Of a DNA stretch of 64,000 bases, positions 1-64,000 are shown one piece after another (position 1 is the first letter of the stretch; every line of letters begins with the position of its first letter). The translations under genes were made by a program, and so were the position numbers. Source of the stretch: a virus; IMG/VR virus record IMGVR_UViG_3300034071_000719, positions 15,577 to 79,576 of that record; one strand, given 5' to 3'. The notes under the pieces were generated by a model, which saw only the letters and a program-made list of their open reading frames with translations, was not told the DNA's origin and did no database searches.

Positions 1-1
1 C

Positions 2-2122
2 ACACGTGATCGTATGGTTACAGGTGAGGATTACAATATTCTTCCTTATACATTGTTTAGTAATGTGCTTAAAGTTAAAGCAGTTAATCGTACATCGTCT
101 GGGGTAAGTCGTTACTTAGATGTTATCGATACAACTGGAAAATATTCTAGTACTAATATTTTTGCAAGTGACGGATACCTCTATAGAGATGAAACTCAAA
201 ATACATTCTCATTTGAATTTGTAACTCGTAACGATATCTATAGAACTATATACAATAATATCACTCCGCTAGTAACATCACAGGAAATGTTACAATATTT
301 TTATGCATTTTATTTTAAATCTCCGTTATTATTGCCCGATGTCAGATGGGTTCATGCAACGACTGCGGCAAACAGTTCAACTGGATATTTTGTTGATAGC
401 TTAGGTAAAATACTTCAAGTCGGTGATACAGTTAGTAATAACAATTCATACATTAAACCAGGCGCCATTATTAAATTTTCTGCTGGTAGTGGTCAATACT
501 TTGATGCAAGAAATATTATCCAAGTCGGAACGCCGATTAAATCGGGTGATAAATTATATTTGTATGTTGCTGTGGACACAGTATTAGCTGATGGAACAAA
601 TGCCGGCCAAGGTAAATTGGCCAATGGAACAGGCCCTATTACAGTCGGTGGCAATGTGCCAACTGATGCAATTGCGGATTCAGTTTATGCTACATTTAAT
701 AATAAATTTTCAACTACACTAGTGGAATCAATTGTAGCATACACACAAGCATACGAAGATTTTGGTATTCGTTATGATATTGATCTGAATGTATGGGTAT
801 TAATTGAACCACAAAATTTAAATATTGGTGAATTTGATTTACAATATGCTGGAAATACTAGCGGCACACAACTTGATTCGAGTTGGATGATCTATTTTAA
901 AACAGTTGGGCAAACATACACAGTAACCTACCGCGGATTAAATTACATATTCGAAAGTGTTAATGAAACAAATTTCTACTTTGATAATACTGTAAAAATT
1001 TATGATCCAAAAACAGGAATTACATTACATGATCAAATTAAAGTATTAAAAATAAATTCTAACCCCAATGATTCGTATCCACAAGCGTTAGATTATACTT
1101 GGTATATTCATAAAAATATTGTTGACGTCGACGGGTATTCGAACCCTAATAGAATTTCAATAACATTCCCAGATTCAAACAATGATGGCATACCAGATAA
1201 CCCAGAGTTATTTGATCTTATAGTTTCGCCGTATACATATCCCGAATCTAAATATGTATATTTTAAAGCAACTGATGGGTACGATAATTTTACTAATCAA
1301 ATTCCGGTAAGTAGTGAGTTAATTATATCAACGTATGCAACTAAGTTATTGATAGAAGAAGATAAGACGCTGTATCAAGCAGATCAGTTATTCTACGTAC
1401 CATTAACTAACCAATATTTTCAATTGGCTATTAGTAGTGCTAATGTGTATACATTGAATGAGGTTACTGGATATACTTCTAAAATTGGTAGACAAGATTT
1501 ATATTTCCAATATAGACATAATAGTCCGAACTATCGTCGAATTGACCCAAGTCCAAATAACATCATTGATTTATATATGTTAACTAAACAATACGCGGCT
1601 GATTATATGTCATGGATTAGAGATTCGTCGGGCGCAACCATTGAACCTACTCGTCCGACATCGGCAGTGTTAGGTGCAGATTTTGCAAGTTTAGAAAAAT
1701 ACAAAAGTGTTAGTGATACAATTATCTATAATCCTGCTAAGTTTAAACCAATATTTGGATCAAAAGCACCAGTATCATTGCAAGCAACATTTAAGGTTGT
1801 AAAAAATTCAGCTGTTATTGTTAGTGATAATGATATTAAGACTAGTGTAATTACTGCTATTAATAATTACTTTGATGTTACGAACTGGGACTTTGGTGAA
1901 ACGTTTTACTTTAGTGAATTAAGTGCATATTTACATAGTGTACTTGCTCCAAATATTGCAAGTATAACTATTGTGCCGTCAGACGAAACAAGCCCGTTTG
2001 GTAGTTTGTTACAAATCAATGCAGAATACAATGAAATCATTACAAGTGCAGCAACAGTAGATAATATACAGGTAATTAGTGCAATTACTGCGGCACAAAT
2101 CAACCAAACTGTTCTGGCTTAA
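2..2122 (+). CDS. Baseplate wedge subunit (T4 gp6/baseplate J-like), 5' end outside window
   Basis: Frame is open back to base 2 (TRDRMVTGEDY resembles the gp6/J motif xNRAVTxxDY); C-terminal NWDFGETFYFSELSAYLH is typical of wedge proteins; followed by a giant structural gene. Confidence 0.75.
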   Translation, partial: TRDRMVTGEDYNILPYTLFSNVLKVKAVNRTSSGVSRYLDVIDTTGKYSSTNIFASDGYLYRDETQNTFSFEFVTRNDIYRTIYNNITPLVTSQEMLQYFYAFYFKSPLLLPDVRWVHATTAANSSTGYFVDSLGKILQVGDTVSNNNSYIKPGAIIKFSAGSGQYFDARNIIQVGTPIKSGDKLYLYVAVDTVLADGTNAGQGKLANGTGPITVGGNVPTDAIADSVYATFNNKFSTTLVESIVAYTQAYEDFGIRYDIDLNVWVLIEPQNLNIGEFDLQYAGNTSGTQLDSSWMIYFKTVGQTYTVTYRGLNYIFESVNETNFYFDNTVKIYDPKTGITLHDQIKVLKINSNPNDSYPQALDYTWYIHKNIVDVDGYSNPNRISITFPDSNNDGIPDNPELFDLIVSPYTYPESKYVYFKATDGYDNFTNQIPVSSELIISTYATKLLIEEDKTLYQADQLFYVPLTNQYFQLAISSANVYTLNEVTGYTSKIGRQDLYFQYRHNSPNYRRIDPSPNNIIDLYMLTKQYAADYMSWIRDSSGATIEPTRPTSAVLGADFASLEKYKSVSDTIIYNPAKFKPIFGSKAPVSLQATFKVVKNSAVIVSDNDIKTSVITAINNYFDVTNWDFGETFYFSELSAYLHSVLAPNIASITIVPSDETSPFGSLLQINAEYNEIITSAATVDNIQVISAITAAQINQTVLA

Positions 2123-2125
2123 ATA
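2120..2125 (+). promoter_or_regulatory. T4-like late promoter core TAAATA
   Basis: TAAATA in the gap ~20 nt before the 4255-aa gene; the motif recurs in other gaps before structural genes. Confidence 0.45.
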
Positions 2126-2142
2126 CTATATAACACTGAGAA

Positions 2143-5100
2143 ATGACAATGGCATCTAGAAAAACCCTTAAATTTTTACCAACAATATTCCAAACAGATA
2201 CGAATAGTAAATTCTTGTCGGCGACATTAGATCAATTAATTGCCGAACCCGAATTAAAAACTATACATGGATATATAGGTAGAAAATTTGCGCCAACATA
2301 TAAAAATAAAGATAGTTACTTAGTTGAAAGTTTAACTGAACGCCAAAATTATCAACTTGAACCAAGTATAGTTGCTCGTGATGACCAACAAAATATTACA
2401 TTCTTTGCTAGTTATATTGACTTATTAAATAAAATAGATTACTATGGTGGCATAACAACTGATCACAGTCGATTATTTGCTTCGGAATATTACTCATTTA
2501 ATCCGCAAATTTCGTACGATAAGTTTATTAACTTTACACAATATTTCTGGTTACCAAACGGTCCTGATTCAGTTGATGTATATACCGGTAGTGTACCACT
2601 AACTGATACTATCACAGTACACAGAGATAGTACTACAAATAAATATCGATTTGAGTCCACAGGGCGCAATAACGGTACCTTAATATTAGCCCGCGGCGGA
2701 GTGTATACCTTTGAAGTTAATCAACCCGGGCATCCATTTTGGATTCAGACTGAATTAGGAATCGACGGCCTTGTAAATTCAACACCCGGAATTAGTTCAC
2801 GTGAAGTATTAGGGGTAACCAATAACGGAGCCGATGTTGGTACGATTACGTTCTTAGTGCCACAATCGACTGCACAAGATAATTTTAATTCGATGAATTT
2901 AATCTACAATGTAGATTATGCTATACCGTTGGCATATTCAAAAATTCAACATCAATTATTATCTAATTTTATACAAGCATTTCCACAATATGCTCCTATT
3001 GCAGCAAATATTGATGGTAAAACTTTAATCTTTATTGATCAAGATCAATTAACTAATTATGGCGAAAACGCTTGGATCACACCCGGCTTATTTGACAACC
3101 ATGGTATAGAAGTAGACGAGTTTGATGCAGGATATGTAGTAACTAACAATCAACGTTACGGTGTATGGAAAATAATGTTGATTGAAAATGGCGGTGACAC
3201 AATTATTAGATTAGTGCCAGTGATAGATGTACCGCTGAATAATAAGGTATATATTCAATCTGGGATTACTAATGTTAACCGAGAATACTTTAAGGATTAT
3301 GATGAATTTTTCCATCAAGTCCCTGTAATTTCAAGTGTACAAAATACAATATATTATCAAGATGGGTCATCATCTGACCTATACGGCCAATTCTCTTTAA
3401 TTAATCCTGCAAGTTGGATCATTGATGTAGATCAAGAAATTATTGGAAAGTCTGAATACATTAGTCCTAACGGAATTGAATTCACAACAGGATTAAAAAT
3501 TAAATTCGGCACAGATGTCTACCCAGCAACATATCAAAACAATAGTTATTATGTAGAGGGAGTAGGTGATGCAATTCGACTAGTTGACATTACTGCATTG
3601 ATTACTCCGGAACCATTCAATGATGAATTAGCAATAAATTATCCTGGGCAAGTATTTCCTGACTATATTACGATTAATCGTGCTAGCAAAGATTTAAATG
3701 CATGGTCACGTAGTAATAGATGGTTCCATAGAGATGTAATTGAAAAGACTGCAGAATATAATTCAACAACACCAGCGTATGATCAATTGCAACGTGCGCA
3801 ACGTCCTATTGTACAATTTAACGCCGATTATCAATTATTTAATAACGGACGTATTGGTAAAAAAGCAATTGATATATTGGATACATTAACCACAGATGCA
3901 TTTAGTGATGTTGAAGGAACCTATCAAACTATATTTCGTGGCGCAACTATTATAAATGGAACTCGTGTTATATTTGCTAACGACAATGATCCGTTAGTCC
4001 GTAATAACATTTATGAAATTAATTTAGTATATATAACGGTAGATGAATTTCAACGACCAGTAGGCGATCCACAAATTACATTGACTCTAGCCGCAGATGG
4101 TATAGCAGAACAATATGATTCGACTGTAATCACAACAGGGCAGTATAAAGGAACATCTTGGTGGTTTAACGGCATTAACTGGGTTGAAAGCCAAACAAAA
4201 ACAAGCAATCAGCAAGACCCATTGTTTGATATATTTGATTCGGCTGATACTAGTTTATCAGAATATCCAGCAAGTACCTTTGCTGGTACTAAGCTATTTG
4301 GCTATAAACGAAATTCAACAGGGCGCACTGACCCAGTATTGCAATTTCCACTTAGTTATAGAAACTTCGGAACACAAGGCGATATCGAATTTTCTAATTA
4401 CTATAATATAGATACGTTTAGTTATACAGCAAACCCAATTACTCAAATTTCTATCGGGTCATTGCATAAAATTGCAGACCGTTATAATTCTGTATCGTCT
4501 ACTATTTGGTCAACAGTTATTGAAGAAAGTAAACAATACCAATTAATATCATATATCTATTTGGGCTCGACCACAATATTTGCAATTGATGTTACACCTG
4601 CGGTTGAATCTACTATTCCGTATCTGCGTGTATTTCAAAATAATGTATTGTTAACCCCTACTCAATGGGTATTTAATTCTGTAACAAAAACTATTAGTTT
4701 AGTGGCTACCCCTGCAATCGACGATAAAATCGATATCTTAGTATACAGTAAAGAAGTAAGTAAACTTGGGCACTATCAGATTCCGTTAAATTTAGATTTA
4801 AATGCACAAAATATTGATTTAGAATCATTGACCTTAGGCCAGATACGTAATCATGTGGTTGCGTTAAGTCACAATAGCAAAGAATTAGTTGGTAATATTC
4901 TTGGCCCTAATAATTTACGAGATATTGAGCTTGCAACGCAAGGCGGCAACATCTTGCAACATAGCGCACCTGTTCCACATGCTGCATTATTTTTATTAAA
5001 CGAAGATACTAATTTTGTTAACGCAGTTCGTTATGCACAACAAGAATATGCTAGATTTAAAAATAAATTTCTTGAATATAGCACAACATTAAATGGCATT

Positions 5101-8100
5101 CAACCAACTGATCCGTCTGCTAGTGTTGATTTAATTTTAACAACCATTAACGCAATTAAAAGTCAGTTATTTCCATGGTATTATAGTGATATGGTACCGT
5201 ATGGTACTTTAAAAAATATTTTAAATGATGTAGGATATACAGTATTTGATCCATTGGTTAGAACTTATGAAATTACATCGGTATTCAATAGTGCTATATT
5301 AAGTAACCAAGCGATATTAGTATATCTAAATGGCGAACAATTAATCTTAAATAGAGATTATTCTTTTAATACAGAACGTCCGGCAGTAACTTTTGCAGAT
5401 ACTCTATTATTAAATGTAGATGATTTAATTACTATTGTAGAATATCAAAACACTGATGGATGTTACATCCCTGAAACTCCTACTAAGTTAGGATTATATC
5501 CTAAATTTATTCCTGAGATCTTTTTAGATGATACATACCGTACGCCTATTAATGTTATTAGAGGACACGACGGTAGCTTAACACCGGCATTTAATGACTA
5601 CCGTGATGACTTCCTACTAGAATTAGAAAAACGTATCTATAATAATATTAAGGTGCCCGACACAGGCCGCAATCAAGATATCCACGAAATAGTTACAGGT
5701 AAATTTAGAAACAGCGACTTTGTATTAGCTGAAGCCACTCAATTATTGTCGGGTAGTTTTCTTAACTGGGTCGGGAATAACAAATTAGATTATAGCACAA
5801 ATGATACGTTTAATTCAAATGATCCGTTTACATGGAACTACAGTAGATTCATTGATAGAATTAACGGTGAAGCATTGCCGGGCAGTTGGAAAGCATGCTT
5901 CCAATATTTTTATGATACAATTCGACCACACCAAACACCATGGGAAATGTTGGGCTTTACATCAATTCCTGATTGGTGGGAAGACGAATATGGAACAGCA
6001 CCCTATACCGGCGGTAATACATTACTATGGAGCGATTTAGAAGCAGGCTTAATTAAGGGCGGCCCAACTGCTGGAGTAGATTCTAACTATATTCGTCCTG
6101 GACTTTCAAAAATCATTCCAGTAGACGAAAATGGTATATTAAAAAGCCCGGCGGCAATATTAACTGCCGAGTTTGATTCAAAATATGCCGCTACAAGTTG
6201 GGCGGCAGGTAGTCAAGGCCCGGTAGAAGCCGCATGGAGAACTAGTAGCGAGTTTCCGTTTGCTGCACAGGTAGCATTGGCATTAGCAAAACCAGGCAAA
6301 TATTTTGGAGTCTTTTTAGATGTTAACAGCTATCAATATAATTACAATATAGGTCAGTATCTAACAACAGCTAACAATCACTTAACACAAACATCAACAT
6401 CATTTAACGGTGATACTACATCTGGCACAGTATTCAGAGGCGCCGGATATTTAAACTGGGTTGCGGATTATTTAATTAATCTTGGTATTAATCCGGCTAC
6501 TAAAATTACTCTATTGATGAAAAATTACAAAGTTAATCTTGCATATAAAATGGCTGGGTTTAGTGATCAAAAATATTTACAAGTATTAGCAGAGCAAAGC
6601 TCACCGACTAGTACAAATGATAGTATTATTATTCCGGATGAAAATTACGAAGTATATTTGTATAAATCAACTCCGGTTGATAAACTTACATATAGTGCAG
6701 TTATCATTGAAAAAACAAGTAATGGGTTCAGTGTACGTGGGTATGATTTAAGTAACCCGTATTTCACTATCATTCCTAGCATAGTTAATTCTAATGCATC
6801 TAAGATTACTGTAGTAGCACAATCGGCTGCAGTGTTTAATGATTATCAACCAGTTAAATTAACAGTTCCATACGGTTATGATTTTAGTAGCATGCAACAA
6901 GTAGTTGATTTCTTAATAAGTTACGAACGCTATTTGCAAGCACAAGGGTTTACATTCAATGACAACGACGGGCAGTTAAATGAAGTACGTAATTGGAAAC
7001 TTTCGTCTAAAGAATTCCTATTCTGGGCACAACAAGGTTGGCCAAATGGAAGTATTTTAGTCTTATCACCGGTGTCAAATTTAATAACTTCGTTAAGTTC
7101 AGGCGCAATCACCGACGGAATCTCTGATAGTCAGTACGGAACAAAAATATTAGATCAAAATTTTAAATTAATTAAAAATAATAATTATAATGTTTTACGT
7201 ACACCAACAAGTTTAAAAGTAGAATTAACTAACGGCCAAGTAATAGGACTTATGACGTTAGATTTAGTACAATACGAACATGTATTAGTTTTTGATAATA
7301 CAACAGTGTTCAATGATATTATCTATAAACCCGAGCTTGGTAACAGACAATTTAGATTAAAATTAATCGGACAAAAAACAGATAACTGGGACGGAAGTTT
7401 AACCTCCCCAGGATTTGTATATAATTCTAATACTGTACAATCTTGGATACAAGGAAAAGATTATCTTAAAGGTGTATTAGTTCAATATAAAAATCAATAT
7501 TATGTTGCACTTCAAAATATTATTGCATCCGAATTATTTGATTTCTCTGCATGGAAAAGTGTTGACGCTGACCAAATTAAAACAGGATTATTACCTAACT
7601 TTGCGAGCAATGCAGTTAAAGCACAATCATATTATGATGCATACGGATATTTTAATGATTCTAACAATGTTAAATATAGCCACGGATTAATTGGATTTAA
7701 ACCACGCCAATTTTTAGATGACATGGGCTTAAACGAAACAACCCAAGTTGAATTCTATAAAGGTTACATTACACAAAAAGGTACGGCAAATGCAATTGAT
7801 GCATTAACTAATGCACAATTTAATAATTTAAATAGTGCAATTGATTACTACGAAGAATGGGCAGTGCGAGTTGGCGAATATGGCGCAATTGATACTAATC
7901 CATACGTAGAAATTGCATTAGATGAAAAGGCATTCAGTGTTAATCCTGCACTTGCAGAATTTGTGCCAACAACAGACGAAGCACGAGCTAATGGAGTTAC
8001 TGTATTTGCAAACGGCGATCTTTACAAATCAACTAATCAATTTGATGGTACAATAGCCTCTATTAGAAATGATCAAAGTGATTATGATAATGATATTCCG

Positions 8101-11100
8101 ACTGCGGGTTACGTAAACATTGATGATATTGATGCTACTATATTTGACCTTGCTAACTATGCAGATTTAAATAGTCTAACATATACTATGGGTAGTGGTT
8201 ATACTATATGGACCGCAAAAGATTTTAAATCAGATTGGAATGTTTTTAGAATATCAGAAACAGATACTACTATTGTAGAAGTAGAAAATGCATTAGATGG
8301 CTATATAACATTTAGAACAGATGTTTATCATGGATTAGCAGCTGATAATGTAGTAATGATTCGTAATTTTGATGCAGCATTTGATGGCTTCTATGAAGTA
8401 TATAGAATTGTAGATTTAAGTAGCTTTATGGTTCGTTACACAGGCGATACAACAACATTAACTAACTTTACTGGCTCTGGTATTTTGTTTACCTTAGATA
8501 GTTTACGCTTTAATTACATGGAAACTGCTCGTGAATACTTCCCACCACATGGCTGGAAAGTTGGCGAGAAGATTTGGATTGATACTGATGCAGCAACTAC
8601 AACAGGACAAGGTCAACCGTACAATACTGGCGACAACTTATGGAAAGTATACGAGAAGACACGCCCATGGGAAATGGGCCAACGCCTAGTAAAAAATATC
8701 GGTGAATATTCTGCAGATATAGGATATGGCCAAGCATTAAAAATGATTGATAATGCCGCGCAAACTATTTTTGTTGGTACTACTTTATATGCAACTACTG
8801 GTGCAGTAAATGTATTTGATAAAAATACATCAAATGTATATGTTGAAACAACTACTATAGTACCAGATGGTGCAAATACATTTACATTCGGTTCGCACAT
8901 TGATACAGCAGTTGATACTACAGTATTTGATGGTATCGATTCGAGAGAAACATTAGCAGTTGCGGCACCAACAAGTTCTGGATTAGCAGGAGCAGCAAAT
9001 GTTGGACTATTATACATCTATAAAGAAACTGCTGGCACTGAAAATTGGGTAAGAGGACAAGTCATCGCAGGCAATGTTAGTGCCGTTGGTGGGAAATTTG
9101 GTACAGGCTTTGCGTTTGATGAATTAGGCCACTGGCTATATGTTGGTGCACCATACGAATCGACTCCTAAAGTTTATGTTTACGGTTTACAACGCTTTGT
9201 GACTGTGGCTACCGGAAATGTTACTACATCTGGTTCTGTGTCAACGGTAACAGTACCGTTTACACGTGATGCAACAGTTGGGTCAACTGATGCTAATTCA
9301 TTATTAGTTACAAGTGCAACACGTACATATATTCCACGAATTGACTATACAGTAAGTGGGCAAACAATAACATTTATATCCGGTAACGTAAATGCTACAT
9401 TAACAATTTCACAAGGACCATACTACACTTTAATTGAAACTATTACTCCACCGCCCGGCACAGGTGATAACAGTGAATTTGGCTATTGTATTGATGCTAG
9501 CTTAAATGGTGCACAACTTGGAGTTGGATGCCCGGGTGATACAGTTAACGTAGCAGTATTCAGCGATGGTATAACAACCGTTGAACGTTCAATTCCTGTA
9601 GGAACTAATACTGCATCAATTACGTTAGATGGAAATGTATTACCACGTACATCATACGTTGAGAATGTTGGTGCTGGATCGGTATTTGTGTACGATCGTG
9701 TTATTGAATCATTTAATAGTACTAACGATACAATATATACTACAGAAGAAACTATCGCTCCGGTATATAAAGTAACAGTTGATGGCATTGAAATATTTGA
9801 TTATACAAAAACAGCCGCAAAAGAAATAACATTATATGTTCCAGTAGGCATTGGTAAAGTTATTAACATCGAAACTAATAAATTTACTCTATTAGAAAAA
9901 CTAATTGGAATTGATTCGCTTGATGGTACGCTAGGTGCAATTCAATCAGGCGCACGTTTTGGTTCGGCATTAACAATTTGTTCAAACAATTGCGCATTCT
10001 ATATTGGCGCTCCGTATTACGACAGTGGTACAATTTATAACACTGGTGCTGTATGGAAATTCCATAATAGAGGAACACTATACGGTACTAACACAGGTTA
10101 TACACATAACCCAACGTTCACACCGGGTGATACAATTCGATTAGACAACTTCCAAATTACTGTAACTGGTACTAGCTTAGATAGTTTGGTTGAAGATATT
10201 AACAATGCTAATCTATTAGGTATTACCGCAGTTAATGAAAATGGATATTTAAGATTAAACAGTGATAAAACTGTAGCTAAAAATCGTTTACGTATCTTAT
10301 CAGCAAGTGGCACCGTGTATGAAGATGCAGGCATGGCTATATTTGCATTCATGCAGATTATTGTTAACCCTTATAAAAATGCCAATGAATATTTTGGTAC
10401 TAAAGTTATATTGGCTCGCAATGCATATATGCTAGTGATCAGTAGCGATCGCGGTACAACAAGAAAATATACTACATTTGATAACGATACTACTATACTC
10501 GATGGTGAAACTACTGGCATATATGATAGTATAAAAGCTAGTGGAAGTGTATACACATATGAACTATACGATGACCCACGCAATGCAGTAGAGAATCCAG
10601 GACGCTACGCATTCTGTCAACAAATTGATCCAACAGATTTAAATCCAGGTGACGGATTTGGTGCTGCGATTGATGTTATTGGCGGACATATCGTAGTAAG
10701 TGCACCAAATGATGATGCAACAATAACCAATGGTGGTAGCATTTATCTGTTTAGTAATCCAACTGGGCAACGTGGGTGGAATTTATTACGTTACGAACAG
10801 CCAACAGTTGATATTGATTCTGTTAACAGACTTTATGTGTATAACAAACGAACTAATACTATTTTAGCTAATTTAGAATTCATTGATCCAGCTGCTGGTA
10901 AGATTTTAGGGCTAGCAGAACAAGAACTTTCATATAAAACATCATATGATCCTGCAATTTATAATAAAGGCACAAGTAGCGAAAGCAGTTCAAATACATA
11001 TTGGGAAGCTACACAAGTCGGTAGAGTATGGTGGAATTTAGACCAAGTACGTTACATAGATTACGAGCAAGGATCACTAGCATATCGCAGTATTAACTGG

Positions 11101-14100
11101 GGTAGATTATTTCCAGGATCAATTGTTGAAGTATTAGAGTGGGTAGAATCGGACGTATTACCGAGCAAATATGTTTCTGCAGGTAATAATGGTACACCAA
11201 AACATGCTGACGATAGTGCGTATGTGGAAACTATATTTGTTGATCCACTTACTAATATAATTAGTACAAAATATTATTATTGGGTTAAAGATAAAACATC
11301 ACTTGATGTTATTAATTCTTCAAGATCATTGCCGATTAAAGTTATTCGAGACTTAATAGAAAATCCAAAAAATAACGGAACAGCATATACAGCTATCATT
11401 TCACCTTCTGCGGTGATACTATATAATATTGCCGAGTATCTATCCGATGTAGATACAATATTGCATTTAGATTATGAATTAATACGAAATTCAAGCATAG
11501 TACATAGTGAATATGAATTAATACAAAAAGGTAATAATGTAGGTATAATTCCTGTTCGAATTATAGATAAATTAATAGATAGTTTAGTAGGATATGATAT
11601 AGCTAATGCGCAAGTTCCGGATATGGGATTAAGCATTGCTGACCGATATGGTATTTCTATTAGACCTCGACAATCGATGTTTGTTGATAGACTTACTGCG
11701 GTTACTGTACTAATTGATTATGTTAATAATGTATTTACAACTGCCCAATATACTACATATAATGTGGAACATCTTCTATTAGAAGAATCGCAACCAAGCA
11801 AAAAGTTAAATGAATACGATATATTAGTTACAACAGAAGAAGAATTACTATATGTTGATACAACCGAATTATCATCGGGTTACTTAGTATTAGTTGCGAC
11901 TAATACAATGTACGAAGGTAGATGGACACTGCATCAATTAACTAGTACTAATACATGGGAAATAATTCGAAGCCAATCATACAAAACTAGTTTGTATTGG
12001 GATTACGCAGATTGGTATGCCACTGGTTACACTTCTGCTATTAAACCAGCTTATTCAGTTGCAACATTGCTTGATGCATTAAAACTGCCGTATACAGCTA
12101 ATGATATTATTAAAATAACCAATACCGGAGCAGGACAATGGGAATTAATACTTGTCAATGACGCACTTGAATTTGTTACAATTGGTAAACAACACGGAAC
12201 CATACAACTTAATAAATCTAAATTAATTGATGTAACATTAGATCAACACGTTGAACTTCGAAATATTATTGTTGGATTGCAAGATGATATATTTGTTGGT
12301 ACGCTTGCTGGAGAGTTTAATAAATTATTCTTTCAATTGATAAATTATTTATTTACTGAACAAACTTATGTTGATTGGATATTTAAAACTAGTTTTATTA
12401 GCATTGTTCACAAATTACGTGGGTTAACTCAACCATCTAATTATATCAAGGACAATCAAACTTATTACCAGGATTATATAAACGAAGTTAAACCGTATTC
12501 AACTAAGATACGAGAATATTTACTTAATTACAATAGTGTTGATGAGTTTCCGGGTAGCGTGTCTGACTTTGATCTACCTGCATATTATGATCATACGCTG
12601 AAGGTATTCCGTAGTCCAAGTGGCGAGCAACTTGCTACAGATTCGTCGATGTGGCAAACAGCACCATATAATCAATGGTATGCTAATAGAACCTATGAAA
12701 TCGAATCAATAGAAATTGGAAATAAAGGAGTCGGTTATGTAACTGCGCCTGTAGTTGAGATATACGGAAATGGCACCGGTGCAACTGCACACTCATTGAT
12801 TAATTTTGATACAGGTGAAGTTACTGCCGTGATAGTTGATAACCCGGGAACAGGATATAGCCAACAAGTTGTTATTCGACTAAATGGCAATGGATCAGGG
12901 GCAACGGCATACGCAAGATTACACAATAATCAAGTGCGTAGTATTAATACTACTATGAAATTTGATAGAATTAGTTATTCTAGTGTAGTTAAAGAATGGA
13001 CACCTAATACAGTATTTTTAGCGGGCGACATTGTTAGCTATAATGCAGTTGGTTACATTGTAAATGCAAACATGACTACCCCGGCTAAATTTATTGCCTC
13101 TGATTATACTGTTCATCCATCTGCAAGTTTTACTAATGCAAATGATAGAATAATGGCAAACTATGCTCCGGGTAATGACCTTCCACTGAAAAATTTATCA
13201 CAGTTAATTTATGGCATCGATTATCCAGGCGTACAAGTAACTGGACTGCCGTTTGATCAGGCTCCTGGCTTAGATTTAGGACCGTTTGATATCAACCTAT
13301 TTGATCAGGTGCAATATGATATTGATGGTCTACCAATGACAAGTGACACAGCAGTTGATTCGCTGATTCAGAGTAACTACACTGATTTAGCTCTTGGTAC
13401 ACGCCCAGAAGATATTAATGTTATTGGTGGTGCGTATGTTGATACATATTCGAGTCATGCTCCAGAAGAAATGGTTCCGGGTATTGTATTTGATACATTA
13501 AATCTACAAGTATATACTAAGATTCTTGGTAATACTGTGGTACTTGGATATCGCATATTACACGATATGCTACACAATTCGACATATCTACGAATTGCAG
13601 AACATTATTCAACGGTGTTAACTGCCCCTTTAAATATTAGTGATAGTTTAATTTATGTCGAAGATGCAAGCACCTTACCTATACCGGACCCAGATGCTGG
13701 TATCCCTGGGGTAATATTTATTCAGACAGAACGAATTACGTATTATACAATTGATTTAATTAATCATACATTAGGACAATTACGTAGAGGAACAGCAGGA
13801 ACCGCACCAAGATTAACTTATCAATCTGGGGTTGCAGTAGTTGATGCAAGTAATAGACAATTAATGCCAAATATTGGTTCTAGTAATGTAACTCATGCAG
13901 TAGATCATGCATACACTATTACATCAACTCCGCCATATGAGTTAACATTTACTGATGCAATTATACCAACGTTTGGTGATTATATTACACAAGCAAGCAC
14001 TGGTGCTAATGTTACGGTAACTGCAATATCAACCTTAACTGCCGAAACCATACAAGTAAGTGCTATTTTACCAGTTTTACAAGTTGGTGACATTGTAACT

Positions 14101-14910
14101 CAAAGTTTGTCAGGAACAATTGCTCGAGTAACAAAAACAGATACGACTAGTAACTACATAACATTAGTATATACTGCCGGTCAATTTACTGTAGGATCAG
14201 GTAATATTAGTTTGAATGGAATAGATGCCAATGCATATCCTACATCTGCAAGTATTAGGGCTGTGCCTCGTGCTACTGTTATTAAAAATAACAATATACC
14301 GTTTAGTTATGCATCTGCAAATGTTGGATTGAATAGTAATATCACAGTATCAAGTGGTAGTTACATAACTCAAAGCTCAACTGGTGCAAATGCAATAGTT
14401 CAACAATCAGTTACTGACAGTAAGTATGTTAACTTAGTATATGTAGATACAACAATATTTGAATTAGGCGCTGGCAATATTGCAATTAATGGCGGTACTG
14501 TTACAAGTATACATCCTACTACATCGGTATATATTGCGAATATAAGTAATCAAATAAGTATCAATGGCACAATTAGTTCTGACATTGCTCCGCTTGCTAT
14601 GAATTTATTAGCTGCAAGTGATTCGACTAACGAATATGTTACTGGATCAGTTGATGCCAATGGAAATATTACAGTTAAAGCAAATGTAACTTTAAAAACA
14701 GATAATGCATGGTATACACCTATACCTGGAGTTGCACCATCAGATGGGCTGGGCTTCCAGTTTACTGATACTGCTCAGGTATTATTCTTAAAATTATGGC
14801 CAAGTGGCTATCCAGCGAGTTTTGCAATAGGTGATGAGGCGTTGGTAAATATAGTAACAGAATCGGGTATAGAAATATACGGCGAGTTTGGTGATATTGA
14901 TGGAAATTAA
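2143..14910 (+). CDS. Giant virion structural protein (baseplate wedge/gp7-like) with FG-GAP-type beta-propeller, CBM5/12-like modules and C-terminal repeats
   Basis: 4255-aa intact ORF between wedge and fibre genes; FG...(V/I)GAP blades at ~8.7-10.8 kb; W..G..Y..G..V.Y.N modules; GxGY repeats. Confidence 0.8.
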   Translation: MTMASRKTLKFLPTIFQTDTNSKFLSATLDQLIAEPELKTIHGYIGRKFAPTYKNKDSYLVESLTERQNYQLEPSIVARDDQQNITFFASYIDLLNKIDYYGGITTDHSRLFASEYYSFNPQISYDKFINFTQYFWLPNGPDSVDVYTGSVPLTDTITVHRDSTTNKYRFESTGRNNGTLILARGGVYTFEVNQPGHPFWIQTELGIDGLVNSTPGISSREVLGVTNNGADVGTITFLVPQSTAQDNFNSMNLIYNVDYAIPLAYSKIQHQLLSNFIQAFPQYAPIAANIDGKTLIFIDQDQLTNYGENAWITPGLFDNHGIEVDEFDAGYVVTNNQRYGVWKIMLIENGGDTIIRLVPVIDVPLNNKVYIQSGITNVNREYFKDYDEFFHQVPVISSVQNTIYYQDGSSSDLYGQFSLINPASWIIDVDQEIIGKSEYISPNGIEFTTGLKIKFGTDVYPATYQNNSYYVEGVGDAIRLVDITALITPEPFNDELAINYPGQVFPDYITINRASKDLNAWSRSNRWFHRDVIEKTAEYNSTTPAYDQLQRAQRPIVQFNADYQLFNNGRIGKKAIDILDTLTTDAFSDVEGTYQTIFRGATIINGTRVIFANDNDPLVRNNIYEINLVYITVDEFQRPVGDPQITLTLAADGIAEQYDSTVITTGQYKGTSWWFNGINWVESQTKTSNQQDPLFDIFDSADTSLSEYPASTFAGTKLFGYKRNSTGRTDPVLQFPLSYRNFGTQGDIEFSNYYNIDTFSYTANPITQISIGSLHKIADRYNSVSSTIWSTVIEESKQYQLISYIYLGSTTIFAIDVTPAVESTIPYLRVFQNNVLLTPTQWVFNSVTKTISLVATPAIDDKIDILVYSKEVSKLGHYQIPLNLDLNAQNIDLESLTLGQIRNHVVALSHNSKELVGNILGPNNLRDIELATQGGNILQHSAPVPHAALFLLNEDTNFVNAVRYAQQEYARFKNKFLEYSTTLNGIQPTDPSASVDLILTTINAIKSQLFPWYYSDMVPYGTLKNILNDVGYTVFDPLVRTYEITSVFNSAILSNQAILVYLNGEQLILNRDYSFNTERPAVTFADTLLLNVDDLITIVEYQNTDGCYIPETPTKLGLYPKFIPEIFLDDTYRTPINVIRGHDGSLTPAFNDYRDDFLLELEKRIYNNIKVPDTGRNQDIHEIVTGKFRNSDFVLAEATQLLSGSFLNWVGNNKLDYSTNDTFNSNDPFTWNYSRFIDRINGEALPGSWKACFQYFYDTIRPHQTPWEMLGFTSIPDWWEDEYGTAPYTGGNTLLWSDLEAGLIKGGPTAGVDSNYIRPGLSKIIPVDENGILKSPAAILTAEFDSKYAATSWAAGSQGPVEAAWRTSSEFPFAAQVALALAKPGKYFGVFLDVNSYQYNYNIGQYLTTANNHLTQTSTSFNGDTTSGTVFRGAGYLNWVADYLINLGINPATKITLLMKNYKVNLAYKMAGFSDQKYLQVLAEQSSPTSTNDSIIIPDENYEVYLYKSTPVDKLTYSAVIIEKTSNGFSVRGYDLSNPYFTIIPSIVNSNASKITVVAQSAAVFNDYQPVKLTVPYGYDFSSMQQVVDFLISYERYLQAQGFTFNDNDGQLNEVRNWKLSSKEFLFWAQQGWPNGSILVLSPVSNLITSLSSGAITDGISDSQYGTKILDQNFKLIKNNNYNVLRTPTSLKVELTNGQVIGLMTLDLVQYEHVLVFDNTTVFNDIIYKPELGNRQFRLKLIGQKTDNWDGSLTSPGFVYNSNTVQSWIQGKDYLKGVLVQYKNQYYVALQNIIASELFDFSAWKSVDADQIKTGLLPNFASNAVKAQSYYDAYGYFNDSNNVKYSHGLIGFKPRQFLDDMGLNETTQVEFYKGYITQKGTANAIDALTNAQFNNLNSAIDYYEEWAVRVGEYGAIDTNPYVEIALDEKAFSVNPALAEFVPTTDEARANGVTVFANGDLYKSTNQFDGTIASIRNDQSDYDNDIPTAGYVNIDDIDATIFDLANYADLNSLTYTMGSGYTIWTAKDFKSDWNVFRISETDTTIVEVENALDGYITFRTDVYHGLAADNVVMIRNFDAAFDGFYEVYRIVDLSSFMVRYTGDTTTLTNFTGSGILFTLDSLRFNYMETAREYFPPHGWKVGEKIWIDTDAATTTGQGQPYNTGDNLWKVYEKTRPWEMGQRLVKNIGEYSADIGYGQALKMIDNAAQTIFVGTTLYATTGAVNVFDKNTSNVYVETTTIVPDGANTFTFGSHIDTAVDTTVFDGIDSRETLAVAAPTSSGLAGAANVGLLYIYKETAGTENWVRGQVIAGNVSAVGGKFGTGFAFDELGHWLYVGAPYESTPKVYVYGLQRFVTVATGNVTTSGSVSTVTVPFTRDATVGSTDANSLLVTSATRTYIPRIDYTVSGQTITFISGNVNATLTISQGPYYTLIETITPPPGTGDNSEFGYCIDASLNGAQLGVGCPGDTVNVAVFSDGITTVERSIPVGTNTASITLDGNVLPRTSYVENVGAGSVFVYDRVIESFNSTNDTIYTTEETIAPVYKVTVDGIEIFDYTKTAAKEITLYVPVGIGKVINIETNKFTLLEKLIGIDSLDGTLGAIQSGARFGSALTICSNNCAFYIGAPYYDSGTIYNTGAVWKFHNRGTLYGTNTGYTHNPTFTPGDTIRLDNFQITVTGTSLDSLVEDINNANLLGITAVNENGYLRLNSDKTVAKNRLRILSASGTVYEDAGMAIFAFMQIIVNPYKNANEYFGTKVILARNAYMLVISSDRGTTRKYTTFDNDTTILDGETTGIYDSIKASGSVYTYELYDDPRNAVENPGRYAFCQQIDPTDLNPGDGFGAAIDVIGGHIVVSAPNDDATITNGGSIYLFSNPTGQRGWNLLRYEQPTVDIDSVNRLYVYNKRTNTILANLEFIDPAAGKILGLAEQELSYKTSYDPAIYNKGTSSESSSNTYWEATQVGRVWWNLDQVRYIDYEQGSLAYRSINWGRLFPGSIVEVLEWVESDVLPSKYVSAGNNGTPKHADDSAYVETIFVDPLTNIISTKYYYWVKDKTSLDVINSSRSLPIKVIRDLIENPKNNGTAYTAIISPSAVILYNIAEYLSDVDTILHLDYELIRNSSIVHSEYELIQKGNNVGIIPVRIIDKLIDSLVGYDIANAQVPDMGLSIADRYGISIRPRQSMFVDRLTAVTVLIDYVNNVFTTAQYTTYNVEHLLLEESQPSKKLNEYDILVTTEEELLYVDTTELSSGYLVLVATNTMYEGRWTLHQLTSTNTWEIIRSQSYKTSLYWDYADWYATGYTSAIKPAYSVATLLDALKLPYTANDIIKITNTGAGQWELILVNDALEFVTIGKQHGTIQLNKSKLIDVTLDQHVELRNIIVGLQDDIFVGTLAGEFNKLFFQLINYLFTEQTYVDWIFKTSFISIVHKLRGLTQPSNYIKDNQTYYQDYINEVKPYSTKIREYLLNYNSVDEFPGSVSDFDLPAYYDHTLKVFRSPSGEQLATDSSMWQTAPYNQWYANRTYEIESIEIGNKGVGYVTAPVVEIYGNGTGATAHSLINFDTGEVTAVIVDNPGTGYSQQVVIRLNGNGSGATAYARLHNNQVRSINTTMKFDRISYSSVVKEWTPNTVFLAGDIVSYNAVGYIVNANMTTPAKFIASDYTVHPSASFTNANDRIMANYAPGNDLPLKNLSQLIYGIDYPGVQVTGLPFDQAPGLDLGPFDINLFDQVQYDIDGLPMTSDTAVDSLIQSNYTDLALGTRPEDINVIGGAYVDTYSSHAPEEMVPGIVFDTLNLQVYTKILGNTVVLGYRILHDMLHNSTYLRIAEHYSTVLTAPLNISDSLIYVEDASTLPIPDPDAGIPGVIFIQTERITYYTIDLINHTLGQLRRGTAGTAPRLTYQSGVAVVDASNRQLMPNIGSSNVTHAVDHAYTITSTPPYELTFTDAIIPTFGDYITQASTGANVTVTAISTLTAETIQVSAILPVLQVGDIVTQSLSGTIARVTKTDTTSNYITLVYTAGQFTVGSGNISLNGIDANAYPTSASIRAVPRATVIKNNNIPFSYASANVGLNSNITVSSGSYITQSSTGANAIVQQSVTDSKYVNLVYVDTTIFELGAGNIAINGGTVTSIHPTTSVYIANISNQISINGTISSDIAPLAMNLLAASDSTNEYVTGSVDANGNITVKANVTLKTDNAWYTPIPGVAPSDGLGFQFTDTAQVLFLKLWPSGYPASFAIGDEALVNIVTESGIEIYGEFGDIDGN

Positions 14911-14954
14911 TACCACCACGAAACAAAAAATGATTAACGTGTCCGGAGACATAA

Positions 14955-17366
14955 ATGACAATTAAAATAAGCCAGTTAACGGCGCTGACTAGCATGACAA
15001 ATACTACGCTAATGGCAGTGGTAGATACTGATGGACCGTATATTACTAAAAGAATAGATGGATCGGTATTACGAGATTTTTTTGCTAATGTAGCAACTAC
15101 AGGAAACACTGCACAATTAACAGTTAATTCAAGTTTAGTTCCGATTACTGATTCAATGTATAATTTAGGAGCTGCTGGATCGGCATTTGGTGAGTTGTAT
15201 ACAAGTGGCACGTTTTATACAGATGGTGCAATTAGAAATAATGCCGGAATTGTGTCAGTATCAACATCAACTGGTGCGCTTACTGTAGTTGGTGGGGTTG
15301 GTGTAACTGGCAATATTAATGCAGGTAATGTTACTGCTACTAATTTAACTGGACATATTGCAACTCCGGTCCAAGATCAAATTACATCACTTGGCACACT
15401 AACTGGATTAACATCTAGTGGTGCCGTATCTATTACAGCAACAACTGGTTCAGATTCATCAACAACTGGCGCTTTAATAGTAGCAGGCGGACTCGGCGTT
15501 AGCGGTAACGTACACATACCGAGCACATATCAACTACACGTTGGATCAGATGTAGTTGCAGCATCATTTCCGCAATCAGTAGCACAGTTCAATAGTAGCG
15601 TTAATAACTATCAACAAGTTGTGATGCAAAATATAAGCAGTGGCGCGACTGCTTCGTCAGATTATATTGCAGTAGCCGACACAGGCGATGATGCTAGCAA
15701 ATACATCGATATGGGTATTAACTCAAGTGGGTATTCTAATCTAGATTACAGTATCGCTGGCGCACTTGATGGATATATGTATGTTAACGGTGGCAATTTA
15801 GCAATAGGTACACAAACTGTAGGAAAAAGTATTGTATTCCACACAGGTGGCACACAATTATCTAATCTTCGAGCTCGATTATCGTCAACTGGATTAACAG
15901 TTAATGCAACAACAGCAACAAGCTCAATAACAACTGGCGCACTAGTAGTAAACGGTGGAATTGGAGTTGCAGGCGATATGCGAGTAGGTGGAAACATTTA
16001 TGCTGCTAACTTAATTACTACTAGTACTTCGACGTTATCTGTATCGGCTCCATTGGTATATATGGAAGCATCTACACCATACCCATATTCATATGATATA
16101 GGTATCTTTAGTGCATTCACTGGTGGCCCAGCCAACGTATATGCACATACCGGATTTGTACGTAACGACACCGACGGTGTATGGAATTTGTTTAGTAATG
16201 TTGCTGAACCAGCAGGCGGTCAAGTAAGTTTAACTAATGCAATTTATGATCCAATTAAGACTGGTGCTCACACAATCAATAGCGATGCAGTCACTAAACT
16301 AGTCAATGGCGGCACCAGTGGGGTTGGCAATATTGGATCGAGCAGCGGTATTTTTAATACAGTATTTGCTACTAAATTACAAGGTACATTAACTACTCCA
16401 GCACAAACAGCAATCACATCAGTTGGCACATTAGTAGGTGGAACATGGAATGCCGCTACTATTAGTGTAGCATACGGTGGAACAGGTACAACAACTAACA
16501 CAGGGACAGGTTCAGTAGTATTAAGTAATTCGCCTACATTAGTGACACCAGCATTGGGTACACCAACAAGTGGTAATTTATCTAATTGTACGTTCCCAAC
16601 ATTAAATCAAAACACCAGCGGAACAGCTGCAGGATTGTCTGCTACATTGGCAGTTGCATCTGGCGGCACAGGTACAACAACAAGCACCGGTACTGGTTCA
16701 GTAGTACTAAGTACCGGCCCAACTATAGCTACTCCTACATTTACTGCACCGGCATTAGGAACTCCAACATCGGGTAACTTTGGGTCTGGTACATTTGTTT
16801 GGCCAACATTTAATCAAAGTACAAGTGGTAGTGCCGCGAGTTTATCGGGTGTTCCGTCGCTTACGCTAGCATCTGTGACTACACCAAGTATTACCCATTC
16901 GGGCGGAAATGGCGTGGGAGATATTGGTGCTGCAGGTTCTACATTTGCTACAGTTTACGCAACAACATTCAGTGGTGTTTCAACTACTGCAAAATATGCC
17001 GATATAGCAGAAAATTATCAAGCAGATGCGGAATACGCACCGGGCACTGTTTTAGCATTTGGCGGACTGTTTGAAGTTACGCTAGCCACCGATAATACAG
17101 CTCGAGTCGCCGGTATAGTATCTACTAACCCAGCACATTTGATGAATACAAATTTAATAGGGCACAATGTTGTTGCCCTTGCATTGACTGGTCGTGTACC
17201 GTGTCGAGTTACTGGTAGTATTAAGAAAGGCGACTTAATGGTTGCAGCGTCTGATGGATTTGCTAGAGCAACAACATCTCCGCAGTTCGGCGCAGTAATA
17301 GGCAAAGCGTTAGAAGACTTTGAAGGTACAGACGGAATAATTGAAGTTGTTGTTGGAAGGCTATAA
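14955..17366 (+). CDS. Tail fibre/spike with C-terminal intramolecular chaperone-like (peptidase G2 IMC-type) domain
   Basis: Very T/S/G-rich; TGALxVxGGxGV repeats; N-terminal KISQL; C-terminal YADIAENY...GRVPCRV.G.I.KGD. Confidence 0.75.
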   Translation: MTIKISQLTALTSMTNTTLMAVVDTDGPYITKRIDGSVLRDFFANVATTGNTAQLTVNSSLVPITDSMYNLGAAGSAFGELYTSGTFYTDGAIRNNAGIVSVSTSTGALTVVGGVGVTGNINAGNVTATNLTGHIATPVQDQITSLGTLTGLTSSGAVSITATTGSDSSTTGALIVAGGLGVSGNVHIPSTYQLHVGSDVVAASFPQSVAQFNSSVNNYQQVVMQNISSGATASSDYIAVADTGDDASKYIDMGINSSGYSNLDYSIAGALDGYMYVNGGNLAIGTQTVGKSIVFHTGGTQLSNLRARLSSTGLTVNATTATSSITTGALVVNGGIGVAGDMRVGGNIYAANLITTSTSTLSVSAPLVYMEASTPYPYSYDIGIFSAFTGGPANVYAHTGFVRNDTDGVWNLFSNVAEPAGGQVSLTNAIYDPIKTGAHTINSDAVTKLVNGGTSGVGNIGSSSGIFNTVFATKLQGTLTTPAQTAITSVGTLVGGTWNAATISVAYGGTGTTTNTGTGSVVLSNSPTLVTPALGTPTSGNLSNCTFPTLNQNTSGTAAGLSATLAVASGGTGTTTSTGTGSVVLSTGPTIATPTFTAPALGTPTSGNFGSGTFVWPTFNQSTSGSAASLSGVPSLTLASVTTPSITHSGGNGVGDIGAAGSTFATVYATTFSGVSTTAKYADIAENYQADAEYAPGTVLAFGGLFEVTLATDNTARVAGIVSTNPAHLMNTNLIGHNVVALALTGRVPCRVTGSIKKGDLMVAASDGFARATTSPQFGAVIGKALEDFEGTDGIIEVVVGRL
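16467..16850 (+). repeat. Internal tandem duplication (~60 aa unit x2) in the fibre gene
   Basis: VAYGGTGTTTNTGTGSVVLS...PALGTPTSGN...PTLNQNTSG vs VASGGTGTTTSTGTGSVVLS...PALGTPTSGN...PTFNQSTSG. Confidence 0.85.
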
Positions 17367-17386
17367 AATGTATTCGGCTGCGAGAA

Positions 17387-17392
17387 TAAATA
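17387..17392 (+). promoter_or_regulatory. T4-like late promoter core TAAATA
   Basis: TAAATA 5 nt before the ATG at 17398. Confidence 0.5.
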
Positions 17393-17397
17393 ATAAT

Positions 17398-17544
17398 ATG
17401 GATGATAAAATGCAACAATCAGTAGATAATAGTAAGCCTCAAATTGAAAAACGCCCTGATGAGCGTGGCGGAATCGATGTGCAAAGTCACATTAAAATAT
17501 TCGATCCCGAAACTAATGAAATATTTGTACAGGAGCGAGCATAA
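17398..17544 (+). CDS. Small putative structural protein
   Basis: 48 aa from ATG 17398; its HIKIFDPETNEIFV mirrors FLKIFDPVTNEVFV in the next gene; TAATG coupling. Confidence 0.6.
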   Translation: MDDKMQQSVDNSKPQIEKRPDERGGIDVQSHIKIFDPETNEIFVQERA

Positions 17545-18155
17545 TGTTATCAACTGCAAATCTTAGTATTAGAGGATTTTTAAAGATATTTGATCCTGTT
17601 ACAAATGAAGTATTTGTTGATAAAGACAATGCTATTCATTATGAAAATATGAGTGAAGCTCTTGCAACAAGTTTAAGTAACAAAGGATTAAGTTTTATCA
17701 CAGAAATGCATTTTGGTAACGGCGGCACTACAGTTGACCCTACTGGTGTTATTACATACTTGCCAACAAATACAAATGTTCAAAATGCCGACTTGTATAG
17801 TCCGCAATATTATAAAATTGTTGATAATACAAATGCTGCAAACGGTGACCCATTAAGAAATAATATTGTTGTTTCTCATGTGGCAACTAAAATCTATACT
17901 GACATTATTGTAAGCTGTCTATTAGACTACGGTGAGCCAAACGGGCAAGCAGTGTTTGATAACAGTCAAGATTTAAATGGACAATTCGTTTTTGACGAAT
18001 TGGGTTTAAAAGGATTTAGTTCATCAGGCGAAGGACTTGGCAAACTATTAACACATGTGATTTTTAGTCCAGTGCAAAAATCGCTAAACAGATTAATTCA
18101 AATTGATTATACAGTGCGTATTCAAACTTTAACTAATTTAAGCACTACAGCATAA
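17544..18155 (+). CDS. Virion baseplate/tail structural protein
   Basis: 203 aa in the structural operon; FDELGL...LLTHVIFSPVQKS...IDYTVRI resembles fibre-collar/baseplate domains. Confidence 0.6.
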   Translation: MLSTANLSIRGFLKIFDPVTNEVFVDKDNAIHYENMSEALATSLSNKGLSFITEMHFGNGGTTVDPTGVITYLPTNTNVQNADLYSPQYYKIVDNTNAANGDPLRNNIVVSHVATKIYTDIIVSCLLDYGEPNGQAVFDNSQDLNGQFVFDELGLKGFSSSGEGLGKLLTHVIFSPVQKSLNRLIQIDYTVRIQTLTNLSTTA

Positions 18156-18168
18156 CTAGGATAATAAA

Positions 18169-19530
18169 ATGTCGTATACAATAACAACAACAAACGGAAC
18201 AACACTTGGTACTATTTTAGATGGTACAGTGGACACGGCACATACTAGTTTAACATTAGTTGGGCGTAACTACAGTAACTACGGTCAGATAATGACTGAT
18301 AACTTAGTGGCATTAATTGAAAATTTTGCATATGGCATAGCACCAAGCAACCCACTTCCTGGACAATTGTGGTGGGATACTACAAATAATTTATTAAAAG
18401 TATTTGCAGGCAGTGCCTTTAAAGTTGTCGGTAGTGCAGTTGCAACATCTATCCCTCCAACAACAACATTAGCTGGCGATTTATGGTGGGATACAACAAA
18501 TGAACAGTTTTATGTATACAATGGTACCTCTCCTTATGCAAGTAGTGGATGGATTTTAGTAGGCCCGAGCTGGGACAAAATTAACGGTAAATCCGGTGCG
18601 TTACGAGAAACAATTACAGATATTTCTGCATCCGTGCATGCTGTTATTGTGATATATTTAGACGGAACACGAACTGCAATTATTAGTCAAGATGGAGAAT
18701 TTACTCCTGCAACTTCAGTCGACGGATTTACTACTATTAAAACAGGTTACAATATACATAGTGGTGAAACATTCTGGGGAACAGCAAATAATGCTAGTTA
18801 TTTAGGCGGTGTTGTTGCAACTAATTATTTACGTACAGATATTAATAATAGTAGTACAGGGAATTTACGTATTGTAAATGATAGCGGAGTAACAATCGGT
18901 GCTGGACTAGATTTAACCTTAGCAGTTACCGGAATTCATGCATCTATCACAAATAATTCTACAAATGGTGATATTAGTTTAATAACAAATGGAACACCGT
19001 ACCTAACCATTACTGGAACAACTGGTGTGATTGAAGTTGCGGCAGATCCAACTACAACATTAGGAGTTGCAACAAAAAATTATGTCGATGACAGCTTTGC
19101 TAATTCTCCATATCTAGGAGGAGTGCCAACAGCTCCAACAGCCATTGTTGGCACAGTGTCGGACCAAATTGCTACAACCGGGTTTGTAGTTAATAATTCC
19201 GGATTCCTAAAGAATAAAATTTATCAAGGTAATAGCCAGTTAGAAATAGTTGATGCTGGAACAGCATCAGCAGACTTGGCACTTGACGGTATCAGTGTAT
19301 TGAATGCGTCGGCAACCGGTGTGAATTTAACCCGTACTCCTACAGCACCAACACAACCACAAACATATACAAGCACAGGTAATCTTGCAATTGCAACTAC
19401 TAGTTACGTACATACAGCAGGACAATGGTGGGGCGGTAGTGCTAAGTTTGTTAGCTTAGATGCACCAAATCCGGGCGTTAATGACATTGGGTCAAACGAT
19501 GGCGATATCTGGTTTCAGTACACAACATAA
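18169..19530 (+). CDS. Tail fibre-like structural protein
   Basis: N-terminal TSLTLVGRNY..YG....N...L.ENFA domain, GQLWWD/GDLWWD repeats, PTAPTA repeats, C-terminal DGDIWFQY. Confidence 0.7.
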   Translation: MSYTITTTNGTTLGTILDGTVDTAHTSLTLVGRNYSNYGQIMTDNLVALIENFAYGIAPSNPLPGQLWWDTTNNLLKVFAGSAFKVVGSAVATSIPPTTTLAGDLWWDTTNEQFYVYNGTSPYASSGWILVGPSWDKINGKSGALRETITDISASVHAVIVIYLDGTRTAIISQDGEFTPATSVDGFTTIKTGYNIHSGETFWGTANNASYLGGVVATNYLRTDINNSSTGNLRIVNDSGVTIGAGLDLTLAVTGIHASITNNSTNGDISLITNGTPYLTITGTTGVIEVAADPTTTLGVATKNYVDDSFANSPYLGGVPTAPTAIVGTVSDQIATTGFVVNNSGFLKNKIYQGNSQLEIVDAGTASADLALDGISVLNASATGVNLTRTPTAPTQPQTYTSTGNLAIATTSYVHTAGQWWGGSAKFVSLDAPNPGVNDIGSNDGDIWFQYTT

Positions 19531-19542
19531 TGTAGTTTTAGA

Positions 19543-19548
19543 TAAATA
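19543..19548 (+). promoter_or_regulatory. T4-like late promoter core TAAATA
   Basis: Intergenic TAAATA ~22 nt before the ATG at 19571. Confidence 0.5.
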
Positions 19549-19570
19549 ATTATAATAATAGGTAAACATA

Positions 19571-21193
19571 ATGGCATATAACGTTATAACAACAGCGGGT
19601 TCTACGATTGCATCAGTTATTGATGGAACAGTTAACACCTCTGCAACCAGTTTAACTTTGATTGGTAAAAACTATGCTGGGTACGGCATTTTCTTGAATG
19701 AAAATTATGTTAAATTATTAGAAAATTTTGCGTATGATAGCGCACCCGCTGCACCATTAACTGGCCAAATTTGGTATGATAGTAGTGCAACACTTTTAAA
19801 ATTTTATACAGGTGACGTATGGAAACCAATCCATACGTCAATGGCATCAAGTACTTCTCCTAACGGAGCAATTGCAGGTGACTTATGGTGGAACACAGCT
19901 TCTGCCCAACTTTTTGTATTCAGTGGCAGTACATGGGTATTAATTGGCCCGCTAACTTCTACAGGTACGGGTACATCGGGCCCTGCAGTTGAAACTATAT
20001 TAGATAACATCAGTGGCAGTCATGTTATTGTTAGATTTTATGTATCTAATGCTACAGTAATGATTATTACTAAAGATCCGGTATTTACTCCACAAACTGC
20101 TATTGCTGGTTTTGCAACTCTTAAACCAGGAATGAATTTATCAACAACCATCACCGATGCACAATTAACAGGCAATGCATCAAATGCATTGGCATTATCG
20201 GGACTTACATCATCGCAATTTTTACGTAGCGATCAGAATACAACAACAAGCTCAACTTTTGGTGTACTTAATAATACTGGATTAACAATCGGTGGTAGCA
20301 ACAATTTTAATATTGGTGTTGTTGGCGGCGCAGTTAAATTATATAACCAAGTTAATAACAGTGATATTAATTTACATGTTAACATGGGCGGTTCGGATTT
20401 TCGAGCACTTAATGTTAGTGGTACTACTCGTGCTGTTACTGTAGATACTAACTTAGCTGTTTCTGGTTATCAAGCTGTTACTGGTAATTTAAATGTTACT
20501 GGGTGGACTAATTTAACTAGTGCCAGAATATCTACTACAATTATTCCAAGTACAACTAATACAATCGATATTGGTACAAGTAGTTTAAAATTTAATAATG
20601 TATATGCTGACAATTTTGTTGGTAATGTAACAACAACAGCACCGGCATCATTGCCGAGTATTGTAAAATCAGGCGCAGATACTGTTGGTAACATTGGGTC
20701 TGCTGCTAATAGATTTGGTACTGTATTTGCAGTTAATTTTATTGGAACTGAATTTGCAGGTCATTTTACTGGAAACGTTACTGGTACAGCAATGACAGCT
20801 AACTATGCCGATTTGGCCGAACGCTTCGAGGCAGATATTCCACTTATGCCAGGTACAGTTGTTGAACTAGGCGGCCTTAAAGAAATTACAATGGCAGTTC
20901 AGGAATTAAGTGAAGCAGTATTTGGCGTGATAAGTACATTGCCTGGATTCTTATTAAATGGATCTGCAGGTAGTAACGCAACACATCCGCCTGTAGCAGT
21001 TAATGGGCGTGTGCCAGTAAGAGTAATTGGATTAGTTACAAAAGGTGATCGATTAGTAAGTGCAGGGAATGGATTAGCTCGTGCCGCTTTACGCAGTGAG
21101 ATAACCGCATTTAATGTACTTGGCCGTGCGTTAGGAAACAAAACTACCGAAGGCGAAGGCACGGTAGAAGCAATAGTTAAATTAAATAATTAA
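19571..21193 (+). CDS. Tail fibre-like protein with C-terminal chaperone-like domain
   Basis: N-terminal ~250 aa paralogous to 18169-19530; C-terminal YADLAERFEAD domain paralogous to 14955-17366. Confidence 0.75.
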   Translation: MAYNVITTAGSTIASVIDGTVNTSATSLTLIGKNYAGYGIFLNENYVKLLENFAYDSAPAAPLTGQIWYDSSATLLKFYTGDVWKPIHTSMASSTSPNGAIAGDLWWNTASAQLFVFSGSTWVLIGPLTSTGTGTSGPAVETILDNISGSHVIVRFYVSNATVMIITKDPVFTPQTAIAGFATLKPGMNLSTTITDAQLTGNASNALALSGLTSSQFLRSDQNTTTSSTFGVLNNTGLTIGGSNNFNIGVVGGAVKLYNQVNNSDINLHVNMGGSDFRALNVSGTTRAVTVDTNLAVSGYQAVTGNLNVTGWTNLTSARISTTIIPSTTNTIDIGTSSLKFNNVYADNFVGNVTTTAPASLPSIVKSGADTVGNIGSAANRFGTVFAVNFIGTEFAGHFTGNVTGTAMTANYADLAERFEADIPLMPGTVVELGGLKEITMAVQELSEAVFGVISTLPGFLLNGSAGSNATHPPVAVNGRVPVRVIGLVTKGDRLVSAGNGLARAALRSEITAFNVLGRALGNKTTEGEGTVEAIVKLNN

Positions 21194-21205
21194 GGAAAAA
21201 CAGAA

Positions 21206-22144
21206 ATGGCATACGCAGCAGGCGATCTAATATTACACGATCATTATAATACCTTTGCAACAGGTAACGCAGACGGTTCAGCAAACAACGCAGTGGCAAA
21301 CATTAATACTGTATGGGGTACAGGTACAGGTGCAATTGGTTATGGACAAACAGCTACTACAATAACAGGTGTAACAGCTGGTGCAGTTATTACTGCGACA
21401 CAATGGTCTACATTAATTGGTAGATTAAATAGTATTCTAACACACCAAGCTGGTGCTGGATCAGGTATTACATTACCAACAGCAGGTGCAACAGTTGCAT
21501 ATATTGCCTCATTGCAAACTGGTGTTACTAATGCATTTAATAATAAAGCAAACTATGCAACACAAGGTGCTACAACTACTGGTGCAAACTTTGATGCAAC
21601 TGTATCTAGTACAACTGGTTTAAGTAGTTATACTGTGGACCGTGTAGTAACATTTGCTAGCGCCAATGCCGCACGTTATTTTTTTAATGCGGGCGGACAA
21701 TTAAATTTAAGATTAAGTACAGTTAACTCAGCAGATAGCGGATCAGAAAACAGTTTTGCTAGACTAGTAACTGGTTTAGGCGGAGTTGCTTTTAAAAATA
21801 CAGCAAATGGCGGACGCACAGGTACTGGTCTTACATTAAACACAAACAATACAGCACTTGGTTATAGAACTAACGTACTTAACACACCGGCTACTATAGT
21901 GCAAGTTACTGATACCACAGCAAGTTACACAGCAAGCACTGGGTATTTACAAGTGTATACAAGCAGTAGTGACACTACTAACGGCTCAAACGGATTAAAC
22001 GTAGTTTTCCGTACTGTTTATTCTATTACTGATAAAACATGGAATGATACATTAAGTCTTACTTACAGAATGGCAGTTGATATTGTATATCCAGAAACTT
22101 CAAACTTACCAGCAAGTCCGTGGGGCACGCCAACTGTTTCATAA
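21206..22144 (+). CDS. Virion structural protein (short fibre-associated)
   Basis: T/A/N/G-rich 312 aa, ARYFFNAGG motif, AAGGA RBS, last gene before the terminator. Confidence 0.6.
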   Translation: MAYAAGDLILHDHYNTFATGNADGSANNAVANINTVWGTGTGAIGYGQTATTITGVTAGAVITATQWSTLIGRLNSILTHQAGAGSGITLPTAGATVAYIASLQTGVTNAFNNKANYATQGATTTGANFDATVSSTTGLSSYTVDRVVTFASANAARYFFNAGGQLNLRLSTVNSADSGSENSFARLVTGLGGVAFKNTANGGRTGTGLTLNTNNTALGYRTNVLNTPATIVQVTDTTASYTASTGYLQVYTSSSDTTNGSNGLNVVFRTVYSITDKTWNDTLSLTYRMAVDIVYPETSNLPASPWGTPTVS

Positions 22145-22147
22145 TAG

Positions 22148-22176
22148 TTGACAAACTGATATAAATGTAGTAAACT
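22148..22176 (+). promoter_or_regulatory. sigma70-type promoter at the head of the biosynthetic island
   Basis: TTGACA-17 nt-TAAACT. Confidence 0.6.
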
Positions 22177-22207
22177 ATAGGTAAGTTATTTACACTTACC
22201 TATTTTT
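22177..22207 (+). terminator. Rho-independent terminator of the structural operon
   Basis: Perfect 10-bp stem ATAGGTAAGT/ACTTACCTAT, 7-nt loop, then a T-run. Confidence 0.65.
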
Positions 22208-22223
22208 ATGGCTAATTACTATT

Positions 22224-22541
22224 ATGACAACAGAAATCAATCAACTAGTTGCCCGAATTAAGCAAGCAACAGATTATCAAACAAACAAACGCATACTTAG
22301 AGAAAAAATACAAAGTGATTTGCATTTTACACTTAGTGGTGGGCTATTCAAGGCCACTCCTGAACTAATAGCATTTCTAAACTTATATGACTTGTACGAA
22401 ATGGTTATAGAAGATACCTATCAAAATCCAATTAAAGTTAATAGAATAGCAATGTTAGAGTTAGCTAAACAGCATTATCAAATGGCTATGAACGCATGGC
22501 ATATACAACACGAAGAACTTAAACGTGCAAGAAAAGTCTAA
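22224..22541 (+). CDS. Hypothetical protein (first gene of the island)
   Basis: 105-aa ORF overlapping the next gene. Confidence 0.6.
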   Translation: MTTEINQLVARIKQATDYQTNKRILREKIQSDLHFTLSGGLFKATPELIAFLNLYDLYEMVIEDTYQNPIKVNRIAMLELAKQHYQMAMNAWHIQHEELKRARKV

Positions 22542-23286
22542 AGGTGTAATACTATTTGCAGTTAACACAGACACCGTCGATTACGTTAAAATCGCGGAGC
22601 AGGCCGCACGACTAATAAAACACACATTAAATCTACCAACTACTATTATAACAGATACTGGTGTTGAATCAATTGGTAATATTCGTACTGGTCATGCAAG
22701 TGGAACACAATGGAAAAATGGTGGTAGATATCGTGCATATGAACTTAGCCCGTATGATGAAACTATATTGCTTGATAGTGATTATTTACAGTTAGATACT
22801 AGTCTAATAGATATACTCGATACAACAGTTGATTACAAGCTAATGCATCACAATCAAAGCCCTACAATGTCAATGTCGGGCAACATGGGTCAACTAAGTT
22901 TAGATTATGTATGGGCAACTGCTATAACATTTAAACGTACCAATAAAACAAAAGCATTGTTTGAATTAGTGGGCAGAATTGAACGCAACTATGCCTACTA
23001 TCGCAAACTATATCACATTAGAGAACGCAACTTCCGCAATGATTACGCATTTGCAATTGCAAACAATATTATTAGCGGTTACACTACTGACCTTGCACAA
23101 AGTATCCCTTTTACTATGTTAACCATTGATAAACTAGTCAAAAACATTGAAATAACAGGCGAAAAGATGATTATACGTGAAGAAAATATAGCGCATGTCA
23201 TTGCCAAGCAAAACGTACACATAATGGATAAAGATTACTTATTAAGTGCAGACTTTGACAAATTGGTGGATACAATATGCGCATAA
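22525..23286 (+). CDS. Glycosyltransferase-like protein (GT-A fold, GT8-like)
   Basis: GVILFA strand, AYELSPYDETILLDSDY (DxD), RNDYAF. Confidence 0.65.
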   Translation: MQEKSKGVILFAVNTDTVDYVKIAEQAARLIKHTLNLPTTIITDTGVESIGNIRTGHASGTQWKNGGRYRAYELSPYDETILLDSDYLQLDTSLIDILDTTVDYKLMHHNQSPTMSMSGNMGQLSLDYVWATAITFKRTNKTKALFELVGRIERNYAYYRKLYHIRERNFRNDYAFAIANNIISGYTTDLAQSIPFTMLTIDKLVKNIEITGEKMIIREENIAHVIAKQNVHIMDKDYLLSADFDKLVDTICA

Positions 23287-24131
23287 CACCACATCAAGCA
23301 CAGCAAGGCTTTATGACCATTGCACAAAACACAGCAGACGTTGATTATTTACGTCTCGCTTACGTACAAGCAATGAGCATTAAACTAACAATGCCCGGTA
23401 GCTTGTATGCAGTAGCAGTTGATAAAAATACATTAGAGCAAGTAACAGAACAACATCGTAAAGTGTTTGATTATGTAATTACAATTGAAAATGACTTAGC
23501 GCAAGACGAAACTTGGAAGTTAAGTAACGAGTGGCAAGCATTTTATCTCACACCATTCAAAGAAACAATTAAACTTGAAAGCGATATTGTGTTTACAAGA
23601 AGCATTGCACACTGGTGGACTGCTTTTAGATTAAAAAATGTTGTACTAAGCACAGGCTGTAGAGATTATAAGCAAGAGTTAAGTAACTCACGTGAATATA
23701 GAAAGTTGTTTGATGATAACGAATTACCCGATACCTACAATGGACTAATGTATTTTAGGTACACAAGAGAAGCAACACAGTTCTTTACACTAGCAGAACA
23801 AATATTTAAAAACTGGGCGTATCTACGTGATAATGTATTACTTAACTGTCGCGACGATAACCCAACTACTGATGTTGTTTATGCGTTAACTGCAAAGTTA
23901 ATTGGCGTAGAAGATTGTACATTGTCGATGGACTTTATTAACTTTGTGCATATGAAACCTGCTATTAACAAGTGGACAAGTACGCCGTGGCCCGAATTAG
24001 TAATGTGCGAAACAGATTTGCCAATGGTACGTATAGCAAATACAAATCAATATCATCCGATTCACTATCACGAAAAGAGTTGGGTAACTGATGCATTAGT
24101 TAAGGAGTACGAAGATGAATTCAGAAGATGA
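23277..24131 (+). CDS. Glycosyltransferase-like protein (GT-A fold), paralog of the preceding gene
   Basis: YLRLAYVQAMSIK, FYLTPFKETIKLESDI (ExD variant), TDVVYA, FVHMK, HYH. Confidence 0.65.
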   Translation: MRITPHQAQQGFMTIAQNTADVDYLRLAYVQAMSIKLTMPGSLYAVAVDKNTLEQVTEQHRKVFDYVITIENDLAQDETWKLSNEWQAFYLTPFKETIKLESDIVFTRSIAHWWTAFRLKNVVLSTGCRDYKQELSNSREYRKLFDDNELPDTYNGLMYFRYTREATQFFTLAEQIFKNWAYLRDNVLLNCRDDNPTTDVVYALTAKLIGVEDCTLSMDFINFVHMKPAINKWTSTPWPELVMCETDLPMVRIANTNQYHPIHYHEKSWVTDALVKEYEDEFRR

Positions 24132-24465
24132 ATTAGCTAAAGCATTTGCAATGATACAACCTATCATAGAAGAAGTTAAAGAATACAGAATACACTATGA
24201 AGAAGATGGGCACATTACAATGTGTACAATGATAAATCACCCAGATGATACAACATATATCGTTGTTAGCAAAGATGAATACGACAACTACTTCCGCTAT
24301 ACAATTGTAGATGGTAAGCTGAAAAAGATTGACAACAACCCCGGTATTCGTGTACAATTAGTAAGTAGCTCCGAGGGTTATGCTGTAGTAAAGAAACATG
24401 CTGGATTAATATTAGAACCAACCGATACTTACAATGAGATTGAATACTATGACACAAATCGTTGA
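24115..24465 (+). CDS. Hypothetical protein
   Basis: 116-aa acidic ORF overlapping both neighbours. Confidence 0.55.
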   Translation: MNSEDELAKAFAMIQPIIEEVKEYRIHYEEDGHITMCTMINHPDDTTYIVVSKDEYDNYFRYTIVDGKLKKIDNNPGIRVQLVSSSEGYAVVKKHAGLILEPTDTYNEIEYYDTNR

Positions 24466-25345
24466 TATTGCAGATTTAGACTGCATCTACCTAAGTTATG
24501 ATGAGCCAAAAAAAGAAGAGTTTTGGATTAAGATTCAAAATATGGTTCCGTGGGCTAAACGTGTAGATAGTGTTAAAGGCAGTGATGCCGCACATAAAGC
24601 AGCCGCATCTGCAAGTGATACTGAACGCTTTGTATTAATCGATGGCGACAACTTACCCGACCCAGAGTTCTTTAACTTACAACTTACATTAGATGATACT
24701 AATAAAGATGTAGTCTTTCGTTGGAAGGCACGTAACATCATTAATGGCTTACAGTACGGTAACGGTGGTATGAGTTGCTGGACTAAAGAATTCATCAATA
24801 ATATGCGCACACACGAAGCAAGCAACGGTGATGATGATACTGCCGTTGAGTTTTGCTTTGACCCACGCTATTGGGCAATGAATGATTGCTACAGCACAAC
24901 ATACCCAAATCAAAGTCCATATCAAGCGTGGAGAGCTGGCTTTAGAGAAGGCGTTAAGATGTGTTTAGATCGCGGCACTAAGCCAAATCTATTAGATTTT
25001 GAGAAGCGTGTACATGATCGGAACTACGATCATTTAAGCATATGGCATAATGTAGGCATGGACGTAGAGAATGGTGACTGGGCAATGTACGGTGCTAAAC
25101 TTGGCACATATATGACTATGATTACAGATTGGGATTATAGAGAAGTACAAGACTTTGATGCATTGGATAAAATTTGGCATCAAAACAAAGTACTAAACTT
25201 AGTAGAAGAATGCAATGAAATGTCACATACATTAAATGTAAAATTAGGATTACCCGCACCACATTTAACAGCAGACCAAAGTAAATTCTTTAAATATCAT
25301 TACAAGAGTATGTTTAAGAATAAAGGAGTAATGTATCGTGAATGA
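24449..25345 (+). CDS. Glycosyltransferase (GT2-like, GT-A fold)
   Basis: IYLSYDEP, AHKAAA, FVLIDGDN (DxD), YGNGG, AWRAGFREGVKM; alternative start at 24434. Confidence 0.7.
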   Translation: MTQIVDIADLDCIYLSYDEPKKEEFWIKIQNMVPWAKRVDSVKGSDAAHKAAASASDTERFVLIDGDNLPDPEFFNLQLTLDDTNKDVVFRWKARNIINGLQYGNGGMSCWTKEFINNMRTHEASNGDDDTAVEFCFDPRYWAMNDCYSTTYPNQSPYQAWRAGFREGVKMCLDRGTKPNLLDFEKRVHDRNYDHLSIWHNVGMDVENGDWAMYGAKLGTYMTMITDWDYREVQDFDALDKIWHQNKVLNLVEECNEMSHTLNVKLGLPAPHLTADQSKFFKYHYKSMFKNKGVMYRE

Positions 25346-25961
25346 TTTAACTATTTCGCCGTGGCATGTTCTAAATATAGATATTAGTAATGCTATACGA
25401 GAAGATTTTGATTTTAATAATTTAATCAATGAATCAACTATCCGTGATTTATGGCCATATAATCGAGAAACAATAAGTGAGCTATTCTCTGCTGAATGGT
25501 TAGCTTATATGAATGAGATTGGATTACCACCGGATTCTGCTACTATCTTTTATAGATCTCCATTCTTTGAAGAATCAATGGCGCACGTTGATTTATTCCA
25601 AAATCCAATTCGTCCAGCAGTATTTGCATTAAATTGGGTAGTAAGTGAAGGGGACGACAGCGAAATGATTTGGTTCGATACTCCTGACACCCCAGGTGAA
25701 TATATTATGTACGATGCAACTGAAGTTGGATCTCGTAATATGTCTTGGCCGATGTCATCGTTTGATGGTAAACACATGTACCGTAGAACATTAGGTAAAC
25801 AGTTAACTTTAGTAGCAACAGGTAGGCCACATAATATTATTGTTAATAAGATTCCTCGTTGGTGCATAAGTGTACGTTTTTCTACTAGAACATTTAATAT
25901 TCAGTCATGGGAAGAAGCAATTGCGCACTTTAGCAAATTTATAGTTAAGGCACCAGAATAA
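25338..25961 (+). CDS. Putative 2OG-Fe(II) oxygenase/cupin-fold protein
   Basis: H-x-D (AHVD) ... H (RPHNI) ... R-x-x-x-S (RWCISVRF) pattern. Confidence 0.5.
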   Translation: MNDLTISPWHVLNIDISNAIREDFDFNNLINESTIRDLWPYNRETISELFSAEWLAYMNEIGLPPDSATIFYRSPFFEESMAHVDLFQNPIRPAVFALNWVVSEGDDSEMIWFDTPDTPGEYIMYDATEVGSRNMSWPMSSFDGKHMYRRTLGKQLTLVATGRPHNIIVNKIPRWCISVRFSTRTFNIQSWEEAIAHFSKFIVKAPE

Positions 25962-26630
25962 ATGTTAATAACTTACGGAAGTAATAAACCGTTATGTCTG
26001 ATTGGTGTTCCAAAATCAGTAATGACACAAGAAGGATTATTTTATCTTGAGAACGGATATAATGATCCAGATCACACAGCAGGACCAATTACAGTAATCA
26101 CTCCAGAAGAATTTTTGGCATTAAATGATAAAACTGTATATCAATATTGTGTAGTGTTTACACTTGATACAGTTGCTAGAACAAATATAATTAATATTTT
26201 AGAAGAGCAACAACTAGATTGCTTTAGTTATGTACATCATACATCGGTGATACGCAACGATATTGCAATAACTGAAGTTATTGGACACGGTAGTTTTCTG
26301 TGCTCATTTAATACAGTTATGATGGGCGCAACCATCGGAAAACATTGCATATTAGAAACATATTGCCTTATATCACATTATAGTACATTAGCGGATAATG
26401 TTATTATACATTCGGGCACATTGATTGCTGGTAAAACTAAAATCGGTAGCGGGTGTATATTTAATTTTAAAGCAGCCTCACTTAATGCATTAACAATATG
26501 TGATGGTGTTGAAGTGGGTGCATTAAGTACAGTCACTAAAGACATAGCTGTATCGGGACGATACATGGGTTCGATTGCACGATATGTGGGACCTCTAATT
26601 ATATTTCAAGACCCGGGAACAACAGGATAG
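25962..26630 (+). CDS. Sugar O/N-acetyltransferase (NeuD/PglD-like, left-handed beta-helix)
   Basis: Hexapeptide repeats IGHGSF/IGKHCI/IGSGCI, ISH catalytic His, VTKDI...G..AR. Confidence 0.8.
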   Translation: MLITYGSNKPLCLIGVPKSVMTQEGLFYLENGYNDPDHTAGPITVITPEEFLALNDKTVYQYCVVFTLDTVARTNIINILEEQQLDCFSYVHHTSVIRNDIAITEVIGHGSFLCSFNTVMMGATIGKHCILETYCLISHYSTLADNVIIHSGTLIAGKTKIGSGCIFNFKAASLNALTICDGVEVGALSTVTKDIAVSGRYMGSIARYVGPLIIFQDPGTTG

Positions 26631-26632
26631 TT

Positions 26633-27325
26633 ATGTATAAATCATGGCCATTGGCCCCAACATATGAATGGCGACGCCGAGAATTAGATCAATTAACTGC
26701 ACAAGGTTATGTGTGGAATTCTCCATCAGATGTAATTGATCTATTTGAAAAGAAAGTAGCTACTTTTGCGGGCAGTAAATATGCAGTAGCAATTGATTGT
26801 TGTTCACATGGTATATTTCTTGCATTAAAATATCTCAAAGCATTTGGCCCAATAGATGTCCCAGCACGTACATATATATCAGTACCGGCGCAAGTTATCC
26901 ATGCTGGGTGCAGTGTTAATTTTACACAAGAAGAATGGACTGGTGTATATCAATTAACTCCGTATCCTATTTTTGATGGAGCAGTGCGTTGGCAAAAGGA
27001 TATGTACAAGGGTGGGTTCCATATACTATCATTTCAGATTAAAAAGCGTATACCAATCGGCAAAGGCGGCATGATTCTAACTGATGATATAGATGCATAC
27101 AATTGGCTTAAACGAGCTAGTCATGATGGTAGAACATTTGGCGTTAATTTTGATCAAGATACAGTTGAAATGATAGGCTGGCACTATAATATGACTCCCG
27201 AAGATGCTGCAAGAGGTATTATGCTAATGGACCAAACAGCTGATTTCAATGAAGATTCGGGCAATTATAAATCGTACACCGATTTGTCACTATTGTCAAT
27301 TTTTACAAAAACAACGGAGAAGTAA
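26633..27325 (+). CDS. DegT/DnrJ/EryC1/StrS PLP aminotransferase, short form
   Basis: FEKKVATFAGSKYAVAIDCCS, DGA, LSFQIKK (PLP Lys), GKGGMILTDD; only 230 aa. Confidence 0.75.
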   Translation: MYKSWPLAPTYEWRRRELDQLTAQGYVWNSPSDVIDLFEKKVATFAGSKYAVAIDCCSHGIFLALKYLKAFGPIDVPARTYISVPAQVIHAGCSVNFTQEEWTGVYQLTPYPIFDGAVRWQKDMYKGGFHILSFQIKKRIPIGKGGMILTDDIDAYNWLKRASHDGRTFGVNFDQDTVEMIGWHYNMTPEDAARGIMLMDQTADFNEDSGNYKSYTDLSLLSIFTKTTEK

Positions 27326-28359
27326 TGAAAGTAGATATGCAAAAACATTGGGGCAGTAAAGAACTTTATTACGTGCCCGAGTTGATTTCTAAAATAATTC
27401 ATAGTATGCAAACAGATGGAACGGTATATCTATTCACTAATGAAGGAAAAAATGGTGCCAACAATGGTTTGTATAAATTATTAGATGACTTGTGCTTGTA
27501 CTGGAAATGGGACAAGTCGGCTATTACAATAGAAACATCAAACTTTATGCCTACTTCATGGTTAACAACAGAATTATTGCCAAACTATGGTAGTAGCCAC
27601 CCTGACTATAATATAAAACGCACTTCGCTTAATATGATGGCGGCATATATGGATATTACTAGTAAAATATATTCATGGAATAAAGAAAAATATTACGGAA
27701 TGTTTATTGCTCGTGCATCATCCGACAGGATTTACGCTGCACATGCTCATACAAAATTTAAATTTAAGGAAATGGGGCTAACAAGTTTTAGAGAAAATTT
27801 ATTCGAATATATGAGTTATCCTGATCTAGTAGATTACTTTATGCATTCAAATCAGACATACAAAGAAATGCTAGAAGTTGTGCCACACAGTGATATAGAA
27901 GAGTTAATCCCGTCTCCGAATTCGCCATTAATTACTCCGCCGTATAATACCAGTGATTGGGGTAAGGTATACGAAAAAATAGCCATTGATATTGTATGCG
28001 AAACTAGTACTGAACCAAATTGTGGTGATGTGTCAGAGAAAGTATATCGCCCATTGTATTATAAACGACCGTTTTTATTAATTGGCTCACCGGGGCAATT
28101 TGCTATTCTGCATGAGTTAGGATTTAAAACATTTGATGGGATAATCGACGAATCCTACGATAAATTAACCGGAGTTGCTCGTGTCAATAAAGTATTTGAA
28201 ATATTAGAACAATTAATTTTAGACAACAGAATGGATACGCTGTTAGATGAATGTAAAGAAATACTTGAACATAACCATAAACAAATGATTCGATTATCTA
28301 TTGAACATAGAGTAAAGCATAGAGACGAGCTAAAAAAATTGATGGATAACGATGAGTAG
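27325..28359 (+). CDS. Putative glycosyltransferase (GT10/fucosyltransferase-like C-terminal domain)
   Basis: DIVCET...SEKVYRPLYYKRPFLLIG...LGFKTF...DESYD. Confidence 0.5.
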   Translation: MKVDMQKHWGSKELYYVPELISKIIHSMQTDGTVYLFTNEGKNGANNGLYKLLDDLCLYWKWDKSAITIETSNFMPTSWLTTELLPNYGSSHPDYNIKRTSLNMMAAYMDITSKIYSWNKEKYYGMFIARASSDRIYAAHAHTKFKFKEMGLTSFRENLFEYMSYPDLVDYFMHSNQTYKEMLEVVPHSDIEELIPSPNSPLITPPYNTSDWGKVYEKIAIDIVCETSTEPNCGDVSEKVYRPLYYKRPFLLIGSPGQFAILHELGFKTFDGIIDESYDKLTGVARVNKVFEILEQLILDNRMDTLLDECKEILEHNHKQMIRLSIEHRVKHRDELKKLMDNDE

Positions 28360-29737
28360 TAATTTTATGTCGGCTGCAGAGGAAATGAAGGACAAGTTAG
28401 GTCCTGCACTCTGCTTGGCTAAATGGCAACAAGTAAGTCTACATTTGCCAACTGGACTAACAAACAGTTGCTATCATCCGCCCTTACACGAAATTGATAG
28501 TGCGCCACTACTATTTAATCCGGGTGCGCTACACAATACTGACTACAAGAAACAGCAACGTAAACTTATGCTAGAGCAAACACGCCCGGCAGAATGTAGT
28601 TATTGTTGGAGTGCAGAAGATAACAACCAACTAAGCGACAGACACTATCGCTCCGGTGAACCATGGGCGGCTGAACACTATGAAGAAATAGTAAACGCAC
28701 CATGGGACCAAGACGTTGTACCGAGTTATGTTGAAGTAAACTTCAGTCATGGCTGTAACTTAGCATGTTCATATTGCTCCCCACAATACTCAACAGAGTG
28801 GGGTAAGGATACAGACAGATGGGGTGCGTATCCAACAAGCGTACCACACAATGCGCCTGAACACTTTCAAGGTCGCCGCAAGCCAATCCCAGTACGCGAA
28901 GCTAATCCGTATGTTGAAGCATTTTGGCGTTGGTGGCCCGAGCTGTATCCTAAGCTAAAACACTTTAGAATGACTGGTGGTGAACCGCTTATGGATAAGA
29001 ATACGCACCGTGTATTTGATTACATACTTGCACTACCAAAAAGTGATTTACACGTTGATGTAACTAGTAACTTCAGTGTTGAGCCACAAGTATTTGAAAA
29101 GTATTTAGACAAAGTTAAACAACTATGCACGGGCGAACGTATAGAACACTTTATGCAGTATGTTAGTCTAGATACTGGACTTCCTGCACATGCAGAATAT
29201 ATACGCGATGGGCTATATTGGGATAGAGTCATGCGATATTCTAACGCTTTCCTAACAGAAGTGCCATACCGCAATAGCCTAACGTTTATTATCACAATGA
29301 ACAATTTAAACATACTTGGACTAAAACTTTTATTGACTCAGATATTAGAGATGCGTAACAAATACAGCACAACTTATCAACGTGTGTGGTTCGATACGCC
29401 ACTATTACGTAGCCCAACCTATCAAAGTTTACAAATACTCCCAGCAAGTTATGTTCGCATATTAGAAGATGTTGTTACGTTTATGCGAACAAATCAAGCA
29501 GACGAAACAGCTGATAACTTCGAAGGCTTTAAAGATTATGAAATACAACGTATGGAACGTAATGTTGAATGGATGAAACAAGGTTGCGAACTCTCGAAGG
29601 AATATGTTACAATACAAAGAGCAGACTTCTATAGATTTTTTAATGAATATGATAAACGCAGAGGTTTAAACTTTTTGGAAACATTCCCACAGATGACAGA
29701 ATTTTGGCAGGAGTGCAAATACCATGCCGAAACGTAA
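28352..29737 (+). CDS. Radical SAM protein with N-terminal Twitch domain (1 of 7)
   Basis: CLAKW...SCYHP...CSYC, then CNLACSYC and TGGEP. Confidence 0.9.
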   Translation: MSSNFMSAAEEMKDKLGPALCLAKWQQVSLHLPTGLTNSCYHPPLHEIDSAPLLFNPGALHNTDYKKQQRKLMLEQTRPAECSYCWSAEDNNQLSDRHYRSGEPWAAEHYEEIVNAPWDQDVVPSYVEVNFSHGCNLACSYCSPQYSTEWGKDTDRWGAYPTSVPHNAPEHFQGRRKPIPVREANPYVEAFWRWWPELYPKLKHFRMTGGEPLMDKNTHRVFDYILALPKSDLHVDVTSNFSVEPQVFEKYLDKVKQLCTGERIEHFMQYVSLDTGLPAHAEYIRDGLYWDRVMRYSNAFLTEVPYRNSLTFIITMNNLNILGLKLLLTQILEMRNKYSTTYQRVWFDTPLLRSPTYQSLQILPASYVRILEDVVTFMRTNQADETADNFEGFKDYEIQRMERNVEWMKQGCELSKEYVTIQRADFYRFFNEYDKRRGLNFLETFPQMTEFWQECKYHAET

Positions 29738-30884
29738 TAATGCATTTTGCATTAAACCGTGGACGCAAGCATGTATCAGAACAAATGGTGATATTACTTT
29801 ATGCTGTCAGAGTTTAGAAAAATCAAACTTTAATTTAAAAACATCAACAATAGATGCTTGGTGGAATAGTGAATTTGTGTCTACAACCCGAACTCAAATG
29901 TTAAACAAAACTATTCCACCGGCATGCATGAGTTGTGCAGCAGAAGAACAACAAGGTAGTATTAGTTTACGGCAAAAATCTAATAAAGAATATAAAATTT
30001 TTGAGCAATACGCAGAGCAAACACTATCACATTTTCGTTATCCTATGCTATCGCCTATCGAAATGGAAATACAACTTACTAATTTATGTAATTTAAAATG
30101 TTTAATGTGTGCCGAAGAGGCAAGTAGTGCTTTATTAAGCGAGAATATGCGCTTAAGAATAAACATATCCAAGCCCGATGATTACACTTTAAGTGATAGT
30201 GACTTTAATAAGATACAGGCATGGATTGCAACCAAACCTAAATCGATTAATTTTCGCGGTGGCGAGCCACTCGTGGTGCCAGAAATTAAAAGGTTATTAC
30301 AGTGGGGAGTAGAGCAGGAATTGTTGGCAGACACAGTAATACATATATCTACAAATGCAACTAAATTAGATAATGAATGGATGTCTATACTAACATCAAT
30401 TAAGCAATTACGAATCATGGTCAGTATAGATGCAATCGGACAGTTAAATGATTATATTCGATTCGGTAGTAAATGGGATATAATTAACACCAATGTTGCT
30501 AAATTATCACGTATACCAGGAATAAATTTAGTAGTACATGCCACTATACAAAATTTAAATATCCTATCTATAGGAAATTTGATTACTTGGTGTGAATTAA
30601 ATAGTTACTTTTTTGATTTTACTATTCTGTCAGAGCCGACTATATTCAAACTTACTAATTTACCATCTAATTTGTTGTCTGACGCAATGCATAATCTTAG
30701 GGAATTGTCTGATACGGCAGGTAATGGAGCACACCTGGCTGACATTGTTGAGCATGCGATTCAATCGTCGGATTCCCAATGGGATAATTTTAAAAATGAA
30801 ATTAATATGAGAGATCAAGCAAGGAATACATCTATTCTAGATATTATTCCACAATTCAGAGAGTATTGGCATGCCAAAAATTAA
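29724..30884 (+). CDS. Radical SAM protein with N-terminal Twitch domain (2 of 7)
   Basis: CIKPW...CC...CMSC, then CNLKCLMC and GGEP. Confidence 0.9.
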   Translation: MPKRNNAFCIKPWTQACIRTNGDITLCCQSLEKSNFNLKTSTIDAWWNSEFVSTTRTQMLNKTIPPACMSCAAEEQQGSISLRQKSNKEYKIFEQYAEQTLSHFRYPMLSPIEMEIQLTNLCNLKCLMCAEEASSALLSENMRLRINISKPDDYTLSDSDFNKIQAWIATKPKSINFRGGEPLVVPEIKRLLQWGVEQELLADTVIHISTNATKLDNEWMSILTSIKQLRIMVSIDAIGQLNDYIRFGSKWDIINTNVAKLSRIPGINLVVHATIQNLNILSIGNLITWCELNSYFFDFTILSEPTIFKLTNLPSNLLSDAMHNLRELSDTAGNGAHLADIVEHAIQSSDSQWDNFKNEINMRDQARNTSILDIIPQFREYWHAKN

Positions 30885-32205
30885 CAACGAAACAGATTTA
30901 GAATATAAGCGTAGAGTGATCGACATTAAGTCGGATAGCTTTTGCGCGGCCAAATGGTACAATGCTACTATATGGTTAGGGTCAGGGCAGACTACAAGTT
31001 GCCATCATCCGCTACCACATCAAATCGATATAGAAGCAATTAAAACAAATCCAAGTGCAATACACAACACTCCACAAAAGAAAGAACAGCGTAGACAAAT
31101 GCAAGTAGGCGAACGACCCGCGGGCTGTGACTACTGCTGGAAGATAGAAGACATGAGCACAGATGCAGTTAGTGACCGTGTATATAAGACTGTAATTTAT
31201 AATGACAAGGACTTAGATGATGCATACAATTTACCTGCAAGCGAAGATGTTAACTTACAAACTTTGGAAATTGCCTTTGACAGAACTTGTCAGTTTGCTT
31301 GTTCTTACTGCAATCCTGCTTTTAGCACTAGTTGGGTTAGGGATATACATCAAAACGGCGCATACACCAATTTGGTTTCAGATGGCAGAAATCACTTTAC
31401 TCATGAGCATAATAGTAGTCAATTGTTTAAACTCAATGAAGTTAATCCATATGTCGAAGCGTTCTTCAAATGGTGGGAAACAGACTTACACAAAACATTA
31501 AAAGAGCTACGCATTACAGGTGGCGAACCACTAATGTCGGATAACACATGGCGCTTAATCGATTGGTTTAAAGCACACAAAGGCGAAAGTAAAACACGTC
31601 TTGCTATTAACAGTAATCTCGGCTTTAAGCGTGAGATACTTGAACGCTTACTTGATAGCACACAAGGACTTGAGCTTGACATTTACACTAGCAACGAGTC
31701 AATGGGTAACCATGCAGAATATATACGTGATGGGCTAGATTGGAAACAATGGAGTGAGAATTTAATATTTCTACTAGAGTCTAAAAAAGTACGTGGCATA
31801 CATGTCATGGGTACAATCAATGCATTGTGCTTATCTAGTCTGAGTGAATTCTTATGGAATATGATGAAACTTAAAGAGAAATATGGTCGGGAAGCATTAT
31901 CGTTTACATTAAACATTTTACGCTTTCCTAGCTTCCAAAGTCCGCTTATACTTCCGATCGAACTTCGTACAAAATATAGTAACGAGCTTGCAGAATTTTT
32001 GTTTAATAATAAAGAGAATGCGGTATTACACGAACATGAACGTGAACACATTAAACGTTTGATTGATTACTTAAAGCAAGATACACAAGTTGACAGTAAT
32101 TTACAAAACGATTTTAAACAGTTTTATCAGCAATACGACCAACGTCGTGACAAAGACTTTAAATACACGTTTACACAATTAACTAACTGGTACGAAACAC
32201 TATGA
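30871..32205 (+). CDS. Radical SAM protein with N-terminal Twitch domain (3 of 7)
   Basis: CAAKW...SCHHP...CDYC, then CQFACSYC and TGGEP. Confidence 0.9.
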   Translation: MPKINNETDLEYKRRVIDIKSDSFCAAKWYNATIWLGSGQTTSCHHPLPHQIDIEAIKTNPSAIHNTPQKKEQRRQMQVGERPAGCDYCWKIEDMSTDAVSDRVYKTVIYNDKDLDDAYNLPASEDVNLQTLEIAFDRTCQFACSYCNPAFSTSWVRDIHQNGAYTNLVSDGRNHFTHEHNSSQLFKLNEVNPYVEAFFKWWETDLHKTLKELRITGGEPLMSDNTWRLIDWFKAHKGESKTRLAINSNLGFKREILERLLDSTQGLELDIYTSNESMGNHAEYIRDGLDWKQWSENLIFLLESKKVRGIHVMGTINALCLSSLSEFLWNMMKLKEKYGREALSFTLNILRFPSFQSPLILPIELRTKYSNELAEFLFNNKENAVLHEHEREHIKRLIDYLKQDTQVDSNLQNDFKQFYQQYDQRRDKDFKYTFTQLTNWYETL

Positions 32206-33536
32206 AAATAAAAAAGACCAAGGGCAATTTTAAAAACTATGATTATAATAGTACCATGCCCTTATACTGTGACCCTGCAGACTTAACAGCAAAACATAAA
32301 GAACTCTTAACAGAAAGTAAAGTATTCTGTATACTGCCGTGGATTCATATGCATGCGTTTCCAGACGGAAGAGCATACCCTTGCTGTTTAGGCGAAATGT
32401 GGCAACCGATTGGTGACTTGCGCAAAAATACAATGGAAGAAGTATGGAATGATGCGCCTATGCGTAAGATGCGTACAAACATGTTAAATGATAAACCGTG
32501 TAAAGAATGTACTAAGTGTTACGAACTAGAAGATAATAGTTTCTTTAGTATGCGCAATAGCTTTAGTAAGGACTTCGGTCATTTAATCGAACTAAGCGAT
32601 GCTACCAACGATGATGGTAGCTTAGATGATTTTACATTACGTTATTATGATGTACGTTTTAGTAATTTATGTAATTTTCGTTGCCGTAGCTGTGGTCCTA
32701 TCTTTAGTAGTAATTGGTACAATGACCATGTTAAACTGTATGGTAAAAAGCCCGAGGTACTAGGTAAAGAAATGGCAATGGTTGAATATGCCGGCCGCCA
32801 CAAGTATGATATGTGGGAGCAAATGCAAGAACATATCCCTAACTTAGAACAAATATACTTTGCTGGTGGCGAACCACTTATCATGGAAGAGCATTACATG
32901 ATTCTTAAAGAATTGGTAGCTCAAAAATTATTCCATGTTCGTTTAATATATAATACTAACTTTAGCGAAATGGTATACAAAGGGCAAGATGTATTTGAAC
33001 TTTGGAAATTGTTTGATAGCGTAAGCATCGGCGCAAGTTTAGATGATAATTATGCACGTGGCGAATACATGCGCAAAGGACAAGAGTGGGAACAAACAGA
33101 AGCCAATCGCCGTCGAATGTTAGAAGTCTGTCCAAATGTAGACTTTTATGTAAGTAGCACTGTTAGCTTATATAATGTATTACATGTAACAGAATTTCAT
33201 AGAGATTGGGTTGAAAAAGGACTAGTGCGCCCGCAAGATTGGAATATTAATCTATGCCAAAGTCCAGACAGAATTCGTGCAGATGTATTACCTGATGTAT
33301 ATAAACAACAAGCAATTAAGAAAATTGAAGAGCACATAAAATGGCTTGAACCGCAAGATTCTATTAGTAGAGCAACTGGCGGATACAAAGGGATTATTAA
33401 TTTCTTAAATCAACACGATAACAGTCACTTTTTACCTGAATTCTTTAAGTCTAATGATGAAGTTGATGTAGTTAGAGAAGAGAAGTTCGAAGAAGTATTT
33501 CCAGAATATGCAGAGTTGAGATCATATGTCAAATAA
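32202..33536 (+). CDS. Radical SAM protein with N-terminal Twitch domain (4 of 7)
   Basis: CILPW...PCC...CTKC, then CNFRCRSC and AGGEP. Confidence 0.9.
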   Translation: MKIKKTKGNFKNYDYNSTMPLYCDPADLTAKHKELLTESKVFCILPWIHMHAFPDGRAYPCCLGEMWQPIGDLRKNTMEEVWNDAPMRKMRTNMLNDKPCKECTKCYELEDNSFFSMRNSFSKDFGHLIELSDATNDDGSLDDFTLRYYDVRFSNLCNFRCRSCGPIFSSNWYNDHVKLYGKKPEVLGKEMAMVEYAGRHKYDMWEQMQEHIPNLEQIYFAGGEPLIMEEHYMILKELVAQKLFHVRLIYNTNFSEMVYKGQDVFELWKLFDSVSIGASLDDNYARGEYMRKGQEWEQTEANRRRMLEVCPNVDFYVSSTVSLYNVLHVTEFHRDWVEKGLVRPQDWNINLCQSPDRIRADVLPDVYKQQAIKKIEEHIKWLEPQDSISRATGGYKGIINFLNQHDNSHFLPEFFKSNDEVDVVREEKFEEVFPEYAELRSYVK

Positions 33537-34737
33537 TGAATTACCTAAAACTATATGTATGGTACCTTGGATTAGTGTCGAAACTAGCCCAATAAGTACT
33601 ACCCGTCCTTGCTGTTTAGCATTAGACGAAATTACTCGCACCGACGGTACTAAGTACAGTCTTAAAGATAGTACATTAGAAGAAGTTTATCATAGTCCAT
33701 ATATGCAAAATTTACGTCAAGAGTTTTTAGATGGCAAGAAACCAGAAACATGTAAAAGATGCTGGGATGAAGAAGATGCTGGCCGCGCAAGTAAACGAAT
33801 AAACAGTAGAATTCGTCTTAAAGAGTACTACGATCAAATTGATTGGACTAATACCAATCCTAATCAGCTGTGGTTCATTGACTTAAAACTAGGTAATATT
33901 TGCAATCTAAAATGTCGTATATGTGGTAGTTGGTCTAGTAGTAAATGGGCACAAGAAGAAATCGCATACATGCCGGAACTTAAAAATAAAAAAGAACATC
34001 TTGCATATAAATTTTTAACAGATGGAGCATGGCCACGGGAAAGTGTTGATTTTTGGGAGAACTTAAAATCATTATTACCAAACATTAAGTACTTTGAATT
34101 TACAGGTGGTGAGCCATTTTTAATCAAAGAACACTTTGAGCTTTTGCAGTATGCAGTCGAACATGGCTATAGTAAAAATATTGAAATACATTATAATACA
34201 AATGGAACAGTGTTTCCAGAGAATGGTGCTGAACTATGGAATCAATTTAAACGTGTAGAAGTTGCATTTAGTATAGACAACGTTGGCGCTCAATTTGAGT
34301 ACGAACGGTATGGCGCAATCTGGGATGAAGTACAAACAAACATAGCTAAGTTCAATGCAATGCGCAATGATATAATTACTACGCAAATATGTTTAACTAT
34401 CAATATACAAAACGTATACTATCTGCCAGAATTATGTGAATGGATTAATACACAAACATTTGACCATACATATTTTAATATGTTGCATGATCCAAATCAC
34501 ATGAACATTAACAATATGACTCCTGCAGCAAACAAGTTAGTTATCCAACGTCTGTCGGGATATGCTTTTTCACCTAGACATAAAGCTGAAATAATTCGTA
34601 TTATTAAATTTATCGAAAACGGCAAAGGCGGTAGCGGACAAGATTTTATGCGGAAAATGCAAACAACAGATGCATATCGCAATGAAAGTTTCTTGACCAC
34701 ACACAAAGAAATTGCACTTGCAATGGGCTATAAATGA
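33526..34737 (+). CDS. Radical SAM protein with N-terminal Twitch domain (5 of 7)
   Basis: CMVPW...PCC...CKRC, then CNLKCRIC and TGGEP. Confidence 0.9.
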   Translation: MSNNELPKTICMVPWISVETSPISTTRPCCLALDEITRTDGTKYSLKDSTLEEVYHSPYMQNLRQEFLDGKKPETCKRCWDEEDAGRASKRINSRIRLKEYYDQIDWTNTNPNQLWFIDLKLGNICNLKCRICGSWSSSKWAQEEIAYMPELKNKKEHLAYKFLTDGAWPRESVDFWENLKSLLPNIKYFEFTGGEPFLIKEHFELLQYAVEHGYSKNIEIHYNTNGTVFPENGAELWNQFKRVEVAFSIDNVGAQFEYERYGAIWDEVQTNIAKFNAMRNDIITTQICLTINIQNVYYLPELCEWINTQTFDHTYFNMLHDPNHMNINNMTPAANKLVIQRLSGYAFSPRHKAEIIRIIKFIENGKGGSGQDFMRKMQTTDAYRNESFLTTHKEIALAMGYK

Positions 34738-35771
34738 TAACACGGTGTAATGCGCCGTGGGTAGCACGGTTTATTAATCCAACTGGGCGAGTAACACCGT
34801 GTTGTTACATAGTACCGACTAATATAGAAAAACTCAAAGAATCATTTGATAACGGTATAAAAAGCCCAGCATGTGGTTATTGTTGGTTGGCAGAAAAAAA
34901 TAATGTACATAGTCCTCGGTTAGATTATAATAACTTGCTGGGCAACACAGTAACTCACTTAACTATTAATTTAGGTAATTACTGCAATGCTGAATGTATA
35001 ATGTGCAACGGTAATACTAGTAGTAGCCGCAATTCATGGGCGCGATTACATAGCCCAAAAGAATTTAAAATTAATGTAATACCCGAAGCCAATATTGATA
35101 ATTTTGATTTTTTGGAATATCCGGATTTAACAACATTAACTCTATTAGGTGGCGAACCAGCAATACATCCGAGCACTATTAAAATTTTAAATCAATTAAT
35201 AGAACAGGATTTAGCAAAGAATGTAAACATTAGTTTAAATACTAATGCCAGTAAACTTGATGATATATTGATAGACAGACTCCGTTGTTTTAAAAGTATA
35301 TCGGTTACATTAAGTATCGACGGAACCGGCAAGTATTTTGAATATCAGCGCCGCCCCCTAAGATGGGATCAAGTTAAAGTAATTGCTGAGCAATGGATGG
35401 AGATTAGTGAAAGCATAGTTATTAATTATGTAGTAACTGCGATTAGTGTGTGGTCATTTAATGATTTTATTTCGTGGTTTGTAGAGTTGCCTGATTCAAT
35501 TCATAACAAACAGCCACAAATTTCAATGAATCAGGTCTGGGTGATGAATCATGCATACCTAACGTTGGCTGTATTAACAGACGATCAAAAACAACAATGG
35601 TTAGTAGAAGCAATTGATCATCCGGCTAAGCAAGATATAATAAACATTTTAAATAGTGTAACTTATAACGCAGCTCAATGTACAATCTTCAAAGAAAAAA
35701 TGAAATTAGAAGATATAACTGCTAAATTAAAGTTTGCTGAGATATTTCCGGACTGGCTACTAAATGACTAA
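34734..35771 (+). CDS. Radical SAM protein with N-terminal Twitch domain (6 of 7)
   Basis: CNAPW...PCC...CGYC, then CNAECIMC and LGGEP. Confidence 0.9.
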   Translation: MITRCNAPWVARFINPTGRVTPCCYIVPTNIEKLKESFDNGIKSPACGYCWLAEKNNVHSPRLDYNNLLGNTVTHLTINLGNYCNAECIMCNGNTSSSRNSWARLHSPKEFKINVIPEANIDNFDFLEYPDLTTLTLLGGEPAIHPSTIKILNQLIEQDLAKNVNISLNTNASKLDDILIDRLRCFKSISVTLSIDGTGKYFEYQRRPLRWDQVKVIAEQWMEISESIVINYVVTAISVWSFNDFISWFVELPDSIHNKQPQISMNQVWVMNHAYLTLAVLTDDQKQQWLVEAIDHPAKQDIINILNSVTYNAAQCTIFKEKMKLEDITAKLKFAEIFPDWLLND

Positions 35772-37050
35772 ACCACAAACACTTTGTTTAGCACCGTGGG
35801 TACACACATATCTTTCACCACAAACTGAAAGACGTATGTGTTGTGCTAGTCGCGAGCCGGCGCAGAACTTTGAACAGTATATCGACGTCTCGGCGGGTAC
35901 AGGGCGTTATATACCAATAACTCTGGATGAACACTGGAATAGCGAGCACATGCGGTCGGTCCGTCGTCGCATGATTGCTGGGGAAACCCTCCCAGAGTGT
36001 GAGGTATGTAATGATAAACTGTTGAATACATCAGTTTACCGTAGTTATTTTGATCAGATGTTTGGTGATAAATATTTACAAGTAACAGAAACAACAGATT
36101 CAACGGGTTACACAACAATGCGCCCTGTAAGTTGGGATTATAGATTTAGTAATCTGTGCAACTTTAAATGTCGTATGTGTGGTGATATGTTAAGCAGTGC
36201 TTGGGAAACTGAGCAACGTCAACATAATATGATTAACTGGCATAACCCCAAGAACAATTGGATGAAGCCAGAAGTAAAGCAAGAAATTACAGCATTTCAA
36301 GATAGTCAAATAGAACAAGAGTTTGCTCGAGCAGTCGAAGATCATCAAGTTGAGGAAGTATATTGGGTAGGCGGTGAGCCACTAATGTATGAACAACACT
36401 GGCGTTATATGAAACGCATTATTGATTTAGGAGATGGCAAACATGCTTACGCACGGTACAATACAAATCTTAGCCGCGTCAACTATCGTGGCGTCAATCT
36501 CTACACTGACATTTTATCTGGGCTACGCGATTGGCAAATCTGTGCCAGTCTCGACGGAACTGGAGCAATTGGAGAATATATTAGAACAGGACTTGATTAT
36601 AATCAATGGCTTGAAAATTTCCGTGAAGGAGTTAGAATTGCAAGTCACAGACGCCAAATGCGAATTGACTTCACTCTCACACTGCCCGGCATGTTTGAAG
36701 TCACAAACATTACCCAGCTTGCTTCGGAAGAAAACGTAGACATACTGGCTAAAGTTGTTTTCGGCTTTAGCCCAGACATTATCCTTAGTCCCCTTGCACT
36801 ACCACGCGACTTACTACATCCATGGTTAGACGAACTAATCCCGCAAACTTCTGGAGCCATGCAAGATATACTTGTACAGCTAAAATCACGACCAACGTTC
36901 GACGAGCAATGGCCTGATACATATAAGAAAGAGCTTGACAAAGGTAAGCAACGTGTGTTACAATTAGAAAGTATACGTAACGATACATATACGTTAGCAG
37001 ACATATTAAAAGAGAGACCCGAAGTATATGAATGGTACCAATCAATCTAA
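35764..37050 (+). CDS. Radical SAM protein with N-terminal Twitch domain (7 of 7)
   Basis: CLAPW...MCC...CEVC, then CNFKCRMC and VGGEP. Confidence 0.9.
   Translation: MTKPQTLCLAPWVHTYLSPQTERRMCCASREPAQNFEQYIDVSAGTGRYIPITLDEHWNSEHMRSVRRRMIAGETLPECEVCNDKLLNTSVYRSYFDQMFGDKYLQVTETTDSTGYTTMRPVSWDYRFSNLCNFKCRMCGDMLSSAWETEQRQHNMINWHNPKNNWMKPEVKQEITAFQDSQIEQEFARAVEDHQVEEVYWVGGEPLMYEQHWRYMKRIIDLGDGKHAYARYNTNLSRVNYRGVNLYTDILSGLRDWQICASLDGTGAIGEYIRTGLDYNQWLENFREGVRIASHRRQMRIDFTLTLPGMFEVTNITQLASEENVDILAKVVFGFSPDIILSPLALPRDLLHPWLDELIPQTSGAMQDILVQLKSRPTFDEQWPDTYKKELDKGKQRVLQLESIRNDTYTLADILKERPEVYEWYQSI
36935..36964 (+). promoter_or_regulatory. Possible internal sigma70 promoter for the downstream half of the island
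   Basis: TTGACA-18 nt-TACAAT with extended TGn, ~60 nt before the ATG at 37028; lies inside a CDS. Confidence 0.4.
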
Positions 37051-38200
37051 AGTAACTGTAACACTACGCAACCCGCTAGATTTTGCAGATCAACTTGAAT
37101 ACTATATTATTCCTAATGATACACAGTTGGCAGCCGATTGGATTATTGCCCTCAAAGAAATTCTATCAGCTAATAATCAATTAGAGAAGAATTATTGTTT
37201 TATGGGATTTCCGGAGTCTGCTAGAACACTAGAATATCTATGCGAACAAACAAATATTGCAGTTGAAATAATTAATAAATTTGATTTTACTCTTTACGGA
37301 TTGGATAATTATATCATTGAAGAATGGTTTAATCTTGATACAGTTCGATTTCCTGCTTCCTACCCTATCGAAGGTTCATTTGATAAACCCGGTACCGTCA
37401 CTAATTCTAAACGTGTAGAGATTGGATTATATCCAAAACACAGTATATTGAATAGATTACATACACATTTCGAGAGATTACAAGGAACAGTTGATAATCT
37501 TAGCGAGTATTACAAAGTAGCAGATTACAATACAAAATATGCTATTAGACAATTAAATATATTGTGTCACGAAATGGAATCGTTGATACTGAGTCAGCGA
37601 AAAAAAGCAAGCACACCGGAATGGATTAGACCTAGCCAAATTACGACTTTCTTAGGAATAAATAGATTTCCGTTGGATAAATCACATATTACTGGATTTG
37701 CTAGCAACGGGTACGACCGTAGATTTGGTCATGTATACATGCACTGGGCACAAATAGGCAAGACATTAATGGAAGTATTTCACGATGAAGCGGCACCCGA
37801 TCTGACCTCAACTATATGTGAGACCATTAATAGTTTAAAATATTATAGCGGTGAGTTTGATATTGAATGGGCAAAGGATGTTACCAAAGCAGATAATTAT
37901 CCGTGGGTAACTAAACAAGCTGCTGAATTTACTGCATGGCTAATTCAGCAAGGCCTCGATATTACTGATCCTTCATTGAGCCTAGGTTATCTTCCTATAG
38001 GTCAGGTCGATCTTATTGCTAGTTTTGGAACCAGCGATATGGTTACTGTATGGGATATGTTAAGTACGCACCTAGACATATACAAAATAGAAGTCGACGG
38101 AGTAAGTAACACTTTTGATTATTGTTGGTCAGACGATGACTATAAACAAAAACAAATAGATATGATGAAACCGGGATATGATTTTAGTAGCCGCAGGTGA
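37028..38200 (+). CDS. Hypothetical protein of unknown function within the island
   Basis: 390 aa, coupled to both neighbours; LNRLHTHFERLQG and QLNILCHEMES His motifs. Confidence 0.65.
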   Translation: MNGTNQSKVTVTLRNPLDFADQLEYYIIPNDTQLAADWIIALKEILSANNQLEKNYCFMGFPESARTLEYLCEQTNIAVEIINKFDFTLYGLDNYIIEEWFNLDTVRFPASYPIEGSFDKPGTVTNSKRVEIGLYPKHSILNRLHTHFERLQGTVDNLSEYYKVADYNTKYAIRQLNILCHEMESLILSQRKKASTPEWIRPSQITTFLGINRFPLDKSHITGFASNGYDRRFGHVYMHWAQIGKTLMEVFHDEAAPDLTSTICETINSLKYYSGEFDIEWAKDVTKADNYPWVTKQAAEFTAWLIQQGLDITDPSLSLGYLPIGQVDLIASFGTSDMVTVWDMLSTHLDIYKIEVDGVSNTFDYCWSDDDYKQKQIDMMKPGYDFSSRR

Positions 38201-38888
38201 TAGTTTTGTATGGGGAATAGAACTAGCTAATTGCGTTCACTATAACATTGGTGGGCACAGCCTAAATTCCTTTCCGGCTTTGTTAGCTCAACAATCTAAT
38301 ATGAGATATATATGTGCAGCAATGCCGGGTAATGCTAATAATGCAATTGGTAGAATGGCAATTGACGCATTGAGCAAAATAGATGACGATAAGTTTTTAT
38401 TAGTTGAATGGACTTATCCACAACGCTGTGAATTTAGAATTAACGACAAGTGGGTTAGCATAAACAGCTGGCATACTGACGCTAAAGAATTTAGTGAAAG
38501 TTATTTTAAACATGCCGGCGATAGCGAATACTACGAAATTTACTCTATTCTTAAAGAAATAGTATTTCTGCAACAATATTGCATGATAAACAAGATACCA
38601 TATATGTTTATGACTGCTAACAATCATTTCTATAAACATGAAAATTATTTTAGATACAGTGATACTAATTTGACGAACTTATTTAATCAAATTAATTGGG
38701 ATAATTGGTTTTGGTTTGATGCTCCTGCACCAGCAACTGATCAGCACACACCAAGAGGATTCTACCAATGGGCAGTTGAAAATAAGTATAAAGTAGGCCG
38801 AAATGGCCACCCCCTTGAAGAAGCACATAAAGATGCTGCAATATTAATTAGGAAGAAATTCAATGAATTGGCTGCTAAACATAATTAA
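38178..38888 (+). CDS. SGNH/GDSL-like hydrolase or acyltransferase
   Basis: GDSF block I, PGNAN block II, GHPLEEAH block V. Confidence 0.7.
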   Translation: MILVAAGDSFVWGIELANCVHYNIGGHSLNSFPALLAQQSNMRYICAAMPGNANNAIGRMAIDALSKIDDDKFLLVEWTYPQRCEFRINDKWVSINSWHTDAKEFSESYFKHAGDSEYYEIYSILKEIVFLQQYCMINKIPYMFMTANNHFYKHENYFRYSDTNLTNLFNQINWDNWFWFDAPAPATDQHTPRGFYQWAVENKYKVGRNGHPLEEAHKDAAILIRKKFNELAAKHN

Positions 38889-38964
38889 TCGTGTTAAATT
38901 AGAAATACGTTATCGTAAGAAACTTAAAGAATTGCGTAAGCGCGATCCATTTATCTATAAATGA
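38863..38964 (+). CDS. 33-aa basic protein MNWLLNIINRVKLEIRYRKKLKELRKRDPFIYK (absent from the ORF track)
   Basis: Fills the gap exactly; its stop overlaps the next ATG (ATGA). Confidence 0.65.
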   Translation: MNWLLNIINRVKLEIRYRKKLKELRKRDPFIYK

Positions 38965-39506
38965 TTTTAGTAAACGGCGATAGTTTTACTGCTGGTGAAG
39001 AAAGTGATATTGCCTGGCCGGAGTTAATTGCTGATACTGTAAATATTGCTGTACCTGGTGCTAGCAATGATTATATACTTAGATCAACAGTTGATTATGT
39101 AGATAATAATAAAGTTGATTATGTAATAATAGCGTGGACTAGCCCCAATCGAATTGAATTACCAAACAAACACCTAACATCTGCTAGTTATAAGAAGTAT
39201 GGACCAGTGGTTAATAGTGTATTTGCTGAATGGGATACAGAGTGGGCATATAAGAAATTTATTGCGCAAACTAAATTATTAGATTGTTACTTAACAATGC
39301 CGCATTTGTTTGTAAGTACATTTGACATACAAACAGTGGCACAAGGTAGTGGGTTAGATTGTTGGCTAGGCTGGCCACACGAAGGATTAGTAGAGTGGAT
39401 GGGCAACTGTCTAAAAGGTTCTGGTGGACACCCACTGGAATTAGGACATCAACGAATAGCGGAAAAAATCAATGAACATATTAGGCATCTCGGCTGGGTT
39501 TCATGA
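38961..39506 (+). CDS. SGNH/GDSL-like hydrolase or acyltransferase
   Basis: GDSFT, AVPGASND, WTSPNR, GHPLELGH. Confidence 0.7.
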   Translation: MILVNGDSFTAGEESDIAWPELIADTVNIAVPGASNDYILRSTVDYVDNNKVDYVIIAWTSPNRIELPNKHLTSASYKKYGPVVNSVFAEWDTEWAYKKFIAQTKLLDCYLTMPHLFVSTFDIQTVAQGSGLDCWLGWPHEGLVEWMGNCLKGSGGHPLELGHQRIAEKINEHIRHLGWVS

Positions 39507-40962
39507 CGCAGCAATTACATTAATCAAAGGCGATGATATTGTCTTTGCAGGTCACGCTGAACGTTATAGCAAAATTAAACACGACCCAAACTTAAACGTT
39601 GAAATGCTCAGAGATTGTATATTCAATTATGGCGAACCTGATTTAATTGCATATTATGAAAGACCGTGGGTTAAAAAGACACGACAACTTTATGCTGGAC
39701 AATACAGTGAACTAACTAAAGGATGGAGTGTACGCAACATGATACACAAAGTCGCTCCGTGGTTAAGTTCTACTCCAATCAAAACATACAATCATCACCT
39801 ATCACATGCGGCCGCTGGCTTTCAAACTAGCCCGTTTGATGATGCAACAGTTGTTGTAATTGATGCAATTGGCGAGTGGGATACTATTAGCATATGGTCT
39901 GCAAAATATGTCAATGGTAAGGCACAATATACAAGAGTGTGGCGCCAATTATACCCACACAGCATCGGCTTAATGTACAGTGCATTTACTAAAGAAGTTG
40001 GCCTACGTCCGCTAGATGAAGAATACATTTTAATGGGCATGGCGGGCTGGGCAAAACAAGACACAACACGTTTAAGTGACCAACTTTCAAATTGGTTAGT
40101 TGACCACGAGTTTGAGCTAACATTAAAACATAACTTACATATCGGTCTACCCGACAATGATATAAAAGCAAAATGGAATGACTTTGAGATTGCTAATGCG
40201 GCTCAGACATTAACAGAACAATTGATACACAATATAATGTATAAAGCAAAAACACTAGCACCTAGTAGTAACTTGGTATACTCGGGCGGTGTTGCGCTTA
40301 ACTGTAGTGCTAATAGAGATTTAGGAGAATATTTTGATAACATTTGGATTATGCCCAATCCTGGCGATGCTGGTAGTAGCCTCGGTGCTGCAGCGTTGGC
40401 GCACGGTAGCAAACTTAACTGGGTGGATGCTTTTCTCGGGCATAACATTACTGGCCCTTATCCCTGTACTGATATTGTATCTGCATTAATGACAAACAAG
40501 ATTGTTGGCGTTGCCAATGGTCGTGCAGAATTTGGACCAAGAGCGTTGGGCAACAGAAGTTTACTAGCTGACCCACGCGGCCCTGATATTAAAGATGCTG
40601 TAAACTTAATTAAACGTCGTCAACAGTTTAGACCATTTGCTCCTATAATACTAGAGGAGTTTGTTGATGAGTATTTTGAAATGCCCAATGGATTTAAAAC
40701 AAGTCCGTACATGCAAACGACTGCAAAGTGCTTGCGTCCTAACGAATTTCCTGCTATAATACATATAGATGGTACAAGTAGAGTACAGACTGTTCCACGT
40801 GATAACAGTGGTATACGTGAACTATTGTGTTTATGGTATACATGGACAGGTTGTCCGATGTTGCTTAATACAAGTTTAAATGTACGCGGTGAACCAATGG
40901 TAAATGATCGTGCCGATGCAGATCGCTTTGAAGAACTGTATGGAGTAAAGGTACTAAGTTGA
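39472..40962 (+). CDS. Carbamoyltransferase, NodU/CmcH (TobZ) family
   Basis: HDAA, ERYSKIKHD, HHLSHA, DAIGE, SGGVALNC, GRAEFGPRALGNRS, FRPFAP, HIDGTSRVQTV, LLNTSLN. Confidence 0.93.
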   Translation: MNILGISAGFHDAAITLIKGDDIVFAGHAERYSKIKHDPNLNVEMLRDCIFNYGEPDLIAYYERPWVKKTRQLYAGQYSELTKGWSVRNMIHKVAPWLSSTPIKTYNHHLSHAAAGFQTSPFDDATVVVIDAIGEWDTISIWSAKYVNGKAQYTRVWRQLYPHSIGLMYSAFTKEVGLRPLDEEYILMGMAGWAKQDTTRLSDQLSNWLVDHEFELTLKHNLHIGLPDNDIKAKWNDFEIANAAQTLTEQLIHNIMYKAKTLAPSSNLVYSGGVALNCSANRDLGEYFDNIWIMPNPGDAGSSLGAAALAHGSKLNWVDAFLGHNITGPYPCTDIVSALMTNKIVGVANGRAEFGPRALGNRSLLADPRGPDIKDAVNLIKRRQQFRPFAPIILEEFVDEYFEMPNGFKTSPYMQTTAKCLRPNEFPAIIHIDGTSRVQTVPRDNSGIRELLCLWYTWTGCPMLLNTSLNVRGEPMVNDRADADRFEELYGVKVLS

Positions 40963-41375
40963 AAATATTAATTATGGGATTGCCTGGGTCAGGTAAAACG
41001 ACCCTCGCTAGCGCACTATTAAAATTAATAGATTGTGTATGGTATAATGCCGATGCAGTTAGAAAAAATTACAATGATTGGGATTTTTCTGAAGAAGGCA
41101 GACTACGTCAAGCAACACGTATGAAAACGTTAGCTGATGATAGCAAAGGTCATGTTATATGCGACTTTGTTGCGCCTACTAAAGAGATACGTGATATATT
41201 TGATGCCGACTATGTTATATGGGTCGACACAATTAAAAAAGGTAGATTTAAAGATACAAATAAAGTATTCGAACCACCAACACAATACGACATGCGAGTA
41301 ATAGAACAAGATGCTGAACGTTGGGCAACTATTATTGCACATGCCATTTCTATAAAGGAATTAAATGAAAGATAA
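40959..41375 (+). CDS. Adenylylsulfate (APS) kinase-like P-loop kinase
   Basis: GLPGSGKTT, NADAVR...DFSEEGR, FEPP; TTG start. Confidence 0.7.
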   Translation: MKILIMGLPGSGKTTLASALLKLIDCVWYNADAVRKNYNDWDFSEEGRLRQATRMKTLADDSKGHVICDFVAPTKEIRDIFDADYVIWVDTIKKGRFKDTNKVFEPPTQYDMRVIEQDAERWATIIAHAISIKELNER

Positions 41376-41865
41376 AATGAAATTAGCACACATGCGCACT
41401 GCATTTAATTATGCGGCATGTTCGAGTGCTGTACGCTTACAAGTTGGGTCAATCATTGTTAAAGATGATGCAATTATCTCTATAGGATACAACGGTCAGC
41501 CAAGTGGTTGGGATAACGTGTGTGAAGAACGAGAATACATGGCAAGTGATGCTGGTGGTTGGCTTGACCCAGATGAAATAGAATCACAGTGGCCATTTGT
41601 TGCCGAAGATCAACTTAGATACAGATTGAAAACAAAATCAACTGTACTCCACGCAGAGTCAAATGCTATCTCAAAACTTGCTAAACTAAATGGTGGAGCA
41701 CAAGGTTCAGCAATCTTTATTACACATTGCCCTTGCTTAGATTGTGCAAAAACAATTTATCAAGCTGGTATTACAGAAGTGTATTATGCACAATCATACC
41801 GCGATACAATAGGCGCTGACTTTTTAATTAAATGTGGATTAACAGTAGAACAAGTACATGTTTGA
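41365..41865 (+). CDS. dCMP deaminase
   Basis: QVGSIIV, IGYNG, HAESNAI, PCLDC Zn motifs. Confidence 0.88.
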   Translation: MKDKMKLAHMRTAFNYAACSSAVRLQVGSIIVKDDAIISIGYNGQPSGWDNVCEEREYMASDAGGWLDPDEIESQWPFVAEDQLRYRLKTKSTVLHAESNAISKLAKLNGGAQGSAIFITHCPCLDCAKTIYQAGITEVYYAQSYRDTIGADFLIKCGLTVEQVHV

Positions 41866-44476
41866 TGTGTTTTATAAAGGCGCAAAGCCTAACCTATTTC
41901 CTTTTGAACTGCCCGCCGATACATTAGAAGAAGCCGCAAGTTTAAGTCGTACTAAGTTCTTTTGGTTCATCGATGGGCAGAATGATTACAATGGATTTGA
42001 TTTTAATTTCCGTGCAGTACCATGGGAAGAGCATCAAATACACACTTGGCCAAACCAATGGCAAGTAGATGGCGGCACATACTTTGCTAACAAGTATACT
42101 ATCCAAGATAAAACACATAACTTTCATACAGAAACATATACACATCGTTTGCCTAATTTAGATTTCTGGCACATACCCGCTAATATAGATTCTAAAAGTA
42201 TTAATACAAGATGGGCACCTGACCCGTTAGATCCGCCTTACATATATCAGTTTCCTGTTAAGTGGGGATGGGATAAAATTGGTGGCCCAGAGTATCGTGT
42301 ACCTGGTGCAACCGAAATTAAGTTTGTAGATGATTTCTCTGCTCGTACACTTAGCGATATGTCATTGTGGAATGTACCTGCTAACATTGATAAAGAATCA
42401 TTTGATTTTAGTTGGGCACCTCACCCGGCAGAAGAGCCATACATATATAAATTTCCAACAGTATGGAATGCAGTTGGCGGACCAGAATATCGTGTACCCG
42501 GTGCTACAAAAGAAAAGTATATTGATGTTGTAGTAGCACGTACATTGCCAGATCGTACACTGTGGACTATACCAGAAGAAGTTAATGCAGATACTGTAGA
42601 CTTTGGCTGGGTTCCTCATCCGCAAGACCCTCCTTACATATATCACTTTGGCACAGAATTTCAATCAAGCATTGGCTTAACATATACAATGCCGGACGCA
42701 ACCGAAGTTAAATTTGCTGGACCTATTCCGGAATTAGGACAGCACGATAATCCAGTATTACAAGTGTTAGACATATTCTTTATTGATAAGAGTAATGCCA
42801 GTTCTACTGCACGTTACGAAAAGTTAATTGAACAGTATCCACATGCACAAAAGATACGTTATGTTAATTCGATGATTGATACAATTAAACGTTGTATCGT
42901 ACGTACAAAGACAAGTAAGTTTTGGGTTATTAGTAGTGAAAATATCTACGATGACTTTAACTTTGCGTGGCATGCGCAACCGTGGCAAAGTTATATGACA
43001 CATGTATTTGGTTCACAACATCAGAAGTGGAGTGACACATACTTAATTAATAAATGGGAATTTGAACGTACAACTACTTGGGCAAACAGCTTAGAGGAAT
43101 TTCCAAACCTTAACTTCGTACAAGATCAAAGTATTGTAATTCCAGATAACTTACATGATATTTACTTTGTAGATCACGGTAACGAAAATGATCAACTTGA
43201 ACAATTACAAAAGAAACATACCGACATTAAAATAACACGCTATGTTGACAACTATCTCGATACCTTTAAACGTATTATGTCAACTGCAACAACAGAACAT
43301 GTGTGGATAATTAGTAGCCTATGTGATTACACACGCTTTGACTTTAGTTGGCAACCCGAGCCGTGGCAGAAAGAAATGATACATGTGTTTCCAAGTAACA
43401 ATCAGGAACGCGGTGACACATTCTATATACATGTAGAAAGTTTTAAACTGCAAATGGTTGAGCTTGCATTATTAGATTGGTTTAATGTTATTAACTACTG
43501 TAAAGAACAACGTGTACCACGTCTACCTATTCCTGTAGTTGAATACAGTGGCGACAACTTAATTGAAGTAATTAAGTCGCATGAATTTAACCATCCGTTT
43601 ACATGGTTTTATAACTACAAGCTGGGTGTAGTGTATAACCCGAGCATTTGGTATGCAAAAGACCGTCAAATCGTTGGTTTTTCAGCCGGAAATAGCTATG
43701 TTTTGGTGCCTAGAGACGCCAAATCTGTTATCAATACACAGGCATACGATTATCCGTATATTACTAAAATGCCTATGTTTAATGAACATGCACTAGATAT
43801 TATCTATATTAGTAACGGTGAACCCGAAGCCGAAAAATGGTACAAACATTTAATTAGTACAGTAGATCAAACACGTAGATCAGTTAGACGTGTACAAAAT
43901 GTTAATGGGCGAGCCAACGCATACAAAGCGGCCGCTGAATTAAGTGAAACTCCATGGTTCTTTGCTGTGTTTGCTAAGTTAGAAGTTGTTGAAGACTTTG
44001 ATTGGGAGTGGCAACCCGACTACTTGCAAGGTCCTAAGCACTACATATTCCATGCCAAAAATCCAGTCAACGGATTAGAGTATGGACACATGGGTGTAAT
44101 TGCGTATAACAAGCGTTTAGTGCTTGAAACAAACGATAGTGGACTTGACTTTACACTAAGCAAAGCACACGCTGTAGTACCTGTATTAAGTGCTATAGCG
44201 CATTATAACACTACACCAGAGCTAACATGGCGTACTGCATTTAGAGAGTGTATTAAACTACGTGATGATGTACGTAAAGTTGCCGGAGTTGAGAGTGATT
44301 ACAGACTTGATGAGTGGTTACATAAAGCAGAAGGTGCTAATGCAGAATGGAGCATTAAGGGCGCAGAAGATGCAATTATGTACTACGATGAAGTCGATGG
44401 TGATATGGATAAACTAATGCTGACGTTTGAATGGGATTGGCTAAAACAGTATTACGCTACCAAGTACACTCTTTAA
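41858..44476 (+). CDS. Large multi-module glycosyltransferase-like protein with W-x-P-[DH]-P repeats
   Basis: Several degenerate GT-A-like modules; C-terminal domain paralogous to 24449-25345; three WxP[DH]PxxxPYIYxF repeats. Confidence 0.65.
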   Translation: MFDVFYKGAKPNLFPFELPADTLEEAASLSRTKFFWFIDGQNDYNGFDFNFRAVPWEEHQIHTWPNQWQVDGGTYFANKYTIQDKTHNFHTETYTHRLPNLDFWHIPANIDSKSINTRWAPDPLDPPYIYQFPVKWGWDKIGGPEYRVPGATEIKFVDDFSARTLSDMSLWNVPANIDKESFDFSWAPHPAEEPYIYKFPTVWNAVGGPEYRVPGATKEKYIDVVVARTLPDRTLWTIPEEVNADTVDFGWVPHPQDPPYIYHFGTEFQSSIGLTYTMPDATEVKFAGPIPELGQHDNPVLQVLDIFFIDKSNASSTARYEKLIEQYPHAQKIRYVNSMIDTIKRCIVRTKTSKFWVISSENIYDDFNFAWHAQPWQSYMTHVFGSQHQKWSDTYLINKWEFERTTTWANSLEEFPNLNFVQDQSIVIPDNLHDIYFVDHGNENDQLEQLQKKHTDIKITRYVDNYLDTFKRIMSTATTEHVWIISSLCDYTRFDFSWQPEPWQKEMIHVFPSNNQERGDTFYIHVESFKLQMVELALLDWFNVINYCKEQRVPRLPIPVVEYSGDNLIEVIKSHEFNHPFTWFYNYKLGVVYNPSIWYAKDRQIVGFSAGNSYVLVPRDAKSVINTQAYDYPYITKMPMFNEHALDIIYISNGEPEAEKWYKHLISTVDQTRRSVRRVQNVNGRANAYKAAAELSETPWFFAVFAKLEVVEDFDWEWQPDYLQGPKHYIFHAKNPVNGLEYGHMGVIAYNKRLVLETNDSGLDFTLSKAHAVVPVLSAIAHYNTTPELTWRTAFRECIKLRDDVRKVAGVESDYRLDEWLHKAEGANAEWSIKGAEDAIMYYDEVDGDMDKLMLTFEWDWLKQYYATKYTL

Positions 44477-45548
44477 TAGCATCAACAACTGCTTCAACTT
44501 CTGCATCAGTCATCTCAGGATAGATTGGTAAACTCAAACACGTTTTACTAAACTGTTCTGCTCCAACTAATACTTCGTGTCCGCCAATTACGCCCATCAT
44601 GTGCAATGGTGCAGTATAATGTATCTTAGTTTCTATGCCCATTGCATGTAAATCTGAGAATAAGCGTGAACGTTCTGGATAGTGTATAACAAACTTATGC
44701 CAAGCATGTTCGACATTATGATGTATAGGAATCATCTGCACTGGCCCATCTAATTCTTCTGTGTAGTATTCTGCAATGTTCTTACGACGCTGTTGCCACG
44801 CATCAAAATGCCGTAACTTAACTAACATCTGAGCACAATCAACCTCACTCATTTTGCTGTTAGTACCAACAGTGTAATGTTCCGATACCTTACCGTTATC
44901 ACGCATATTAAGACATAGTTCAGCAAACTCGGCATCATCAGTTAGTATCATTCCACCACTGCCATAGTTAGGAAAATTCTTAGTCGGGTCAAAACTTAAA
45001 CAACTAATGTCGCCTAACTTGCCACTCGGAACGCCACGATAATAAGCACCAAACGATTGTGCCGCATCTTCGATTACAGGTATGCGATGACTATTAAAGA
45101 ACGTAACATACGTTTGTAACTTATCGTAGTCAATAATATTACCAAACAAGTTAACGTACATAACAGCCGCAATTTCATCTGGCTCTACCGGTATACTATC
45201 GAGATTAATTAACCCTGTTATAGGGTCAACATCACAAAACACAGGCTCAAATCCAGCTTCGAATACAACATTAACTGTAGCGGCAAAACTTTGACTAGGG
45301 ATTAGCACTTTATTTTTATGGAATAAAGAATAGAAGTCAATAGCTCGTAAAGCAAAGACAAGTGCCTGGGTACAACTATTAACAGCGACAGCATACTTAC
45401 GTTCTGTTAAGTTAGCAATAGTCTGTTCAAACGTTTTAGTGTATTGCCCATCTAATACTTGCCCACCGGAATACACCACGTCGGTTACATCAAGTATCTC
45501 CTCACGGATTGTTTTATATTGTCGATCTACACCAAAGAATGGAATCAT
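44457..45548 (-). CDS. DegT/DnrJ/EryC1/StrS sugar aminotransferase (full length)
   Basis: VAVNSCT, IEDAAQSFGA, SFDPTKN, GSGGMILTDD, LSLPIYP. Confidence 0.9.
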   Translation of the reverse strand: MIPFFGVDRQYKTIREEILDVTDVVYSGGQVLDGQYTKTFEQTIANLTERKYAVAVNSCTQALVFALRAIDFYSLFHKNKVLIPSQSFAATVNVVFEAGFEPVFCDVDPITGLINLDSIPVEPDEIAAVMYVNLFGNIIDYDKLQTYVTFFNSHRIPVIEDAAQSFGAYYRGVPSGKLGDISCLSFDPTKNFPNYGSGGMILTDDAEFAELCLNMRDNGKVSEHYTVGTNSKMSEVDCAQMLVKLRHFDAWQQRRKNIAEYYTEELDGPVQMIPIHHNVEHAWHKFVIHYPERSRLFSDLHAMGIETKIHYTAPLHMMGVIGGHEVLVGAEQFSKTCLSLPIYPEMTDAEVEAVVDAIKECTW

Positions 45549-46531
45549 AGCGGAAGTTGGTCACGCCAGTAAGGAGAGAATTTAAACCACTCATGATAAC
45601 GAGCAAATCCTTCTTCTACGTTAACTGTTGGATTGTACCCAAAGTCCGCAACTGCACTAGTAATGCTTAATCTACCACGTGTTGGAAATGCTAAATCACG
45701 TTCTGCAACTTCGATACTACCTTTACCTGCAATGCTTACAGCAAGTTTAGCGGCATCAAGCAATGTATATTCTGCTTCTGATGAACGTGTAATATTGTAA
45801 ATTCTATTGTTGGCATTATCGCTTAATGCGGCTTGAGCAATGCCCATTGCAGTATCTTCAACGTATGTAAAGTCTAGCACCTCATTGGCACCTTTAACTT
45901 TTAATACTTCACCACGCATTGCCGCAAGCATAAACTTACTAACAACTCTATCTTCGATATCCCACGGACCGTATACAGCACTTGGGCGAATGATAGTATG
46001 CGCAAAGCAGCCACGGCGAGTATAATCAGCTACAAGTTTCTCGCCCATATACTTCATAATGCCGTATTGCCCAATTGGATTACAATCAACATACTCGTCG
46101 ACACCATCGAACAAGCCATCTTTAAAGTCACCATATATCATTGAACTGCTAATGTACACAAACTTCTTAATGTTATAACGTGCGCTTGCTTCAAGTAAAT
46201 TGATTAGGCCCGTGGTCATTACTTCTGACCCAAGTATTGGATTTTGGCTTACTACATTTTGTCGTGGAAAGCTAGCGAGATGTATTACTAACTCTGGACG
46301 TACTGCGCTAAAAATACTGTCGATATGATTAACGCTACATATATCAGTATGTATGACACGTGAGTTAAAACGTTCTTTACGTGAAGATTTAAGATAATTC
46401 AATTCCTTTTTTGGTATAAAGCCATAGTCTGTTGTAGTGTCAACGACGATGCACTCATGCCCTTGCTGTTCTAATATGCGAGTTACATTATGTCCGATAA
46501 ACCCTGCACCGCCTGTGATTATTATTTTCAT
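45545..46531 (-). CDS. NAD-dependent nucleotide-sugar epimerase/dehydratase (extended SDR)
   Basis: TGGAGFIG, SSSMIYG, YGIMK (YxxxK), DFTYVED. Confidence 0.9.
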   Translation of the reverse strand: MKIIITGGAGFIGHNVTRILEQQGHECIVVDTTTDYGFIPKKELNYLKSSRKERFNSRVIHTDICSVNHIDSIFSAVRPELVIHLASFPRQNVVSQNPILGSEVMTTGLINLLEASARYNIKKFVYISSSMIYGDFKDGLFDGVDEYVDCNPIGQYGIMKYMGEKLVADYTRRGCFAHTIIRPSAVYGPWDIEDRVVSKFMLAAMRGEVLKVKGANEVLDFTYVEDTAMGIAQAALSDNANNRIYNITRSSEAEYTLLDAAKLAVSIAGKGSIEVAERDLAFPTRGRLSITSAVADFGYNPTVNVEEGFARYHEWFKFSPYWRDQLPL

Positions 46532-46863
46532 TTCCAGTCCGTTTGATGCACAAAAAATCGTAGACTATAATCTACATATTGGCGTTCAGTAATATCGCCG
46601 TATATAATACACATCTTACCCCATGCATAGTATATTTCATCTTCCATAAATGCAAGTTTAATGTCATTATCATCAACCCATTGTGCTTGTGGAGTCAGTT
46701 TAAATTCTTCTGCAACCTTCCAAAATATCTCATTATTGTGCATGTCGGCAGCTTCATTCATATCCACCATTTTTGTAAAAAACCTAACACGATGAGTATT
46801 AACTTCTTTAGATTGCCATCGGTGCTTTAATGCTTGCGAGTGATTCATAGCCATTGAGTGCAA
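46528..46863 (-). CDS. Hypothetical protein (start uncertain)
   Basis: Fills the gap between thyA and the epimerase; ATGA coupling at its 3' end. Confidence 0.5.
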   Translation of the reverse strand: MHSMAMNHSQALKHRWQSKEVNTHRVRFFTKMVDMNEAADMHNNEIFWKVAEEFKLTPQAQWVDDNDIKLAFMEDEIYYAWGKMCIIYGDITERQYVDYSLRFFVHQTDWK

Positions 46864-47656
46864 AGTCCTTTATAGTAAAGTGATTTATGTCAGTGACATC
46901 TGGGTTAATCCAAAGTTGTGGTGCAGGTAATGGTTCACGTTGCAGTTGTTCGTTTACCTGATCGACATGATTCAAATATATGTGGGCATCACCAAGAACG
47001 TGAACGAATTCGCCTACTCCAAGTCCGCACACTTGGGCAATCATGTGTGTTAGAAGTGAATAGGACGCTATGTTGAAGGGAATTCCCAAAAACATATCGC
47101 ATGATCGCTGGTATAATTGACACGACAACTTATTGTCAGCACTGACATAAAACTGGGCAAAACAGTGACACGGTGGTAGAGCCATAGAGCTTAATTCTCC
47201 AGGGTTCCACGCTGTTAGTATATGTCGTCGTCCGTGTGGGTCTGTTTTAATATTGTGGATAAGTTCTGCTAGTTGATCTACTTCCTTTCCATCTGGTGTT
47301 TTCCAATGTCGCCACTGTACACCATACACTCGACCTAAGTCGCCTTCGAATGTAGATTTAAGTAGCCAATACGGAGATGTTGCATTGTCTGTCCAGATTG
47401 TACGTTTACTCTCGTCACGTGTGCCATGCAGTATTTCTGCAAGCCTACGTTCATCACCACTACCTTCAATAAACCAAAGTAGTTCAGATACAACAGCCTT
47501 CCATGCTAGTTTCTTTGTAGTAATAGCAGGAAAGGACTGTGCAAGATTATAACGTTGTTGCATACCGAACACACCAATTGTACCTGTTGATGTGCGGTCT
47601 GGTCTTACTGTACCATTGTCTAGTACAAATTTGAGTGATTCGAGATAGGTTTTCAT
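46808..47656 (-). CDS. thyA: Thymidylate synthase
   Basis: DRTSTGT, ELLWF, YGVQWR, GRRH, MALPPCH, YQRSCD, GIPFNIASY, GDAHIYLNH. Confidence 0.97.
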   Translation of the reverse strand: MKTYLESLKFVLDNGTVRPDRTSTGTIGVFGMQQRYNLAQSFPAITTKKLAWKAVVSELLWFIEGSGDERRLAEILHGTRDESKRTIWTDNATSPYWLLKSTFEGDLGRVYGVQWRHWKTPDGKEVDQLAELIHNIKTDPHGRRHILTAWNPGELSSMALPPCHCFAQFYVSADNKLSCQLYQRSCDMFLGIPFNIASYSLLTHMIAQVCGLGVGEFVHVLGDAHIYLNHVDQVNEQLQREPLPAPQLWINPDVTDINHFTIKDFALNGYESLASIKAPMAI

Positions 47657-47662
47657 AATACT

Positions 47663-47691
47663 ATTATAACATAATTATATTAAACGGTCAA
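47663..47691 (-). promoter_or_regulatory. sigma70 promoter of thyA (predicted leaderless transcript)
   Basis: TTGACC-17 nt-TATAAT, with the ATG 6 nt downstream and no SD. Confidence 0.6.
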
Positions 47692-48487
47692 TTAAATAAT
47701 CAAAAATTATTTTATGTCCGTGTCTATTAGGGTGTCCCCCATCTGGCCAAAATAACTCCTTCTCCTCTATTAGCGAATCTTGTAGTTTTTTAAAAACTAC
47801 CAACTTATCTAAACTATCTATATCAAATAGTCTGTTAATCTTTTTATGCCAGGCCGAGTGCCAAATAATCGGGTGGATATAGTGTGGTAATAAGAATTCT
47901 GGAACACTGTTAATAACTGGATGTAAATTATTAAATTCACCCAATAATTCTACAGCTAATTTACTACACCCCCCGAGGCAATTTATTTTTTTACCCAATG
48001 AATTTAATTCATAATATGATTGCTTTAGTAATTCTTGTTGGCGATATAACAAGCTATCAATGGTGCGGAACTCGTACTCAAAATTTGTATATGGAGCTAA
48101 ATTTCTAAGGGGATCTGTTTGAAACCAAATAATATGATCGTAGTCCGTTAAGGTCAGTTGGCTTAATTGACAAATAGCATGATTAATTGATTCCCCTGCG
48201 CGAGAAATATTTGTTACAATATGACCTGCATCTTCAAAATATTGCTGTAGACCGGTGTGTAACACTGTATAGTATCCTATATCGTCACCAAAAGTTGTTA
48301 AATCAAATCCGGCAGTTGTTAATTCTAGTTGAACCCATGCAGGCAAGGTGGTATGAAATCCGAACGGCGGGCACTCGGGCCAATCAACTCCTTTGAGTGT
48401 ATTGTAGTAAGTGACCCACACATCAGATTTCGCCAACCAACCCCACTCACCCAGCCCCCACGAATCTCCTGCAATTAATATTTTCAT
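47675..48487 (-). CDS. SGNH-like hydrolase/acyltransferase between folA and thyA
   Basis: IAGDSW, NISRAGES, DGGHPNRHGH. Confidence 0.65.
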   Translation of the reverse strand: MKILIAGDSWGLGEWGWLAKSDVWVTYYNTLKGVDWPECPPFGFHTTLPAWVQLELTTAGFDLTTFGDDIGYYTVLHTGLQQYFEDAGHIVTNISRAGESINHAICQLSQLTLTDYDHIIWFQTDPLRNLAPYTNFEYEFRTIDSLLYRQQELLKQSYYELNSLGKKINCLGGCSKLAVELLGEFNNLHPVINSVPEFLLPHYIHPIIWHSAWHKKINRLFDIDSLDKLVVFKKLQDSLIEEKELFWPDGGHPNRHGHKIIFDYLIDRLI

Positions 48488-48990
48488 TATTTAAAAAACA
48501 TTGTGCGGTCCCACGTTTCGTAGGTACAATTCTCACCAGGCTTAACGGATTTAATTTGAAAACATGCAAGCATACTTTCTAATTGAATACGTGTATCAGT
48601 AAACCAAGCACCTTTAATACGTGTAAGATAAACTCTATCCACAATGCTTTCTGTTGCTTCGTATAACTGTTTACCACCGATAATATAAACATCTTTAGTT
48701 GGATTATTCTTTTGTAACTGTACGATGTTTTCCATAGGGCTACTAGGAATCCACTTTACTAAATGTTGATATTGTTGTGCTACATGTTTACTACTAACAA
48801 CATAATTTTCACGATTAGGCAACGGTTTGGGCATCTTAGGATCATCCCATGTGTTACGCCCCATGACTACAATTTGACCTGTAGTGTGTTGAGCAAACCA
48901 ACGCATATCTTCTTTGTTATGTGGCCAAGGCAAGGTACCTCTATTACCAATACCGCCAGTATTGGTAGAAGCTAAAATTGATATAATCAT
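48487..48990 (-). CDS. folA: Dihydrofolate reductase
   Basis: GIGNRGTLPW, DMRWF, VVMGRNTW, PLPNR, IIGG, YLTRI. Confidence 0.95.
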   Translation of the reverse strand: MIISILASTNTGGIGNRGTLPWPHNKEDMRWFAQHTTGQIVVMGRNTWDDPKMPKPLPNRENYVVSSKHVAQQYQHLVKWIPSSPMENIVQLQKNNPTKDVYIIGGKQLYEATESIVDRVYLTRIKGAWFTDTRIQLESMLACFQIKSVKPGENCTYETWDRTMFFK

Positions 48991-49343
48991 AGATTCTTTA
49001 GTACCTTGTCGGTCTCTGGCTGAACAGCACCGACTACTTTATCGATATCAATAAAGAAGTCTACGTTTTCGATATATTCATCTAAGTCTTGAAACTTAGC
49101 ATTGAGTAATTCTTCGATCTCGTCAGGGTGTTGTCCGTCATCAAGTAATTGTTTAACATCAATACTAAGATCAGTACCATCAATGAGCTTAACGATAATA
49201 CGTTGTAGCACAGTAACTGGCACTTCCTTTTTATCAACGTCTCTGACAATGTCTTGCCAACGTTTCTTAACACTCATGTTAACTTTCTTGCCTGGGGTAG
49301 CCTTACGCCGCGGCTTTTTTGGTTGTGGTAGGTTTTCTGGCAT
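48987..49343 (-). CDS. Hypothetical protein
   Basis: ORF coupled to folA; possible start at 49277. Confidence 0.6.
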   Translation of the reverse strand: MPENLPQPKKPRRKATPGKKVNMSVKKRWQDIVRDVDKKEVPVTVLQRIIVKLIDGTDLSIDVKQLLDDGQHPDEIEELLNAKFQDLDEYIENVDFFIDIDKVVGAVQPETDKVLKNL

Positions 49344-49992
49344 TTGTTTTCTTCGCAGTAGTTGTAGTTGTTGTAGTTGCTTTTGCTTTAGTTACTTTTG
49401 CCTTAGTTACCTTCGGTGCCAGTGCGTTTGCTTCGTCTTTTAAACGTTTTGCTTCTGCTAATAAACTCTTAGCTTCAGCTTCCATTTTCGTAGCTTGTGC
49501 CAAACGTTGATTTGCAATGTCTGCGTCAGATAATACGCCATCTGTATTAACACTTGCAGCCGTGGTTTTAACTGGTTCGCCTAAATCTCTACCTTCGAAC
49601 CGTTGACCTGCATCTGCTTTTGCTAATTTGTTAGTTGCTTCTTCACCTTTTGCAATTTCTGCTAAGATTGTATTCAACTCATCTAAGCGTACTGAACTAG
49701 CTGAAGTTGGTGTTACGATAACTTGGTTAGTTGGTACTTTAGATAATAAACCACCACGGTGAATTGCATTTAAGCAATTAACACCATCTGCCATAGTATG
49801 ACGGAATAGTGCATCAGCAAAATCGTTTGCTTGTTGACCGATGTCGCTTTCTAATACTTTCATTACTTCATCATGAATGCGCATTGGTAATGATTCACTA
49901 TAAATTACCAAACACATATGATCTTCATCGGGTACTTGCTTATATGCAATAACAACTCGTTTGTTATTATGTCTGCCTACGTGCTTAATCAT
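49303..49992 (-). CDS. Hypothetical protein with coiled coil and K/A/T-rich basic tail
   Basis: Start MIKHVG at 49992 has a GAGGAG RBS; tail KVTKAKVTKAK...KKAAA. Confidence 0.7.
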   Translation of the reverse strand: MIKHVGRHNNKRVVIAYKQVPDEDHMCLVIYSESLPMRIHDEVMKVLESDIGQQANDFADALFRHTMADGVNCLNAIHRGGLLSKVPTNQVIVTPTSASSVRLDELNTILAEIAKGEEATNKLAKADAGQRFEGRDLGEPVKTTAASVNTDGVLSDADIANQRLAQATKMEAEAKSLLAEAKRLKDEANALAPKVTKAKVTKAKATTTTTTTAKKTNARKPTTTKKAAA

Positions 49993-50254
49993 CTTTCTTC
50001 TCCTCTGTACTAGCTGTTTCTGGTACTGGTCCGATTGCACCGACGCTAGTCAAAAATGCAATTAATTTATTATTTAAGATAGCAACATCCGGTAATTCCT
50101 CGGGTGTATATGTATTACGCTCAGCACCAAGTTGAATAAGTTTTGTAGCAATAATTAAATCATTAATTGATAAACTTGCTGGTGCTGGTTGTTGTGTTTC
50201 TTGTGATGCAGCAGAGGTTGGTTCTTCTACTACGGTTGTTTCTGTATTAGCCAT
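49985..50254 (-). CDS. Hypothetical protein
   Basis: AAGGAG RBS and upstream TAAATA. Confidence 0.65.
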   Translation of the reverse strand: MANTETTVVEEPTSAASQETQQPAPASLSINDLIIATKLIQLGAERNTYTPEELPDVAILNNKLIAFLTSVGAIGPVPETASTEEKKDD

Positions 50255-50279
50255 TAAAAAGTTCTCCTTGGGACAACTT

Positions 50280-50285
50280 TATTTA
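50280..50285 (-). promoter_or_regulatory. T4-like late promoter core TAAATA
   Basis: Intergenic, ~25 nt upstream of the 50254 start. Confidence 0.45.
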
Positions 50286-50313
50286 CCGACGGTATTACAG
50301 GTGGAAATATTTT

Positions 50314-50613
50314 CTAGAAAGAAAGGTATTTTACTGAATTAATTTGTGTGAGGAACATTGCGAAGTAACTTGCCTCTGATGCATTTTCAAAAGCAATACA
50401 TTGTTGACGTGTATGTTTGCCAGATCCAGTTTTACTATCAATAGGACCAGAGTAAAACCGTCCTTCTAAGTGTTCATACAGCCAGTCAATTAAGTCTTTC
50501 TCTTGTACTTCAAGATCAAACAACACAGGCGTAAAGTGTGGCGGACAATGGCTAAGTTGTCTTAGCCCGTGTACGTTAAGTGGATTTGGTTCTAAATGTT
50601 TAAGCATTAACAA
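50314..50613 (-). CDS. Hypothetical protein
   Basis: DWLYEHLEGRFY...IAFENASEASYF small alpha/beta phage-type domain. Confidence 0.6.
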   Translation of the reverse strand: MLMLKHLEPNPLNVHGLRQLSHCPPHFTPVLFDLEVQEKDLIDWLYEHLEGRFYSGPIDSKTGSGKHTRQQCIAFENASEASYFAMFLTQINSVKYLSF

Positions 50614-51052
50614 GCTCGCAAGTTAGTAAAAAGTGATTATATGCGGCACGTACCGATGGATGTGCAAGTAACTTCTCAGCTTCAACAGTCATTGCCGTAA
50701 CACCCGCAGATGCCGCATCTTGATAGCTACCATAAGTCAGCGCATGTGTTTCTGTACCAAATGCTTCTGCCAACGCATGCCATGCTTCTGCTTGCTTAGG
50801 AGTCAATGGCATTTTGTTAGTTGGTCGTAACTCACTTGCTTTTACAATTGATGCAACAATAGCAGACTCGGCATAATATCCTGCTGCAATCATCGGAGCA
50901 AACGCTGGAGTAATATTGCTACGTCGACTTGTGCTACCTTCACGCTTAATTATAAGATGCGAGCCAAGCGGGACACTATCCATGATTTCGTGGTTGTAGT
51001 AACTAACTGCAACATACTTACTGCCGACTTTTTTGTAATAAACTTCTTCCAT
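50600..51052 (-). CDS. Hypothetical protein
   Basis: 150 aa, TAATG-coupled. Confidence 0.65.
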   Translation of the reverse strand: MEEVYYKKVGSKYVAVSYYNHEIMDSVPLGSHLIIKREGSTSRRSNITPAFAPMIAAGYYAESAIVASIVKASELRPTNKMPLTPKQAEAWHALAEAFGTETHALTYGSYQDAASAGVTAMTVEAEKLLAHPSVRAAYNHFLLTCELVNA

Positions 51053-51273
51053 TATACCACCTTTGTATCTTTAAGAGCAGTCCACATTTCGTCATGCCAT
51101 GATGTGATCCACGGAGTATTATTACATACGTTGACATGTTTCATTACGGCAGTTTTGCCTGCACTTTCCATTGCTTCACCAAGAAATACACGTTGCACAA
51201 CATTGCCGTTATGCTTAAACAATATAATCATTGGATCTGTTGGGTGCATGTCCCAACTATATTCTCGTATCAT
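51052..51273 (-). CDS. Hypothetical protein
   Basis: 73 aa, coupled on both sides. Confidence 0.55.
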   Translation of the reverse strand: MIREYSWDMHPTDPMIILFKHNGNVVQRVFLGEAMESAGKTAVMKHVNVCNNTPWITSWHDEMWTALKDTKVV

Positions 51274-51434
51274 TTCAACTTCATAATGCGAGCAAGTTCG
51301 GCATTGGCTTCTGTAAAGTCACCAGTCTTCAATCGCTCTTCAATGGGATTAGTATACACATAACCACCCGGAACTGTAACTACGTGTTTATATGCAGTCT
51401 TCCATACACCCCATTCATTTTTATCTGGATTCAT
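51270..51434 (-). CDS. Hypothetical 54-aa protein (MNPDKNEWGVWKTAY..., absent from the ORF track)
   Basis: AGGAG RBS; stop overlaps the next ATG (ATGA). Confidence 0.55.
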   Translation of the reverse strand: MNPDKNEWGVWKTAYKHVVTVPGGYVYTNPIEERLKTGDFTEANAELARIMKLK

Positions 51435-51942
51435 ATTGTTCTCCTAACATATCACGAATAATTTGTTCAACATATTGATTAAGCGTTAAGTCTGCTTCGT
51501 GTGCAAGTTGCATAAGTTGAAATGTTGTTTCTTTGTCAAAGTCTAACGGAATTTGGATACGTGTATCGTACCCTACTCCCGAAACAATTGCACGTGCTTT
51601 CTTCAAAAAGTCTTCTTCAACTTCTAACTCAGTGTACTCAACACCTTCCCACGCTTCGTCGTTACAGTTTCTGCTTTCACATTCTGTTTTGTGAAATGCA
51701 ACAAACTCTGGATTCATCCAGCGATATGCACGATTTGCAATGTAATCATATGCCATTACTGCATATACCGTTTGATCTTTGGTATCAAATACTGTTGATA
51801 CAGTATGCCCTTCTTGCTCGCCATTCCAACTATCTAATGTGTATGCGTTATTGCCAAAGCAACCCCATTGATACTCACTACCTTCTGTGATTTTGTAATC
51901 AATTACTTCCATGAAATCTTTTAAGTTCATTTTATTCTCCAT
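51421..51942 (-). CDS. Hypothetical protein with C-terminal HicB/RHH-like segment
   Basis: LMQLAHEADLTLNQYVEQII; likely start at 51930 (GGAG RBS). Confidence 0.6.
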   Translation of the reverse strand: MENKMNLKDFMEVIDYKITEGSEYQWGCFGNNAYTLDSWNGEQEGHTVSTVFDTKDQTVYAVMAYDYIANRAYRWMNPEFVAFHKTECESRNCNDEAWEGVEYTELEVEEDFLKKARAIVSGVGYDTRIQIPLDFDKETTFQLMQLAHEADLTLNQYVEQIIRDMLGEQYESR

Positions 51943-52397
51943 TAATCTCGTGAATCACCAAAACCACCGTACCACTTGTTTACTTCATCGTACGCATCGC
52001 CGAACCCTTCACGCTTGTAATTACCCAAACGAGGAATAACATTTCGCACACCGCCACGTGGGTCAGTTACATCACCTTCGTACCTTGGAATCATATGCAC
52101 GTGTGGCCAAGCAACTGTTTGCCCTGCTGATGCACCAATGTTAATTCCAATGTTGTAACCATCGCACTTACCTTCGGCTACTAAACGTTGTCCCTGTACA
52201 ATTGCATCTGCTACTGCATCACCTAATATATCTATGGTATTATACTTTGGCACAAAGAGCAAGTGGCCATTGCTAACAGGAAAGCCATCTTTGAAAATAG
52301 CAATGTGGAAATCCTCTTCTACTAAGCTAGTCCACGGTGCTTGTTCTTTAGTACAATCTGTTAATGCGTCCGGCAATGCTTCGATTAGTTTTGTCAT
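51942..52397 (-). CDS. HIT family nucleotide hydrolase
   Basis: DGFPVSNGHLLFVPK, GYNIGIN.G..AGQTV.WPHVHMIPR, DPRGGVR. Confidence 0.88.
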   Translation of the reverse strand: MTKLIEALPDALTDCTKEQAPWTSLVEEDFHIAIFKDGFPVSNGHLLFVPKYNTIDILGDAVADAIVQGQRLVAEGKCDGYNIGINIGASAGQTVAWPHVHMIPRYEGDVTDPRGGVRNVIPRLGNYKREGFGDAYDEVNKWYGGFGDSRD

Positions 52398-52406
52398 TAT
52401 ATTTTC

Positions 52407-52832
52407 CTAAAATGGGATTTGATCATATTCATCTTCTTCGTCAGAATCGATGTCATCAACAGCTTCATCACCATCGACACCTAGTTTACCTTGTGCTAGT
52501 TTACCAGTTTTGATGGTCTTAAGAAGCTGGCGGTTACGCTCTACTTGTTCGCGTTCTGCACGTTTCTTATCGCTACTAAGTTTAATCATCTCGTCGTATT
52601 CGTGTGCCCACTTTAATCCATCTAACCAAATACTAATGTCTTCGATTGTACCTTGATAAATTTCAGCACCACGACTATAATGCGGCAACTTATCATCTAA
52701 CGGCACGAGATAAATTAAATTACCACCATCACGTTGCCATGTATCTCGCCCAGCAGTTAACTCAAAGCCTAGACTAGTTGCTAACTCCTCTACACGTTTA
52801 ATTTGCTGTAACTTACTCCAATTTGTTGTCAT
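52407..52832 (-). CDS. Hypothetical protein with acidic tail ending DQIPF
   Basis: GGAGG RBS before MTTNW; acidic C-terminus. Confidence 0.6.
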   Translation of the reverse strand: MTTNWSKLQQIKRVEELATSLGFELTAGRDTWQRDGGNLIYLVPLDDKLPHYSRGAEIYQGTIEDISIWLDGLKWAHEYDEMIKLSSDKKRAEREQVERNRQLLKTIKTGKLAQGKLGVDGDEAVDDIDSDEEDEYDQIPF

Positions 52833-53043
52833 CGTTACATCCTCCCGCCCAATTCCGTGGATCTTTAACTGATTCACGTACATTACCGAGCTGTCTGCGT
52901 ACCACGTAAATGTTCTGGCGAATTTCTGCTAAGAATGCATTGGCCGGGTCGTGCTGTTCATAATCATACGGCAAGCTAGATTCAAGTTTTGCAATACAAT
53001 CCGAAATATATTTTAATTTGTCACAAAGTTCTTCTTTATCCAT
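52813..53043 (-). CDS. Hypothetical protein
   Basis: 76 aa in a packed run of small ORFs. Confidence 0.45.
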   Translation of the reverse strand: MDKEELCDKLKYISDCIAKLESSLPYDYEQHDPANAFLAEIRQNIYVVRRQLGNVRESVKDPRNWAGGCNDDNKLE

Positions 53044-53245
53044 TATTCAACTCCGAATATACTCTTTGGTCAACTACTTGTTTAATAGTTACACCGTTAT
53101 TTTCTTCAATGCACCGAGCCACTCTGCCTGTTGAAGGGAATTTTCTGCTAACCCACTGCGATGTTATCTCTAACTGTTCATCAATTTGAAATGCACCATA
53201 ATGCAACATCAAATCATTCTTTTCTGCATCTGTCAAAATAATCAT
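53036..53245 (-). CDS. Hypothetical protein
   Basis: 69 aa, TAATG-coupled. Confidence 0.45.
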   Translation of the reverse strand: MIILTDAEKNDLMLHYGAFQIDEQLEITSQWVSRKFPSTGRVARCIEENNGVTIKQVVDQRVYSELNNG

Positions 53246-53493
53246 TATTCAACTCCAAAATATTCGCTAATCATTGAGGCAATTTCTGGTGGTGTTAGTG
53301 GATATATATATCCTAAATTAGGATTCCTATATCCACCATTCACAATAACCTTACTACATTCTTTGATAATAAGCTCGGCAAACTTTTCTATCTGTTCGTC
53401 AGATGCCATCCACTGTTTTTTGGAATACAAAGTGTTGGTGTGGCCAAACTTAATATTTGCCGTTGCAAGTAATTCTTTTATTTTTTCATTCAT
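53245..53493 (-). CDS. Small phage hypothetical protein (MNEKIKEL...KFAELIIKEC type)
   Basis: AAGGAG RBS before the ATG at 53493. Confidence 0.6.
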   Translation of the reverse strand: MNEKIKELLATANIKFGHTNTLYSKKQWMASDEQIEKFAELIIKECSKVIVNGGYRNPNLGYIYPLTPPEIASMISEYFGVE

Positions 53494-53503
53494 TACATTC
53501 TCC

Positions 53504-53854
53504 TTAACTAATAACTTGTTTACTTTTATCAGCACGGTCGCTGTACATTTTAATCCCACGTTCGCGCACTAAGTCGGCACAACCTTGCGGATCACTTTCC
53601 CACTGTTCTCTCCACCAAGCCTCATCTAACTCAACTGAACAATCCACGCTGTATATTTCATAATGACGTTGTGGGTTTGCTTTAGCACGTAGTATCAAAT
53701 TCTGTATAATACTATTCAAAGGATTACGTACAGTCGGCTCATCATTTAAAATGCGCATTGTGTTATCGCGATCATGTTGCTCGTATTGTGTGATTGGAAC
53801 AATGCTATCAATGCCCGTATTGTCCCATGCAAAAATGTAAGCGTTAATTGTCAC
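53504..53854 (-). CDS. Hypothetical protein
   Basis: LRAKANPQRHYEIY motif; coupled to the upstream gene. Confidence 0.6.
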   Translation of the reverse strand: MTINAYIFAWDNTGIDSIVPITQYEQHDRDNTMRILNDEPTVRNPLNSIIQNLILRAKANPQRHYEIYSVDCSVELDEAWWREQWESDPQGCADLVRERGIKMYSDRADKSKQVIS

Positions 53855-54159
53855 TACACAATCTCTAACTTTGGTTTGGTTGGTTTGGCTTTAGTTTGAG
53901 CAACATATTCATCTAATTGTGCAAGCGGAAATACGTAAGTGTTAGATTCGGCCTCTTTAAAGAAGCGTTCTAATAACTTTGTACCCCAAGTTTTATTATT
54001 TTGAATCGCAGTAACTACAAGCGTACCAGTTAACTTATTCCATTGTTCCGACGTGATATACTTGTTATTAACTAACCAATCAAGTGTAGCATGAGTTTGA
54101 TTAGTTAGTGCACCTGCATACTCAGCTGGTGTATGTGTAAAACTTTCGTATATTGCCAT
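53854..54159 (-). CDS. Hypothetical protein
   Basis: AAGGA RBS inside the duplicated segment. Confidence 0.6.
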   Translation of the reverse strand: MAIYESFTHTPAEYAGALTNQTHATLDWLVNNKYITSEQWNKLTGTLVVTAIQNNKTWGTKLLERFFKEAESNTYVFPLAQLDEYVAQTKAKPTKPKLEIV

Positions 54160-54420
54160 TAGTTAGTTCCTTTTGATAAATCATAATAAGCAGTCATTTG
54201 AGTTCCCATTCTGGACTTAGTACATGAACCCATTTACCTGTGGCATTATGCACAACTCTGCCGCAGACCTGTTCACCTGATGCCGACACGACTAGCATAC
54301 TAAATCCCTCCGGAGCATCGTGTTGAAAATGATTAATCTGGTCCGGAGATAAAAAAGCCGGTTTAGGTTTGGTGCTATTCCAAGCTAACATTAGTTAGTT
54401 CCTTTCGATAAATCATAATA
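54157..54420. repeat. 32-bp direct repeat (31/32 identical) at 54157-54188 and 54389-54420 flanking an inserted gene
   Basis: cattagttagttcctttYgataaatcataata twice. Confidence 0.9.
54194..54391 (-). CDS. Small inserted (moron-like) hypothetical protein
   Basis: 65 aa between the direct repeats; uses the duplicated RBS. Confidence 0.55.
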   Translation of the reverse strand: MLAWNSTKPKPAFLSPDQINHFQHDAPEGFSMLVVSASGEQVCGRVVHNATGKWVHVLSPEWELK

Positions 54421-55671
54421 CGCTGTAATACCAAATGGTGCTTCGATACTTGTAGTGCCGTGAATTACAAACAATGTATCTACGTAATTCTCATCACCCC
54501 AACCGCCATTTGGATAACCATCTGTAAACATAATAAACAATTTTGGCGTAAGTTCATTTTCACGCATAAATTCCCAATTACATTCAAAGTCAGTACCGCC
54601 ACCACCTTGTAATTCGTAAGTGTCAATATCGTCGATGTTATCTGGCGTGTATTTTTCGTATCCGTAAACTTTAGTATCAAATGTCCATACATCAAGTTTA
54701 AAGTCGTCGAACGCCTCCATAATACCTTTAACTTCACTTAAAATATCACGCAACATACTATCGCTCATACTACCCGACGCATCAATACTAACACTAACGT
54801 CAATTGTTTCTGCAAAGTTATTACCAGGCAAAATCGCATCTAAGTGTTGCCCTTTACGATTCATACGTGCCCAAGTAAAGTCAGCTTTTACTAAACTTTG
54901 TACTTGTTGACGAATCAATTCGCGCCAGTTTAACTGTGGGTTTGTAAGCGTATTAATCATACGTTTAACACCAAGTGGCAAGTTACCTGCACCCGCCGCT
55001 TCTGCCGCTTGCAATACAGCTTCGCGTATTTCGTCACGCAATGCTTTCTTTTCTTCAGCAGTCATTTTACCTGGGCGACCACCTTTACCTTCTTTGTCGC
55101 CTTCACCGTCGTCTTCGCCCTCATCATCGCCATCATCTAAATGTTCATCTAACATTTGTTTAAGCAACTCGCTAATGTCAATTTTCTCAGCATTTTCGTA
55201 TAGCAAGTCATACACTTCTTCTGAGCTCATACCTGCATATTTCTTATCAAACAAAATAGGCACACTTGTAATCTTCTCACCAATTCTGCTATCAATTAAG
55301 TCAGCGTTAACGCAATAGTCTGCCGCAATGTTATACAACTGTCCATCTCTATCTTGTCTACGTCCCATGTGATCGTAAACTACGTGCAACACTTCATGCC
55401 CAACTAAAAACTCCACTTGTTTCTGTGGCAGTTTGTTTACAAATTCACTGTTGTAGTAAAAGTTACGCCCGTCTGTAGCCGCTGTGCTTAACCACTCATC
55501 TGCGTTTACTAATTTTAAACGTGTCGCTAAGTTACCGAAAAACGGCGCTTTAAGTAATAGCGCAATACGTGCAGTAATAAGTTTTTCACGTACATTTGCA
55601 TCAATCCGTGCATCTGTTACTGTTACAACTTTTTTCTTTTCTGCGCTAGTTGTTGCTGTTGCTGTAGACAT
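54391..55671 (-). CDS. vWA domain protein with N-terminal HExxH metallopeptidase-like domain (DUF2201-type)
   Basis: TAATDG, HEVLH, acidic linker, DASGS MIDAS, GGGGTDF, FTDG. Confidence 0.88.
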   Translation of the reverse strand: MSTATATTSAEKKKVVTVTDARIDANVREKLITARIALLLKAPFFGNLATRLKLVNADEWLSTAATDGRNFYYNSEFVNKLPQKQVEFLVGHEVLHVVYDHMGRRQDRDGQLYNIAADYCVNADLIDSRIGEKITSVPILFDKKYAGMSSEEVYDLLYENAEKIDISELLKQMLDEHLDDGDDEGEDDGEGDKEGKGGRPGKMTAEEKKALRDEIREAVLQAAEAAGAGNLPLGVKRMINTLTNPQLNWRELIRQQVQSLVKADFTWARMNRKGQHLDAILPGNNFAETIDVSVSIDASGSMSDSMLRDILSEVKGIMEAFDDFKLDVWTFDTKVYGYEKYTPDNIDDIDTYELQGGGGTDFECNWEFMRENELTPKLFIMFTDGYPNGGWGDENYVDTLFVIHGTTSIEAPFGITAYYDLSKGTN

Positions 55672-55702
55672 TTACTACTCCTAATCGTTTACTATAAAGA
55701 CT

Positions 55703-55731
55703 ATTATACTACCAATTGTCTGTCTTGTCAA
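55703..55731 (-). promoter_or_regulatory. Consensus sigma70 (early) promoter
   Basis: TTGACA-17-TATAAT, perfect; TAGGAG RBS downstream. Confidence 0.85.
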
Positions 55732-56033
55732 GTGGAAAATTTCAGTGTAAAGAACGCAAGCATTGCATCATCTCTTACGTAAAGTTTTCTATTACCAAAC
55801 TCTGTATTCCATGCCCAATTACCACTAATGCAATCCGGTTGAGAATGATTGTTCTTTCCAAGCCGCATAAAGGCCTCAATCTCACAACTTGGACCAAACG
55901 ATTCCCAGAACCAAACTCGATGCTGTTGAAAGGTTAAACTTGTACCATACTTACCACCGTAGTCTATTACGTGAGTAAAGTATCCACTACCGTTATACCT
56001 TGCATCCATCTTCTTAATTTTAAATTCTGCCAT
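55728..56033 (-). CDS. Hypothetical protein
   Basis: WFWESFGPS...W...LYV...LAFFTLKF small phage domain. Confidence 0.6.
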   Translation of the reverse strand: MAEFKIKKMDARYNGSGYFTHVIDYGGKYGTSLTFQQHRVWFWESFGPSCEIEAFMRLGKNNHSQPDCISGNWAWNTEFGNRKLYVRDDAMLAFFTLKFST

Positions 56034-56062
56034 AAAACAAAAAAGAGCCTTTCGGCCCTTTT
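56034..56062 (-). terminator. Rho-independent terminator after the AAA ATPase
   Basis: AAAAGGGCC-GAAA-GGCTCTTTT stem with a GNRA loop, then TTGTTTT. Confidence 0.75.
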
Positions 56063-56076
56063 CCTTTGTTAGTTAA

Positions 56077-57174
56077 TTAAGCAACTGCCGCTACAACATA
56101 TTTGCCAAACCGTTTGTGAAACTCATCAAAGTTTTTCAACTTGTTAGGCACAAAAGGTAAGTTAAAAGTAGTCAAAGCAACCCGCGCCCCCATAACAGTA
56201 ACTTCGGTTGTAAAGTTCTCCATCATAAACTTAAAGAAGTAATCTGCCATAGTATGCCATTTAGCATTATCTTCTTTACCAATTTTAGTGTACGCATCTT
56301 TCAATTCGTAACACATACTCATTGTTAAAGAGTACATTGCACTAATTTCTTTAACAGCAAGTTCTGTAACCTTACCGTTTAAAATGTCTGTCGGGTTAGG
56401 CATTTTAGCAGAAATCTTTCTATGTGCCATAAACTTAACAGCAGTACCTTCACCAATAGTACCTGCTACAATATCTGTAGTAGTGCTATCTGCCATACCG
56501 TCATCTAACAACTCGCTAACAAAAGTCCAGCTACGAGGTGTTGCAAAACTACGACTTGAGCTTTTTGGATCGAAGTCATACAAGTCGTTTTTAGCAAACG
56601 AGATGTAACCAATAACGTCTTTGTTAATACGATTTTCAGTAGCCCATTGTAACCAGCTATCAAAATCTACACGCATTTCCAAATGCACAAATCTGTTAGC
56701 AAGTGGACTTGGCATTCTGTAGCTAACACCTTTATCGCCATCTCTGTTACCTGCCGCTACCATTACAACGTTGTCAGGAAGTTTATACTTACCAACACGT
56801 CTGTTTAAAATAAGTTGATACGCAACTGCTTGCACACTTGGCGCCGCGCTGTTCATCTCATCTAAAAACAACACCACAATAGGATATTGTGACGCAAGTT
56901 CTTCATCAGGCAAGTCAATTGGAGGAGCCCAATCCATTACACCCTTATCTTTGTTAAAGTAAGGAATACCGCGAATATCTGTCGGGTCCATCTGCGCCAA
57001 GCGTAAGTCAATCATCAACCCGCCCATATCCTTAGTAATGCCTTCTACTAATTCTGACTTACCAATACCTGGGGGACCCCATAAAAATAGTGGACGTTGT
57101 TTAGTAAAGCAACGCAAAATTGCCGCCTTTGCTTCTGTTGCTGTAACAGTTCTATTTTCAGTAATTGTTGCCAT
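56077..57174 (-). CDS. MoxR-type AAA+ ATPase
   Basis: GPPGIGKS Walker A, LFLDE Walker B, AAGNR, LANRF, TPRSW; paired with the vWA gene. Confidence 0.9.
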   Translation of the reverse strand: MATITENRTVTATEAKAAILRCFTKQRPLFLWGPPGIGKSELVEGITKDMGGLMIDLRLAQMDPTDIRGIPYFNKDKGVMDWAPPIDLPDEELASQYPIVVLFLDEMNSAAPSVQAVAYQLILNRRVGKYKLPDNVVMVAAGNRDGDKGVSYRMPSPLANRFVHLEMRVDFDSWLQWATENRINKDVIGYISFAKNDLYDFDPKSSSRSFATPRSWTFVSELLDDGMADSTTTDIVAGTIGEGTAVKFMAHRKISAKMPNPTDILNGKVTELAVKEISAMYSLTMSMCYELKDAYTKIGKEDNAKWHTMADYFFKFMMENFTTEVTVMGARVALTTFNLPFVPNKLKNFDEFHKRFGKYVVAAVA

Positions 57175-57217
57175 TTCCTGCTCCTAATTAATTGTTTAAC
57201 TTGATGTAACAAAACAT

Positions 57218-57246
57218 ATTATACTACCACTTTCTCTTTTTGTCAA
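57218..57246 (-). promoter_or_regulatory. Consensus sigma70 (early) promoter
   Basis: TTGACA-17-TATAAT, perfect. Confidence 0.85.
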
Positions 57247-57253
57247 GTACTTT

Positions 57254-57374
57254 CTAATCTTTAATGATTGCTTTTGCAATGTCTACAGTTAACCAACCTA
57301 CTGCAAAATTACCAAGTATGGTTGGGTTGACGGAAGTCAACCTTCCATTCTGTAATTTCTTTAAGAGCTTCCAT
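57254..57374 (-). pseudogene. Probable deletion scar: 5' fragment of one gene joined out of frame to the 3' fragment of another
   Basis: AAGGA RBS + MEALKEITEWKVDFRQPNHTW*, overlapped by ...LGNFAVGWLTVDIAKAIIKD* in another frame. Confidence 0.4.
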
Positions 57375-57384
57375 TGGCAAATCC

Positions 57385-57672
57385 TTAAATTATATCGTAA
57401 TACAGCGGTGGAGCCGCATGCGCACGTACAAAGTTTCCAGCATTATCATATTCGTGTACTTCTACGTTAGGAAGATTTTGATAATAGTGTGATGGTCCAT
57501 TATAGCCTGGCGGAATGTTGCGTTCAGTGTTCAGCAAGCCTGCACCGTGATTAGGATTAATAGCGGCACCTAACTTTTTGTATTGTTTAGCATCTTGCCA
57601 ACTTGGTACGCATTTACTAAAAGTCTTAAAGTAAGCATTAGTTATCGGATCAAAAATTACATAAACAGACAT
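57385..57672 (-). CDS. Hypothetical protein
   Basis: 95 aa, TAATG-coupled. Confidence 0.5.
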   Translation of the reverse strand: MSVYVIFDPITNAYFKTFSKCVPSWQDAKQYKKLGAAINPNHGAGLLNTERNIPPGYNGPSHYYQNLPNVEVHEYDNAGNFVRAHAAPPLYYDII

Positions 57673-58064
57673 TATGCAAACTCCTTAGTGCAAGCGTACG
57701 GAGCATTCCATTCACCTACGTTTAACTGAATGTAATACGCAATGTGGAAATAATCTGTTTGCGCATCGCTTTTATCAAACCAAGCACGTCCACCTGCGTT
57801 AGCTGGAGCAGTCTTGATAATGTTTAATACTTGTTCAAAGAACGCTTCATGCTTACCGTACAAATACAAATGAAACTCATTAATTTGTGCGTAAGCATTA
57901 CGTTCACCTTTAAATACTTCAGCAAAGTCAACTGGACCTTGTTTAATAGTTACATCAACTGAACTGCCCGCATAACCTTTACGTACACCAAATTTGAAGT
58001 TAGGAAAAGTTGCTTTAAGTTCATCGCGTATTGCTTTAACATCTTGTGCGCCAATATAAGCCAT
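57672..58064 (-). CDS. Early protein, LPD29-like domain
   Basis: KAIRDELKATFPNFKFGVRK...DKSDAQTDYF; own promoter and AAGGAG RBS. Confidence 0.6.
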   Translation of the reverse strand: MAYIGAQDVKAIRDELKATFPNFKFGVRKGYAGSSVDVTIKQGPVDFAEVFKGERNAYAQINEFHLYLYGKHEAFFEQVLNIIKTAPANAGGRAWFDKSDAQTDYFHIAYYIQLNVGEWNAPYACTKEFA

Positions 58065-58097
58065 TTATTTCTTCCTTGTTGTTAGTGTATGTGTAAC

Positions 58098-58126
58098 ATT
58101 ATACAGTCAATTCAGTCATCTGTCAA
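58098..58126 (-). promoter_or_regulatory. Consensus sigma70 (early) promoter
   Basis: TTGACA-17-TATAAT, perfect. Confidence 0.85.
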
Positions 58127-58129
58127 CCG

Positions 58130-58660
58130 TTATTTGCCTTCTAGTTTAGCAAGTCCTGCCGCTAGTGTAGCTTTAGCACGAGCCAACAGTGTTGCATCAC
58201 CATCAGTCATTACTGCAAGCATTGCGGCTTTTTCTTTAAGATAAACACGTGCAAAGCCCGGGTCATGTGCAACGATGCTTGCAGTGTTTGAAAGCAAGTC
58301 GGCAAGTTTGATTGTTTTTGCGCTAGGGCTTGCACTTGCAGTATGTGCCAAGTCAATGCCTTTACGAATTGCTCTGTTACCAAGACTCGGAGTACTAACA
58401 TCAGTTAGGTCAGCAACCAACCCTGCTACAATTGGACCAAACTCCAAACGGATAGTTTCGATTGTAACGCCAGTGTCTTCTACTGTGTCATGCAACCAAG
58501 CCGCCGCAAGCATTTCGTCTGTGTGTGGAACAGTAGCGACAATTGCCGCAACTTCGGCAGGGTGAACAATGTAGTCGTCACCTGTGTATTTTCGTTTATG
58601 ATTGATTGTGCTATGCGCTTCGATAGCAAATGCTCTTGCTCTAGCTACTAATGATGACAT
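58130..58660 (-). CDS. Small alarmone hydrolase-like HD protein (SpoT-HD/Mesh1 family)
   Basis: AH....RK..G..YIVHP, AAAWLHDTVEDT, LTD, IKLAD..SN. Confidence 0.82.
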   Translation of the reverse strand: MSSLVARARAFAIEAHSTINHKRKYTGDDYIVHPAEVAAIVATVPHTDEMLAAAWLHDTVEDTGVTIETIRLEFGPIVAGLVADLTDVSTPSLGNRAIRKGIDLAHTASASPSAKTIKLADLLSNTASIVAHDPGFARVYLKEKAAMLAVMTDGDATLLARAKATLAAGLAKLEGK

Positions 58661-58694
58661 ACTTAACTCCTACTGTGTATTAACTAATAATGCT

Positions 58695-58722
58695 ATTATA
58701 CACTCTTTACAGTAGAAGTCAA
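58695..58722 (-). promoter_or_regulatory. sigma70 (early) promoter
   Basis: TTGACT-16-TATAAT; TAGGAG RBS downstream. Confidence 0.7.
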
Positions 58723-58725
58723 GTA

Positions 58726-59031
58726 CTATTTGATTTGAACTAAAACCTGACGATAACAGTTACAATTTGCGTCATAAATGTTCTCGTAACGGTAGATTGG
58801 TTCGTTTGCAGGTACATAGCTTGGTAGTGGAGCATATTGTGGTTCTTGCACAATAATTGTTTGTTGACGCGGCTGTGCAATAATGTAACCTAATGTACCT
58901 CCAACGATTAACGGAAGTAATACATTTCCGCCACCACCTCCATGCCCACGATAGCCGTGCCCATAACGTCCATCTGCAAATGCAGTAGTACTAAGTGATG
59001 CTAACAGTAATGCTAAAAGTGTTTTCTTCAT
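58726..59031 (-). CDS. Exported or membrane small protein
   Basis: Signal peptide MKKTLLALLLASLSTTAFA, Gly/His linker, hydrophobic segment, C-terminal CNC. Confidence 0.7.
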   Translation of the reverse strand: MKKTLLALLLASLSTTAFADGRYGHGYRGHGGGGGNVLLPLIVGGTLGYIIAQPRQQTIIVQEPQYAPLPSYVPANEPIYRYENIYDANCNCYRQVLVQIK

Positions 59032-59065
59032 ACGTTACTCCTTGAATTTTATTTATTACACAACC

Positions 59066-59094
59066 AGTATAACACAATTATATGTAAAAGTCAA
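59066..59094 (-). promoter_or_regulatory. sigma70 promoter
   Basis: TTGACT-17-TATACT upstream of 59031. Confidence 0.65.
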
Positions 59095-59129
59095 TCATTA
59101 TAAAATTTATGCTGGCGCTATGTATAGCG

Positions 59130-59135
59130 TAAATA
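59130..59135 (+). promoter_or_regulatory. T4-like late promoter core TAAATA
   Basis: 5 nt before the ATG at 59141, the same spacing as 17387/17398. Confidence 0.45.
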
Positions 59136-59140
59136 TGTAT

Positions 59141-61051
59141 ATGGCAATCATCCCAATCCTCCCAGACAGTAAGTTTAATAACTTAGCTGAAGAACTACCA
59201 TCCAACGACCCAGAAAGTAAAGATTGGGTAATGATCAAATCAATGATGTCTATGGCTAGAAAAACGCCACAGCACAATCTTATACCAATTGAATTAGATG
59301 AAGTAACTAGAAATACTAAATTAACATTAGTAATGGTTCCGGAATGGGGTGTATATTTTCCGCCATACAACTTATCACGCTTAGCCGGTGTAACACGTGC
59401 GGCAGGTTACGATACTACTGTATTAGATGTAAATGTTAAATCGTGGAAACGACTTAAAGAAATAGCACCATTGGATTATTGGCATCCTAGTCGAGAGTGG
59501 ATGTGGGCTGGCAAAGAATACATGAGAGAAATTCATCAATATCTCGAGCCAATACTACAAGAGTATGTAGAAAGTATAGCCGCTAGTAAACCTGATGTAG
59601 TAGGATTTTGTTTATACTATACAAACGAAGTCCCTGCAAATTGGATGGCACTTAAACTGCGTCAACTGTTACCTAATGCTAAAATAATTGCTGGTGGCCC
59701 ACAAGCAGGTTCTCCGTCTAGGTATACAGAAAAGTTTTATGATCATTTAGTACAAGGCGAAGGCGAGCAGATACTATTAAACCTATTAGACAGTATAGAA
59801 AATAACCAACCTATAATGGATAAATTTTTAGTAGCACCAAAAACACGATTAGATTTAGATAGTTTACCTTTTCCAGATTACAGTCATTATGACTTGACTG
59901 ATTACGAAATGTCTAACGGTATTAGCAGTGAGTTAAGCCGTGGCTGTGTTGCTAAGTGTGTGTTCTGTACAGAAGTACATTTCTGGAAGTATCGTGGACG
60001 CATGGCAGGATCTGTATTAAACGAAATAGAAATACAATACCAAACTTATGGCATTGATTTTGTATGGTTCATTGATAGTCTTGTAAATGGCAATCTTAAA
60101 GAATTACGTGCATTTGCATTAGGTGTAGTGGAACGTAATCTAAAAATCAAGTGGCAAGGATATGCACGATGCGATGGCAGAATGGACTTTGAATATCTTA
60201 AAGACCTAAAAGCAAGTGGCTGTCATCAACTTAATTATGGAGTCGAATCAGGTAGCCAACGTGTACTCGATGATATGAAGAAAGGTGTTAATGTAACAGA
60301 AATTGAGGATAACTTACGACACGGAAGCGAAGTAGGTATAGAACATTCAACAACATGGATTATTGGATTTCCTAGTGAAGACCCACAAGGCTTTGCAGAT
60401 ACATTAACATTAGTGTGGCGCATACGTAACTATAATCTGTTTAATGTTAGCCCCGGCATTACTATGATGTTAAGCCCCGGTGCCGAAGTTACTATGTACG
60501 GTGAAAAGTTTAATATATTCCCACATAGATTTCAAAAAGCATGGACTACAAATGACTTAGTTAATACTAAACTTCATCGATTAATTAGACAAAAATCATT
60601 CTTAATTTTCCTTCAACACCTGCATTCAACGACTCCATTCTTTGGTGCAGAAAGACCTGAATTATTAAAGTTATACAATATTAAGTATGATCAAAAAAAT
60701 ATACAACCTCAACAAATTCCATATGAAGAATTTAATTACAATATAATTACACCTAACATTAATAAATTTGCCGATAGTATTGTGAATGAAATCTGGCCAT
60801 TGTTGCGTTCATTATGGAGAGCATTGGGCGAGTATGAAATTGAAATAGTTTATGACCCTGAAGCAGATTTACGTGAGTGGAGCGATAGGCTTGCATGCGA
60901 CTATACAGCTAATCATAAATTTAAAATTGACGCAATGGGCAATTGGTCGGCAACACACTATTATAAATTTGTACAACATCCAGACAACGAAGGTTACACG
61001 TGGGATGATTACAGTTTTGAGTATACTTGGAACGGTACGGGTACTTGGTAA
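59141..61051 (+). CDS. Cobalamin-binding radical SAM enzyme (class B methyltransferase-like)
   Basis: B12 domain (PPYNLSRLAG, DVVGF, IIAGGPQ, GEGE), SRGCVAKCVFC, GVESGS, IIGFPSE; the ORF-track TTG start at 59042 overlaps a minus-strand promoter. Confidence 0.88.
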   Translation: MAIIPILPDSKFNNLAEELPSNDPESKDWVMIKSMMSMARKTPQHNLIPIELDEVTRNTKLTLVMVPEWGVYFPPYNLSRLAGVTRAAGYDTTVLDVNVKSWKRLKEIAPLDYWHPSREWMWAGKEYMREIHQYLEPILQEYVESIAASKPDVVGFCLYYTNEVPANWMALKLRQLLPNAKIIAGGPQAGSPSRYTEKFYDHLVQGEGEQILLNLLDSIENNQPIMDKFLVAPKTRLDLDSLPFPDYSHYDLTDYEMSNGISSELSRGCVAKCVFCTEVHFWKYRGRMAGSVLNEIEIQYQTYGIDFVWFIDSLVNGNLKELRAFALGVVERNLKIKWQGYARCDGRMDFEYLKDLKASGCHQLNYGVESGSQRVLDDMKKGVNVTEIEDNLRHGSEVGIEHSTTWIIGFPSEDPQGFADTLTLVWRIRNYNLFNVSPGITMMLSPGAEVTMYGEKFNIFPHRFQKAWTTNDLVNTKLHRLIRQKSFLIFLQHLHSTTPFFGAERPELLKLYNIKYDQKNIQPQQIPYEEFNYNIITPNINKFADSIVNEIWPLLRSLWRALGEYEIEIVYDPEADLREWSDRLACDYTANHKFKIDAMGNWSATHYYKFVQHPDNEGYTWDDYSFEYTWNGTGTW

Positions 61052-61396
61052 TTATAGGCTTTGGTTATCCAAGTATTGCTGTAGATTGTTTGCATGTAGA
61101 CCTATCATCATTGCATCACGGTCACTCACGATGTGTATAGTAGAACGATTCTGTACATAGTACGGCTCTGCAAAGTAGCGTTCTAACTGTACAAAGGTCT
61201 TGGGCCGTATTTCGTGTAATAATTTAAACTTATAAAATCTAATGTGCTTACGCATTGTGAGATATGCATTTTGTGTAAGACGTAAGCTATTATGATTAGT
61301 TGGGTTATACCACCACATACTCGGGTTCACTGCATATGGTGTTAGTTGATAAAACTTATCCTGCCAAATAGACTGCGGTGATTCGGCACGTGACAT
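61052..61396 (-). CDS. Hypothetical protein
   Basis: WWYNP...SLRLT...LERYF..PYY. Confidence 0.6.
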   Translation of the reverse strand: MSRAESPQSIWQDKFYQLTPYAVNPSMWWYNPTNHNSLRLTQNAYLTMRKHIRFYKFKLLHEIRPKTFVQLERYFAEPYYVQNRSTIHIVSDRDAMMIGLHANNLQQYLDNQSL

Positions 61397-61398
61397 GA

Positions 61399-61686
61399 TT
61401 ATGGATAGATAGTTTCGCCTGCTTTAAGTAATACAACTGAAAACTTGTCTGACTTAAACAGCGCATTAAGTTTCTTAGCGAGATTGATTGCGTGGCCGGG
61501 ATTACTAAACGAAACTTTCTTATACTTTGGGCCAGGATAGGCTACAAGTATGTTTTGTGTTTTTAGATTAATTGGTTGATTGTCAAAGTATACTGCCCAG
61601 ATACCTTCGGAATTCAGAATCTGATCACTTTTATAATTTGTTTTGTTAACGTGCTCTAACAGTACAACTGGTTTTGGTCTTGACAT
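61399..61686 (-). CDS. Hypothetical protein
   Basis: MSRPKP...GPKYKKVSFSNPGHAINLAKKLN; AAGGA RBS. Confidence 0.7.
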   Translation of the reverse strand: MSRPKPVVLLEHVNKTNYKSDQILNSEGIWAVYFDNQPINLKTQNILVAYPGPKYKKVSFSNPGHAINLAKKLNALFKSDKFSVVLLKAGETIYP

Positions 61687-61705
61687 AAAGTATCCTTACT
61701 ATGTT

Positions 61706-61711
61706 TATTTA
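61706..61711 (-). promoter_or_regulatory. T4-like late promoter core TAAATA
   Basis: Intergenic ATAAATA ~20 nt upstream of 61686. Confidence 0.45.
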
Positions 61712-61736
61712 TGCCAATTAACTACATATATAATTG

Positions 61737-61958
61737 TTAAAAACTGCCACCATCCATTTCAACATTAACTACTGTATTGTCTTCTTCTGCTTCTTTAATT
61801 GCAGTTAATGCTGCAATCTGTGCAAGTAATTCAAATATATCATTATGTAAATTGCGTACATCTAACGCAGACAATGTTAAGTCTTTACTGTTAGTTTGAT
61901 TCATTACTTTAACGCGATTGTTAAATGCTTTTAAATGTAGACTAAGTTGATTCTCCAT
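61737..61958 (-). CDS. Hypothetical protein
   Basis: GGAGG RBS; ends VEMDGGSF. Confidence 0.6.
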   Translation of the reverse strand: MENQLSLHLKAFNNRVKVMNQTNSKDLTLSALDVRNLHNDIFELLAQIAALTAIKEAEEDNTVVNVEMDGGSF

Positions 61959-62514
61959 TGGTTCCTCCGTTTGCTAATCGTAACTGTGTTTGCATTTCTT
62001 CTTTAGTAAAATATGGTCCCTGGTATGGATATCTATTTAATGTAATGAGTTTAGGACAATATGCTTTAGCCCAACCAAAGTTAAATCTAATTATGTAATA
62101 TCCAGCACAGAAGAAACTTTTACTTTTGCTACCTTTGGTAAACACAGGTAGTTTATGCTGTACGTCCCATAATGCATTCTGTGGTTTGTTCTCGCAAGGA
62201 TAACCATATACATCATGTGATTCTTTGGCTACTTTAGCTACTTTAGTCTTATCAATAACAATGTTGTAACGATCACTAAGCAATTTTAAACTGCTAAACC
62301 GTTCTCTTTGTTCGCCGTCACTGTGTACTAACGTAACTCCATTACCACTCTCATTGGCAAGAATAGTAGCAACTTTGGTGCCATCGTTCTCAACGACCCA
62401 GCACTTATTCTTTACAATAGTTCGTGCTAACAAATTAAGGATTGGTCCTTCGCATGTAGCGGCACCGTTACATGTTTTTTGATATTGGCAAAATCTTTTA
62501 TATTGTTCTGTCAT
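61942..62514 (-). CDS. Hypothetical protein
   Basis: FTK..KSKSFFCAGYY...YCPKLITL.RY.YQGP. Confidence 0.65.
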   Translation of the reverse strand: MTEQYKRFCQYQKTCNGAATCEGPILNLLARTIVKNKCWVVENDGTKVATILANESGNGVTLVHSDGEQRERFSSLKLLSDRYNIVIDKTKVAKVAKESHDVYGYPCENKPQNALWDVQHKLPVFTKGSKSKSFFCAGYYIIRFNFGWAKAYCPKLITLNRYPYQGPYFTKEEMQTQLRLANGGTNGEST

Positions 62515-62515
62515 G

Positions 62516-63265
62516 TTAGTCTCTATTTTTAATTAATTGTACTATTGGGTAGCCAGGGTCAACTAACCAACTATCTGATAACTTTACTTCTGTTTGATAT
62601 TCATGATGAAACTTTTGCATGCTTTCGCCACCAGTAACAAATCCAAAGATTTTCCAATCTTTGATATCTGGTCCGGGATGACAAATGCCATTTACAACTG
62701 TATTTTCCCACACTTTTTGGTATATAGCCGCCCAACTAAACAATGCTATAGCAACATGCCAATTGATAACTGCGCCTACACTTAGCGCACTAATCCAAAT
62801 TAAGTAATAATTATTATGTATAAAACGATGCATTGGTTTAACTACAAGATCTCTGGGCATAGGTGGATTAAGTTTTAAAAAGTAACTAGTCGGAAAGAAT
62901 TCCCATAACCCAAATACTACAGTAAACATACCTAATTTAGTTGGACTGTGCGGATCACCTGCTTCGTCGCATAGATTATGATGCTGTCGATGTAAAATAG
63001 CATACATGATTGGACTACCGATACCAATTATAATGGCAAATGGTAATAACATATATTCTGTTATTTTGTTTAATTTAAATTGTTTATGGGTGTAATATCT
63101 ATGTAACAGTACACTATTACCTAATGTACTGCACAACCAGCCCCACGCAAGCAACCATACTGCCTGACTGCCTGTTACATAGAACAGACTTGTAATGAAC
63201 AGTGAATAAATCAGCGTATTGAATAATGCAAACTTCCACTCATATAAGAAGTTACGTAACTGCAT
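62516..63265 (-). CDS. Membrane fatty-acid desaturase (delta-9-like)
   Basis: HRYYTH, HRQHH..D...DPHSP, GESMQKFHH, DPG; hydrophobic helices; ATG at 63265 preferred. Confidence 0.82.
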   Translation of the reverse strand: MQLRNFLYEWKFALFNTLIYSLFITSLFYVTGSQAVWLLAWGWLCSTLGNSVLLHRYYTHKQFKLNKITEYMLLPFAIIIGIGSPIMYAILHRQHHNLCDEAGDPHSPTKLGMFTVVFGLWEFFPTSYFLKLNPPMPRDLVVKPMHRFIHNNYYLIWISALSVGAVINWHVAIALFSWAAIYQKVWENTVVNGICHPGPDIKDWKIFGFVTGGESMQKFHHEYQTEVKLSDSWLVDPGYPIVQLIKNRD

Positions 63266-63614
63266 AGATAATTCCAATGTAAGTCAAATAATGCAACCCT
63301 TGATCAGCACCCATCCAAACCCAAAACATACGATCGGCAGGGCTCATACCTTTATTTAGTTGTTGTTTTGCCCAATCAATATGATAATGGATAACTCCAT
63401 CTGCCAGTGATAACATAATAGCAAGATTTGCATCTCCTATTACAAACACTAGAATCCATAAAGTAAATATAGCATGTAACGCCGCATGATGAATACCGCC
63501 TTCTGCACCATAGATACCCTTCTCTCTGAGCATGTAGTCATACTGCATAACAAAATCAGCAATAAAATGCTTAATGCCAAACAATGCTAGTAAGATAAAG
63601 ACAGTAGTATTCAT
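63252..63614 (-). CDS. DUF3307-like membrane protein
   Basis: KHFIADFVMQ, HAALH, HYHIDW.K, GADQGLH. Confidence 0.75.
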   Translation of the reverse strand: MNTTVFILLALFGIKHFIADFVMQYDYMLREKGIYGAEGGIHHAALHAIFTLWILVFVIGDANLAIMLSLADGVIHYHIDWAKQQLNKGMSPADRMFWVWMGADQGLHYLTYIGIIYAVT

Positions 63615-63616
63615 AA

Positions 63617-63697
63617 TTAGCCTCTAATAAAAGTACTACGTGACTTAGGAGTTTCCCACCAGTCAATGCGGTCTACTGTTACATTTAGTTTAGACAT
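63617..63697 (-). pseudogene. 26-codon remnant resembling the C-terminus of a classical QueD/6-PTPS
   Basis: MSKLNVTVDRIDWWETPKSRSTFIRG*; WETPxS is the QueD C-terminal motif. Confidence 0.5.
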
Positions 63698-64000
63698 TTA
63701 TACCTCTGCAGGCGCCTTTACTTAACCCCTCTGAAACGAACAGGATAGTAACCCCTGCTTGTTTTAGTTGATGTTCGTATCTATCTATAACATAATCTAC
63801 TAAGAATTCAACAGTAGTTTCTGTAGTAAGTTTGACTAGTTTTACATCTCCTACAAATTCCATACTCATCGGCCCGCGCCCACAATGATATTCGATTAAA
63901 TTTTCAGTAGGCATGTTATCTGCCCACGCAAAGATTACGCCATCTAAGTCTCGAGCAATTTCTGCTAATAATAAATCAGTTGCTAACGTGTTTGTAGTAT
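63690..64000 (-). CDS. C-terminal part of a long-form 6-pyruvoyl/6-carboxy-tetrahydropterin synthase-like (QueD-like) protein, 5' end outside window
   Basis: Frame is open to the window edge (...AEIARDLDGVIFAW...); RG, ETTVE and SEGLSKGA motifs. Confidence 0.5.
   Translation of the reverse strand, partial: TTNTLATDLLLAEIARDLDGVIFAWADNMPTENLIEYHCGRGPMSMEFVGDVKLVKLTTETTVEFLVDYVIDRYEHQLKQAGVTILFVSEGLSKGACRGINV

Follow-up and report, generated by a model that had tools for sequence, protein, structure and literature searches.

Capsid and tail glycosylation is known from mycobacteriophages. In butirosin biosynthesis, a twitch radical SAM dehydrogenase (BtrN, whose twitch domain is C-terminal) works with a DegT-family aminotransferase (BtrS). 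O-carbamoyltransferases of the NodU/NolO/TobZ/SxtI type have small partners of the SxtJ/SxtK type, and the tailoring of saxitoxin or tobramycin combines a carbamoyltransferase and its small partner with a GDSL protein and an APS-kinase-like kinase. SPASM/twitch radical SAM enzymes are typical peptide maturases.

Virus-encoded virion glycosylation has been described for chlorovirus PBCV-1 (A64R) and for the fibril glycans of mimivirus (reviewed in PMC9614988). In T4-like pelagimyophages and cyanomyophages, a variable block of the structural region known as the host recognition cluster adjoins the genes for a giant virion protein and for the tail fibres. Alongside glycosyltransferases (GT8) and sugar-nucleotide genes it carries 'radical SAM cassettes', and the authors who described it prefer the host O-chain as the target of modification (Zaragoza-Solas et al. 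2020, PMC7029224). An earlier note on the DNA studied here had stated that no characterised phage pathway of such a composition was known. This holds in part, as cassettes of glycosyltransferases and radical SAM enzymes are in print, at the level of annotation only (PMC7029224).

The window, i.e. the whole stretch of DNA analysed, covers 64 kb of an IMG/VR viral contig 79.6 kb long. CheckV puts the contig at 23% completeness, so the full genome would measure about 340 kb. The contig comes from an uncultured T4-like jumbo phage of fresh (lake) water. Its island probably encodes a sugar-oriented assembly and tailoring line, with a probability of roughly three in four.

Operon structure and predicted timing

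The island consists of 24 overlapping genes on the plus strand (22,224-44,476) behind baseplate, giant-virion-protein and fibre genes. PHROG matches identify the latter as a baseplate wedge subunit (14-2,122), a virion structural protein of 4,255 aa (2,143-14,910) and tail-fibre proteins (14,955-21,193). The tight packing behind the fibres reported before was confirmed: from g1 (start 22,224) to g23 (end 44,476) every junction overlaps or is at most 2 nt wide. The last two genes (44,457-46,531) had been counted as coupled to the operon, but both lie on the minus strand and are thus uncoupled. The locus is read as a single operon under a sigma70-type promoter of its own (22,148-44,476, plus strand), followed by two convergent sugar-nucleotide genes.

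A sigma70-like promoter, TTGACA-17-TAAACT (22,148-22,176, plus strand), lies between the last fibre gene and g1. Directly 3' of it is a terminator-like hairpin of 10 bp with a T-run (22,177-22,203, plus strand), and the segment 22,148-22,203 is read as having a double role, as putative terminator for the fibre operon and as promoter of the island. In 12 of the 18 distinct relatives a promoter matching at least 10 of 12 positions lies 21-57 nt ahead of g1, as compared with 0-4 of about 19 at control junctions; the conserved form is TTGACA-17-TAnAAT. Promoters of this class also stand before thyA and four non-structural genes. In front of structural genes the motif is nTAAATA, at -23 to -28, and none of the island genes has it. 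Because the island shares its promoter class with thyA and is devoid of nTAAATA, its expression is predicted to be early rather than late. The island is therefore not a plain continuation of the fibre operon, as had been supposed, and late co-expression with the fibres is not what these signals predict. Exact matches to pieces of g12 and g13 were found in metatranscriptome libraries.

No island protein contains a hydrophobic 19-mer above 1.6. All products thus appear soluble and the pathway is probably cytoplasmic. Peripheral glycosyltransferases of O-antigen pathways are likewise without membrane segments, so a lipid-linked acceptor is compatible with soluble products.

Gene content and conservation

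The synteny test that had been proposed was positive. In 26 related viral contigs the order of the block is kept, and wherever the flank is long enough to show them, fibre genes precede it. Two phage-like contigs that belong to a RefSeq MAG entry show the same order and fibre adjacency. The core comprises g1-g5, five radical SAM orthogroups, g17, the SGNH proteins, a small peptide, the carbamoyltransferase, the kinase and g23. Genes for amino sugars belong to the accessory set: g6-g8 occur in only one of the 26 loci and g24/g25 in a few, so the SDR, DegT and acetyltransferase route does not anchor the pathway as proposed in the earlier note. Variable slots of the relatives hold UDP-glucose dehydrogenase, SDR, class-III aminotransferase, B12-radical SAM, GDSL proteins and an AMP-binding enzyme, as would be expected if the glycan diversifies.

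Profile and structure searches matched families largely as described before, though the count of at least five glycosyltransferase-like proteins stands at differing strength. The best case is g5 (24,434-25,345), a GT-A-fold transferase with an invariant D70-G-D72 and a predicted fold at pLDDT 84 (VIA Z 9.8, rmsd 3.1, 142 residues aligned). With 61-71% identity it ranks with the best-conserved enzymes of the island, and its fold neighbours ThuS/SunS, PBCV-1 A64R and STIV A197 glycosylate proteins, peptides or virions. The C-terminal domain of g23 (41,858-44,476), a multi-domain protein of 872 aa with repeated F-D-F-S-W-x-P modules, is homologous to g5 (BLASTP 5e-13) without the DxD motif. The GT8 and GT10 assignments are weak. 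In a profile search against the PDB, the core protein g3 (23,277-24,131) matched glycogenin-1 (GT8) only weakly (E 0.006); its core paralogue g2 (22,525-23,286; hhalign 98.9%, E 2e-17) has an invariant D84-x-D86. The GT10-like (fucosyltransferase-type) assignment of g9 (27,325-28,359), member of a phage family of which each relative has one to three copies, placed in variable slots, is only a lead. Two small conserved proteins are g1 (22,224-22,541; 105 aa; 36-57% identity in 21 loci), which gave no family match, and g4 (24,115-24,465; 116 aa).

Seven radical SAM genes span 28,352-37,050. As stated in the earlier note they are of the Twitch type: all exceed the cut-off of NF033640 (N_Twi_rSAM; E 4e-51 to 5e-116), and each has CX3CX2C and four conserved N-terminal cysteines. 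They are 20-26% identical among themselves. The five core orthogroups are represented by g10 (28,352-29,737; 2.7e-84; its own clade in the tree), g12 (30,871-32,205; 1e-86; 51% identical to RsoM2USA_202 of the cultured relative RsoM2USA), g13 (32,202-33,536; 5.5e-116; more than 7,500 database relatives), g14 (33,526-34,737; 3.7e-105) and g16 (35,764-37,050; 4e-86; 63-84% identity in relatives). Of the two accessory members, g11 (29,724-30,884; 7e-85) has a counterpart at the same position in locus L010 (46%), the only copy with which it pairs in the tree, and weaker ones in L017/L035 (34%). The other, g15 (34,734-35,771; 4e-51), scores 174 bits against a cut-off of 170 and is an orphan among the sampled relatives. 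In bacteria the family occurs in tandem arrays beside GT4/GT2, UGDH, SDR, GDSL, carbamoyltransferase and sulfotransferase genes. A literature search found no assayed NF033640 member, the family being only catalogued in NCBIfam, and no solved structure detectably related by sequence was found; sugar chemistry is thus assigned by analogy.

The radical SAM row is followed by g17 (37,028-38,200; AF2 pLDDT 84), a conserved phage-only protein. Foldseek gave no PDB match, similarity to cyclophilin-like barrels (VIA Z about 8) is at noise level, and all BFVD matches are uncharacterised phage proteins, including one of Atu_ph07. The two SGNH/GDSL proteins g18 (38,178-38,888) and g19 (38,961-39,506) were verified by a joint profile that matches GDSL proteins in the PDB (E 2e-5). 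Between them lies a very conserved, previously unannotated ORF for a basic peptide of 33 aa ending in RKRDPFIYK (38,863-38,964). It is the counterpart of a small PFIY-tailed protein beside bacterial carbamoyltransferases, with a basic helix in place of the membrane helix of the bacterial form at locus L056. The NodU/CmcH-type carbamoyltransferase g20 (39,472-40,962; 46% identical to RsoM2USA_199) matches Carbam_trans_N (1.5e-38) and Carbam_trans_C (1.7e-48), and the APS-kinase-like P-loop kinase g21 (40,959-41,375) scores 28.3 bits against a Pfam cut-off of 21.1, both as claimed. In line within the operon follows g22 (41,365-41,865; PF00383, 3e-19), a dCMP/cytidine deaminase present in about 11 of the 26 loci; this gene and the 33-aa ORF were absent from the earlier gene list.

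Among the accessory genes, the NeuD/PglD-like acetyltransferase could be located as g7 (25,962-26,630), a NeuD/PglB/VioB-like hexapeptide protein (Hexapep 3e-10; TIGR03570 7e-27, below the family cut-off). The SDR epimerase/dehydratase is g25 (45,545-46,531, minus strand; PF01370, 5e-41). Of the two DegT aminotransferases named before, g24 (44,457-45,548, minus strand; PF01041, 4e-86) is full-length, whereas g8 (26,633-27,325) is a truncated PLP protein of 230 aa with a partial match (PF01041, 1e-14; LegC family, 5e-9). A cupin oxygenase was supported by no tool; g6 (25,338-25,961), the likely source of that claim, gave no match in the searches and has a homologue only in locus L018.

Proposed pathway and alternatives

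In the proposed pathway the GT-A (g5, g23), GT8-like (g2, g3) and GT10-like (g9) proteins would link sugars into a short chain on a soluble acceptor. The five conserved and two accessory N-twitch radical SAM enzymes would each abstract a hydrogen atom at a different sugar position; BtrN-type oxidation to a keto sugar is the precedent, with epimerisation, deoxygenation and C-C chemistry equally open. The accessory PLP aminotransferases and acetyltransferase may convert keto sugars to acetamido sugars, the SGNH proteins may move or remove O-acyl groups, and the kinase may phosphorylate or activate an intermediate. The NodU-type enzyme with its 33-aa partner would O-carbamoylate the product. Fibre or baseplate proteins of the phage itself would be the most likely acceptor, and the result a glycan coat that varies between lineages. 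Lack of membrane segments, together with a partner peptide that has no membrane helix, fits a soluble rather than a lipid-linked acceptor. No acceptor motif was found, and the S/T content of the fibre proteins (21-26%) is no evidence for attachment to the virion, since such richness is normal for fibres. The pathway as a whole, virion acceptor included, is a tentative proposal in which the virion is the leading guess.

The predicted early timing is at least as compatible with host or DNA targets as with decoration of the virion. The enzymes might decorate the host's lipid-linked intermediates of O-antigen, capsule or glycolipid synthesis, or supply these with altered nucleotide sugars, and so change the cell surface, e.g. 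to block superinfection. Apart from the sigma70 (early) promoter class, this agrees with the view taken of GT8-rich gene sets in the pelagimyophage cluster (PMC7029224). Bacterial loci with the same radical SAM, GDSL and carbamoyltransferase families are membrane-linked, and all three annotated Bacteroidota loci carry a UbiA-GT4-GDSL fusion and an ABC transporter; five other bacterial genomes, however, have no UbiA genes near the radical SAM loci. The 24-kb block itself lacks an initiating phosphoglycosyl transferase, flippase, polymerase, transporter or any membrane segment, the membrane helix of the partner peptide is lost, and the strict linkage to fibre genes stays unexplained. Remodelling of the envelope is regarded as unlikely. 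A soluble pseudo-oligosaccharide or aminoglycoside-like product, acting on the host or competitors with no macromolecule decorated, is distinctly improbable. The composition resembles a biosynthetic gene cluster, with the radical SAM and aminotransferase pairing of butirosin and the carbamoyltransferase set of saxitoxin or tobramycin tailoring; related bacterial clusters include a WelO5-type halogenase, PhyH dioxygenases and FabH, and solubility and promoter class also fit. Yet no scaffold-forming enzyme (cyclase, PKS or NRPS) is encoded, and four to five glycosyltransferase-like proteins argue for a chain on an acceptor, as does the conserved position within the structural/fibre region.

Glycosylation of a modified base of the phage DNA, with the other enzymes tailoring that sugar, would account for the deaminase inside the operon, for thyA 2 kb away and for the early promoter class, and phage GT-A and GT-B enzymes do put diverse glycans on 5hmC or 5hC (10.1101/2023.12.21.572611, PMC13326640). 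It is highly improbable: ThyA is canonical (full-length match to bacterial ThyA at 3.5e-90, catalytic PPCH, uracil-specifying Asn), no hydroxymethylase, TET-like oxygenase or C5-methyltransferase is seen in the island, fewer than half of the relatives' loci have the deaminase, and the published DNA-glycan pathways have no radical SAM or carbamoyltransferase (10.1101/2023.12.21.572611, PMC13326640). The least credence is given to a RiPP-like role, in which the radical SAM enzymes would act on fibre proteins or on a small peptide, by cross-linking or epimerisation, and the sugar enzymes would be secondary. It has in its favour that SPASM/twitch enzymes are typical peptide maturases, and also the weaker HMM matches of g11, g14 and g15 to PapB, CcpM and others, and the small conserved ORFs (g1, g4, the 33-aa peptide). 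The last of these is a partner and not a precursor, because it accompanies the carbamoyltransferase, as it does in bacteria and RsoM2USA too. Three of the fibre proteins are cysteine-free and the others contain one or two cysteines, which excludes thioether chemistry on most, and the bacterial family neighbours are sugar enzymes, not peptide precursors.

Comparison with described systems

The island shares placement, GT8-like proteins, sugar-nucleotide genes and radical SAM cassettes with the host recognition cluster, which was described in general terms at the annotation level (PMC7029224). That description neither defines the fixed core of five N-twitch radical SAM orthogroups, g5, g17, SGNH, peptide and carbamoyltransferase nor mentions the sigma70-type promoter. 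All seven paralogues resemble NF033640 over the full length; as compared with the catalogued family, five members here form a fixed row in a phage island. Like BtrN/BtrS, the island places a radical SAM core with a twitch-type auxiliary cluster beside DegT-type aminotransferases, by analogy a chemically sensible route from hydroxyl via ketone to amine. The twitch domain is N-terminal in the island and C-terminal in BtrN, no sequence relation to BtrN is detectable, and the island aminotransferases are accessory. As in the NodU/NolO/TobZ/SxtI systems, g20 has both Pfam domains, with the PFIY-tailed ORF just upstream (also at L056 and in RsoM2USA) and GDSL adjacent; the phage peptide differs by its basic helix, and no SxtJ-like membrane protein is present. 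The systems of PBCV-1, mimivirus and mycobacteriophages operate without radical SAM or carbamoyltransferase. In those viruses, soluble glycosyltransferases and rare-sugar pathways of their own decorate the particle, and A64R is a fold neighbour of g5.

Genomic setting and gene content

The source contig in IMG/VR is 79.6 kb long, of which the window covers 64 kb; its completeness was estimated by CheckV as 23%, which places the genome near 340 kb. The G+C content within the window is 33-40%. Neither the radical SAM row nor the structural region found a match when compared by megablast with 50,697 phage records. The genes upstream of the island were assigned by PHROG matches. They encode a baseplate wedge subunit (14-2122), a virion structural protein in a single ORF of 4255 aa (2143-14910) and several tail-fibre proteins (14955-21193), one of which has a weak Pfam match to an intramolecular-chaperone domain. 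In cyano- and pelagimyophages the host recognition cluster is bounded by a giant protein, VrlC, to which the 4255-aa ORF probably corresponds. This ORF also gave weak matches to CBM_5_12 and FG-GAP.

Behind the fibre genes, 23 long plus-strand ORFs (g1 to g23) and one ORF of 33 codons occupy positions 22224-44476, with each junction overlapping or at most 2 nt apart. A full-length DegT protein (g24) and an SDR protein (g25) are located on the minus strand and converge on this operon. The gene list of the earlier note, made from the sequence alone, held for seven radical SAM proteins, a NodU-type carbamoyltransferase, two SGNH proteins, a NeuD-like hexapeptide acetyltransferase, an APS-kinase-like P-loop kinase and the SDR protein. 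One of its two DegT proteins is the full-length g24; the other (g8) is truncated and DegT-like. The cupin oxygenase on the list found no support in Pfam, PHROG and PDB searches of g6, and a dCMP deaminase (41365-41865, Pfam) had been omitted. Pfam and PHROG gave no match for g1-g6, g9, g17, g18 and g23, and searches of the PDB by sequence or profile gave no useful match for g2, g5, g6, g9, g13 and g17.

The same note had counted at least five glycosyltransferase-like proteins, a number that is plausible but firm for g5 alone. The AlphaFold2 model of the g5 family (pLDDT 84) has a GT-A fold at residues 9-168. Foldseek matched it at probabilities of 0.94-1.0 to GT2-type enzymes, the ThuS/SunS S-glycosyltransferases, RmlT, TarS and PBCV-1 A64R being among the Foldseek matches, and VIA-align to B4GALNT1 gave a Z of 9.8 (rmsd 3.1, 142 aligned residues), with STIV A197 and WrtF close behind. 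The DxD motif (D70-G-D72) is invariant in the family. On the basis of this model g5 is predicted to be a GT-A glycosyltransferase; its transferase activity is given as a prediction because Z reaches 8.5-8.9 for nucleotidyltransferases that share this fold. The further candidates are weaker. The C-terminal domain of g23 (872 aa) is homologous to g5 (5e-13) and is without the DxD motif. Homology between g2 and g3 was found with hhalign (98.9%), and neither protein matches Pfam; a weak profile match of g3 to glycogenin (E 0.006) is the sole GT8 match of the pair, none being found for g2 with its profile against the PDB. The protein g9 belongs to a multi-copy phage family. Among named clusters in the Atlas, those of GT10 come nearest to it, with scores of 0.78-0.79 that fall short of the trustworthy level; g9 matched neither Pfam (including PF00852) nor a solved structure in the PDB.

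The radical SAM row and its partner genes

The seven radical SAM genes g10 to g16 (28352-37050) are consecutive, and all seven products pass the curated cut-off of the N_Twi_rSAM family NF033640 (170 bits) over their full length, with 174-388 bits, a result that was repeated on the genome. The SPASM match in Pfam lies N-terminal to the Radical_SAM match. The CX3CX2C motif (C157/C161/C164 in g13 numbering) is invariant in the seven paralogues, and so, N-terminal to it, are the auxiliary-cluster cysteines C43/C62/C103/C106 (7/7, same numbering). Pairwise identity among the paralogues is 20-26%. In a tree from a quick maximum-likelihood search, the phage sequences form five orthogroups (SH-aLRT 97-100), the sister of each being a copy from one contig of a Bacteriovoracaceae MAG, and the g13 type branches from within the bacterial copies. 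Far from the island, a long plus-strand ORF (59042-61051) gives the window its eighth radical SAM match (PF04055, 53 bits), which does not belong to the N-twitch family.

The SGNH proteins g18 and g19 were compared in a family of 23 sequences, and the residues expected in block I (GDS), block II (Gly), block III (Asn) and block V (His) were looked for. G7, S9, G13, H211 and H217 do not vary and N54 hardly does, but conservation does not extend to the Asp of the usual DxxH. Their profile matches GDSL proteins in the PDB at E 2e-5. The carbamoyltransferase (g20) scores 133.6 bits for Carbam_trans_N and 164.9 bits for Carbam_trans_C (cut-offs 24 and 27). For g17 the structural model is confident but shows no convincing known fold; its structural relatives are uncharacterised phage proteins, one of them from Agrobacterium phage Atu_ph07, and no match was found in the ESM Atlas. 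A cyclophilin-like fold for g17 was dropped, as its Z of about 8 is the stated noise level of the tool.

The best-conserved feature of the island is the 33-aa ORF (38863-38964). It is present with 67-88% identity in 26 of 28 phage-type loci, namely 24 of the 26 viral relatives and two phage contigs filed under a bacterial MAG (L045 and L047). Its tail, RKRDPFIYK, is nearly fixed, and the SGNH/carbamoyltransferase pair always follows it directly. Next to the carbamoyltransferase gene of a Crocinitomicaceae chromosome there is an ORF of 49 aa that shares the N-terminal pattern and ends in an APFIYSLF tail; it is probably a small protein of the SxtK/DUF5989 type. The bacterial ORF has a hydrophobic helix in its middle, whereas the phage peptide is without a membrane helix. 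In the phage loci, the bacterial locus and the cultured Ralstonia phage RsoM2USA alike, the peptide tracks the carbamoyltransferase and not the radical SAM row.

In many relatives the g21 kinase is longer (263-278 aa), as in L014 (19985-20776) and its equivalents in L017, L021, L027, L031 and L034. The extra C-terminal part, with the tail SATKIRKS, has a weak likeness to cytidylyltransferase-type nucleotidyltransferases (E about 0.1); a kinase-nucleotidyltransferase fusion, if true, would point to sugar-phosphate activation.

Related loci in phages and bacteria

A scan of IMG/VR with g13 found 26 loci of 53-83% identity. The earlier note had called for a comparison of the island's position across related phages, and when all window proteins were mapped onto the 26 loci one conserved order behind the fibre genes emerged: g1-g5, a variable slot, g10, (g11), g12, g13, g14, a second variable slot, g16, g17, SGNH, the 33-aa ORF, SGNH, carbamoyltransferase, kinase, (deaminase) and g23. 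Among these loci, g6-g8 were seen in a single one and g24/g25 in a few. Counterparts of g11 exist in three (46% identity in L010, 34% in L017 and L035) and of g15 in none. The variable slots of the relatives contain UDP-glucose dehydrogenase, SDR, class-III aminotransferase, B12-binding and other radical SAM proteins, GDSL proteins and an AMP-binding enzyme. The phage cassette is complete in both L045 (183 kb) and L047 (148 kb), contigs filed under the RefSeq MAG 'Haliscomenobacter sp. EUL_031', and L045 contains homologues of the fibre genes as well; both appear to be jumbo-phage DNA that was binned with a bacterium. The same appearance is shared by many contigs of an 'Elusimicrobia' MAG (MJ-2014_bin-0981).

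RsoM2USA contains a mini-module at 123-130 kb with the order SGNH-like, g12-type N-twitch radical SAM (51%), SGNH-like, an ORF with the PFIYK tail, RsoM2USA_200 and carbamoyltransferase (46%). The PFIYK ORF has 36 codons and is unannotated, and the genes of the module are annotated merely as hypothetical proteins. A homologue of g5 (41%) lies 90 kb away from it. This module of a cultured phage is a tractable entry point.

Bacterial genomes were scanned with an alignment of g13 orthologues. N-twitch radical SAMs of 26-42% identity were found in Bacteroidota, Bdellovibrionota, Acidobacteriota and Pseudomonadota, and many of them stand in tandem, three to eight in a row. The neighbourhoods of three loci and one gene were annotated with Pfam. 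The three Bacteroidota loci contain GDSL proteins, carbamoyltransferase, UDP-glucose dehydrogenase, SDR and sulfotransferase, together with PhyH dioxygenases, a WelO5-type halogenase, methyltransferase, FabH, an ABC transporter and UbiA-family prenyltransferases, one of these fused to GT4 and GDSL domains. In a Bdellovibrionales locus a GT2 and a g5/g23-like protein adjoin the radical SAM. These neighbourhoods indicate that radical SAM, GDSL, carbamoyltransferase and sugar enzymes were associated before the phage cassette arose. The idea that UbiA is generally a neighbour was dropped after a check of five further genomes, in which matches were far from the locus in L085 and L095 (contigs matched), none was found in L094, and contig identity was not checkable for L049 and L050; the claim on UbiA is therefore limited to the three Bacteroidota loci. 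L050, a Bacteriovoracaceae MAG contig of 83.9 kb that may be bacterial or viral, carries eight tandem N-twitch radical SAMs, among which each of the five phage orthogroups has a sister; the 10 kb around the array contain neither GT-A nor g17 nor carbamoyltransferase.

Promoter class and possible targets

Between the last fibre gene and g1 the plus strand carries a sigma70-like promoter, TTGACA-17-TAAACT, at 22148-22176 and, at 22177-22203, a hairpin of 10 bp that has a T-run. A promoter of at least 10/12, often with a TGn extension, was found 21-57 nt upstream of g1 and overlapping the hairpin in 12 of 18 distinct relatives, compared with 0-4 of about 19 control junctions. Elsewhere in the window, at 54391-58660 on the minus strand and at 47657-47700, perfect TTGACA-17-TATAAT boxes (12/12) stand ahead of three small-gene units, and 11/12 boxes ahead of thyA and one more gene; in total, such boxes, perfect or nearly so, are found for thyA and four non-structural genes of the minus strand. 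Ahead of the structural genes (2143, 19571 and 21206) the motif nTAAATA is found at -23 to -28. Neither g1 nor any other island gene has this motif, which a T4-type late unit would carry, and TAAATA is found 12 times in the island (26 expected). The sequence TATAAATA does not occur anywhere in the window. T4-like phages are the basis for reading such promoter classes as early or late, and by this analogy the island is predicted to be an early unit driven by host sigma70. The two promoter classes are cleanly separated and could serve to time every gene of this phage clade. Contigs from four metatranscriptome runs match g12, g13 and the fibre genes exactly, and one of 206 nt spans 22089-22294; these contigs are short and of low depth, DNA carry-over is possible, uncovered parts carry no meaning, and the contigs give no reading of timing.

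A sugar pathway in general is well supported, with a probability of roughly three in four, by the protein families, the sugar enzymes in the variable slots and the bacterial neighbourhoods. Its target is more tentative. Glycosylation of the virion is the leading candidate, somewhat short of an even chance, given the fixed position behind the fibre genes, the soluble machinery and the precedents for virus-encoded virion glycosylation (PMC9614988); the promoter class weakens it. Early expression would fit a remodelling of the host surface, the reading favoured in the host-recognition-cluster paper (PMC7029224), but the island has no export or lipid-carrier gene, and this reading is considered unlikely. 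In the Pfam search of the island no initiating phosphoglycosyl transferase, flippase, polymerase or transporter of a Wzx/Wzy- or ABC-dependent polysaccharide locus was found, and the 25 island proteins contain no 19-residue window with a Kyte-Doolittle mean of at least 1.6.

The resemblance of the island to a biosynthetic gene cluster speaks for a soluble natural product, which is given a small probability. The more specific proposal that the operon is an early phage cluster for a soluble, carbamoylated, radically tailored pseudo-oligosaccharide, similar to an aminoglycoside and directed against host defences or competing phages, is speculative and slightly less probable again; in that case the five N-twitch radical SAMs would carry out sugar chemistry that is not yet described. 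Modification of the phage DNA is very improbable, as the nearby ThyA is canonical and the only TS homologue there, and known DNA-glycan pathways are without these tailoring enzymes; neither a hydroxymethylase nor a methyltransferase with a TET-like oxygenase, as in DNA-glycan or thymidine hypermodification, was found in the island with Pfam. The radical SAMs could instead act on a peptide, but the 33-aa peptide, the one precursor candidate examined, follows the carbamoyltransferase and the fibres are cysteine-poor, so that this reading is given the slightest chance. Thioether cross-linking of the fibres was also considered and dropped, since three fibre proteins have no Cys.

The cassette is common: g13 has more than 7500 relatives in the database, and at least 17 metagenome studies of lake water and freshwater contain near-identical DNA. 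It provides a set of five fixed orthogroups from a radical SAM family whose auxiliary-cluster domain is permuted and N-terminal, and it bears on a question of phage ecology, namely which role sugar genes play in the variable region beside the fibres of large T4-like phages. Literature searches with the NF033640 family name and for jumbo phages with radical SAM and carbamoyltransferase returned no study of the cassette. Where bacteria combine radical SAM, GDSL, carbamoyltransferase and sugar enzymes, the combination is tied to the membrane; the phage proteins are all soluble, and the partner peptide has lost its helix. Existing descriptions cover sugar and radical SAM genes in the variable region beside the fibres of T4-like phages, but not the fixed core of five radical SAMs with its partner genes, nor the membrane-free peptide and the promoter class.

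Follow-up and report, generated by a model that had tools for sequence, protein, structure and literature searches.

A lake-water jumbo phage carries seven consecutive, overlapping radical SAM genes with an N-terminal Twitch domain, five of which form a conserved core accompanied by two accessory genes. We give an even chance to the reading that this array tailors a sugar or glycan by radical chemistry in several steps, its serial action and reaction type being predicted from sequence and gene context. The window, the 64,000-nucleotide stretch of DNA that was analyzed, is part of this phage, a near-complete relative of which measures 338.5 kb.

The array occupies positions 28352-37050 on the + strand, and successive ORFs overlap by 4-14 nt. 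As the earlier note had described, the seven genes run end to start with the Twitch domain at the N terminus, and both the family scores and the domain order bear this out. Against the whole-protein HMM NF033640, which has a curated cut-off of 170 bits, the core proteins R1 (28352..29737, 461 aa), R3 (30871..32205, 444 aa), R4 (32202..33536, 444 aa), R5 (33526..34737, 403 aa) and R7 (35764..37050, 428 aa) score 283.6, 291.3, 387.9, 352.3 and 289.5 bits, R4 being the best family match. The accessory proteins R2 (29724..30884, 386 aa) and the short R6 (34734..35771, 345 aa) score 285.5 and 174.2 bits, so that all seven belong to the family, R6 marginally; the matches span the proteins end to end, and the genome record gave the same result. 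The general Radical_SAM family PF04055 (gathering threshold, 29.5 bits) is above threshold in four of the seven (R1, R2, R5 and R6, at 33.8-37.5 bits) and below it in R3, R4 and R7, at 23.5-27.2 bits. NF033640 is the NCBIfam entry "N-terminal twitch radical SAM" (N_Twi_rSAM, twitch domain-containing radical SAM protein) and carries no functional name. A literature search for a function of NF033640, for N-terminal SPASM domains, or for radical SAM enzymes linked to O-antigen or phage glycosylation found nothing relevant, in keeping with the claim that this family is catalogued and functionally uncharacterized.

The paralogs are only 18-34% identical to one another. Still, an alignment of the seven confirms the intact motifs that the earlier note describes: CX3CX2C (C135/C139/C142) and GGEP (209-212) are invariant in all seven, as are C21, W25, C40, C82 and C85 of the N-terminal domain. 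In a set of 56 N-terminal domain sequences, these four cysteines are the only invariant ones; beyond the cluster ligands, no further Cys that might act as an H-donor is invariant in the proteins. Their spacing, C...C...CxxC, is the Twitch auxiliary-cluster pattern, and they are the predicted cluster ligands; the seven-Cys SPASM motif CX9-15GX4C...CX2CX5CX3C...C is not present in the domain. Pfam SPASM matches fall in this region in five of the seven proteins, between residues 5 and 106 and ahead of Radical_SAM; those of R2, R4 and R5 alone pass the gathering score. A single N-terminal domain sequence retrieved nothing useful from the PDB, and a domain profile was required. Searched against the whole PDB, the profile found one family, the C-terminal Twitch of BtrN, at a weak E of 0.04 (7e-4 within the full-length profile), and it aligned the four invariant cysteines one-to-one with BtrN C169, C187, C232 and C235. 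BtrN is the 2-deoxy-scyllo-inosamine dehydrogenase of the butirosin pathway (PDB 4M7S/4M7T), and its substrate is sugar-like. Both BtrN and the array proteins combine a radical SAM core with a Twitch whose four similarly spaced cysteines suit one auxiliary [4Fe-4S] cluster, but the Twitch is C-terminal in BtrN and N-terminal in all seven array proteins; moreover, BtrN acts alone, whereas the array core is a five-enzyme set. The array domain order is a permuted BtrN/SPASM arrangement, and each array enzyme probably holds two [4Fe-4S] clusters, the second fully Cys-ligated and of Twitch type.

The AF2 model of R4, a protein with more than 7500 homologs, has a pLDDT of 93.4, and its predicted fold is clearly that of a radical SAM core. 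Alignments to solved structures cover model residues ~120-408 and no more. The closest overall structural neighbors are SPASM maturases and anSME (SkfB, 6EFN, Z 12.7; CteB, 5WGG, Z 12.3; anSMEcpe, 4K36, Z 11.9), with EpeE also among the best and BlsE reaching Z 12.6. Unlike the SPASM maturases, the array proteins have four conserved cysteines, enough for one auxiliary cluster, in the reversed domain order, and neither a precursor-like conserved small protein nor, among the Pfam and NCBIfam matches, an RRE was seen at the array. The best PDB sequence-profile match of the core is viperin (RSAD2), at E 2e-8, although viperin lacks an auxiliary cluster domain. Viperin and BlsE act on nucleotides or nucleotide-linked sugars. 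Among solved small-molecule enzymes, those nearest to the core are viperin, BlsE and, through its Twitch, BtrN, all of them sugar or nucleotide enzymes.

The seven genes are not equal members. In a FastTree tree, R1, R3, R4, R5 and R7 resolve into separate orthogroups of 22-26 members each with 97-100% support, drawn from ~26 related viral contigs in which their order is always the same. R1 orthologs are 56-75% identical over 23 viral loci and R7 orthologs 63-84% identical; the R3 clade comprises 25 rows and has gp202 of Ralstonia phage RsoM2USA as its sister. R2, in contrast, has orthologs in only three of the 26 viral loci (L008, L015 and L033), and a viral scan with R2 returned one distant locus only. 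In lake-metagenome contigs from two studies position 29737 is joined to 30871, with exactly R2 gone, and ATGCCRAAA is present at both R2 borders. R2 is a presence/absence accessory cassette, dispensable in nature. R6 has no ortholog in the 26 loci, and a viral scan with it found no relative; five full-length relatives, at 46-55% identity, were recovered among 1.84 billion representatives. Three lake studies yielded contigs that carry R6 unchanged. More generally, relatives at 96% identity exist on long contigs. A small number of short contigs from an RNA run (X20) match parts of R4 and R7 identically, which is not evidence of transcription.

Could the paralogs simply be redundant or decaying duplicates without separate functions? 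R6 sits on a long tree branch and barely exceeds the family cut-off, and R2 can evidently be lost. Nevertheless, the catalytic motifs CX3CX2C and GGEP are kept in 124 of 124 proteins of the seven orthogroups (the window's own counted) and in all five R6 relatives, four of which also have the CxxPW pattern. The earlier note had named dN/dS near 1 as the mark of decay; we find at most ~0.1 in the core and 0.23 in R2, with pN of 0.11-0.27 against saturated pS, and 27 of the 40 population variants listed are synonymous. The core paralogs are under strong purifying selection, and the genes of the array are not decaying. Redundancy is largely refuted, and we consider it extremely improbable. The picture of seven intact, divergent paralogs therefore stands as regards integrity and constraint and gives way, as regards equal membership, to a five-gene core plus the accessory R2 and R6.

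Relatives encode natural R4-R5 and R5-R7 fusion proteins with both motif sets intact, the R4-R5 fusion being found in many proteins. Because of these fusions, the array enzymes probably act together. Both the fusions and the five deep, fixed-order orthogroups lend support to the earlier expectation that the paralogs have distinct roles or form a hetero-oligomeric machine. The same fusions point toward a physically associated multi-radical-SAM assembly; that the five core enzymes form one and run a chain of C-H functionalizations on one carbohydrate scaffold is a tentative proposal, to which we give rather less than an even chance.

The array lies downstream of tail-fiber genes, and its flanks are themselves conserved. 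Overlapping R7 is a 390-aa protein (37028..38200, +; orthologs in 23 loci) predicted to be a cyclophilin-like beta-barrel with a helical insert; its model has a pLDDT of 83 and a middling VIA Z of 9-10 to cyclophilin-fold chains, with no PDB sequence match, Foldseek match or Atlas lead. It is followed on the same strand by an SGNH-like protein (38178..38888; orthologs in 17 loci), so called from an N-terminal GDS block and a C-terminal GHP block read from the translation, with no match to Pfam GDSL; a conserved 181-aa protein (38961..39506; 18 loci) with no family match; a NodU/CmcH-type carbamoyltransferase (39472..40962; 21 loci; Carbam_trans_N 1.5e-38, Carbam_trans_C 1.7e-48); and a small, 138-aa P-loop kinase-like protein (40959..41375; 18 loci) with AAA_18 and APS_kinase matches. 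Upstream stands a conserved five-gene block (22224..25345, +; orthologs in 20-24 loci) that includes a GT8/glycogenin-like protein (23277-24131, +; glycogenin E 0.006) and a GT-A-like protein in which a DGD motif is present (24434-25345, +). These phage glycosyltransferase assignments are weak (E 0.006 to 0.1); further hints from the block are weak Mannosyl_trans3 and Glyco_tranf_2_3 matches and an Atlas nearest named cluster of GT2 (0.87). A conserved 303-aa protein had no PDB sequence match. Between this block and R1 is a variable slot (25338..28359, +), common mainly with one locus (L016), that encodes a 207-aa protein, a hexapeptide acyltransferase (Hexapep 3.1e-10), a short, 230-aa DegT-like protein (DegT 9.7e-15) and a 344-aa protein. 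On the - strand, a DegT aminotransferase and an NAD-dependent sugar epimerase/dehydratase (44457..46531; DegT 3.8e-86, Epimerase 4.8e-41) are predicted to supply an NDP-amino-deoxysugar. Neither the phage record nor its complete relative has a match to Pfam GDSL, PhyH or flavodoxin. Scanning for promoters and terminators gave no more than chance would, with the exception of one intergenic terminator-like hairpin with a 10-bp stem and a T-run (22177..22203, +), between the tail-fiber block and the module; there is no copy of the T4 late-promoter word TATAAATA, and CTAAATA shows no enrichment.

The NF033640-type family is rare in bacteria and, where found, lies in glycan loci. At one chromosomal locus (dnaE and accA nearby), rmlC, rmlD, Wzm, Wzt, WbsX, a TylF O-methyltransferase and a methyltransferase accompany four family members, one of them in the same ORF as a Wzt with a carbohydrate-binding Wzt_C domain; this Wzt-rSAM ORF occurs in one genome and may be an assembly error. 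Wzm/Wzt plus rml genes are the classic context of O-polysaccharide loci. Another bacterial member adjoins a GT2 and a sugar epimerase. Among 139 neighbors at 24 bacterial loci we counted GT2 (4), GT1 (3), carbamoyltransferase (3), GDSL (3), PhyH (7) and WelO5 (2), and carbamoyltransferase homologs stand beside family members in six bacterial loci. Family members also occur in fusion with GT2 (P0227) and with TPR plus CBM_4_9 (P0226), and OGT-like TPR arrays, which often bind proteins, are the fusion partners of many bacterial members.

In the mechanism that we propose, the five core enzymes would most likely work one after another, probably while in physical contact. The substrate would be a sugar, sugar nucleotide or nascent glycan, and the position from which an H atom is abstracted would differ from enzyme to enzyme. 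The auxiliary cluster would shuttle the electron, either in an oxidation like that of BtrN or in a related dehydration or rearrangement. Next, the carbamoyltransferase would O-carbamoylate the product, the SGNH-like protein would edit its acyl groups and the small kinase would perhaps phosphorylate it, before the GT-A-like proteins encoded upstream transfer it. R2 and R6 would add strain-specific tailoring steps. As the destination of the glycan, position favors the virion fibers, the host envelope being the alternative. The sugar or glycan substrate suggested by the earlier note draws on context alone, which supports it from three sides: phage neighbors, bacterial loci and fusion partners. 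The phage-encoded NDP-sugar enzymes in the window also speak for it, as do viperin, BlsE and the BtrN Twitch as closest small-molecule relatives, but the clear NDP-sugar genes lie outside the conserved core, and the weak upstream glycosyltransferase assignments count against it as well. So do the bacterial OGT-like TPR fusions, the peptide maturases SkfB and CteB and anSME among the top structural neighbors, and the hairpin that parts the module from the fiber genes; the PhyH and WelO5 neighbors fit natural-product tailoring equally.

Most SPASM/Twitch enzymes modify proteins or peptides, and the array enzymes might do likewise, through cross-links, epimerization or side-chain chemistry, with the tail fiber as one candidate substrate. 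The maturase-like neighbors (SkfB, CteB, anSME and EpeE), the location downstream of the fiber genes and an Elusimicrobia MAG in which family members are fused to OGT-like TPR domains, in tandem arrays, all fit such a role. However, no Cys-rich, repetitive or leader-like small ORF was seen in the module, its two conserved small proteins look ordinary globular and without precursor-like features, no RRE-type domain occurs among the Pfam and NCBIfam matches, and an invariant extra Cys as H-donor is lacking. The GT2, CBM_4_9 and Wzt_C fusion partners and the rml/Wzm/Wzt loci point instead to carbohydrate, and we regard protein modification as unlikely.

Less probable still is action on nucleotides or phage DNA, that is, hypermodification or synthesis of a nucleotide analogue in the manner of viperin or QueE. 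Viperin is the best PDB sequence match, and six paralogs have weak viperin_w_prok matches, but membership in the viperin family NF038283 takes 180 bits and the best array score is 32.6. The small P-loop kinase and the nearby dCMP deaminase and thymidylate synthase would suit a nucleotide pathway; yet the deaminase occurs in only 9 of 26 loci, the synthase gene lies beyond the module and on the opposite strand, and the bacterial members lie in polysaccharide, not nucleotide, loci. A comparably small chance attaches to a carbamoylated small-molecule natural product (a toxin, antibiotic or signaling compound) in place of a surface glycan. In its favor we count the carbamoyltransferase, SGNH-like protein and small proteins, which we take to be a set also seen in saxitoxin-type clusters, and the PhyH and WelO5-type oxygenases among the bacterial neighbors. 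Against it, no PKS, NRPS, amidinotransferase or export gene is found in the module, PhyH is missing from the phage and its complete relative, and the bacterial Wzm/Wzt and rml contexts are O-polysaccharide loci.

To our knowledge, carbohydrate-acting radical SAM enzymes are few, and each usually catalyzes one step of an antibiotic pathway. The permuted-Twitch family described here is large and uncharacterized; abundant freshwater jumbo phages carry it as a conserved set of five enzymes, and in bacteria it occurs in O-polysaccharide-type loci. The fixed partners, natural fusions and accessory cassettes offer a concrete starting point for a substrate search, and the array enzymes might yield new C-H activation chemistry. 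If assembly on a carbohydrate scaffold is correct, the chemistry would be new to glycobiology, and widespread lake jumbo phages would display an unusual carbamoylated sugar on their fibers or on the infected-cell surface; a product decorating either would bear on host range and superinfection exclusion. The NF033640 description, as far as found, makes no mention of a five-paralog phage array, fixed partners or natural fusions. Searched by megablast, the array matched no cultured phage. Several distant family copies, partly adjacent, are present in Vibrio phages K566/K567, phage QD01 and Ralstonia phage RsoM2USA; these cultured jumbo phage copies are only about 22-25% identical and are annotated as hypothetical or "radical SAM domain-containing."

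On the plus strand at 28352-37050 there are seven ORFs of 345 to 461 aa, R1 to R7, each overlapping the next by 4 to 14 nt; the genes flanking the array on either side likewise overlap it. All seven match the N-terminal-twitch family NF033640 of NCBIfam (N_Twi_rSAM, "twitch domain-containing radical SAM protein") over the full length of the family model and above its curated cut-off of 170 bits, R6 (34734-35771) marginally so at 174.2 bits. In Pfam, a SPASM-type match is found at the N terminus, with Radical_SAM C-terminal to it. The seven proteins share 18 to 34% identity. Their alignment shows C21, W25, C40, C82 and C85 to be invariant in the N-terminal domain, as are C135, C139 and C142 (CX3CX2C) and GGEP in the core. 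These matches and motifs therefore bear out the earlier note in every checkable detail: an end-to-start run of radical SAM ORFs, a Twitch-type domain ahead of the core with its four Cys residues, and CX3CX2C and GGEP intact in all seven.

A profile built from 56 of the N-terminal domains (window paralogs and orthologs) was compared with the whole PDB and matched a sole family, the C-terminal Twitch domain of BtrN, weakly (E 0.04). The two domains align colinearly, with BtrN C169, C187, C232 and C235 at the positions of the four invariant Cys; these BtrN residues are reportedly the ligands of the auxiliary [4Fe-4S] cluster in the structure described by Goldman et al. (2013). Because the invariant Cys number only four, one auxiliary cluster would be expected per domain, versus two in a full SPASM domain. 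In BtrN, however, the Twitch domain is C-terminal, whereas in R1 to R7 it is N-terminal. The AlphaFold2 model of R4 (32202-33536) is confident (pLDDT 93.4), and solved structures superpose on its core only, approximately residues 120-408, with SkfB (Z 12.7), BlsE (12.6), CteB (12.3), anSME (11.9), viperin (11.5) and MoaA (11.3) as neighbors; Foldseek TM scores are just 0.3-0.38. Among the solved structures found in this comparison, none has the auxiliary domain ahead of the core.

Tandem arrays of four to six radical SAM genes are present in all 26 IMG/VR loci retrieved with R4. In a tree of 133 proteins, five clades with local support of 97-100% each comprise one window paralog, R1 (28352-29737), R3 (30871-32205), R4, R5 (33526-34737) or R7 (35764-37050), and 22 to 25 orthologs. 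The order of these core genes is invariable across loci. Every ortholog retains CX3CX2C and GGEP, and all but one, an R7 ortholog, also fit a simple pattern that covers the Cys motifs of the N-terminal domain. Against the nearest loci, pN is 0.11-0.27 and synonymous sites are at saturation (pS 0.6-0.87), which puts dN/dS at 0.23 for R2 and at no more than about 0.1 for the core. In all, 27 of the 40 best-supported population variants are synonymous, and 28 fall at third codon positions. The check put forward in the earlier note, for membership of known housekeeping families or for dN/dS near 1 as a mark of decay, gave a result that speaks against decay, and paralogs that are redundant or decaying are a very improbable explanation of the array.

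The two accessory genes have a different distribution. R2 (29724-30884) has orthologs in three loci only, and contigs of two lake studies carry a precise R2-less form in which 29737 is joined straight to 30871. The word ATGCCRAAA stands at the start of both R2 borders and is a possible recombination site. R6 has no ortholog among the 26 loci; five full-length relatives (46-55% identity) were found among 1.84 billion representatives, all five with CX3CX2C and GGEP and four with the CxxPW pattern.

A search for longer relatives returned many R4-R5 or R5-R7 fusion proteins of 790 to 870 aa, with the parts in gene order and the full complement of CxxPW, CX3CX2C and GGEP present twice. The fusions are spread over many clusters, at 45-68% identity. 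Since adjacent genes overlap, loss of a single stop codon suffices to fuse them; that fusions have been kept repeatedly argues that the partners share one pathway and are probably in physical contact. The fusions thus support the "hetero-oligomeric machine" of the earlier note as a possibility.

A terminator-like hairpin (22177-22203) divides the tail-fiber block from the module. Several other genes are conserved alongside the core in most of the loci. The conserved upstream block (22224-25345) includes a glycogenin/GT8-like protein of weak similarity (E 0.006) and a 303-aa protein that is very well conserved, contains a DGD motif and has weak leads to GT2. Between this block and R1 is a variable slot, whose occupants in the window include a hexapeptide acyltransferase and a short DegT-like ORF (26633-27325). 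The latter, at 230 aa versus a family norm of about 360 and with its match split into two stretches, is possibly truncated or else a divergent short form. Outside the conserved core, on the strand opposite to the module, 44457-46531 encodes a full DegT aminotransferase together with a sugar epimerase/dehydratase. From its DegT, dehydratase and acyltransferase genes the phage would be expected to make 4-amino-4,6-dideoxy and N-acetylated products. Overlapping R7 is a gene (37028-38200) for a conserved 390-aa protein that is matched by no sequence family and is rich in invariant His, Cys, Glu and Trp; its model is a predicted cyclophilin-like barrel interrupted by a helical bundle, with middling Z of 9-10. 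The remaining conserved partners are an SGNH-like protein, recognized by motifs only, a 181-aa protein of unassigned function, a NodU/CmcH-type carbamoyltransferase and a 138-aa P-loop kinase-like protein.

Among 401 sampled Pseudomonadota genomes, three have NF033640 members above the cut-off. One of these is a metagenome-assembled genome (MAG) whose examined matching contig bears T4-like genes and is probably a phage contig inside a bacterial bin. On this contig (C12 of a MAG binned as Polynucleobacter), three radical SAM genes, one with SPASM C-terminal and one N-terminal, are interleaved with T4-like genes, including gp47/gp46-type nuclease genes and a SegE GIY-YIG endonuclease. A genuine chromosomal locus, with dnaE and accA close by, has the order rmlC, rmlD, Wzm, an ORF joining Wzt to a first family member, three others, a TylF-type O-methyltransferase, a second methyltransferase and WbsX. 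In this rml/Wzm/WbsX setting, the 854-aa ORF at 8579-11143 (minus strand) of bacterial contig L054 comprises a family member together with a Wzt ABC ATPase and the carbohydrate-binding domain Wzt_C, and could be a genuine fusion or an artifact of assembly. Another bacterial member adjoins a GT2 and a sugar epimerase. The cultured bacterium Agaribacillus aureus BMA12 (locus L132) likewise has a family member.

A degenerate-pattern scan of species genomes gave 369 R4-like genes, either solitary or in arrays with as many as eight, chiefly in Bacteriovoracaceae, Elusimicrobia and Bacteroidota. Among 139 neighbors on 24 long bacterial contigs, the most frequent families were PhyH (7), further radical SAM (5), GT2 (4) and TPR (4), with carbamoyltransferase, GT1 and GDSL at 3 each. 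Carbamoyltransferase homologs adjoin members in six bacterial loci, and fusion partners of the family include GT2, and TPR with CBM_4_9. In one Elusimicrobia MAG the family shows a paralog expansion of very large size, in long tandem arrays of OGT-like TPR domains joined to its members. Dozens of tandem genes on six of its contigs (L082, L101, L103, L109, L110 and L114) encode proteins of approximately 600 to 1100 aa, each with an N-terminal-twitch radical SAM part; in the gene inspected, L114:2043-4487, this part is joined to an OGT-like TPR superhelix.

With moderate confidence, we propose that the array performs multi-step radical tailoring of a sugar, a sugar nucleotide or a nascent glycan. 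Several radical steps would act on this substrate, with the Twitch cluster as a BtrN-like electron conduit, and the co-conserved partners would afterwards carry out carbamoylation, acyl editing and transfer. Because the position of the module behind the fiber genes is conserved, the virion is favored as the destination of the glycan; an altered host envelope would be equally compatible with the sequence data. It is unlikely that the enzymes instead modify a protein or peptide. More doubtful still are a nucleotide or DNA substrate and, to the same degree, a pathway yielding a small-molecule product.

A literature search, with subscription journals outside its coverage, returned no paper on the function of the NF033640 family or on such phage arrays. 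The sequence family itself is already catalogued. What appears to be new is the conserved five-enzyme core with its fixed partners, the natural R4-R5 and R5-R7 fusions, the cassette-like behavior of R2 and the connection of the family with bacterial polysaccharide loci.

The parent viral record in IMG/VR is 79.6 kb (CheckV completeness 23%), and the window encodes a baseplate wedge gene, a 4255-aa ORF, tail-fiber genes, a thymidylate synthase and an HNH endonuclease. The 4255-aa product is a single ORF at 2143-14910, after the baseplate wedge gene. The T4 late-promoter word TATAAATA has zero copies on both strands of 1-64000, where composition predicts approximately 12.8 (sd 3.9); CTAAATA is under-represented as well (6 observed versus 20.3 expected). 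Lake-water and freshwater metagenomes from 14 studies or more contain near-identical DNA; the source virus is a jumbo phage that recurs in fresh water. A related phage, G004 (338.5 kb, 97% complete), has eight NF033640 members that pass the cut-off, of which five form a tandem run and three, at 22392, 31448 and 290340, are outside the main array. No flavodoxin was found in G004; an IscA/HesB-type Fe-S carrier (PF01521, E 7e-21) is encoded at C1:65137-65439 on its minus strand. Several cultured jumbo phages, including the array-bearing Vibrio phage K566 and Ralstonia phage RsoM2USA, carry distant family members, annotated merely as hypothetical or "radical SAM domain-containing."
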